From contig JALDRA010000001.1 in the NCBI GenBank assembly GCA_031316235.1, forward strand, positions 660,001-692,000: 32,000 bases of DNA, written 5' to 3'. The notes beneath the pieces are model-generated. The model searched no databases. It was not told where the DNA came from and saw only the letters and a list, made by a program, of their open reading frames with translations. Origin of the DNA: Candidatus Scalindua sp. (GTDB taxonomy: Bacteria; Planctomycetota; Brocadiia; Brocadiales; Scalinduaceae). Numbering within the stretch: the stretch's first letter is position 1; every line of letters begins with the position of its first letter. This document shows positions 1-32,000 of this stretch, piece by piece. Both the position numbers and the translations under genes were made by a program.

Positions 1-560
1 TCTTTAAGGTACAGTCTGCCAGAGAAGGTGTGGTAACAGGTTCTGCAAATATTGTTTTACTCGAACTTTTCATGATCATCGCTTTTGGGATTGATGGTTT
101 TGCGAATGCTGCCGAATCAATTGTGGGTAAATATTTTGGGGCCGGAGACAAAAGGAATTTTCAAAATGCCATAAAAAGATCCTTCCAATGGGCAATGGGC
201 CTGAGCATTCTGTTCGTACTGGTTTTTTATCTCTCTGGCAGAGAGCTCCTTCAGATAATAACCGATAATCAAGAGGTAATTAATGCGGCACTCCCATTTA
301 TGGGATGGATCATCATATCTCCTGTTATTAACACCATACCTTTTATCTGGGATGGAATATATATAGGAATTACCGCTTCAAAGGCGATGAGAAATACAAT
401 GCTTGTTTCCACATTTCTCTTTTTTCTCCCAGCATACTATCTTTTGCATACAATGCTGGGAAACCATGCCTTATGGCTGGCCTTGACACTTCTCATGCTC
501 GCCAGGGGTGTATCGCAGACCATGCTGGCAAAACAGGCTGTCTTTAACAGGCTCAGATAA
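1..560 (+). CDS. MATE family efflux transporter, C-terminal portion (5' end lies outside the window)
   Basis: The ORF is open from the window edge to the stop at 560. It is a polytopic hydrophobic protein with MATE-like sequence (GIDGFANAAESIVGKYFGAG) and is paralogous in character to the ORF at 10088-11464. Confidence 0.75.
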   Translation, partial: FKVQSAREGVVTGSANIVLLELFMIIAFGIDGFANAAESIVGKYFGAGDKRNFQNAIKRSFQWAMGLSILFVLVFYLSGRELLQIITDNQEVINAALPFMGWIIISPVINTIPFIWDGIYIGITASKAMRNTMLVSTFLFFLPAYYLLHTMLGNHALWLALTLLMLARGVSQTMLAKQAVFNRLR

Positions 561-587
561 ACAGCACCCTGTTACTCTATTTTTTTC

Positions 588-1406
588 ATGGCAGGCAGGG
601 ACTGCCCTGATTTGGCAAACCATCACGTTATGGATAAAAAAAGAAAAAAACCATTTGAATATGAGGCCCGATTCCGCTTTTATGCGGAATTGAATGATTT
701 TCTTCCTCATAACAAGGCAAAAAAGATCTTTTATCACAATTTCAACGGAAGCCCTTCACTCAAAGATCCGATTGAGGCGATCGGAGTCCCTCACACAGAG
801 GTTGACCTGCTCATTGTAAATGGCCTTTCAGCGGGATTTGATTACCGATTACAGGACGGAGATTTTGTTTCGGTATACCCCGTATTTAAGAACATTGACA
901 TCTCTCCTATCGTTAAATTGAGAGGCAAACCACTGAACAGACATGCATTTATCCTGGATGTTCATCTGGGAAGACTGGCAAAGATGCTTCGCATGATTGG
1001 CTTTGATACGATGTATCGGAATGATTATAATGACGCTCATATTACTCAATTGTCCGTAAGAGAACAGCGCATAATCTTAACGCGTGATCGCAGGCTCCTC
1101 CATAAAAGAGAAGTAACACACGGATATTGTATACGGTCAACCAATCCTGAGTTACAGCTCCATGAGGTTATCAGGCGGTTTGATCTTCAAACCATGAGAA
1201 GACCATTCTACCGATGCATGATCTGTAACGGATTGATTCAAAAAGTTGATAAGGATGCCATTGAAGACAGGCTGGAACCAGGAACCAGACTCCACTATTA
1301 CGAGTTTCATCAATGTGTTGATTGTGACAGGATCTATTGGAAAGGTTCGCACTATCAACAATTAAAGGCACGGTATGAAAGGATTCGATCAGAATGTAAT
1401 GAGTAG
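588..1406 (+). CDS. Mut7-C RNase (PIN-like, DUF82) domain protein with an N-terminal ubiquitin-like beta-grasp domain and a C-terminal zinc ribbon
   Basis: FILDVHLGRLAKMLRMIGFDT...RIILTRDRRLL matches the Mut7-C core pattern. Two Cys pairs (CMIC and CVDC...IYWKGSHY) form the zinc ribbon. The N-terminal segment FYAELNDFLP...VSVYP looks like Ub-Mut7C. The true start may be the ATG at 630. Confidence 0.8.
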   Translation: MAGRDCPDLANHHVMDKKRKKPFEYEARFRFYAELNDFLPHNKAKKIFYHNFNGSPSLKDPIEAIGVPHTEVDLLIVNGLSAGFDYRLQDGDFVSVYPVFKNIDISPIVKLRGKPLNRHAFILDVHLGRLAKMLRMIGFDTMYRNDYNDAHITQLSVREQRIILTRDRRLLHKREVTHGYCIRSTNPELQLHEVIRRFDLQTMRRPFYRCMICNGLIQKVDKDAIEDRLEPGTRLHYYEFHQCVDCDRIYWKGSHYQQLKARYERIRSECNE

Positions 1407-1504
1407 CTGTGCTTCCAATAGACGGTGTCTCCTGTCAAGACCCTCTCTAAATCGCTGCATGCGGATAAAAAGCTGCAGTACCTCTTCCCTTTCTTACGGA
1501 AAAA

Positions 1505-1870
1505 TCAAGGTATTGGAATTGAGTCGATCTTGGCGGCAAGGATAAAGTCACTCTCTGTGAGACCATTGATCTTGTGAGTACAGATCTCGATACGCACCTT
1601 TCCCCAGGTAAAGAAAATATCTGGATGGTGCCCTTCCTGTTCCGATACCGCCCCCACCTTATTGACAAAGTCAAGTGCTTTTACAAAATCCGGAAATTTG
1701 TATGTCTTCAGAAGGTGATGTTCTTCGATAACGTCCCATCCCTCTACCTGCTCATGAAGCTGTTTGAGACTCTCCCCTTTTAATGGGGGCACTCCGCCCT
1801 TACAGGGTATACATTGTTTACTGGCTAATTGAGACATTTGTGCTGTTCCCTTCTCACTGGTTAAGCGCAT
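1505..1870 (-). CDS. 4a-hydroxytetrahydrobiopterin (pterin-4-alpha-carbinolamine) dehydratase
   Basis: It has the PCD signature EQEGHHPD and the typical region W...L.K.Y.F.DF..A..FVN.V. An alternative start is Met12 at 1837. Confidence 0.8.
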   Translation of the reverse strand: MRLTSEKGTAQMSQLASKQCIPCKGGVPPLKGESLKQLHEQVEGWDVIEEHHLLKTYKFPDFVKALDFVNKVGAVSEQEGHHPDIFFTWGKVRIEICTHKINGLTESDFILAAKIDSIPIP

Positions 1871-1964
1871 CCAGCCTTCTCGTCGGGCGGTTGCAGCTCT
1901 TTTAAAATTCCTCCCTTGTCAGACCCGGAAAGACTGCCCTCTCTCTTTACTGCCCTGATGCAGA

Positions 1965-2032
1965 CATACTGAAACCGATTTAGTTTTAGATTTTTCTGAA
2001 AACCAGAACGATTTCAGTATAAGATGAGTATA
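1965..2032 (-). repeat. Family-1 repeat, copy F (internally deleted mini-copy)
   Basis: It reads cATACTGAAACCGATTTAGTTTTAGATTTTTCTGAAAACCAGA...AGATGAGTATA. The right arm is joined almost directly to the left terminus. Confidence 0.75.
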
Positions 2033-2109
2033 CGTTCCGGGTTGTCATTATATCCTTTTTACGATTTACTTGCGAAAGAAAAATACCCGTCACAACAGTG
2101 ATGTTGATC

Positions 2110-2138
2110 TTGACAATTTGATACCGTAGAGGTATCCT
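2110..2138 (+). promoter_or_regulatory. Putative sigma-70 promoter of mutS (TTGACA-17-TATCCT)
   Basis: The consensus -35 is at 2110-2115, followed by a 17-nt spacer and a TAnnnT -10 at 2133-2138. The palindrome CTGTAAAATTTACAG (2137-2151) overlaps the -10 and start region. Confidence 0.35.
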
Positions 2139-2252
2139 GTAAAATTTACAGCATGATTCCAGCCACAACCATTTTTTTAATAACAGCACGCTCTGTCCGT
2201 TAAAAAACTTGTTACAGTAAGGTTATATATTTCATAGACAGCAAGGAAGAAT

Positions 2253-4904
2253 ATGGTTAATTCAACGCCCATGATGAAACAGTATCTGAGTATTAAAAAA
2301 AAACACGAAGACGCATTGCTGTTTTTCCGCATGGGAGATTTCTATGAAATGTTCTTCGATGATGCCAGGATTGCGTCGAAGATTCTCGGGATCACGCTGA
2401 CCTCGCGATCTAAGGGGGAAAAGGCTATCCCGATGGCCGGAATTCCTCACCACGCTGCTGATTCTTATATCCAGAAGTTGATTCAAACCGGCTACAAGGT
2501 TGCCGTATGCGAACAGCTGCAGGAAAATGGAAGAAAATCTCCTTCAACGGGAGGGGGAGAAAAGGGCATAGTAGAGCGTGATGTTGTAAGGGTAATTACA
2601 CCCGGAACCCTTACGGAAGATGCAATGCTCAATGACACCGATAACAACTATCTTTTATCGATTTTTCTTCATGATGATATTGTTGGCTTGTCATGGGTTG
2701 ATATCTCTACCGGGAAATTCATGGTACAGGACATTCAGAGGGACCGCTTGATGGATGAGTTGACGAGGATAGGTCCGTCTGAGTGTATACTGCCAGAAAA
2801 TATTACCTTTAAAGAGTATGACATCTCAAAGAGGTTAACAGGAGACTTTAATACTATGGTGACCTATCGGGCGGATTGGGAATTTTCAAGAGATTCCGCC
2901 TATACGAAACTTCTCAATCATTTTTCCACTACATCACTCGAAGGGTTTGGATGTGAAGAGAACGGTCCTTCCATAAGTGCAGCAGGAGCCTTGATACACT
3001 ATCTGAACGAAACACAGAAGACATCTCTCAAACACATCAACAGGCTTGAAAAATTTTCCAGTAATAACAACTTGATCTTAGACTATTCAACACAACACAG
3101 CCTCGAGCTGGTTAAGACCTCAAGAACCCGGCAGAAAGAGGGTTCTTTATTAAGCGTTATGGATAAAACGAAGACTCCCATGGGAGGGAGATTGATCAAA
3201 AGCTGGCTGGTAAGTCCGTTGAGTATATCACAGGACATTAAATCGAGGCAGGATGGGGTAGCAGAGCTCTATGAAAACAGTAATCTCTGCAGGGATGTAA
3301 GAGATATATTAAAGGATATTTATGACCTGGAAAGAATTACCTCAAAGATCAGCTTTGGGAGAGCAAATGCGAGGGATCTTATCTCTCTCTTACTATCACT
3401 CTCTCTCTTACCAGAAATAAAGAAAATAATTTCTGCCTGCAATTCCCCTGTCCTCAAGTCACTTTACGAGACACTGGATGTATTAGAGGAGGTCAGGTCG
3501 CTTATCAGTAACACGATAAATCCGGAACCTCCCTTCTCTATTCGTGAAGGTGGAATGATACAGGATGGCTACAACCATGATCTGGATGAGTTACGTAATA
3601 TCAGCAGAAATGGAAAAGGCTGGATAGCAAACTTTCAGGCTGAGGAGATAGAGAGAACAGGCATAAACTCATTAAAGATTGGTTATAATCGGGTCTTTGG
3701 ATATTACCTTGAAATAACAAATGCCCACAGATGTAATATCCCCGAGACATATATACGGAAACAGACGCTCAAGAATGCGGAGAGATATATAACCCCGGAA
3801 CTCAAGGAATACGAAACGAAGGTGCTTACGGCTGATGAACGGGCAAAGGATCTTGAATATCGCATCTTCCAGGACACACGGGAGAGAATAAATACTTTTA
3901 CGGAGCGTATCCAGAAAATGGCCGATGTAATCGCCCACTTAGACTGCATTTTTACTTTAGCAAATATCGCTGTCGAAAATGGATATTCGCGACCCGTTAT
4001 TACGGATGAGTGCAAACTCACAATTATTGAAGGCAGACATCCAGTCCTTGAAAAGACATTAATTAACGAGAAGTTTATCCCGAATGACATTGATATTGAT
4101 GGAGAAGAGAATCAAATCATGGTCATTACGGGGCCGAACATGGCGGGAAAAAGTACCTATATTCGACAAGTAGCCCTGCTTGTCTTAATGACACAGATGG
4201 GGAGTTTCATTCCAGCGAAAGAAGCTACCATAGGGACTGTTGACAGAATTTTTACGCGAATTGGAGCAATGGATGAATTAGCAAAAGGTCAGAGTACCTT
4301 TATGGTTGAAATGAATGAGGCTGCCAACATCCTTAATAATGCAACAAGGCGGAGTTTGATAATACTGGATGAGGTTGGTCGGGGTACCAGCACATTTGAT
4401 GGAGTAAGTATCGCGTGGGCTTTAACCGAATATATTTATGAACATCTCAAATCAAGGACGCTCTTTGCCACACACTACCACGAACTTACAGAATTAGCCC
4501 TGCTTTTCCCCGGCATAAAAAACTATAACATTGCCGTGCGGGAATGGGAGGAAGAGATAATCTTTTTACGAAAGATAATTGAAGGCGGTGCAGATAAAAG
4601 CTACGGTATTCATGTCGCGAGATTGGCAGGAATGCCGAAAGAGGTAATTCAGAGAGCAAAGGTGATACTTGGCAATCTTGAGGCTGAAACACTTGACATA
4701 AACGGCAAACCAAAATTTGCAACCCTTGACAGGAGTAAAAAGAAAAGTAAGATGCAACCAATACAACTTCCGCTCTTTAATCCGTCTGAAAACCAGATAA
4801 TTGAAGAGTTAAAGAGCCTTGACATTTCAAAAACCACTCCTCTTGACGCTCTCAACACGCTTCACAAGTTAAAGGAAAGGTTAGAAAATGATGCCGGATA
4901 TTAG
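2253..4904 (+). CDS. mutS: DNA mismatch repair protein MutS
   Basis: The N-terminus TPMMKQYLSIKKKH..LLFFRMGDFYEMF, the Walker A motif GPNMAGKST, and STFMVEM and DEVGRGTST are all MutS motifs across an 883-aa product. Confidence 0.95.
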   Translation: MVNSTPMMKQYLSIKKKHEDALLFFRMGDFYEMFFDDARIASKILGITLTSRSKGEKAIPMAGIPHHAADSYIQKLIQTGYKVAVCEQLQENGRKSPSTGGGEKGIVERDVVRVITPGTLTEDAMLNDTDNNYLLSIFLHDDIVGLSWVDISTGKFMVQDIQRDRLMDELTRIGPSECILPENITFKEYDISKRLTGDFNTMVTYRADWEFSRDSAYTKLLNHFSTTSLEGFGCEENGPSISAAGALIHYLNETQKTSLKHINRLEKFSSNNNLILDYSTQHSLELVKTSRTRQKEGSLLSVMDKTKTPMGGRLIKSWLVSPLSISQDIKSRQDGVAELYENSNLCRDVRDILKDIYDLERITSKISFGRANARDLISLLLSLSLLPEIKKIISACNSPVLKSLYETLDVLEEVRSLISNTINPEPPFSIREGGMIQDGYNHDLDELRNISRNGKGWIANFQAEEIERTGINSLKIGYNRVFGYYLEITNAHRCNIPETYIRKQTLKNAERYITPELKEYETKVLTADERAKDLEYRIFQDTRERINTFTERIQKMADVIAHLDCIFTLANIAVENGYSRPVITDECKLTIIEGRHPVLEKTLINEKFIPNDIDIDGEENQIMVITGPNMAGKSTYIRQVALLVLMTQMGSFIPAKEATIGTVDRIFTRIGAMDELAKGQSTFMVEMNEAANILNNATRRSLIILDEVGRGTSTFDGVSIAWALTEYIYEHLKSRTLFATHYHELTELALLFPGIKNYNIAVREWEEEIIFLRKIIEGGADKSYGIHVARLAGMPKEVIQRAKVILGNLEAETLDINGKPKFATLDRSKKKSKMQPIQLPLFNPSENQIIEELKSLDISKTTPLDALNTLHKLKERLENDAGY

Positions 4905-4913
4905 AGGCTGGAT

Positions 4914-4936
4914 GGTCAGGGCAAAATTGCCTGACC
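4914..4936 (+). terminator. Stem-loop immediately downstream of the mutS stop (no U-tract)
   Basis: GGTCAGG(G)C...GCCTGACC forms an 8-bp stem with one bulge, 10 nt after the stop. It lacks a T-run, so terminator function is uncertain. Confidence 0.25.
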
Positions 4937-4983
4937 CCGGAGCATCAGCCTGTGGTGCAGACTTTACAAAGGGCATGGAAAGT

Positions 4984-5096
4984 TATACTCATCTCATAAT
5001 GGTTTTCGGATAAAATCCGAGATAAAATTGAGCGAGTATAACTGCAACCAGGATTTGGTTTCCGGTAAAACCGAAAACCAAATCGGTTTTAGTATA
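4984..5096 (+). repeat. Family-1 repeat, copy A+ (central segment deleted)
   Basis: TATACTCATCTCATAATGGTTTTCGGATAAAATCCGAGATAAAATTGAGCGAG is followed by ...AACCAGGATTTGGTTTCCGGTAAAACCGAAAACCAAATCGGTTTTAGTATA. Confidence 0.85.
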
Positions 5097-5407
5097 TATG
5101 ATAGCAATGCGGGAACCCGGGAGGAACAGGTCTCGGACACCCGATATAAGTGCTCGGTGAATGAGAGAAACCGCGCATGCAGAAAACTAACTGGACACTA
5201 CTGAACATTTATAGTATTTTTACCCGTTGTATAGTGATGTTCGGTTTTCAGAACCCGATATTACATGAATGTTACATTTAACGTAACCGTATGATCTGAA
5301 ATTCCATAAATCATTTTGCAAGAGGTAAATCTCTGTGATCAGGCTATGCAGCCGCCGGGTTTATCCGCAAACAGGAATTGAAGATACATTTCACTTTTGA
5401 AGGGTTA

Positions 5408-5492
5408 TATACTAAAACCAAATCCTGGTTAATGGTAGACCCGCTCCATTTTTACTCGAATTTTATCCGAAAACCATTATAAGACGAATATA
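5408..5492 (-). repeat. Family-1 repeat, copy A- (shortened), inverted relative to A+
   Basis: The reverse complement reads TATATTCGTCTTATAATGGTTTTCGGATAAAATTCGAG...ACCATTAACCAGGATTTGGTTTTAGTATA. It ends 4 nt before the pepF ATG. Confidence 0.85.
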
Positions 5493-5496
5493 ACAT

Positions 5497-7281
5497 ATGA
5501 GTGAGACAAAAACGCGAGACGAGATTGATAACAGATACAAATGGGATCTGTCAGTATTATATGCATCGGACAGTGATTGGGAAACAGACTTTCGTAAGGC
5601 GGAAAAAGAATACTCACAACTTTTGTCATACAAAGGGTCTCTCGATGATCCCCGTAAGCTTGAAGAATTCATGCCTCTGTACAGTGACCTTTCCAGTATT
5701 GAAGAAAATTTGTGTGTCTACGCAATAGCACGCTTTTTTGAAGATACCAGTAACACTACCTATGAAGAGATGAAGGGACGGATAGAGCTGCTTATCTCAA
5801 AGATTACGGCAGAAACTGTTTTTATAAAAAAAGAGCTCTCGTCATTGACAAACGAAACTATTAGTGCAATTCTGAGTAATAATCCACAACTGGAGAAGTA
5901 TCGCTTCTTTTTAGAAAGTTATTCCCGTTACCATCTCCATATCCTGTCCGAAGAGACAGAAACTGTTTTGGCAGAGCTCAGCATAGTGATTGGAAAACTT
6001 AACGATATCTTCTCGGCCTTCAATGATAACAATATACAGTTTGAAGACTTTGAACACAATGGAGAAAAAATACATCTTTCACATGCCCGGTATTCCCAGA
6101 TTTTAGAGTCTCCTGATCGAGAACTGCGCAAAAAAACATTCGATTTCTATTATCGCCCCTACCAGCAGAATATTGACGTTCTGGCAAATACCTATGCCGC
6201 TCATGTACTGGCAGAGATTAAACTTATGAAGGTCCGCAACTATCCGTCCATGATAGAAAAGGCCCTGTTTCCGGACTACTTACCATCCGTGGTATTTCAT
6301 AATCTCATTGATGTAGCAAAAGAGAATATCGGTGTAATCAGCGAGTTTAATACCCTCAAGCAAAAAGAGCTGGGGATTTCTGAACTGCACTTTTATGATA
6401 ATTATGTTCCACTGGTTAAAAACTTTGACCGGGAATTTTCATACCAGGAGACGATTGAGCTGGTCAGATCAGCCCTTAAGCCGCTTGGCCCAGAATACAG
6501 AGCACAGTATGATGATACCATCAAGGCGCGTGTGATCGATGTCTTTGAATCTCGCAACAAACGTTCAGGCGCCTTCTCCTGGGGGAGTTATGCGAGCCGC
6601 GGTCTCGTGTTTTTAAATTACACAGGAAAGTTTTCTGATGTCTCTACATTTGCGCACGAACTGGGGCATTGCCTGCACCGCGATTACTCTATCAAGAATC
6701 AGCCCTTTATCTATTATCAAAATCCAATATTCCTGGCTGAAGTGGCTTCGACAGTAAATGAAACGCTCCTTTTTGACCACATGTCAAAGATTGCAGAATC
6801 AAAAGAAGAAAAAAAATTCTTCCTCTATCATAACATGAAGCGGATAGAGGCCACCTTCTACAGGCAGACCATGTTCGCTAATTTTGAAAAAGATATTCAC
6901 GAGATGGCTGAAGGCGGCGGCGTACTAATGTCGAAAAGTATAACGGACGTTTACAGGAAAAATCTTGCAGCCTATGTAGGAGAAGGGATGGTTATTGATG
7001 AACAGTTATCCTGCGAATGGGCACGCATACCACATTTTTATAATGCCTTTTACGTCTATAAATACGCGACCAGTTTGTCTGCTGCAATAGCGTTGTCCGT
7101 TCGTATAACTGCTGGTAAAAACGGTGCGGTAGAAGATTACCTGACATTTCTCGGCGCAGGATCACACAAAACACCACTCGAAATTCTCAACGACGCCGGT
7201 GTCGACCTTACGAAGAAGGATGCGTATGAAGTAACAGTGAGAAAATTTAAAACATTATTAGATGAGTATAAGTCCTTGTAG
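5497..7281 (+). CDS. pepF: Oligoendopeptidase F (M3B metallopeptidase)
   Basis: It is 594 aa with the zinc motif HELGH (FAHELGHCLH) and a PepF-like N-terminus (RYKWDLSVLY). Confidence 0.85.
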   Translation: MSETKTRDEIDNRYKWDLSVLYASDSDWETDFRKAEKEYSQLLSYKGSLDDPRKLEEFMPLYSDLSSIEENLCVYAIARFFEDTSNTTYEEMKGRIELLISKITAETVFIKKELSSLTNETISAILSNNPQLEKYRFFLESYSRYHLHILSEETETVLAELSIVIGKLNDIFSAFNDNNIQFEDFEHNGEKIHLSHARYSQILESPDRELRKKTFDFYYRPYQQNIDVLANTYAAHVLAEIKLMKVRNYPSMIEKALFPDYLPSVVFHNLIDVAKENIGVISEFNTLKQKELGISELHFYDNYVPLVKNFDREFSYQETIELVRSALKPLGPEYRAQYDDTIKARVIDVFESRNKRSGAFSWGSYASRGLVFLNYTGKFSDVSTFAHELGHCLHRDYSIKNQPFIYYQNPIFLAEVASTVNETLLFDHMSKIAESKEEKKFFLYHNMKRIEATFYRQTMFANFEKDIHEMAEGGGVLMSKSITDVYRKNLAAYVGEGMVIDEQLSCEWARIPHFYNAFYVYKYATSLSAAIALSVRITAGKNGAVEDYLTFLGAGSHKTPLEILNDAGVDLTKKDAYEVTVRKFKTLLDEYKSL

Positions 7282-7359
7282 GTGAAAAAATAATCAAACC
7301 CGTACCTGATTAAGGAGGTACGGAATGTAATAATACAATACCCATTGTGAATACAGAAA

Positions 7360-8379
7360 ATGATCATTGTTGATGGTTCCTATGGTGAAGGGGGAGGACA
7401 GATTCTCAGGACTGCTCTTGCTCTGTCGCTCGTTACCGGCAAGCCTTTTACTATCAGGAATATACGTGCCGGCCGCAACAAACCTGGACTTATGCGTCAA
7501 CACCTGGCAGCTGTCAATGCCTCTGCTGAAATAGGTAATGCCCGGGTTAGCGGTAACCATATCGGTTCGGACTCTTTTACCTTTGAACCCGAAACGATAA
7601 AAACAGGCAGGTATCATTTTTCAGTAGGTACCGCAGGGAGTTGTACTCTTGTTTTTCAAACAGTACTCCCTGCCCTTATGGTTGGCGATACTCCTTCTGA
7701 AATTATTCTTGAGGGAGGTACTCATAATCCCTTTGCACCGCCATTTGATTTTCTTGATAAGGCGTTTCTCCCTCTCATTAATCGAATGGGTCCAACTGTT
7801 TCTGCCGTTCTGGAAAGAGCGGGATTTTATCCTGCCGGCGGCGGCAGATTCAAGGTCTCTGTCACCCCTTCCAGGAGGCTTGACACTATTAATGTAGTTG
7901 AGCGCGGCAGAATCATAAAGCAAAGGGTCCGTGCAACAGTCTCAAACCTCCCTTTAACCATAGCACACCGTGAGTTAAAAATTTTTCACCGTAAACTTGG
8001 ATGGGATAAAGATTGCCTTCAGGCCTGTGAAGTAAGAGATTCTTACGGCCCCGGTAATATCATTACCGCTGAAATATGGAGTGAAAATGTATGCGAAGTA
8101 TTCACGGGCTTTGGAGAGAGAGGCATCAGGGCAGAAACGGTTGCAGAAAAGACAGTAAAGAGTGTGAAAGAGTACTTATCATCCGGTCAACCGGCCGGGA
8201 CCCACCTTGCGGATCAGCTTATTGTCCCGATGGCACTTGCCGGGAGAGGTAAAATCAGGACGTATTCACCAACCAGGCATACAACAACGAATATCAGCAT
8301 AATAAAAAAATTTCTCAAAATTGAAATAACCCTCAACCCGGAAAGTAACAGCTCCTGTGAGATAGACATCAGGTCGTAA
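7360..8379 (+). CDS. rtcA: RNA 3'-terminal phosphate cyclase
   Basis: It has the RtcA N-terminus IIVDGSYGEGGGQILRTALALSLVTGKPFTIRNIRAGR.KPGL and a later LADQL motif. The product is 339 aa. Confidence 0.85.
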   Translation: MIIVDGSYGEGGGQILRTALALSLVTGKPFTIRNIRAGRNKPGLMRQHLAAVNASAEIGNARVSGNHIGSDSFTFEPETIKTGRYHFSVGTAGSCTLVFQTVLPALMVGDTPSEIILEGGTHNPFAPPFDFLDKAFLPLINRMGPTVSAVLERAGFYPAGGGRFKVSVTPSRRLDTINVVERGRIIKQRVRATVSNLPLTIAHRELKIFHRKLGWDKDCLQACEVRDSYGPGNIITAEIWSENVCEVFTGFGERGIRAETVAEKTVKSVKEYLSSGQPAGTHLADQLIVPMALAGRGKIRTYSPTRHTTTNISIIKKFLKIEITLNPESNSSCEIDIRS

Positions 8380-8439
8380 AAATAACGGGTAATCACGTGT
8401 TGGAGAAATCATGAAGTTCAATGCCTGTCTAGAGAAACA

Positions 8440-9477
8440 TCAACCAGCAGGTACACCTGTCAACCTTCTTCCTTTTTTTCCTCTGGTCAGTTTCTCCAGC
8501 AGGCAGAACTGTTCCGGTTCTCCAATTACGGCCACCTTGTCTCCCACCTCTATAACGGTATCAGCTTCAGGGTTGAACAATATTTTTCCCTCTCTTTTTT
8601 TCAGGGCAATGATTATGACTCCCTTTTTCGTGCGAACATCTGCATCTTTGATTGTCTTTCCTGCCAGTAAGGAGCCCTCTTCAACAAGAACTTCCTCTAT
8701 CTGAATTTCCATGCTGCCCGTTTTTGCCGTCAACTCAAGGAAATCAACCACCGTGGGCTTAAGCACAGTATGGGCTATCCTGAGGCCTCCAATGTGATAT
8801 GGAGAAACAACCTTGTCAGCACCCGCCCGTTTCAGTTTGTAATCTGCACCCTCCTCACTTGCCCTTGCAACAACAAAGAGATCCTCTTTTAATCCCTTTG
8901 CACTGAGCACAACGTAAAGATTCTGGGCATCTGAATCAAGGACTGATATCAGGCCTTTCGCTCTCTCAATACCCACACTCTTGAGAAGTTCATCTTTTGT
9001 CGCATCCCCGTAAGCTATGATGGTATCGTCATCTGCATCATGCTCTTCCCTGAACTCCTTTTCCACAACTACAAAAGAAACCTTCTTCGCCTTAAATTCG
9101 CTGCAAATCACCTTCCCCATTCGACCGTAGCCGCAGACAATGTAATGATCCTTCAGTGACTCTAATGTTTTTTTCAATCTTCTTCTCCCGAAAACTTCCT
9201 GTATCTCACCTTCAAATATAGCCCTTACACCATTATTCACCGAATATCCGACGATACCCAGGCCCAGAAGGATAAGGACAATCGTAAATACCTTTCCCAG
9301 TTCTGAAAGGGGTTCTACCTCCTGAAAACCTATCGTTGAAAGGGTAATGATTGTCATATAGAGAGAATCAAAGATCTCCCATCCCTCAATAATAGTGTAG
9401 CCTGAAGTCCCCAACACGAAAACAAAGCCAAGGAGGATTATGGGCAAAATAAGCTTTTTTGATAAAAAGGATTGCAC
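8440..9477 (-). CDS. Two-TM ion channel with cytoplasmic RCK (TrkA-N plus TrkA-C) domains, with a non-canonical pore filter
   Basis: The N-terminus is TM-pore helix-TM. A Rossmann motif (IVCGYGRMG) and a C-terminal TrkA-C-like region follow. The filter reads TIGFQE instead of TVGYGD. Confidence 0.75.
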   Translation of the reverse strand: MQSFLSKKLILPIILLGFVFVLGTSGYTIIEGWEIFDSLYMTIITLSTIGFQEVEPLSELGKVFTIVLILLGLGIVGYSVNNGVRAIFEGEIQEVFGRRRLKKTLESLKDHYIVCGYGRMGKVICSEFKAKKVSFVVVEKEFREEHDADDDTIIAYGDATKDELLKSVGIERAKGLISVLDSDAQNLYVVLSAKGLKEDLFVVARASEEGADYKLKRAGADKVVSPYHIGGLRIAHTVLKPTVVDFLELTAKTGSMEIQIEEVLVEEGSLLAGKTIKDADVRTKKGVIIIALKKREGKILFNPEADTVIEVGDKVAVIGEPEQFCLLEKLTRGKKGRRLTGVPAG

Positions 9478-9559
9478 TGTTTTGCACTAAGGTTTAAAAA
9501 TTAAAAATAAGGTAATATGCCTGGACAGATCGTACAGACATCAGAGCACCGATTCTCTT

Positions 9560-9702
9560 TATACTCGTCTTATAATGGTTTTCGGATAAACTCCGGGAAA
9601 AAACGGAGCGGGGAAAGTCCTCGGCGCCTGGTTTTGCCCGGGGATACCATTAACCAGGCTCTGGTTTTCAGAAAAATCTAAAACCATATCGGTTTCAGTA
9701 TA
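9560..9702 (+). repeat. Family-1 repeat, copy B+ (full length)
   Basis: It is collinear over 143 bp with copies C and D. Confidence 0.9.
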
Positions 9703-9799
9703 TCTTGTCTGAAATTACTATAATCACCGTGAGAAGTCAAGGCTTCAGTTATAACGGAGACAGTTTTCAGAATAAAGTATGATTCTGGAAAAAATCCTT

Positions 9800-9912
9800 T
9801 TTTACCGGAAACTAAATCCTGATGAAGGTATCCCCGGACAAAAAGCGCCGAGGACTTTCCCCGCTCAATTTTATCTCGGATTTTATCCGAAAACCATCAT
9901 GAGATGAGTATA
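9800..9912 (-). repeat. Family-1 repeat, copy B- (right arm truncated), inverted relative to B+
   Basis: The reverse complement reads TATACTCATCTCATGATGGTTTTCGGATAAAATCCGAGATAAAATTGAGCGGGGAAAGTCCTCGGCGCTTTTTGTCCGGGGATACCTTCATCAGGATTTAGTTTCCGGTAAAA. The inner boundary is approximate. Confidence 0.8.
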
Positions 9913-10087
9913 TTCAACCGTACCCTCGATACCGAAGGCCGGAAGTAAGAAAGCGTTTTCCATGATCTGACTTTTTGGGTAAATCCTGTTTTCCTCGTCA
10001 TACTAGCTGGTAGTAAAACGGAGAGGGGATGTTTTCTTGCATGAGACAATAGGAGATCTCTGGTATACCGTAAGCTTCATTCTGATC

Positions 10088-11464
10088 TCATGTTCCAACC
10101 ACTTTCAGTTGCCTCCATTTTCCACTTCGATATCTCAGGTAAAAGGTTGCTGCAATAAATGGTATCGTAAAAACAACTCCCATCCAGGTAATTTCTGGTG
10201 ATAAATGTAAAACGCGAATCATCACAACAGCTTCCGCTGCAAGCAGCCAATGAAAGGAAACTGATATGATCATGGCCCAGAATGTATCACCAGACCCGCG
10301 AAGGGCTCCGGAGTAAACAAGTGCAAATCCATCAGCAATCACATAAACAGCAATCATTCTGACCATGTACTCAGCCAATTCAGAAAAGTTTTCTGCCGAC
10401 TCAGGGTCTGAGAGAAATATAGACACCAGATGTCCTGGAAAAAGAACGAACAGCCCCAGCATTAAAACGGCATAGACACTGACCATTTTCAAACCGGATT
10501 TTGTCGTTCGATGTGCGTAGTCTGTCAAGCCAGCTCCCATATAACGACCTACCAGGGAGGTCACCCCGATATTCACCCCAATCAAGGGAATATATGACAC
10601 AAGATCCCAGTTAAAGGCAATGGTGACAGAGGCTGCCACTTCGAGACCATAGGAATGGAAAAGCAGAACAATCAGATCAAATGCCATCAAATTTAAAAAA
10701 AACTCCAATCCACCCGGGTAACCAAAGCGCAGCAGCTTTTTCATTATGAGCCAGTCAAAACGAAAGCTTTTTGAGATCTCAAAATTTCTGTGGCCTTTGT
10801 GATAAAATATATATCCTGCAATGACAACCATAAGTCCGCATGTACTGCCAATAATGGTTCCAATTGCTGCTCCCCTGATTCCCATAGCCGGGAAACCACC
10901 TTTACCCAGAATTAACAGGTAATTGACAACGACATTGATCGACATGGTAATGAGGGAAGAGATCATGACGATTCGGGTTTTTCCGATTCCACAGAAAAAT
11001 CCATTCAGGCTGTTTCTTACAATACCCAGGAAAGTACCGAACATTAGAATATCAAAATAGACTTGAGCGAGATCCTGCTGTACCGGACTATGACCAACAA
11101 TTTTAAATAACCCGTGCCCGATGGGGATACAGGCCAGCATGACAGGATAAGCCAATACTGAGATAATTACCGCCTGGAATACTACAACCGCACAGTTTTT
11201 CTCCTGGCCGGCACCGAAATATTGGGCTACCAAAGGGGTCACATATCCCGTTAACCCGATAAAAAACGTCATAAACATGAAAGCAGTCAAACCGCCGCTC
11301 ATCGAAGCTGCCATATGCGTGGGGCTTACCTGGGAAAGAAAAAGTCGATCGGTAAACAGCATGACGGTTTCACACGCTTGAGAAATCACCATGGGCATTG
11401 CGATGGCCAGAAGCTGCAAAATTCCACCCGGTCCGCTTACATATTTCTTCAAAGAACGATTCAT
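10088..11464 (-). CDS. MATE family efflux transporter
   Basis: It is a 458-aa, roughly 12-TM protein with a NorM/DinF-like N-terminus (LLAIAMPMVISQ...LFTDRLFLS). Confidence 0.85.
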   Translation of the reverse strand: MNRSLKKYVSGPGGILQLLAIAMPMVISQACETVMLFTDRLFLSQVSPTHMAASMSGGLTAFMFMTFFIGLTGYVTPLVAQYFGAGQEKNCAVVVFQAVIISVLAYPVMLACIPIGHGLFKIVGHSPVQQDLAQVYFDILMFGTFLGIVRNSLNGFFCGIGKTRIVMISSLITMSINVVVNYLLILGKGGFPAMGIRGAAIGTIIGSTCGLMVVIAGYIFYHKGHRNFEISKSFRFDWLIMKKLLRFGYPGGLEFFLNLMAFDLIVLLFHSYGLEVAASVTIAFNWDLVSYIPLIGVNIGVTSLVGRYMGAGLTDYAHRTTKSGLKMVSVYAVLMLGLFVLFPGHLVSIFLSDPESAENFSELAEYMVRMIAVYVIADGFALVYSGALRGSGDTFWAMIISVSFHWLLAAEAVVMIRVLHLSPEITWMGVVFTIPFIAATFYLRYRSGKWRQLKVVGT

Positions 11465-11509
11465 TGAAGATTCTCTTAAAAAAATTGTTGTTAAGATTAT
11501 TTGCTGTTG

Positions 11510-11773
11510 AGCAGTTGAACCAAAACCGCCGACATACCGGCCGCGCTGATTTTCTTAACCGGAACTTGCCCGTATATACTCATCTCATAATGGTTTTCGG
11601 ATAATATCCGAGATAAAATTGAGCGAGTAAGGTCCTCAGCGCTTATTGTCCGGGGATACCATTAACCAGGCTTTGGTTTTTAGAAAGATTTAAAACCAGA
11701 TCGGTTTCAGTATACTTGAAGGTTACGGAATTATTACCGCAATGCAGTAGATGGGTACTACTCGTTCAACCAC
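11510..11773. repeat. Family-X element, copy X3, split by the family-1 copy C insertion
   Basis: The left part is AGCAGTTGAACCAAAACCGCCGACATACCGG...AACCGGAACTTGCCCGTA and the right part is CTTGAAGGTTACGGAATTATTACCGCAATGCAGTAGATGGGTACTACTCGTTCAACCAC. Both align to contiguous X1 sequence. Confidence 0.75.
11575..11714 (+). mobile_element. Family-1 repeat, copy C (full length), inserted inside family-X copy X3
   Basis: It is a 140-bp copy. Its flanks (11510-11574 and 11715-11773) rejoin to give a complete family-X element, and TA dinucleotides sit on both junctions. Confidence 0.85.
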
Positions 11774-11833
11774 AATTTAATTGCCGCAGTGATGTGGATG
11801 TCAAAGTAAAGCAGACGTAATACTGGTTATCCT

Positions 11834-12598
11834 TCAATGGGTAACCGGGAGCTCTCTTTGCTCATCCTCAGGAGATCCTCTACTACCGCCTCTGGTCAGA
11901 GATCTGGTTGATAAGCCCTTCCCGGGTAAATGCAGTTGAAGTGAAAAACGCAGGTATTTGATCACACGATTGTCAGCAAGATACTTTTTCTCATAATCTG
12001 TTTTGATGTACAGATCCTCATGCCGTTTTTCATCAGCATACACATTGTCTATCTTTTCCTCAATAATACATCTGTTTTTGATTAATGATTTGAGACTGAA
12101 ATCGAAAAAGGGATTTGAATCTGTTTTAAGGTGGATTGGTGCTCCCTCCCTGATCACACTTTTATATAGAGCCAGATATCGATCAGCAGTGAGCCTTCTC
12201 TTAGATTTGCTTCTCTTCAAAAAAGGATCGGGAAACGTTATCCATATCTCCCCGACTTCCCCTTCCGCAAAATAGTGGGCAAGGCTCAAAATATCTATAC
12301 GAAGAAAAACAACATTCGTTAAACTGCGCTGTTGTGCTGCAACACATCCACACCACAGACGTGAACCTTTCACATCAATACCGATAAAATTTCTATCAGG
12401 ATATTTCTCCGCAAAAGCCAGGGTATATGAACCTTTCCCACACCCCAGATCTAAGGTTACAGGATTATGGTTCCCGAAGTAATCTTCTGCCCATGTTCCA
12501 TGAAATCGAAAACCCTTCTGTTCTGGATGTTCCGTACGTTGTATAATATTTTCAAAATGCGCAAGTTCACTGAACTTGCGCATTTTGTTACTTCCCAC
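11834..12598 (-). CDS. trmB: tRNA (guanine46-N7)-methyltransferase
   Basis: It carries the SAM-binding motif LDLGCGKG and the TrmB motif ITFPDPF.K....KRRL. A roughly 35-aa basic C-terminal tail lies beyond the usual domain. The start could be Met6 at 12583. Confidence 0.85.
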   Translation of the reverse strand: MGSNKMRKFSELAHFENIIQRTEHPEQKGFRFHGTWAEDYFGNHNPVTLDLGCGKGSYTLAFAEKYPDRNFIGIDVKGSRLWCGCVAAQQRSLTNVVFLRIDILSLAHYFAEGEVGEIWITFPDPFLKRSKSKRRLTADRYLALYKSVIREGAPIHLKTDSNPFFDFSLKSLIKNRCIIEEKIDNVYADEKRHEDLYIKTDYEKKYLADNRVIKYLRFSLQLHLPGKGLSTRSLTRGGSRGSPEDEQRELPVTH

Positions 12599-12766
12599 AG
12601 TACATTCCTATGTATTTCTCTACAAATGTAAAAACTCTCGCCACCGGTGCCGGTCAGCAAAAAAAAAAACGGTGCTCAATAGCTTTATGGAAACAATGTC
12701 ACGAGAGAAAGAGATACGGTTAAGTCAAAGAATATTAAAAAAAACAGATTGATACCTTACTAGTAA

Positions 12767-13210
12767 TCAGACCCTCTCAGCATCCATTATCTTGTCAACA
12801 CGCCGTGCGTGCCGGCCACCTTCAAAAGGGGTTTCTATCCAGAGCTTTATCTTCTTTTCCAATAACCCCTGATCGACTACGTCTGCACCAAGACACAACA
12901 CGTTTGCATCATTGTGCCTTCTGCTCATCTCTACCGTATGAAGATCGTGGCATGCGGTCGCACGTATCCCCTTCACCTTATTGGCTATCAGTGACATTCC
13001 CAACCCTGTCCCGCAGACCAGAATAGCTCGATCACTCTGTCCTTTGGATACTGACCTGGCAGCCTCAATTCCATAATCAGTATAGTCAACAGAGTCCGAT
13101 CCGTTCGAGGTTCCGCAGTCAACAATCTCATGACCCAGTCCTGCAATAAACACCCCGATTTTGTTTTTAAATTCAAATCCCCTATGATCTGAGGCTAAGG
13201 CTATCTTCAT
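12767..13210 (-). CDS. rpiB: Ribose-5-phosphate isomerase B
   Basis: MKIALASDHRGFEFK and ILVCGTGLGMSLIANK are RpiB/LacAB family motifs in a 147-aa product. Confidence 0.9.
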   Translation of the reverse strand: MKIALASDHRGFEFKNKIGVFIAGLGHEIVDCGTSNGSDSVDYTDYGIEAARSVSKGQSDRAILVCGTGLGMSLIANKVKGIRATACHDLHTVEMSRRHNDANVLCLGADVVDQGLLEKKIKLWIETPFEGGRHARRVDKIMDAERV

Positions 13211-13901
13211 GTATGCACCTGCTTATCCTTTCTTCCTGAATAATACCATGACGAATAATTTCAAACGTTTCTCTATACACCTTTACTACAGTTGATGGTT
13301 TTTTTAGTTGTGTTGGCCCGTCGTCAAGGACCAAATCGATCTTGTCACCAAGATAAGCTGCTACCTGTTGAGCATCAATGGCCGGTTGGCTCCCTGAAAT
13401 GTTTGCACTTGTAGAGGCAATGGGAACCCCTGCACACCTGATGATATCTCTTATCACCCGGTTATCCGGATTCCTGAACCCAATGGTTGTCATATCAGGG
13501 AGTAGCAGGACAATAGTAAGAGGGCCCGGCCAGAAGAGCTTCATCAGCTTTTCGGCAGCTGGTGGTAACTCTCTCACCCACTCCTTTACCGCTTCTGAAT
13601 CCGTAACCATGATAGCCATCTTTTTCTCTTCGGGCCTCTCTTTCACCCTGTATAAGTTTTCAATTGCATCTCTGTTATGTGCATTCACACCGAGACCATA
13701 GAGTGTCTCCGTAGGAAACGCCACAATCCTGCCTGCAAGCAAGGCCTGTACAGCCTTTTCTATATTTTCAGAATAGGAGTCTCGATCTTGTAGATCCAGG
13801 ATCTGTATACCCAAAGCATCATTACTCGACAAAATTTTCTTTCCCAAAAAAACAGTACCCTTAACTGCTGGTTGAACGAAAACTTCCCGGTTACAAGGCA
13901 T
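13182..13901 (-). CDS. tsaC: L-threonylcarbamoyladenylate synthase (YrdC/TsaC type)
   Basis: It has the YrdC domain motif PTETLYGLG and a later SANISG motif. It overlaps the rpiB start by 29 nt. The annotated ATG and first 12 codons lie inside repeat X2, so the real start may be an internal TTG. Confidence 0.75.
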   Translation of the reverse strand: MPCNREVFVQPAVKGTVFLGKKILSSNDALGIQILDLQDRDSYSENIEKAVQALLAGRIVAFPTETLYGLGVNAHNRDAIENLYRVKERPEEKKMAIMVTDSEAVKEWVRELPPAAEKLMKLFWPGPLTIVLLLPDMTTIGFRNPDNRVIRDIIRCAGVPIASTSANISGSQPAIDAQQVAAYLGDKIDLVLDDGPTQLKKPSTVVKVYRETFEIIRHGIIQEERISRCIHEDSLSLRS

Positions 13902-13990
13902 GCCGATTTCCCAACCCGAATGCAGTACCGTTGCTGAGGATTACGGAGTTGTTACAGCAGCACAGGAGAAAGTTATTTTCATTCAACCTT
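13867..13990. repeat. Family-X element, copy X2 (diverged)
   Basis: GCTGGTTGAACGAAAACTTCCCGGTTACAAGGC...CTGAGGATTACGGAGTTGTTACAGCAGC...AGTTATTTTCATTCAACC is collinear with X1. Confidence 0.7.
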
Positions 13991-14215
13991 CAACTATAGC
14001 ATTTGCAAAATACAATATCAATATTTAAGTACCCCCGAGTACCCGGTCAAACCCGGAAACACAACCGTTCCCGGGTTCACCGTTCCGGGTTATCATTCTT
14101 TATAACTCGGACTTCGCAATCCAATGATGATCCCTGAATCTTTGAACAGAAAACGGCTGAAATTTCATAGTTCATTTTGCAATTGAATAGACACCTTCTC
14201 ACACTCCTTTTCACC

Positions 14216-14244
14216 TTGACAAAAAATATGCAAGCTGTTAGAGT
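14216..14244 (+). promoter_or_regulatory. Putative sigma-70 promoter of the S55-peptidase/propeller operon (TTGACA-17-TAGAGT)
   Basis: It has a consensus -35, a 17-nt spacer and a TAnnnT -10, about 30 nt upstream of the ATG at 14274. Confidence 0.45.
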
Positions 14245-14273
14245 TAAATTCTCCACTAAACAATTGTAAAAAT

Positions 14274-16091
14274 ATGAGACAGAAAACCTCTCTTTTCCTT
14301 ATGTTCATCTGTTTTCTCTCCTTATCCCCGGTTGTTGCGGCAATGGGGATAATGGACGTAGACGAAATCTCTCCCGGTATGAAGGGATACGGGAAGACCG
14401 TTTTTTCCGGCAAAAAGATAGAGATTTTTGATGTAGAGATCCTGGGGGTTTTGAAAAATTGGGAAGCCAGAAGCGACATGATCCTCATCAGGATGTCGGG
14501 CGGCCCTTTGAACAGGACAGGAATTATATCAGGAATGAGCGGAAGCCCCGTGTTCATTGAGAACAGATTGATCGGTGCTGTCTCCCATGGCTGGAGCTTT
14601 GCAAAAGACCCTATCGCGGGAGTAACCCCCATAGGGGCAATGCTCGATGTCCTCAAAATAGAATCACAGATTGATGGTTCAACCCTTGTGAACAGTAACA
14701 ATGACTGGAGTGTACCAGCAGATACCCAGGACCCGGATACCGTCAACCGGTTGCTATCCCATGGACCGTTGTTCAAAAACAGACTGCCCGGAAAACCCTC
14801 CTCTCAAAGCCAATTTACCATAGACCTTGTTCCCATTCACACCCCATTGATGGTGTCGGGTTTTGACAGCAGGAGTTTGAGAAGCTCCAGCCGGCTCTTC
14901 AATGAATTCGGTTGGTTCCCCTTTCAGGTGAATCGGGAGGAGTCAAGTGATGCTGCAGACCTCCAGGGATTTACCCCTGGAGCCTCAGTCGCAGTTGAAA
15001 TAATCAGGGGGGATTTAAGTGCTTCTGTAATTGGAACTCTCACGTATCGGGAGGGGAATGACATTCTGGCATTTGGCCATCCTATCGTTCAGGTTGGCAC
15101 CACTGATCTGCCGATGTCTACAGCTCACGTTTATACGATACTGGCGTGCCAGTCCGGCTCGGTGAAGATGGCGGTTCCTGAAAAAATTATCGGCAGCATT
15201 CGACAGGACAGGAAGCCCGCAATTGCGGGGAAGATCGGCACATTCACCCGGATGATCCCCTGTCAGGCGGAGATCAGGGGCTCTTTAGATACCACCTACA
15301 ATTTTGAGATTGTCCATGACAGGCTTTTGACACCGAACCTTTTCCAGATGGCAGTGGAGAGCGCTCTGCTCGCTACCGAAAAATCTATCGGTGAGAAGCT
15401 GATGGACCTGAAGCTCGATATCGAAATAGCTGACAGACACAATCCCATAACGATTCAAAATATCTTTTTTGATCCGGGGCCTTTGTGGTTCCAGATACAC
15501 AATGTTATTCAGCCTATTGCCTCCCTTATGAGCAATGAATTTAAACCGGTTACCATCCAATCGATAAAGCTGTCAGCGACCATTCTGGAAACGGAAAACA
15601 CTGCCTCCATCGAAAACATACGGGTAAGCAATAAATGGGTTGTTCCCGGAGACGAAGTGCTCCTGCACGTGAGAGTAAAACCATATAAACAGGAGGATGT
15701 CACTCTTCCTGTAACCGTGAAAATCCCGGAGAATGTACGTCCGGGAAGTACAATAAAGATAACCGTGAGCGATGCCGGTTATAGTGAATTACTGGAGAAA
15801 GATTGTGCGCCGGGCCAACTGATACCGAAAAATTTTGAACAGTTGGTGCATTCCATTGAAAACGGAAAAAGCAACCAGAGTATAATGGTAAGAGTGCGGC
15901 TCAATAAAAAAGGATTAACCTATATGGGGGAAGACTTTCCCTCACTTCCCAACTCACTCCTTAATATCATGGCTCTATCCAACCAGAGCGGTGTAATGAG
16001 TTTACAGAGTGATATCGTGAAACAGATTGAGACTAAGTGGCTTGTTACGGGTAATGAATCCATCCATTTATTTGTAGAGAACGAGAGTTAA
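14274..16091 (+). CDS. Secreted peptidase S55 (SpoIVB-like serine protease) domain protein
   Basis: It has an N-terminal signal peptide (FLMFICFLSLSPVVAA) and the serine-protease motif GMSGSPV as in SpoIVB, followed by a long C-terminal region with no domain I recognise. A near-consensus promoter lies upstream. Confidence 0.5.
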   Translation: MRQKTSLFLMFICFLSLSPVVAAMGIMDVDEISPGMKGYGKTVFSGKKIEIFDVEILGVLKNWEARSDMILIRMSGGPLNRTGIISGMSGSPVFIENRLIGAVSHGWSFAKDPIAGVTPIGAMLDVLKIESQIDGSTLVNSNNDWSVPADTQDPDTVNRLLSHGPLFKNRLPGKPSSQSQFTIDLVPIHTPLMVSGFDSRSLRSSSRLFNEFGWFPFQVNREESSDAADLQGFTPGASVAVEIIRGDLSASVIGTLTYREGNDILAFGHPIVQVGTTDLPMSTAHVYTILACQSGSVKMAVPEKIIGSIRQDRKPAIAGKIGTFTRMIPCQAEIRGSLDTTYNFEIVHDRLLTPNLFQMAVESALLATEKSIGEKLMDLKLDIEIADRHNPITIQNIFFDPGPLWFQIHNVIQPIASLMSNEFKPVTIQSIKLSATILETENTASIENIRVSNKWVVPGDEVLLHVRVKPYKQEDVTLPVTVKIPENVRPGSTIKITVSDAGYSELLEKDCAPGQLIPKNFEQLVHSIENGKSNQSIMVRVRLNKKGLTYMGEDFPSLPNSLLNIMALSNQSGVMSLQSDIVKQIETKWLVTGNESIHLFVENES

Positions 16092-16093
16092 AA

Positions 16094-18280
16094 GTGTTAC
16101 ATCTCTTTAAAATCCACAACAAAATAGTGATCCATACCATATTCTTTGCGATCATGCTCCTCTTACTATCCATAACCTCAGGGAGAAACATACTTCATGC
16201 GGTCGGAACCAGGCAGTGGGTTGACACGGATAAATCAGATTTTGAAAAGGGGAGGTTGGAAAACGTTTCTATCCAGAGTTCCGGGAATCTCTCTTTATCA
16301 CCCGTGAGAAGCAAAGCAATGGAGATCCCGGCAGTCTATGTCTGGTGCCAGGCAAGTAATGGAACTGACTCATCATTTATCGGCACCGGAGATCCAGGCA
16401 CCATATTCATTACCACCCGATTCGGGAATATAATCGAATTCTATAAAACACCGGAGTCACACGTTCAAACGATCGCTATCGATACGTTCGGGAACGTATA
16501 TGCAGGTACTATGCCCCACGGAAGGATTTACAGGGTTACGCCTGATGGTAATGGAGAACTCTTTTGCGACCTGCCGGCTCCGTACGTCTGGGACTTAATC
16601 TTTGACGACAATGGTTGTTTATATGCTGCCACCGGAGATACCGGCATCATATATAAAATCTCCCGGGAGGGAATCCCGTCGGTTTTCTTCGATTCTCCTT
16701 CAACCAACATCCTTGATCTTGTTATCGGCAGGGACAATTCGGTTTATGCAGCCTGTGAACCGGAAGGTATTATCTATAAGATAACAGAGCGAAGCAAAGC
16801 ATCTGTACTCTATAACACAGAAGAGGATGAAATACATTGTCTTGCAATAGGAAAAGATGGTGTGCTGTACGCGGGGACTTCGTCCGGAACACCCCCAACC
16901 CTCCCCTCCCCCACACCGGTACAACCGGAACTGGTCCCATTCCCACCCCCTGTAACGGAATACCCCTTTGAGATCAACGCAAACTCATATGACCTGGCAA
17001 ATTCTTCTCTCAAATCGGCTGATGGAGAGACAGATCAGCCGTATGAGCAAACTATGGCCTCAGCACAAAACTGCATTTACAGGATTGATGAAGAAGGAAG
17101 GGTCAGAAAATTACTCACAATTGAAGACTCTTTTGTCCTCTGCCTTTCTGTGGACAGTAATAACGAGCTCCTGGTTGGTACGGGAAACAAGGCAAAGCTT
17201 CTCAAAATCGATACCCGGGGAGATGTCAGCCTTCTTTACAATTTCGATGAAACTCAAATCCTGGACATTGCTACCTATAGCGATGGAACCAGATCAATAG
17301 CTACGGGGAACAGCGCAAATGTTTACCTCCTCACCAATGAATATTCGAGCCGTGGTACCTATGAATCTGCCGTTCATGACTCCTCGTATGTGTCGGAGTG
17401 GGGAAGCATATCCTGGAACAGCCATACACCAGCACAAACAGATATGAGACTGTACACGAGATCGGGAAATAGCAGAAGACCCGACATCACCTGGAGCGAT
17501 TGGTCACCGGGTTATGGGAAAAGCGGCGAGAAAATCAACAGCCCGGCTGCACGCTTCATTCAATATCGGATACTCCTTACGACCCGCAATCCCAGAGCCA
17601 CTCCGGCCATTAACCATGTCACTATCCACTATTTACCCCAAAACCAGGCTCCATTCATTGAGAGTATAAGGGTAACCTCAGATGAGAAGGGAGAAGATGG
17701 TGAAGAAAACAATAAAGGTGATAAACGTCTATTCTCAAAACTGGTCACCTGGATATCAAGTGATCCTGATGGCGACATGCTCACTTTTGATCTCAAGTAC
17801 AAGATGACAGGTGAGACGGTATGGAAGGATTTGAAACGTGACATCAGCAATAAGGAACAGTATTGCTGGGACACAGAATCTCTGCAAGACGGGTATTACC
17901 AGGTAAAGATCATGGCAAGTGATATCCAAAACAACCCGGATACTTTCGCACTTACAGACGTGAAAAAAAGCGCCCTGTTTTTAATAGACAACACAGTGCC
18001 GGTCATATCCCAATTGACAAAGATCATCAAAAGTGACGAAGATACCATAATCATCACCGGAATGACAAGAGACGAGTTGTGTACGATACACGAGATTCGG
18101 TATTCTCTAGATGCCGGGGAATGGAAAATACTATTCCCGAAAGACAATATCTTCGACTCAAATGAGGAGACCTTCGAGCTTAAGATCCCCTACATGTCAT
18201 CAAAAGGACGCAGCGTAGTAATTGAATCAGTAGATGCAGAAGGAAATATCGGCAGCAGCACAAAACTGTACATTCCGTAG
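16094..18280 (+). CDS. Membrane-anchored or secreted beta-propeller repeat protein with C-terminal Ig/Fn3-like domains
   Basis: The GTG start lies 2 nt after the upstream stop, which implies translational coupling. It has an N-terminal TM segment and repeated G.(V/L)YA(G/A)T...G.IY(K/R)(I/V) blades. The C-terminus (SDPDGD..TF...Y...W..L...YCWDT..L.DG.Y) looks like Ig-like modules. Confidence 0.45.
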   Translation: MLHLFKIHNKIVIHTIFFAIMLLLLSITSGRNILHAVGTRQWVDTDKSDFEKGRLENVSIQSSGNLSLSPVRSKAMEIPAVYVWCQASNGTDSSFIGTGDPGTIFITTRFGNIIEFYKTPESHVQTIAIDTFGNVYAGTMPHGRIYRVTPDGNGELFCDLPAPYVWDLIFDDNGCLYAATGDTGIIYKISREGIPSVFFDSPSTNILDLVIGRDNSVYAACEPEGIIYKITERSKASVLYNTEEDEIHCLAIGKDGVLYAGTSSGTPPTLPSPTPVQPELVPFPPPVTEYPFEINANSYDLANSSLKSADGETDQPYEQTMASAQNCIYRIDEEGRVRKLLTIEDSFVLCLSVDSNNELLVGTGNKAKLLKIDTRGDVSLLYNFDETQILDIATYSDGTRSIATGNSANVYLLTNEYSSRGTYESAVHDSSYVSEWGSISWNSHTPAQTDMRLYTRSGNSRRPDITWSDWSPGYGKSGEKINSPAARFIQYRILLTTRNPRATPAINHVTIHYLPQNQAPFIESIRVTSDEKGEDGEENNKGDKRLFSKLVTWISSDPDGDMLTFDLKYKMTGETVWKDLKRDISNKEQYCWDTESLQDGYYQVKIMASDIQNNPDTFALTDVKKSALFLIDNTVPVISQLTKIIKSDEDTIIITGMTRDELCTIHEIRYSLDAGEWKILFPKDNIFDSNEETFELKIPYMSSKGRSVVIESVDAEGNIGSSTKLYIP

Positions 18281-18564
18281 AGTCACCGGGATATGCTGCT
18301 GCGTCCCCTGGTTCCCTGTTCCGTGTTGTGTTTGGGCACGAAGCAGCATATCCCCGCGATCTGTATGGTAACTTTCAATAAAGCCTTGTTTGTTTTTCGG
18401 TGTGATTACAAATCCGTATTTGATGTAGCACTCCGTAACCTGTCCAGTTCACTTTATCGATACAAAAAGGGTTCTTTCCCTTCCTGTAATTCCTGCATTC
18501 CTTAGCTAAAAAAGTTTTTCCAGGGAGTGCTTAAACGGAAGGGGGAATACACCCATGAAAACCC

Positions 18565-18692
18565 AGTGGTTGAACGAAAACTGCCCAGATACAAGGCGCG
18601 TAATAATTTTGTAACCGGAACGTACTGATGTACTTGAGGATTATGAAATTATTACAGCAACGCCGTAGGTGGGTAGTTTTCGTTCAACCACT
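18565..18692. mobile_element. Family-X MITE-like element, copy X1 (128 bp, with 18-bp perfect terminal inverted repeats)
   Basis: AGTGGTTGAACGAAAACT at 18565-18582 is the exact reverse complement of AGTTTTCGTTCAACCACT at 18675-18692. It has no coding capacity. Confidence 0.8.
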
Positions 18693-18698
18693 AAATAA

Positions 18699-19280
18699 TC
18701 AATTGAGTGAGCGAACGGGACGAACGTAGCGGTTTTTATAACGCCAGCGTACATTGCCAAGGCTGAAGTAGACGCTCCAAGCTTCACCCGAAACATGTTT
18801 ATCGCAAGACCAGATCCCCCACTGTTCACCATCAAATACTGGGTCTATGTAGAGGGCATTACTCTTGCTCGGTTCCAGAAGTGACACCGCTTCATCTAAG
18901 GTCGGCAATCTCCAGTCACTATGTCCCGCATACTTCATCTTATTTAAATTCTTTACCAATTCCGCTGCTTCATGCCACTTCATATAGTTGTCAGAACCGG
19001 ACCGGATCCACATCAAACCAGTGGCATGATCTACCACCACATCTATGCCATTTTCACTCCTCATCTCATAGCTGTGTTTGATTGTGCTGTGCCCATAAAA
19101 CCCCCACTCGTCCTTTTTACGAAGAGAAATGCTCGCCATTGCATAGACCTGGGAAACAGACAAATTCCTGCAATCTGAACGCAGTTTTATCACGGATGCG
19201 CCCTCTTCATCCGACTGTAAACTCTCAGCCGTAAGGAGGAGAGACGATAAGATTACGATAATGAGTAAGTATTTTCTCAT
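18699..19280 (-). CDS. Secreted DUF1566 (Lcl C-terminal-like) domain protein
   Basis: It has a signal peptide (YLLIIVILSSLLLTAES) and the DUF1566 hallmark DWRLPTLDEAVSLL. Confidence 0.6.
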   Translation of the reverse strand: MRKYLLIIVILSSLLLTAESLQSDEEGASVIKLRSDCRNLSVSQVYAMASISLRKKDEWGFYGHSTIKHSYEMRSENGIDVVVDHATGLMWIRSGSDNYMKWHEAAELVKNLNKMKYAGHSDWRLPTLDEAVSLLEPSKSNALYIDPVFDGEQWGIWSCDKHVSGEAWSVYFSLGNVRWRYKNRYVRPVRSLN

Positions 19281-19294
19281 AGTATCTTGAACTC

Positions 19295-19630
19295 CTAAAC
19301 CTCACCAATTCCATTCCCCCTTTGAAGGGGGACGGTTCTGCCTTCAGGCGGAACCCGGGGGATGTCCTTCGCAATTTCTTCTATTTTGTTTTTCAAAGCG
19401 CCCAACACACCAACCATGTTTTTTTTCACATCAACATCTTGAAAACGAATAAACGCAACTCCTAAATCCTGAAGCTTCGTCTGTCTGTTCATATCATAAT
19501 CATATGTTTCATTGTGGCCGCTTCCGTCGATTTCAATAGCCAACATCAATTCGTGGCAATAAAAATCTACGATAAACTCATCAACGGGTACCGCTTTCCC
19601 TATCCCACTCTCACTTTCTGTTATCTTCCT
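19295..19630 (-). pseudogene. N-terminally truncated DUF559 (Vsr-like endonuclease fold) remnant
   Basis: The in-frame translation VDEFIVDFYCHELMLAIEIDGSGH...D..R...L...G.AFIRF matches the DUF559 core. The N-terminal third is missing, there is no ATG, and an in-frame stop lies at 19631-19633. Confidence 0.5.
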
Positions 19631-19722
19631 TTATGTCTCTGTGCCTTTGTACGAATACTTATTTCTAAATTATAAACTTAAGAGAAGATGAGGCAAGTAT
19701 TTTCTTGAGGAAACAAGTCCCA

Positions 19723-19751
19723 TTGACATATTTGCATTTTACATTTATAGT
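19723..19751 (+). promoter_or_regulatory. Putative sigma-70 promoter of dinB (TTGACA-17-TATAGT)
   Basis: It has a consensus -35, a 17-nt spacer and a near-consensus -10, 43 nt upstream of the ATG at 19794. Confidence 0.45.
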
Positions 19752-19793
19752 AATTATTTCAAAAAATAGTTACACAAACACAGATACAAGAAA

Positions 19794-20954
19794 ATGGACA
19801 TCAGGAAGATCATTCATGTTGATATGGATGCTTTTTATGCGGCAGTGGAGGTTTTAGACAATCCATCGCTCAAGGGTCGTCCGGTAATTGTGGGAGGCAG
19901 TCCGGAGAGCCGATCGGTTGTCTGTTCGGCAAGCTACGAAGCGAGGAAATTCGGGATACAATCTGCAATGCCCTGCTCTCTAGCCAAAAGACTGTGTCCG
20001 AATGCACTCTTTGTGAGACCCAATTTTGCCCGATATAAAGAGATTTCAGGCAGAATTCATGAAATCTTCAAACGGTATACCGTTCATATTGAAACCATTT
20101 CCCTTGATGAAGCGTGGCTGGATGTTACCGTAAACCTGAAAAACATACCATCGGCAACCCGGATTGCGCAAAGAATTAAGGAACAGATAAGGGATGAGCT
20201 GAAATTGACCTGTTCTGCCGGGGTATCGTATAATAAATTTCTCTCAAAGATTACCTCGGACGAGAAAAAACCTGATGGGTTATTTGTTATAACTCCGGAT
20301 GAGGCACCTGAATTCCTCAACTCACTGGAGGTTGGTAAGGTATCAGGTGTCGGAAAGGTTACTCAGAAAAAACTTGAAACACTGGGAATAAAGTTTGGGA
20401 GTCAGTTACAGGAGAAGAATGAGGAATTTCTCGTCAAACATTTCGGTAAAATGGGACGTCACCTTTTTCACATTATAAGGGGAAAAGATCCCCGTCCCGT
20501 CTGCAGCCATAGAGTAAGAAAATCGATGAGTCTTGAAAATACCTTCGAAACCGATTTACTGTATGGTGAACGCATTCTGGAAGAGCTGAAAACTCTTGTT
20601 CATGCATTGAGAGATAAGCTGCTAAAACAATCACTTCAGGGGAGAACGGTAACACTTAAAGTTAAATTCGAAGATTTTCAGCAGATTACAAGGAGCATTT
20701 CATGCTATGAACCTTTTACTACCTGTGAAGATATTTTCGGACATTGCAGGGAAAAGCTGACGAATATCTGCAATTTTGAGTTTAGAGGTAAAGGAATAAG
20801 ACTGCTTGGGGTGGGAGTCTCAAATTTTATAACAAATGACCAGGAATATGTGCAATTAGATTTCTGCCACCTGCTCCGGCAGCCATCACCGGTTTATGGT
20901 TCCGGGTTGCCTTGGTACAATAATTGTTTATACTTAAACCGCTTCCTGGCTTAA
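19794..20954 (+). CDS. dinB: DNA polymerase IV (Y-family)
   Basis: It has the N-terminus IIHVDMDAFYAAVE, the motif SLDEAWLDVT, and little-finger homology ending near RLLGVGVSNF...QLDF. The last 30 or so aa look like non-homologous read-through. Confidence 0.9.
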   Translation: MDIRKIIHVDMDAFYAAVEVLDNPSLKGRPVIVGGSPESRSVVCSASYEARKFGIQSAMPCSLAKRLCPNALFVRPNFARYKEISGRIHEIFKRYTVHIETISLDEAWLDVTVNLKNIPSATRIAQRIKEQIRDELKLTCSAGVSYNKFLSKITSDEKKPDGLFVITPDEAPEFLNSLEVGKVSGVGKVTQKKLETLGIKFGSQLQEKNEEFLVKHFGKMGRHLFHIIRGKDPRPVCSHRVRKSMSLENTFETDLLYGERILEELKTLVHALRDKLLKQSLQGRTVTLKVKFEDFQQITRSISCYEPFTTCEDIFGHCREKLTNICNFEFRGKGIRLLGVGVSNFITNDQEYVQLDFCHLLRQPSPVYGSGLPWYNNCLYLNRFLA

Positions 20955-21387
20955 AGAGGCGGGCATTGAAATATCCTTTTATGTTCTCCTCGGTCTTGGA
21001 GGCAGGGATCATTGGCAGAGGCACATTCATAAAACAGCTCAACTTATCAATGAAACAGAACCCGAATATGTTCGCATCAGGCGGTTGTGGCTCTATGAAA
21101 GTGATCCCTGCTTTTCCAGTCCCGAAAGCCCGCTGTTAAAAGAGATCCGGAACGGCGCTTTTCAGCCTCAAACCCCTGAAGGCTGCGTTCGCGAACTGAA
21201 GATGCTGATTGAAAAGCTCAACAGGCTTTCCACATTTGTGGCCTGTGACCACGAAAATAATTATGTACATGTTTCAGGCATCTTGAAAGAGAGCAAAGAG
21301 CGTATGCTTGCCATTATTGATAACTTCCTTACCCTTCCGGAAACAAAAAGAGATGCCCATTATCTTGCAGTTGGTTCTCGAATATAA
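20923..21387 (+). pseudogene. 3' remnant of a radical-SAM family gene (C-terminal half only)
   Basis: The same frame as ORF 21085-21387 stays open back to 20923. It reads LKEAGIEISFYVLLGLGG...EPEYVRIRRLW...FVACDHENNY...MLAIIDNFL, which resembles the C-terminal half of radical-SAM proteins. There is no CxxxCxxC region and no plausible start. Confidence 0.45.
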
Positions 21388-21434
21388 CCAGAAGCATGTA
21401 TGCAGCCAGCCAGCGATCTTCCTCTTCAGTCTGA

Positions 21435-21573
21435 TATACTAAAACCGATTTGGTTTTCGGTTTTACCGGCAACCAGATCCTGGTGAAGGTATCCCCGGAC
21501 AAAAAGCGCCGAGGACCTTACTCGCTCAATTTTTTCCCGGATTGTATCCGAAAACCATTATACGATGAGTATA
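21435..21573 (-). repeat. Family-1 repeat, copy D (full length)
   Basis: It is a 139-bp copy whose reverse complement is collinear with copies C and B+. Its right arm is the CCGGTAAAACCGAAAACCAAATCGGTTTTAGTATA subtype. Confidence 0.9.
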
Positions 21574-21635
21574 AATCAGCCGACTGCAACTGACATTCAA
21601 TGGCGTGGGTCAATGTATCGGGCCTATTTTAATTA

Positions 21636-21665
21636 TTGCAATATCGTTTTGTTGTGTTTTAATAT
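21636..21665 (+). promoter_or_regulatory. Putative sigma-70 promoter of asnS (TTGCAA-18-TAATAT)
   Basis: Both hexamers are good matches and the spacer is 18 nt. An 8-bp hairpin (21670-21677 with 21692-21699) lies in the predicted leader. Confidence 0.3.
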
Positions 21666-21713
21666 TCACCTCTCTTTCTTCTATCACACGCAAAGAGAGA
21701 TGAAAAAATAGTA

Positions 21714-23156
21714 TTGTCTATCATTTATAATTTACTGGCTGAACTTTTTGGTAAGGAGATGATGTTGAAGAGAGTCTATATCGTTGAAGCGCTTAACGGC
21801 AGGGATATCGATAAGGATATTCTCGTGAAGGGTTGGGTCAGGACGAGACGGGACTCAAAAGGAGGCTTTTCCTTCATTGAGATTAATGACGGCAGCTGCT
21901 TGAGCAATCTGCAGATAATAGTTGACGCAGAACTTGATAACTATCAGAACGAAGTCTTAAAACTCTTCCCGGGAAGCTCAATTGGCGTAATGGGAACTCT
22001 GGTAAAATCTCAGGGTAGCGGACAGAGTGTTGAGGTAAAAGCTGCTGAGGTGAAAGTATACGGTTACTGTGACCCGGAGGAATATGTTATCGGCAAACAG
22101 CGGGTTTCGTTTGAACGACTTCGTGAGATTGCTCACCTCAGGGTGAGAACCAACACATTCGGGGCAGTAACCCGTGTCCGTAATAAGCTTGCAAAGGCTA
22201 CCCATGACTTCTTTCAGGAGCGTGGTTTTTTTTATATTAACACCCCCATTATAACAGCCAGTGATTGCGAGGGTGCTGGAGAGATGTTCAGGGTTTCCAC
22301 CCTTGATCCTTCCTCCCTGCCAAAGCGTGAAGGGAATGTCGATTTCAGTCAGGATTTTTTCGGAAAGGAAGCGTTTCTGACGGTAAGCGGGCAGCTGGAA
22401 GGAGAGTGTTATGCGACTGGTCTGGGAAATATCTATACCTTTGGCCCCACCTTCCGGGCAGAAAACTCTAATACCTCACGCCATCTGGCAGAGTTCTGGA
22501 TGATTGAACCGGAAATGGCCTTTGCCGACCTTGATGATGATGCTGAACTGGCGGAGGAGTATATCAGGTATCTGATTACCAGGGTTCTCGAAGAGTGCTC
22601 CGAGGACATGGCATTCTTTAATAATCGTATTGACAAAACCATCCTGGATACCCTCCGACAGGTAAGTGAGAGTAAATTTGTACGCATAAGCTACACAGAT
22701 GCAATTGAGATTTTAAAGAAGTCTGGTCATAAATTTGAATATGATACAATCTGGGGGCGTGATCTCCAGACCGAACATGAACGTTTCCTTACTGAAAAAG
22801 AGTTTAAAAAACCAGTAATCGTCACCGATTATCCCCGGGAAATCAAGGCTTTCTATATGAAGCAGAATGATGATGGTAAGACAGTGGCAGCAATGGATGT
22901 GCTTGTTCCGAAGATAGGTGAAATAATCGGCGGATCACAAAGAGAGGATGATCTGCAAAAGCTTGATGCTCGTATTCAGGAACAGGGAATGAGCCTTGCC
23001 CCATACTGGTGGTATAGAGACCTGAGAAAATTTGGTTCTGTACCTCACGCTGGCTTTGGGCTGGGATTTGAACGGTTTGTGCAATTTGTTACCGGCATGG
23101 ACAATATTCGCGATGTAATCCCTTTTCCCCGGACTCCCAAATCTGCTGAGTTTTAG
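21714..23156 (+). CDS. asnS: Asparagine--tRNA ligase
   Basis: It has class IIb aaRS motifs ([36 protein letters not shown]). The more likely start is ATG 21759/21762 or TTG 21765, just after the AAGGAG at 21754-21759. Confidence 0.9.
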
Positions 23157-23436
23157 TTCGTGGTTGATCCGTAAGAGAAGTGTTCACCGAAAAATTTGGG
23201 AATTCATCCGGCCCTGGAGTGATCACCCTCCGCCTTGAGACTGGTGGGGTATAGGATTACGGAATATCTGCACTGCAAATTAAGCTACCTGAAACCGGCA
23301 GGTTGCCAGGGGGGAATTGTCATACATTTTTTGCTGTTATTCCAAAAAGTGTAAGGATATAATTTTTACATGCTGATTGCTTATTTTCATTCTGCGTTGA
23401 AGTATTCTGGAGTGCCCGGGTTGGAGGAGAACACCA

Positions 23437-23739
23437 GTGTCTGAGTGGATCCATATAGAAAAAGATCCGAAGCATGTTGCCAGGGAGAAAGCGAAGGCAA
23501 AGGATATGAGGAAATTGCAATGGTGGAAGAACAGGATCTCCCCGGGTGTCTGCTACTATTGCCACGATACCTTCCCGCCTGACGAACTTACCATGGACCA
23601 TATTATCCCTTTGTCAAGGGGAGGCAGAAGTACAAAGGGAAATATCGTGCCGTGTTGCAAGCGCTGCAACAACAGGAAAAAATATCTGACCCCGGCGGAG
23701 ATAGCGCTAAACAAACTCAGGGATCAGGATGCACCCTGA
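23437..23739 (+). CDS. Small stand-alone HNH endonuclease
   Basis: It has the HNH core CYYC...DHIIPLSRGG....N.VPCCKRCN. A GTG start is preceded by a strong GGAGGA at 23423-23428. The 3' end overlaps the convergent gene by 33 nt. Confidence 0.75.
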   Translation: MSEWIHIEKDPKHVAREKAKAKDMRKLQWWKNRISPGVCYYCHDTFPPDELTMDHIIPLSRGGRSTKGNIVPCCKRCNNRKKYLTPAEIALNKLRDQDAP

Positions 23740-24435
23740 AAGAAGAAAGAGTAAGAGATAAAAAAAGCAAAGATTCTGCCCCTGATCATTAACAATCAGG
23801 GATCGGACAGTCAGATAAACTGTCAGCCCGTTCAGAATATGCCAGAGAAAGTGTGTGCCTGCAGGAAAGGATGAACATACAATAAGGTCGATCGTGCGGA
23901 AGATTATGGCAAAAAGAAATACACCTGCAGCAGTCAGGATAATATAGGGTTCTCTCCTGCGTTTCCGATAATGGTAGACGCCCAGCACCAGAAGTAACGC
24001 AAATGCTGGTGCATAGATGAGTGAACCATTCAGAATCGGTGGCAGTAGTGTCATGATAGATCCAATCAAGACGAATCCGGTAAGGAAGGCGGCTGTAAGA
24101 TAACACCGAAGGTGCATGACCTGGCGGAAGTAGAGCCATAAAAAGAGGAGTTGAAAGAGGAGAATGGGGATACGGTCAAACCACTCTGCCCACGGTGTTG
24201 CAAAGGTGTGCCACAGGGTGGACCCTGCCCCCACCGTGATAACGAGACCTGTCAGTACCCAGAGACCCGTTGACAGCCCATTACACCGTCTAGCCGTCAA
24301 CCAGGCACAAAATGCAGCAACGAAGAACGCCGCATTCGTTGATGCGTTTAAGGGTTCAGCAAATAACCCTGGTCCAGATCTCTCGCAATACTCCATTGTA
24401 ATTACCTCATTACCATGAGTAATATCGTGCCCCAA
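23707..24435 (-). CDS. Ceramidase-family (alkaline ceramidase-like) 7-TM membrane protein, putative
   Basis: It has N-terminal YCE...AEPLNASTNAAF, then STLWH......W...D.IP, and C-terminal H.LWH. This pattern resembles PF05875-type proteins. The start may be Met14 at 24396. Confidence 0.45.
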   Translation of the reverse strand: MGHDITHGNEVITMEYCERSGPGLFAEPLNASTNAAFFVAAFCAWLTARRCNGLSTGLWVLTGLVITVGAGSTLWHTFATPWAEWFDRIPILLFQLLFLWLYFRQVMHLRCYLTAAFLTGFVLIGSIMTLLPPILNGSLIYAPAFALLLVLGVYHYRKRRREPYIILTAAGVFLFAIIFRTIDLIVCSSFPAGTHFLWHILNGLTVYLTVRSLIVNDQGQNLCFFYLLLFLLSGCILIPEFV

Positions 24436-24530
24436 AGGGAGGACTCATTAATTTCAATAATACCTTGTTTACCCATTGCATATTCATGCAGGTTCCCTCA
24501 TACCGTATCTCATTTCTGCTGAGCCGTTGA

Positions 24531-24599
24531 GGGGTTCAGGGTTCAGGGTTCAGGGTTCAGAGTTCAGGGTTCAGGGTTCAAGGTTCGGAGTTCAGGGTT
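24531..24599. repeat. Heptanucleotide tandem repeat (GGGTTCA), about 9.7 units, 6 of them perfect
   Basis: This is a direct reading of the sequence. It lies between the Kef-type gene stop (24693) and the ceramidase-like gene start (24435). Confidence 0.95.
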
Positions 24600-24692
24600 A
24601 CATTATTCTGTTTACCCTGGTTTTAAGAATGCAGGTACCTCATGAAACCATCCCATGCCTTTCTGACAGTACCCGGTGGCTGTTGCGTGAAG

Positions 24693-26357
24693 TTATTTTT
24701 TCCCGAACTCAGGCGCCATTATTTTACTAATAATCTCTCTCGCTTCCAGGGACAATGGAATTATGGTATAATCTACTCCAATCTGTTCCAATTCCCGCTG
24801 TTGGTTTTCAGTCAAGGCCCTTGCAATTACCATGATTTCAGGGTTATATACTTTCGCATACCTGGTGGCAATCTTTTTTGTCTGCATATCATAGATAGCC
24901 AGGATCAATACCTTGGCAAACGGTAGACCAGCCTTGATCAAAAGATGATGATTCATTGCATCCCCAAACAGATATCTGTATCCATTATTTTTCAGTGTTT
25001 TTATTTTCTTTATATCGTTTTCTATTACGATCATCTCTTTTTTTCCCTTCAGCCCATCGGCAATCCTGTTTCCTGAACTTCCAAAGCCGCAGAGTATGAC
25101 ATGATCATTCAATTCTTTTTTTGTCTCTTTACTCTCCTCCAGCGTATAGTGGGGAATATACCGCAACAATGTACCCAGGGGAAGTTTTTTCGTAAAGAAC
25201 ACATATACGCTATCTGATTTGCTGATTGCAACAGGTGTAAGCATTATTGAAACAAGCGCGGCAGCAATTGTTGATGAAAATATGGTAGGAGAAAGAAATC
25301 CATGTTCCTGACCAATAGTTAGCATCACAAAGGAGAATTCACCAATCTGCATCATACCCATACCCACCCTTACGGAAGTCTTACCATCATATCCAAATAT
25401 CCATGTAGGTAATGCACAGGAAACAAATTTCCCGAACATGATGAGAAAGGTGAGCAATGCAACGAATGCGATGTTATTCACGAGTATCATGGGATTTATA
25501 AACAATCCGACTGAAACAAAAAAAATAACGATAAATATATCTTTCAGAGGACGTATCTGGGCAGAGATTTCCAGGTTGTATTCAGCCTCTGAAAGCAGAA
25601 AACCTACGATAAAGGCACCTAACGAAATAGAGAGACCTAACAAGTGTGTGGTCACGGAAATACCTATTGCAAACGAGAAAATGGAAAGAAGAAACATCTC
25701 TTTGTTTCCGGTCCTTACTATGAGGTACATTACCTTTGGTAAAAGTTTTCTCCCTATAAATACTATGGAACAGAGAACCAATACACTGAAACCCAGTACT
25801 TTTGCAAAATTGAGAATATTGCCGCCGGCAATATTCTCAAAATTTATGATAAAACATACCATAATAACCACAGCCAGGTCCTGAACGATAAGCAGCCCGA
25901 CAATTATTCTGCTGTGTAGCCGTTCCATTTCTCTGCGTTCAGTTAAAATCTTTACGATAATCATGGTACTGCTGATGGAACCAATCATTCCCAAAAGGAG
26001 TGAATTCTGTAATGAATACCCCATGATCCGGGAAAGAAAATACCCGGCAGCAACCATGAAAACTATCTGAAAAACACCACCAAAGATGATGACTTTCCAG
26101 ATGTTCCCGAGCTTGGAAAACCTGAATTCCACCCCGATAACAAACATAAGGAGTGCAACTCCAATTTCAGCGAGAGAATTCACTTCACCCACTCTCTGGA
26201 TCAAACCAAAACCATACGGCCCAATCATTATGCCTACGAGTATGTAAGCAAGAATAACCGATTGCTTCAACTTATACGCAAAGATCCCGAATAAGAAAGA
26301 AGCGGAGATGATAATGACAATGTCAAAGATAAACGTTATTGAACCTGAATCATCCAT
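24693..26357 (-). CDS. Cation:proton antiporter (CPA2/Kef-type) with a C-terminal TrkA-N (RCK) domain
   Basis: It has a polytopic Na+/H+ exchanger-like N-terminal region of roughly 390 aa (ILVGIMIGPYGFGL), followed by the Rossmann motif VILCGFGSSG. Confidence 0.8.
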   Translation of the reverse strand: MDDSGSITFIFDIVIIISASFLFGIFAYKLKQSVILAYILVGIMIGPYGFGLIQRVGEVNSLAEIGVALLMFVIGVEFRFSKLGNIWKVIIFGGVFQIVFMVAAGYFLSRIMGYSLQNSLLLGMIGSISSTMIIVKILTERREMERLHSRIIVGLLIVQDLAVVIMVCFIINFENIAGGNILNFAKVLGFSVLVLCSIVFIGRKLLPKVMYLIVRTGNKEMFLLSIFSFAIGISVTTHLLGLSISLGAFIVGFLLSEAEYNLEISAQIRPLKDIFIVIFFVSVGLFINPMILVNNIAFVALLTFLIMFGKFVSCALPTWIFGYDGKTSVRVGMGMMQIGEFSFVMLTIGQEHGFLSPTIFSSTIAAALVSIMLTPVAISKSDSVYVFFTKKLPLGTLLRYIPHYTLEESKETKKELNDHVILCGFGSSGNRIADGLKGKKEMIVIENDIKKIKTLKNNGYRYLFGDAMNHHLLIKAGLPFAKVLILAIYDMQTKKIATRYAKVYNPEIMVIARALTENQQRELEQIGVDYTIIPLSLEAREIISKIMAPEFGKK

Positions 26358-26459
26358 GTTAATTTACGTTAAAGAATAAAACTGTGGAAGAATAAGGAGT
26401 TATTTGAGTCTTAAACCGGTAGCTGGAAACCATTACAATACCTCCCGGATCAGCGGGCT

Positions 26460-26488
26460 ATTATTGGTAAGGTGGTCTGGTTTGTCAA
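26460..26488 (-). promoter_or_regulatory. Putative sigma-70 promoter of the CPA2/Kef-type gene (TTGACA-17-AATAAT on the minus strand)
   Basis: The reverse complement of 26483-26488 is TTGACA. A 17-nt spacer follows, and the reverse complement of 26460-26465 is AATAAT. Confidence 0.4.
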
Positions 26489-26801
26489 GACCTTTTTTAA
26501 CTACTTCCGAGATGCATTACTGCATAAACAACAACAGGCAAAAGGGTAACGGAAGGAGTCCGCCCGCCTGAACGATTCTTTCGGGCAGGCAGGAATATGG
26601 TTATTGCCTGTGCATAATTGAATCAGGGAAGTGCTTCATGATGATTCCATACTCCATTGAGCGGAGAAGATTCTGCTGCTCTTTTGTTAATAGATCTGCA
26701 AGGCTCCTCTATGCAGAAGCCTGAACCGGGAAATGGCAGGAAAATAAGAACTCAAAAGAGTTAATTACTGGTGTGGCGGGTTGTCGATATTTTCCCATTT
26801 A

Positions 26802-27725
26802 TTACTTTGAAAGATCTCCATGGTCATTGAAACTCTCAGACAGTTTCAAGAAATTTGATTCTAAATCAACAAGGGATGGGCCGTTTGTCCTTTCATTAAA
26901 AAAGTTTTCCACTTTCGACAACTCCCCTAGTTCAATAGCTACCCGCAATGACTTAAAACGCGCAACCATCATTGATCGTTCACGGTTGGAATCATTTATC
27001 AATCGATTACAGATCTGCTCTGACAGAAAGGAAAAATTCCTCAGCGATTCAGCACCCTTCAGTCTACTCTTTATAGTCTTTTCATTCTGGATTTCCTCGA
27101 TCAATCTCAACCATTTCTCTTGAAGCCTTACACGCTCTTTGATAGGTAATTCCGACGCAACCGACGTTGGGTCAAAATTGATTTCGGTCCAATCATGATA
27201 CTCTTCAGGCAGTTTCTGTGTTAATCGTTTCTGCACAAACTCTACAGTTTCTCTGCATTCATCCATGACAGTGTCGACAACTCTCTTTTGAATTTTCTGC
27301 TCCTCTTCAAGACGCACAATGTCTCCAATCTGTAACCTGTTATCACCTGCTGACTCTTCCCTGATCTTTGTTGCACGACTAACCACCTCATCAAGGATAT
27401 GCAGGGCCTCATTCTCCCTCTTATGAACCATTTTAAGTAACCCTTCCAGCCGGGACAGCTTGCGTCTGGCCACAAAACTTTTAAAATTCAATTTTGTCAG
27501 GATAGAATCGAACCAGTTTGGTTCGGCTTCAGAAATCATATTTCTGTAGATAGCCAGATACTTATTGGGAAGATGCAGAAGTGAATTAAGGTTTTCCTTT
27601 TTTCGCAGTATTGTTACAATGGTGTCGTCCTGTCCTGGTAACATGATATATTCCTTCCGGGCAAAATCGATCTGTATATATTCATCTAATAATGATTTTC
27701 GGACAGAATCCGAGAAAAAAACCAA
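26802..27725 (-). CDS. Hypothetical all-helical, charged protein of unknown function
   Basis: It is a long ORF with no competing frame, and I recognise no motif. Codons 1-16 lie inside repeat copy E. An alternative start is Met28 at 27644, giving 280 aa. Confidence 0.5.
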   Translation of the reverse strand: MVFFSDSVRKSLLDEYIQIDFARKEYIMLPGQDDTIVTILRKKENLNSLLHLPNKYLAIYRNMISEAEPNWFDSILTKLNFKSFVARRKLSRLEGLLKMVHKRENEALHILDEVVSRATKIREESAGDNRLQIGDIVRLEEEQKIQKRVVDTVMDECRETVEFVQKRLTQKLPEEYHDWTEINFDPTSVASELPIKERVRLQEKWLRLIEEIQNEKTIKSRLKGAESLRNFSFLSEQICNRLINDSNRERSMMVARFKSLRVAIELGELSKVENFFNERTNGPSLVDLESNFLKLSESFNDHGDLSK

Positions 27726-27773
27726 ACGAATCTAACCGCAGCCAGGCTTTGGTTTTTGTATACTGAAACCGGC
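27677..27773 (+). repeat. Family-1 repeat, copy E (degenerate), followed by a 15-bp inverted right-end fragment
   Basis: It reads TATATTCATCTAATAATGATTTTCGGACAGAATCCGAGAAAAAAA...GCCAGGCTTTGGTTTTT, then GTATACTGAAACCGG. It overlaps the annotated 5' end of ORF 26802-27725. Confidence 0.65.
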
Positions 27774-28069
27774 TGCTTTCAATGCCGGTATGTAATACTC
27801 AATCATCTGTTTCTGACATGTTCAGGATAGAAGAATAACTATCAAAATTCAAGGTTTTTTCTCTCGTGACCTCTTCAAAAATAACCTTGTCTGAAAAACA
27901 GATAAAAAATGGAGAAATGTTACACGCGGTCACCAGGAATGGAAGCTACAGATACGCAGGAGTTATTTGAGGGCAGGGAGATAATCGACACCCCCCTCCT
28001 TGAGATTCGCAGACAAAGGGAATACAACCCTGTGTTCAGGCATTTATAACCGTTACAGAATGTTTTTTG

Positions 28070-28107
28070 GAATTTCAGGGCATGAGTCTGCCTGAAATTC
28101 TGTTTTT
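28070..28107 (+). terminator. Intrinsic-terminator-like hairpin on the plus strand, with no annotated plus-strand gene upstream
   Basis: A 10-bp stem pairs GAATTTCAGG (28070-28079) with CCTGAAATTC (28091-28100). The loop is 11 nt and the hairpin is followed by TGTTTTT. Confidence 0.35.
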
Positions 28108-28304
28108 CCGATTGAAGAAGATCGGAGGATGGAAAGACTGCGTACGAAAGAAAAAACAGGGATCTTAAAAGGGTGCAATATTGATAACTCATTCAGAAAC
28201 TGGATACATTTCTGGTTGAATCACGAAGCCCGCAGCTCATTCCAATGACCCGGCAGGAACTGAATTTTCACTTTTTTTCCGCTTTGATTACTCTGCTTCC
28301 CGGA

Positions 28305-29690
28305 TTATCCTTCTTCTCTTTTCTCCTCTTCCAATGAATTCATTTTCCTGTAAATTGTCCTTGACGCAATGCCAAGTAAATTTGCCGTAATTTCCTTATC
28401 ACCATTTGTTCTCCTCAATGTCTCAACAATAATCTTTTTCTCAATCTCACGTAGTGACATTCCAAAAGGTATCGTCATTTTTCTATCTTTAACCAGATTT
28501 TTAACTATATTGCCCGGGAGATCATGGGGAGTAACAATATTATCTTGTGTTAAAATAACAGCCCTTTCAACCACGTTTTTTAACTCACGGACATTTCCTG
28601 GCCACTTGTAATCAGTCATAATTTCCAGCGTTTCTTCCGATATTCCATCCAGGGGTTTATCATTTTTCTCTTGATAAATCTTTAAAAAATGACTCACCAA
28701 AAGAGGAATATCCTCTTTTCGCTCACGTAATGGTGGAATCGTTATCGTAATCACATTCAACCGATAAAATAAATCCTCTCTAAACATCTTCTGCTTTATC
28801 GCGTGGGTCAGATCGACATTTGTTGCTGAGATAATGCGGACATCGCTTTTAAGTACTTTCGTACCACCCAAACGCTCGAATTCTCCCTCCTGGAGAACTC
28901 TTAACAACTTAACCTGGATGGACGGCACTATTTCTCCTATTTCATCAAGAAACAGCGTTCCGTTATGGGCTAATTCAAATCTCCCCTCTTTCTGGCTGGC
29001 AGCACCCGTAAAGGCACCTTTTTCATATCCGAAGAGCTCGGATTCCAGAAGAGTGTCAGGTAATGCAGCACAGCTCACCTTGATAAATGGTTTATCTTTT
29101 CTTGTCCCTCTTTTATGGATAAGAGAGGCAATAGCCTCTTTACCCGTACCACTTTCACCCTGAATCAGAACTGAGGCCTGGCTGGGAGCAACCTGTTCAG
29201 CTATCTTAAGAACTTCCTGTATCGCATCGCTTTGCCCGACAATATCATCCTGTTGAGCATATCCAGATCTTTCAAGCTGTTCATGTAATAATTTATTTTC
29301 AATCAGCAGGGCCTGTTTCTCTATGGCCTTTTTAATCATATTAACAATCACCAGCTTCTTAAACGGTTTTGTAATAAAATCATAAGCACCGAGCTTCATG
29401 GCGTCCACTGCCTTTCCTATAGTTCCGTGTGCTGTAATGAGTATTACCTCAACCTCAGGTCTGATCAGTTTAGAGGCTCTCAGGAGCTGGATACCGTCCA
29501 TTTTCGGCATTCTGAGATCGGTAAGGATTATGTTTATCTTCCTTTTGCGCAGTGTCTCAAGGGCAACCTCTCCCTCCTCGGCCAAAATAACCTCATAACC
29601 CTCTCTTGTGAGCATCTTTGCTAACGCAAGCCGGATACTCTCCTGGTCATCAACTACTAATATCGCATCATTTATTCCTGAATGAATCAA
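28305..29690 (-). CDS. Sigma-54-dependent response regulator (NtrC family: REC, AAA+, Fis-type HTH)
   Basis: The REC domain has the phospho-acceptor context ILTDLRMP. It also has Walker A GESGTGKE, the sigma-54 contact loop GAFTGA, and a C-terminal HTH (NLLGIASRTIYRKM). Confidence 0.9.
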   Translation of the reverse strand: MIHSGINDAILVVDDQESIRLALAKMLTREGYEVILAEEGEVALETLRKRKINIILTDLRMPKMDGIQLLRASKLIRPEVEVILITAHGTIGKAVDAMKLGAYDFITKPFKKLVIVNMIKKAIEKQALLIENKLLHEQLERSGYAQQDDIVGQSDAIQEVLKIAEQVAPSQASVLIQGESGTGKEAIASLIHKRGTRKDKPFIKVSCAALPDTLLESELFGYEKGAFTGAASQKEGRFELAHNGTLFLDEIGEIVPSIQVKLLRVLQEGEFERLGGTKVLKSDVRIISATNVDLTHAIKQKMFREDLFYRLNVITITIPPLRERKEDIPLLVSHFLKIYQEKNDKPLDGISEETLEIMTDYKWPGNVRELKNVVERAVILTQDNIVTPHDLPGNIVKNLVKDRKMTIPFGMSLREIEKKIIVETLRRTNGDKEITANLLGIASRTIYRKMNSLEEEKREEG

Positions 29691-29691
29691 T

Positions 29692-31362
29692 CTATCTCCT
29701 CTTCTTTGGTGTGATAGGAAAAAGGACCTTCATGGTTGTACCGACACCCACGGTACTTTTGCAAAATATTTCACCGCAATGCTCTTCTATGGTTTTGCGT
29801 GTTATAGCAAGGCCTAAACCGGTACCATTCTCCTTGGTACTGTAGAAGGGATCAAATATCTTTTGCACCTCGGATTTCGAAATACCTGAACCGGTATCAG
29901 TAAGAAGTATTTCAATATTTTTACCTGTATATCTTGTCGATATAGACAATGTACCCCCTTCAGGCATTGCCTGAAAAGAGTTCCTGAAGAAATTAACAAA
30001 TGCCTGTTTTACCTGATTTCTATCGAGAAATATTTCCGGCATAACTTTCCCATACTCCTCTTTCAGCACGATACTCCTCTGGGCCATTTCCTCTTTATGA
30101 AATTTGGTCAGATCACTGAGTAGATCATTTATAGAGGTCCCATTTAGTTCCAGTTTCGGGAATCGAGCTGACCTGAGATACTCCTCGCTGATTTCGGTCA
30201 GTCTTTCCACTTCCTCAAGAATAGATTGAATCAGCTCCTCAGCCTCGTCTGTTTTACTTTCCTTGTAACTCGAAATTTCATCATGCAGCAACTCGGCATT
30301 TAAACTGATTGAGCTTAAAGGGTTTCGTATTTCATGAGCAATTTTAGCAGACATTTCACCAATTGTCGCTAAACGTTTTGCATGAAAAAGCTTATTTTCC
30401 AATTTCTTCCTCTCAGAGATATCATGGCTGGTCAAGACAGTTCCCCAGTATCTATCATCGTTATCAAATATGGCAGAATAGGTATTATATAAATAACCGC
30501 CTTCCAGCTTTAACTCCTGATGCTGCGATGTTGGGCCACCGTCTTTAAACCCCTGAATGATCTTCCGTACTTCACCCCCCAAATAAGGAATATAACAATC
30601 TTTTATCGATTTATCTATTATCTGATCTCTTTTCACATTCCATGTTTTTTCAATCTCACTATTGCACATGGTTATCTTATCATCTGCATCAATAAACACA
30701 ACCCCCTCCGCCATATTCTCCAATGTCGATTTAATCTCAAAAAACACCTCTCCCCGACTCTTCTTCAACCTGTCCATTATCGAAGTAACAAAATAGACAG
30801 AGATAAAGATTGTACTTGAAATCGCAAAAAACATACCCAGAATATAAACTTCATAATGCCACAATTCATTGTCAAATGAAACAGTAGAGGAAATCTTTAA
30901 CGATTGATGAGGAATTATTGAATAATATTCCAAGGCAAGCATTAATGCTAAAAGAGATGAAGCAAAAGCAGCCTGTAAATAACTATACCTCTTTTCAAGG
31001 ATTATGGCCGCAATTATTACGTGAAACAGACTGTATAAGATAAATGGGTTCCAGGCCCCGCCGGCAAAATAGATGAGACTCATTAATGAAAAGAGGTCCC
31101 ACATGATCTGAACACCGGCACACCTCTGTACTGACGCATAACTCTTTGTCTGCATCACTCTCGCATAGGACATAAAAATTAGATTAAATATCACCAGGAG
31201 AATGCCAATTACATAAAGCGGAGCAACCCATGTCACAATATTAAAGACGTTACTGGCTGCATATGAAGTAATAAACAGCCCCATAATGGCAATCCACCGT
31301 AACCGGATGAGCCATTGTATACGTTCAATGAGTTCTGTTTTGATTACCGTTTCTTTGAACAC
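29692..31362 (-). CDS. Membrane sensor histidine kinase (multi-TM N-domain, PAS, HisKA, HATPase_c)
   Basis: It has the H-box HEIRNPL, G1 DTGSGI and G2 GTGLGLAI, and about 6 N-terminal TM helices. Its stop lies 1 nt before the response regulator start, so the two genes form an operon. Confidence 0.85.
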   Translation of the reverse strand: MFKETVIKTELIERIQWLIRLRWIAIMGLFITSYAASNVFNIVTWVAPLYVIGILLVIFNLIFMSYARVMQTKSYASVQRCAGVQIMWDLFSLMSLIYFAGGAWNPFILYSLFHVIIAAIILEKRYSYLQAAFASSLLALMLALEYYSIIPHQSLKISSTVSFDNELWHYEVYILGMFFAISSTIFISVYFVTSIMDRLKKSRGEVFFEIKSTLENMAEGVVFIDADDKITMCNSEIEKTWNVKRDQIIDKSIKDCYIPYLGGEVRKIIQGFKDGGPTSQHQELKLEGGYLYNTYSAIFDNDDRYWGTVLTSHDISERKKLENKLFHAKRLATIGEMSAKIAHEIRNPLSSISLNAELLHDEISSYKESKTDEAEELIQSILEEVERLTEISEEYLRSARFPKLELNGTSINDLLSDLTKFHKEEMAQRSIVLKEEYGKVMPEIFLDRNQVKQAFVNFFRNSFQAMPEGGTLSISTRYTGKNIEILLTDTGSGISKSEVQKIFDPFYSTKENGTGLGLAITRKTIEEHCGEIFCKSTVGVGTTMKVLFPITPKKRR

Positions 31363-31694
31363 GTTAAATCAATCCCCCTTTAGGTCTCCCCTGCCATTTA
31401 TCCAGTGTTCCAGCGTGAACCCTTTTTCGGAACCGACACTGCCGGGATACAGGGTGCACTGGTTTCGTAACCGGAATGAACATATTTACTTTATAGTTAA
31501 GTGGTTACTGCTGCTCAGCAGATGATTAGTTTTCATTCACCTGCTATCAGTCTGGAGGAATAACCGTTGCCACTTAGCATGAAAAAAAGATAACCCGGTT
31601 ACTATGGTACGCAGATAAACCAACTACCTGGTTAGCCCGCCGCCAAGGTACGGCACCATCCAGGTAGTGGACTCTTCAATGTTATATGATCATC

Positions 31695-32000
31695 TTAGAA
31701 ATATCTTTTCAATAACCCTTCAAGAGCTCGTGCATGCCGACCCTCGTCTCTTGAAGATTCATCAAAGAAGGCGCTCGCTTCATCCAACCCAGCCTCTTTT
31801 GCCTTCTCAGAAGCAGCCTTTTTCCCCTTGTTTGCACCTTGTTCACCGGACAACATTTTTTCTATGTTCTCCTTTGTTGATTCGCTTATCTTCCCATTAA
31901 GTTCAGCAAAGCGGGCGGCATGCCACGCCTCATCCATTGCAATGGATTTCAGGACTTTTGCCGCCTCAGGATAGCCTTCCCTTTGTGCCTGCCGGGACAT
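31695..32000 (-). CDS. Rubrerythrin/ferritin-like diiron protein (possibly truncated by the window edge)
   Basis: It has two E...EXXH motifs (E..MDEAWHA and E..RDEGRHA). An ATG sits exactly at the window end, but the ORF may continue upstream. Confidence 0.7.

Follow-up and report, generated by a model that had tools for sequence, protein, structure and literature searches.

A probable family of TA-duplicating MITEs at high density in the intergenic DNA of Candidatus Scalindua

The window analysed here (the whole stretch of 32,000 nt) derives from a 4.15-Mb genome of Candidatus Scalindua, a group of marine anammox bacteria. It contains a single repeat family, here designated MITE-A, in eight copies or derivatives on both the plus and the minus strand (Table 1). 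These eight intervals and their mixed orientation had been listed in a first-pass annotation, and a repeat search, alignment and nhmmer recovered the same set, except that the copy at 27677 stops about 11 nt short of the end at 27773 assigned to it there. A 38-nt pattern of the left end (up to three mismatches) matched the window three times and a 23-nt pattern of the right end (up to two mismatches) six times, against 0.00 expected matches for either in 100 shuffles. Therefore, the family is not a product of chance. As had been claimed, every copy lies between long ORFs; the copy at 27677 overlaps ORF 26802-27725 only given an upstream TTG start, an in-frame ATG being located downstream. The copy at 4984 is located 80 nt downstream of mutS, the DNA mismatch-repair gene, and the left tip of the copy at 5408 lies 4 nt upstream of the ATG (5497) of an oligoendopeptidase (pepF-like) gene. 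A ninth look-alike (7249-7274) was rejected as a chance match within the conserved C-terminus of this oligoendopeptidase (5497-7281). The repeats sum to about 0.9 kb, as estimated earlier, but this is approximately 14% of the noncoding DNA and not a fifth, on a base of roughly 6.3 kb outside the ORF set used here.

Table 1. Repeat copies and fragments in the window.
Feature	Position	Strand	Remarks
MITE-A rearranged derivative	1965..2032	-	Two inverted right ends (1965-2021), then 11-nt left tip (2022-2032)
MITE-A short form, 113 nt	4984..5096	+	Both tips; without 27-nt GC hairpin module
MITE-B fragment	5221..5280	-	Model positions 121-180; between two MITE-A copies, mutS-pepF spacer
MITE-A derivative, 85 nt	5408..5492	-	Both tips; two internal deletions
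MITE-A full copy, 143 nt	9560..9702	+	
MITE-A truncated copy	9800..9912	-	Stops after model position 114; final ~25 nt and right tip lost
F2 copy split by MITE-A	11510..11773		Halves 11510-11574 and 11715-11773; filled site
MITE-A full copy, 140 nt	11575..11714	+	Within palindromic F2 copy; junctions TA-[TACT…AGTA]-TA
Intact F2 palindromic repeat	18565..18691		Paralogous empty site, single TA: ...GATG-TA-CTTGAGG
MITE-A full copy, 139 nt	21435..21573	-	CCGGTAAAACCG right-arm subtype
MITE-A diverged short derivative	27677..~27762	+	Both tips; TATATTCATC…GGTTTTTGTATA; right boundary approximate
MITE-B fragment	28046..28130	+	Model positions 2-86

Every full copy reads TA-TACT…AGTA-TA. The TACT and AGTA tips with flanking TA noted in the first-pass annotation held for the full copies: TA stands beside all 110 unique full copies, in which the invariant block begins with TATACT and ends with AGTATA, with 98-100% conservation per position and no flanking duplication longer than TA. 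Both ends have the form TATACT-N10-TGGTTTTCGG, the TGGTTTTCGG box occupying positions 17-26, 16 nt inside each tip. In the consensus, the left end TATACTCATCTCATAATGGTTTTCGG and the reversed right end TATACTAAAACCGATTTGGTTTTCGG have the 6-nt tip and the 10-nt box in common and in register; the terminal inverted repeats are present but imperfect, the two ends agreeing at about 17 of 26 positions. Outside the TA, 48% of the copies have A at position -1 and 59% have T at +1, a weak A-TA-T preference that fits an AT-rich TA context; the outer junction of the rearranged derivative at 1965 carries CA in place of TA. Copy lengths range from 57 to 196 nt and cluster mainly at approximately 112-113 and 139-140 nt, with a minor class at approximately 166 nt. 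They are below the limit of about 500 bp usual for MITEs and too short for an ORF, in agreement with the earlier statement that no protein is encoded. The two right-arm subtypes and the internally deleted derivatives (e.g. the 113-nt and 85-nt window forms, which keep both tips) were also recovered, and the description of the unit as hairpin-rich is borne out by four local predicted hairpins with z = -4.1 to -4.8 relative to shuffles.

A sibling family of 182 bp, MITE-B, shares its tip and its TGGTTTT box with MITE-A and carries TATACCCATYRCAAAWTGGTTTT at both ends.

The first-pass annotation read the repeats as mobile elements and named in advance three tests of this reading: further copies, empty sites in relatives, and whether the flanking TA belongs to a fixed motif. 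Further copies were present in at least 120 stretches of the genome collection and, among the matches listed, all were from Candidatus Scalindua/Scalinduaceae genomes or from one uncultured Planctomycetota genome. In approximately 0.94 Mb of DNA (the window and related loci), nhmmer identified 195 copies, 126 of them end to end. By sampled genome, the hits numbered 95, 66, 24, 8, 6 and 1. More distant Scalindua-like loci (n = 45, 429 kb) contained no copies except for one marginal 31-nt match. The dispersed, multi-copy distribution is confined to one Scalindua subclade. Mean identity among copies is 83-90%, with 10-17% divergence; at this level of identity, transposition of the family in the window genome may have ceased.

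The presence or absence of copies differs among related genomes. A syntenic 21-kb locus (L168), whose MATE efflux transporter (MatE) is 86% identical to its window counterpart, has zero copies against six in the aligned window stretch, and has about 27 nt instead of a copy at the 9560-9702 site. Another relative (L169) has a copy of opposite orientation in the same spacer, between the genes for the tRNA methyltransferase TrmB and the MATE transporter. The copy at 9800 is located at a synteny break where relatives have about 5.8 kb of additional genes. At one orthologous pair with equal spacing, L013 reads TTAATCTAA-TA-ATTTTCC, and L097 reads TTAATCAGA-TA-[element]-TA-GTTGTCC. This single site is consistent with TA duplication; it is the one clean site between genomes that are about 80% identical in coding DNA and whose spacers barely align.

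The flanking TA was resolved by nested insertions. F2, a palindromic repeat family of 126 nt, is unrelated to MITE-A, and its split copy in the window reads ...CCCG-TA-[TACT…AGTA]-TA-CTTGAAGG. Within the F2 sequence ...CCCAGA-TA-CAAGGCG, the TA is also split by MITE-A (L055 and L019) and by MITE-B (L031), giving four nested insertions in total, one in the window and three in other genomes. Because the filled F2 sites have TA on both sides and the empty sites have one TA, a single target TA is duplicated upon insertion and is not part of a fixed motif. The mobile-element reading therefore survived all three tests. Taken together, the repeats are very probably a MITE, that is, a noncoding, non-autonomous DNA transposon of about 135-140 bp with TACT…AGTA ends and duplicated TA flanks.

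The IS630/Tc1-mariner origin proposed in the first-pass annotation agrees with the 2-bp duplication of TA and with the weak flanking preference. A search of split copies, isolated ends and motif pairs resembling the ends, in about 1.4 Mb of Scalindua sequence that covers a fraction of each genome, recovered no transposase gene or autonomous element with MITE-A ends. A phmmer search with the Shigella IS630 transposase against 4,821 ORF fragments, again from a fraction of each genome, gave no match. It is from the TA duplication and the end architecture that we infer an IS630/Tc1-mariner-type element. The acting enzyme would be a DDE transposase, most likely of this type, whose gene lies elsewhere. 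In a cut-and-paste reaction it would bind the TGGTTTTCGG box, which is equidistant from each end, pair both ends and cut at the TA-TACT junction; the element would then be joined into a TA through a 2-nt staggered cut, the repair of which would duplicate the TA. Copies would persist only where they are harmless, in intergenic spacers, and would decay by deletions between or within the internal hairpins into the 113-, 85- and ~57-nt derivatives.

It is rather unlikely that the same TA-duplicating MITE was moved by a DDE transposase of another kind (e.g. of an IS5-family subgroup) or represents an orphan family. Some IS5-family subgroups in ISfinder likewise produce 2-bp duplications, within a range of 2-4 bp. 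The lack of an IS630-like ORF and of a transposase-bearing element bounded by MITE-A ends in the sampled Scalindua DNA would suit such an origin, and the divergence among copies fits an old burst. Strict TA duplication, however, is a hallmark of IS630/Tc1-mariner elements, and the A-TA-T context also speaks for them. IS630-family elements are also reported in other anammox genomes (PMC7814187). Finally, three SCAELEC01 contigs open with the same 125 nt, a collapsed repeat that finishes in the same inverted repeat, which suggests that a longer element was recently active.

An origin as REP/REPIN-like or IS200/IS605-derived palindromes, moved as single-stranded hairpins by a Y1 (RAYT/TnpA) transposase, is highly improbable. 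The four local predicted hairpins (z about -4 to -4.8) and the GC-rich mini-hairpins nested within loops would be in keeping with it. However, elements moved by Y1 transposases end asymmetrically and leave no duplication behind, and this is contradicted at the nested sites by inverted-repeat ends and a duplicated TA; moreover, the 140-nt unit far exceeds the 20-40 nt of a REP, and a GTAG-type head motif is missing from the consensus. The IS200/IS605-derived palindromic element (PATE) was rejected as a candidate as well: PATEs have asymmetric hairpin ends and insert 3' of a fixed tetra- or pentanucleotide without duplication, whereas here the tips are symmetric and filled sites have TA on both sides against one in empty sites.

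Intergenic location was observed for 167 of 172 copies (97%). In tandem spacers, 48 copies have the same orientation as the genes and 41 the opposite, indicating no bias, and spacer types are occupied in proportion to their length, neither the 5' nor the 3' ends of genes being preferred. An immobile sequence maintained by selection, whether a gene for a structured noncoding RNA, a cis-regulatory module or a terminator, would accord with predicted folding beyond that of shuffles and with the copy that stops just before the pepF start codon, but it is very hard to reconcile with the absence of Rfam 15 matches across the window (at gathering thresholds or at E 0.05), compensatory change in only 3 of 34 predicted pairs, the lack of orientation or gene-end preference, promoter and terminator scans with nothing above background mapping consistently to copies, syntenic loci of relatives that lack copies, and copies that interrupt other repeats.

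MITE-A copies themselves host other DNA. GC-rich mini-hairpins of 24-33 nt are nested in MITE-A loops up to three deep, one of them being found in two different loops, both times just 5' of TAAAA. An IS110-family element occupies an identical loop position in two different MITE-A copies, and a further copy is interrupted by a group II intron. It is possible, if doubtful, that other mobile DNA seeks out the hairpin loops of MITE-A and uses the element as a landing pad. If the mini-hairpins were micro-elements of a new, loop-seeking class, or if an IS110 guide RNA were programmed for the MITE hairpin, mobile DNA in this Scalindua clade would form a natural layered system whose targets are set by structure. 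The nested hairpins and site-specific IS110 insertions could be useful for studying how structure or RNA guides the choice of target.

MITEs are familiar from other bacteria, and MITE-A changes no concept; it adds a high-density, multi-family MITE system to the anammox Planctomycetota, and no description of MITEs in Scalindua turned up in the literature searched in full text. Contigs assembled from short reads of the same strain end within copies, and short-read Scalindua assemblies break in intergenic spacers because MITE copies lie there. The copies can serve as markers for distinguishing strains and species, and they flag sites of rearrangement, as at the 5.8-kb synteny break. The copy next to the pepF start codon raises possible effects on expression.

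MITE-A resembles the Correia elements (CREE/NEMIS) of Neisseria, which have TATA… inverted-repeat ends, duplicate a TA target, are intergenic (in hundreds of copies), occur in long and short forms through internal deletion and are of comparable size (100-155 bp). A cognate transposase is not known for Correia elements, and none was found for MITE-A in the sampled DNA. The likeness is one of architecture, and no sequence relationship between the two consensus sequences is apparent. The hosts belong to Betaproteobacteria and Planctomycetota, respectively, and the MITE-A ends, unlike those of Correia elements, agree with each other only in the tip and a single subterminal box. For Correia elements, an IHF site, promoters and RNase III processing have been shown. 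RUP of Streptococcus pneumoniae, other IS630-linked bacterial MITEs and plant Stowaway elements are likewise short and noncoding, with inverted-repeat ends and TA duplication; IS630/Tc1-mariner transposases probably move these elements, including the Tc1/mariner-derived Stowaway MITEs, in trans. For RUP, the partner IS630-Spn1 with matching ends is known, whereas the sampled DNA yielded none for MITE-A. REP, BIME and REPIN sequences of proteobacteria are similarly abundant, intergenic and hairpin-forming, but REPs are 20-40-nt palindromes without the inverted-repeat transposon ends and target duplication that MITE-A has. Finally, as in the nested small dispersed repeats and MITEs of cyanobacteria, co-resident families insert into each other and tiny hairpins lie within larger repeats; the host and the sequences differ, the nested units in Scalindua being GC-rich 24-33-nt hairpins in AT-rich MITE loops.

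All eight intervals that the first-pass annotation had assigned to one repeat family were recovered as direct or inverted matches when the window was compared with itself, and alignment placed them in a single family, MITE-A, a non-coding TACT…AGTA element of about 140 bp. A profile built from three full copies returned to the same eight places and gave no other noteworthy match. In the window (43% G+C), a 38-nt left-end pattern matched three times and a 23-nt right-end pattern six times, against 0.00 expected for each in 100 shuffles. No tRNA gene was found in the window, nor any Rfam match at either threshold (gathering; E 0.05). Several of the copies first described as fragments proved to be small but complete derivatives with both tips retained, and only that at 9800-9912 truly lacks an end. 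A look-alike at 7249-7274 was not counted as a copy because it lies within conserved coding sequence, and it was rejected as a chance resemblance.

Coordinates of MITE-A copies and related repeats in the window and in sampled loci (L-numbers) of Scalindua genomes and relatives
Feature	Sequence	Position	Strand	Remark
MITE-A derivative	window	4984-5096		both tips; without 27-nt GC hairpin
MITE-A derivative	window	5408-5492		both tips; two internal deletions
MITE-A derivative	window	27677-~27762		both tips; resembles other small derivatives but diverged
MITE-A derivative	window	1965-2032		two right ends face to face plus 11-nt left tip
MITE-A truncated copy	window	9800-9912		one end gone
MITE-B fragment	window	28046-28130	+	
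MITE-B fragment	window	5221-5280	-	
MITE-B full copy (example)	L008	4156-4337		
MITE-B full copy (example)	L031	2295-2476		
F2 copy	window	18565-18691		
F2 copy	window	13869-13989		
F2 copy	window	11510-11574 + 11715-11773		
F2 copy	window	31430-31541		
MITE-A copy with mini-hairpin (example)	L027	6573-6741		
MITE-A copy with mini-hairpin (example)	L010	5707-5878		
MITE-A copy with mini-hairpin (example)	L065	4428-4650		
MITE-A copy with mini-hairpin (example)	L106	5914-6139		
125-nt contig-start repeat	L039	1-125		
125-nt contig-start repeat	L086	1-126		
125-nt contig-start repeat	L091	1-123		
SCAELEC01 contigs starting with this repeat	SHMT01000042, SHMT01000004, SHMT01000091			

In MITE-A, conservation across 110 unique full copies runs from TATACT to AGTATA, and no flanking repeat longer than TA surrounds these copies. 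The flanks show a weak bias to A directly before and T directly after the element. The left end (TATACTCATCTCATAATGGTTTTCGG) and the reversed right end (TATACTAAAACCGATTTGGTTTTCGG) have a common tip and a 10-nt subterminal box (TGGTTTTCGG) at equal distance from it.

The duplication of the target was visible in a third repeat family, F2, a near-perfect palindrome of about 126 nt (AGTGGTTGAACGAAAACTGCCCAGATACAAGGCG…) that occurs about 75 times in the sampled loci and four times in the window. F2 has been hit repeatedly, at two of its TA sites, by MITE-A and by the sibling family MITE-B. The intact window copy reads ...GATG-TA-CTTGAGG and provides a paralogous empty site, and the split copy (11510-11773) reads ...CCCG-TA-[TACT…AGTA]-TA-CTTGAAGG. 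In other genomes, MITE-A occupies the F2 site ...CCCAGA-TA-CAAGGCG in L055 and L019, and MITE-B occupies it in L031, with TA on both sides each time. If both TAs belonged to the element, a matching 2-nt loss from F2 would be required at every site, and a single duplicated TA explains them simply. The TA target-site duplication proposed in the first-pass annotation is thus borne out by these paralogous sites, and one orthologous pair with equal spacing agrees (L013 TTAATCTAA-TA-ATTTTCC versus L097 TTAATCAGA-TA-[element]-TA-GTTGTCC). MITE-B (182 bp) is likewise TA-flanked, carries TATACCCATYRCAAAWTGGTTTT at both ends, and occurs in the same genomes as MITE-A, with 41 matches across the sampled Scalindua loci; it is presumably mobilised by the same transposase. 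Two mini-derivatives made of tips only (L097 ~4990-5050 and L032 7020-7049) occur where a related genome has a larger copy. They are a 57-nt left-left palindrome, TATACTCATCTGATAATGGTTTCCGG…CCATTATCAGATGAGTATA, and a 30-nt left tip fused to a right end.

A scan with the left-end pattern over a collection of one genome per species gave at least 120 matching stretches, and the 80 matches listed all came from Scalindua/Scalinduaceae genomes (SCAELEC01, RBC_AMX3, CBDCUS01) or from one uncultured Planctomycetota genome. Further copies, which would be expected of a mobile family, were abundant: 195 profile matches, 126 of them end to end, in the window and 0.94 Mb of carrier loci. Apart from one marginal 31-nt match, no copy was detected in 45 loci (429 kb) of more distant Scalindua-like metagenome contigs, in which the identity of pepF is 72-76%. 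None was present in viral contigs, where looser end-pattern matches were read as chance since they were single and never paired, and the plasmid collection gave no match. Judging from the carriers among the matches listed and from this absence in distant contigs, viruses and plasmids, MITE-A is confined, in the sequences searched, to one Scalindua subclade.

Relatives without the element at window loci were also found. A 21-kb locus of CBDCUS01 (L168) is syntenic with window 7-21 kb (86% identity for the MATE efflux transporter MatE, about 80% for coding DNA) and has no copy at all, though its genome carries MITE-A elsewhere; the place of window copy 9560-9702 is taken there by about 27 nt. 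In another Scalindua genome (L169), the spacer between trmB, a tRNA methyltransferase gene, and the MatE gene has a copy in the orientation opposite to that of the window. A metagenome scan with the protein of the oligoendopeptidase gene pepF yielded loci in which pepF was only 72-76% identical, useless for exact empty sites because they are distant and without synteny to the window. Copies shared on average 83-90% identity when taken from one genome and 80-89% when taken from different genomes, and some cross-genome pairs reached 99%, a pattern suggestive of activity over a long time or of a conserved master copy. In the same strain, short-read contigs break off within MITE-A copies, and searches for the exact window protein led only to 1.7-kb contigs, broken within MITEs. 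Between MatE and a TrkA-type gene, L168 and L169 have about 5.8 kb more than the window, with LPG_synthase_TM and Dak1/Dak2 genes in both and a PAS histidine kinase in L168. The corresponding stretch of the window (9477-10088) has instead only two MITE-A copies, the truncated one at the junction, and this difference may be a MITE-associated deletion.

Of 172 copies placed against a crude gene model, 167 were intergenic. In tandem spacers 48 lay with the gene direction and 41 against it, and convergent, divergent and tandem spacers were occupied in proportion to their length. Scans for consensus promoters and terminators gave no signal above background. The intergenic bias, the lack of preference for orientation or spacer type and the lack of promoter or terminator signal are consistent with selection filtering the insertions of a selfish element. 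Four local hairpins are predicted in the unit, with stability above shuffles (z -4.1 to -4.8), and the two right-arm subtypes retain a hairpin in shifted register. Since the copies are too alike (91% identity per column) and compensatory change was seen in only 3 of 34 predicted pairs, a count that leaves out the shifted-register hairpin, conservation of the structure cannot be claimed. An RNA gene, terminator or operator does not fit the placement and scan results.

Some individual loci showed further features. The tip of the derivative upstream of pepF (5497-7281) stops 4 nt before the ATG (window 5489-5499), and the sequence upstream of the start codon in L169 is unrelated; the proximal upstream region of pepF is thus made up entirely of MITE-A. 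The spacer at 24518-24606 contains a tandem array of about 12 units of the heptamer GGGTTCA. The match of an ORF at 21085-21387 (region 20938-21392) to a 308-aa radical SAM gene of L168 is limited to the C-terminal half, and the ORF is probably a 5′-truncated pseudogene, adjoining a DinB-like (IMS family) translesion DNA polymerase gene (19794-20954).

MITE-A copies also harbour other elements. Their hairpin loops contain GC-rich mini-hairpins (24-33 nt; for example CCCGCCCGGCCTGTCAGCCGTTCGGACGGG and CCTGCCTGTGCGATGCACGCAGACAGG), nested up to three levels deep, in other genomes only and in none of the window copies. One of them occupies two different loops, each time directly 5′ of TAAAA, and a few copies lie outside MITEs. 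An IS110-family element (DEDD_Tnp_IS110 and Transposase_20, ORF split in two; L063 4510-6204, L107 ~3246-4936), which has no Rfam match, sits at the identical GC-hairpin loop position in two MITE-A copies with differing right arms, and looks like a site-specific insertion. A group II intron (RVT_1 and GIIM; L057 430-2500) splits another copy at model position ~36-40.

The first-pass reading of MITE-A as a mobile element is supported, and its IS630/Tc1-mariner family we infer from the end architecture and the strict TA duplication. A DDE transposase of this type, supplied in trans, would move the element. IS630-family elements have been reported in other anammox genomes (PMC7814187). The partner was not found inside split copies, which contain the IS110-family element, the group II intron or unrelated genes (the last, in L050, between two truncated copies), nor beside solo ends, where only ordinary genes occur. 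A motif search gave no end pairs 0.8-3 kb apart, and non-MITE DNA repeated within a genome proved to be introns, the IS110 element or small genes. A phmmer search with the Shigella IS630 transposase gave no match among 4,821 ORF fragments of the sampled loci. The best lead is an identical 125 nt that opens three SCAELEC01 contigs and ends in ...AAAACCATTTCGTAATGAGTATA, with a MITE-type end and an interior unlike MITE-A or MITE-B. Its 34-aa open frame, searched padded with X, had no protein match. This repeat marks one end of a collapsed multi-copy element, itself a candidate autonomous partner.

Among the papers searched in full text, none described MITEs in Scalindua. The inverted-repeat ends and the target duplication led us to reject a REP-like or an IS200/IS605-like identity. 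As in the Correia elements of Neisseria, which are not known to have a cognate transposase, no transposase was found for MITE-A in the sampled loci. The RUP element of pneumococcus is also close, and the Correia elements are closest, resembling MITE-A in size, TA duplication, ends starting with TATA, long and short forms, and copy number.

Follow-up and report, generated by a model that had tools for sequence, protein, structure and literature searches.

A TA-flanked miniature transposon nested within a long-hairpin repeat of Candidatus Scalindua

Several bacterial MITEs duplicate the dinucleotide TA on insertion, among them Nezha of cyanobacteria, which is derived from IS630/Tc1-mariner, and the Correia (NEMIS) elements of Neisseria. 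Others are long hairpins, such as the ERIC/IRU elements of enterobacteria, imperfect palindromes of 127 nt. Nested MITEs are common in repeat-rich genomes, and nested insertion is standard evidence of transposition. The three repeat families described here (F1, its sister family F2, and X), from the marine anammox bacterium Candidatus Scalindua, belong to this well-known kind, with a TA-duplicating element nested in a long-hairpin one. F1 resembles Nezha and Correia in being small and non-coding, with many intergenic copies and terminal inverted repeats, and also in its 2-bp TA duplication, its length variants and its nested insertions. It differs from both in the weakness of its terminal repeat (~16 of 24 positions) and in the optional GC-rich hairpin modules carried in its loops, and the likeness is one of form. 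X recalls ERIC/IRU and other long-hairpin MITEs: it is an intergenic, multi-copy imperfect palindrome of 126-129 nt with a defined orientation, a hairpin kept by compensatory changes, and length variants. This comparison, too, concerns form only. Unlike ERIC/IRU, X is flanked by 6-nt TAWWTA direct repeats instead of TA, and in a genome scan it was limited to Candidatus Scalindua/Scalinduaceae genomes. A full-text literature search on MITEs and transposable elements of anammox bacteria, Scalindua included, found no description of such elements.

The nested pair lies in a stretch of 32,000 nt (hereafter the window, meaning the whole of the DNA analyzed), in a 369-nt spacer that runs from the start of a MatE-family gene to the stop of a trmB-like methyltransferase gene and holds a 140-nt segment with its two flanks. 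The features of the locus are the following.

10088-11464, minus strand: MatE-family gene
11511-11574, plus strand: left arm of the X copy X2, the host element, including the host's own TA at 11573-74 (nhmmer, X profile 2-69, E=2.4e-14; collinear with X1)
11575-11576, no strand: left copy of the duplicated target TA (F1 copies are flanked TA/TACTC...AGTA/TA; one-TA reconstruction best in 3/3)
11577-11712, plus strand: F1 MITE core, 136 nt, TACTCATCTCATAATGGTTTTCGG...CAGATCGGTTTCAGTA, with imperfect terminal repeats of TACT plus TGGTTTT, equally spaced from the two tips (nhmmer E=1.1e-45; 18-copy alignment; terminal motif scan)
11713-11714, no strand: right copy of the duplicated TA (sequence at the junction, F1 flank pattern, one-TA reconstruction)
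11715-11773, plus strand: right arm of X2 (nhmmer to the X profile end, position 131, E=9.6e-18; 80-82% identity to X1 18631-18699)
11834-12598, minus strand: trmB-like methyltransferase gene

Three further X copies are present in the window.

18565-18692, plus strand: X1, uninterrupted young copy and empty-site reference (95% identity to the X consensus; long hairpin)
13868-13990, plus strand: X3, uninterrupted old copy (72% identity to the consensus)
31425-31548, plus strand: X4, degenerate copy (66% identity to the consensus)

A sequence-only reading of this DNA had proposed that an F1 copy sits inside an X element, and the profile searches agree: 11575-11714 is F1, and its flanks are the halves of one X. 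The 140-nt segment is 84-98% identical, over 55-143 aligned bases, to the other F1 copies compared in the window (9560-9702, 21435-21573, 9800-9912 and 4984-5096; blastn E 1e-23 to 4e-40). When the block is masked, the X2 flanks align collinearly with X1 (18562-18695) with a local score of 95, as the earlier reading had expected; with the block unmasked the score is 68 and the right half alone aligns. When a profile built from 54 X copies is run against the locus as it stands, two half-matches abut (model 31-88 and 76-166); once the flanks are rejoined, there is a single match (model 31-165, E=1.6e-29). In model coordinates the halves come together at a single point, and no X sequence is lost. 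At the homologous point X1 reads GATG-TA-CTTG, so that the TA reported there is real, and it recurs in 48 of the 54 uninterrupted X copies. The filled junction itself, CCCG-TA-TA-[TACTC...CAGTA]-TA-CTTG, is also found in two independent read sets, as Logan contigs L001 (SRR28338162) and L002 (SRR28338161), which are identical to the window over 9883/9884-11601 and whose ends both fall within F1 copies. Looked up by exact protein, MatE was found on two Logan contigs of 1.7 kb and nowhere else, both of them carrying this filled junction; no record was returned for the trmB-like protein, P0123 or P0124. F1 nested in X2, one miniature transposon within another, is a clear but ordinary case, and the nesting does not imply a function for the host cell.

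If the 140-nt block were an ancestral or optional module of X, X2 would simply be a long variant; recombination or chance could also have set X halves beside an F1 copy. Optional modules do exist in these repeats, since F1 carries optional hairpin modules of 30-85 nt and X has long (145 nt) and short (126 nt) forms. However, the block is found in none of the 54 full-length uninterrupted X copies, a set drawn from the window and three further Scalindua genomes (core length 114-132 nt, mode 129), and it is therefore not ancestral to X; this is the comparison with further X copies that the earlier reading had called for. Moreover, there are numerous F1 copies outside X that share these ends and their flanking TAs, the nested cases interrupt X at varying points, and the X2 halves join at a single model point with the X sequence complete. 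We give these explanations almost no credence, and regard the block as an F1 insertion into X2.

Nesting recurs in other Scalindua genomes. A one-genome-per-species scan with the X terminus TGGTTGAACGAAAACTNCCC yielded 46 loci, ~40 of them from three Candidatus Scalindua/Scalinduaceae MAGs, the rest being single chance-level matches in unrelated taxa; the collection scanned does not include the chromosome of the window. F1 or F2 interrupts X in seven cases, with break points that differ between cases. Besides the window, they are as follows.

L020, 515-656: F1, both X halves found, insertion at the TA of CCAGA-TA-CAAGG
L033, 544-674: F1, both X halves found, TA in the other X arm
L032, 4994-5149: F1/F2 hybrid, interrupts X, one X half found
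L015, 1038-1217: F2, both X halves found, TA at the right junction
L019, 2117-2296: F2, interrupts X, one X half found
L058, 2415-2579: a different F1 in an X remnant, in the opposite orientation

These insertions at other TAs uphold the earlier claim that F1 has transposed. No X copy was seen inside an F1 or F2 copy in the sample. Three of the seven nested insertions fall at the same one of ~12 X TAs, which we considered as a possible hot spot and rejected (rough P ~0.17, not significant; L015 and L019 are perhaps not independent).

All F1 copies read TA/TACTC...(C/T)AGTA/TA, with TA flanks on nearly all of them, and beyond the TA the sequences are unrelated. For the three F1-in-X cases with the window's X2, L020 and L033 as hosts, we rebuilt the empty site in five versions that retained no base, T, TA, TAT or TATA, and used the X profile to score them. 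Exactly one TA gave the top score in all three.

X2 of the window: one TA, 92.9 bits; no TA, 90.3; TATA, 89.8
L020: one TA, 129.9 bits; no TA, 122.7; TATA, 123.6
L033: one TA, 71.3 bits; no TA, 64.0; TATA, 64.6

The margin for X2 alone is small (2.6 bits). Since one TA restores X best, the mobile unit is the 136-nt core at 11577-11712 plus a 2-bp TA duplication. The site before insertion would have read ...CCCGTATACTTG..., that is, ...AACTTGCCCGTA-TA-CTTGAAGG... (also given as ...AACTTGCCCGTATACTTGAAGG...), with 11 nt between AACCGGAAC and CTTGA, as in X1. Excision of 140 nt, as the sequence-only reading had it, shows the same nesting; the boundaries need revision, to a 136-nt core with a duplicated TA and an empty site two bases longer. 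A search of metagenome contigs for the exact empty allele of the X2 site (pattern AACCGGAACTTGCCCG N0-8 CTTGAAGGTTACGGAA) gave 0 matches, and the duplication is accordingly deduced from filled and empty sites in paralogous, not orthologous, X copies. The insertion site in X2 is a GTAC/GTAC helix at the tip of the hairpin, whose arms are parted by 138 nt as a result. The composite of X2 and F1 stops 46 nt short of the MatE start codon, on its upstream side.

As a whole, these data are very probably explained as follows. F1 (11577-11712), a non-autonomous MITE, moved by cut-and-paste into a TA and duplicated it. The target TA belonged to the short GTAC/GTAC helix that caps X2, an older MITE-like palindrome of ~126 nt, which occupies the spacer separating the trmB-like and MatE genes of the Candidatus Scalindua chromosome. 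F1 and F2 would both be mobilized in trans by one DDE transposase binding their shared ~26-nt terminal inverted repeat, which, given the TA duplication, is most likely of the IS630/Tc1-mariner type. Support for this mode of insertion is good; which transposase acts is an inference.

F1 elements are 113-230 nt long, non-coding and too short for a protein, and thus have the size and copy number of a small multi-copy MITE: there are ~40 matches in ~430 kb of Scalindua DNA, eight of them in the window, in both orientations. Besides the copy in X2, the window holds the following.

9560-9702, plus strand: F1 copy, full length, 143 nt
9800-9912, minus strand: F1 copy, right end truncated
21435-21573, minus strand: F1 copy, full length, 139 nt
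4984-5096, plus strand: F1 copy, short 113-nt form without the central module
5414-5494, minus strand: F1 copy, truncated, ending 2 nt before the start codon of an M3 peptidase gene
1966-2009 and 27677-27759: F1 fragments
5221-5278, minus strand, and 28046-28129, plus strand: F2 copies

Further F2 copies are found in L006, L011, L013, L015, L019 and L046. The family is modular. The 113-nt form lacks a central module of ~28 nt, longer forms (160 to ~230 nt) have the loop of the right hairpin enlarged by self-complementary, GC-rich modules of 30-85 nt, and some copies have a 39-nt module in the left hairpin. The long modular copies are these.

L017, 1543-1721 and 6242-6449
L023, 4428-4650
L037, 3266-3487
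L035, 2073-2263
L038, 5536-5703

Two subterminal hairpins frame the element: TCGGAT..ATCCGA, which begins ~20 nt inside the left tip, and one of ~15 bp that ends 10 nt short of the right tip. Both show compensatory changes among copies (TCGGA/TCCGA to TCTGA/TCAGA; CCGGT/ACCG to CAGA/TCT).

This architecture is shared with palindrome-associated elements derived from IS200/IS605, which would move as single-stranded DNA through a Y1 HUH transposase and insert 3' of a short target without duplicating it, so that one of the flanking TAs would belong to the element. The compensated hairpins speak for such an origin, as does their geometry, which we take to resemble that of IS608, and the reconstruction with one TA cannot separate a 2-bp duplication from a 138-nt element with a single TA. 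Against it, the F1 tips match best when inverted: the left tip, like the right tip read as its reverse complement, has TACT and, after 10 unrelated bases, TGGTTTTCGG, at identical spacing. F2 (182 nt, TA flanks) has a plain 26-nt terminal inverted repeat, TATACCCATCACAAATTGGTTTTCGG, and the two families have in common a terminal inverted repeat of ~26 nt, TA/TAC[CT]CAT...TGGTTTTCGG, whose core TAC.CAT...TGGTTTTCGG F2 shares with the left end of F1. The F1 target, moreover, is TA only, 2 nt and symmetrical on both sides, whereas known IS200/IS605 targets have 4-5 nt; the base before it varies (T in 9, A in 7 and C in 2 of 18 copies); copies occur in both orientations; and no Y1 transposase or TnpB gene was seen near F1 copies. 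We consider an IS200/IS605-type origin distinctly improbable. The inverted tips of F1, together with the plain F2 repeat, argue instead for a DDE transposon with terminal inverted repeats. Combined with the TA duplication, such repeats point by established knowledge to the IS630/Tc1-mariner superfamily, of which TA duplication is typical, though not exclusive, as some IS5-group elements also produce it.

We searched for the autonomous partner that such a MITE would depend on. In contrast to the IS630-derived MITEs, no cognate autonomous IS630 with F1-matching ends, and no autonomous element with ends matching F1 or F2, was found in ~430 kb of Scalindua DNA. Likewise, neither a terminal-motif scan nor a search of all loci for inverted-repeat pairs spaced by 0.7-3.5 kb turned up an autonomous partner, and the terminal-repeat pattern had 0 matches in viral contigs. 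A candidate pair in L006 was discarded, being actually two F2 copies around a gene that its open reading frame suggests to be glycosyltransferase-like. A scan for the motif YSPxLNPxE detected one internally deleted IS630-like DDE_3 (PF13358) remnant, at L021 5787-6223 (Scalindua sp. RBC_AMX3), the sole member of the superfamily in the ~430 kb sampled; homologues with PF13358 are named as Scalindua transposases. In translation, a helix-turn-helix-like N-terminal part of the remnant is joined to a C-terminal ...LPSYSPELNPDE part. A 128-aa database protein, P0121, is 66% identical over 99% of this joined sequence, which suggests that the deleted form may itself be a repeated unit. The region upstream of the remnant has marginal similarity to the F1 left end, with 5 of 500 shuffles scoring as well, uncorrected for eight comparisons. 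Another homologue of the remnant, P0128 (locus L059), was set aside as unrelated to the F1, F2 or X repeats.

The host family X is itself MITE-like, with terminal inverted repeats, flanking direct repeats and presence/absence variation between related genomes. In copies from L003-L048 and the window it is a 126-nt imperfect palindrome with a perfect 17-bp terminal inverted repeat (GTGGTTGAACGAAAACT/AGTTTTCGTTCAACCAC), and it also exists in a 145-nt form with a duplicated left terminus. Among 49 copies, the flanking 6-nt TAWWTA repeats agree fully in 14 and at all but a single base in another eight; asymmetric cases such as TAACTA/TAACTA indicate that they are direct and not inverted. As single-stranded DNA, X1 is predicted to fold at -37.4 kcal/mol (z=-9.4). 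In the 54-copy alignment, 88.9% of hairpin cells are paired, and 79 cells show double changes, compared with 27±4 in shuffles (0 of 500 reach 79) and 21-44 in slid controls. Interior pairs also covary: columns 42/92 are UA in 28 copies, CG in 10 and AU in 6, with matched changes in some single copies. This signal is in part inherited subfamily structure. All four window copies lie on the plus strand; we rejected a strand bias, as other loci show mixed orientations.

Covariation beyond both controls, together with a conserved G·U pair in the X hairpin, would be expected if F1 and X were structured RNA genes or regulatory RNA motifs, adjacent for functional reasons, and not mobile DNA. But Rfam gave 0 matches at the gathering score in the whole window and 0 at E<=1 in 9500-18800, and the predicted fold of F1 copy E hardly exceeds that of shuffled sequence in stability (z=-1.8). 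A tRNA scan also found nothing. X has its 6-nt flanking direct repeats and F1 its TA flanks, both families vary in presence between sister genomes, and their orientation relative to neighboring genes is inconsistent. An RNA identity thus seems very improbable to us, and we treat both as mobile DNA. A further interpretation would see more than two ordinary MITEs in these data: the X hairpin, interior pairs included, would be maintained, either by selection on RNA or ssDNA structure or by fold-back copying; an enzyme would move X, making 6-bp TAWWTA duplications; and F1 and F2 would prefer hairpin-exposed TAs, the whole forming an undescribed, layered repeat system specific to Scalindua. We hold this to be unlikely.

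The relative age of host and guest can be judged from divergence and from synteny. X2 is 77% identical to the X consensus, as compared with a median of 90.5% for X copies in other genomes, and the F1 copies of the window are 82-88% identical to each other. In the syntenic locus of a sister species (L058, BQMX01000096; gene order Sua5-rpiB-trmB-MatE), the trmB-MatE spacer holds an X remnant that matches X2 in position and orientation, with the X centre missing and with its own F1, at a TA ~20 nt from the window's site. It follows that X was probably already present here before the lineages separated, and that F1 entered it twice, independently. By these measures of divergence, the X2 host copy is older than its F1 guest, as nesting demands. 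The nesting asymmetry, seven to none, fits F1 and F2 acting on pre-existing X copies.

The earlier reading had concluded that F1 was active after X spread. This stands for X2, which is old and predates the L058 split, in agreement with the nesting counts, but is too broad for the family. X1 is young (95%) and, like X3, absent from the orthologous L057 spacers, so X was probably active until recently, overlapping F1. L058 has an extra X between rpiB and trmB. For X1, X3 and this extra copy, base-exact empty sites were sought in the L057 and L058 spacers and none was readable, the intergenic DNA being too diverged for more than presence/absence. The MatE protein of the window is 84-86% identical to that of two other Scalindua assemblies; its relatives in metagenome contigs are distant only (46-61% identity), none of them with X or F1.

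The nesting shows at the base level that a small repeat family of Candidatus Scalindua moves, or moved until recently; it also establishes TA as the target and where the element begins and ends. F1, F2 and X occupy many intergenic spacers and break short-read assemblies, as seen in the Logan contigs that end within F1. They also flag places where sister genomes differ by the loss of genes (window 9545-10063), and could be used as strain markers.

Between MatE and a TrkA-type channel gene, this ~520-nt segment (9545-10063) contains two inverted F1 copies (9560-9702, plus; 9800-9912, minus, truncated), where L057 (11400-17178) and L058 (4004-7518) have a block of 3.5-5.8 kb with genes for LPG_synthase_TM and Dak1/Dak2 and, in L057 only, a PAS histidine kinase. 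The appearance is that of a deletion or rearrangement whose junction is occupied by F1 copies. Window 20938-21392 matches just the last 455 nt of the L057 radical-SAM gene; relative to L057, ~775 nt are missing (the 5' part of the gene and the adjoining spacer), a 100-aa ORF is left (21085-21387), and the F1 copy at 21435-21573 is immediately downstream of the shortened gene. The copy at 5414-5494 ends 2 nt before the ATG (5497) of an M3 oligopeptidase, whose ribosome-binding region would consequently fall inside the element.

Other repeats were also seen. At 24518-24606 there is an intergenic tandem array of ~12 GGGTTCA heptamers, with a related CCGTTCCCGGGTTCACCGTTCCGGGTT motif at 14066-14098. 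The spacer from an Lcl_C-domain gene to dinB (19281-19793) measures 513 nt, versus ~120 nt in L057, and its extra DNA contains an 84-aa ORF (19295-19549, minus strand) adjoining a GC-rich palindrome, CCCCCTTTGAAGGGGG. In L038, 113-nt inverted repeats that are 94% identical (1488-1600 and 3712-3824) surround ~2.1 kb with several short repeated motifs (TTAGCCTCACGATT...), a unit that is possibly a further mobile element with no relation to F1 or X.
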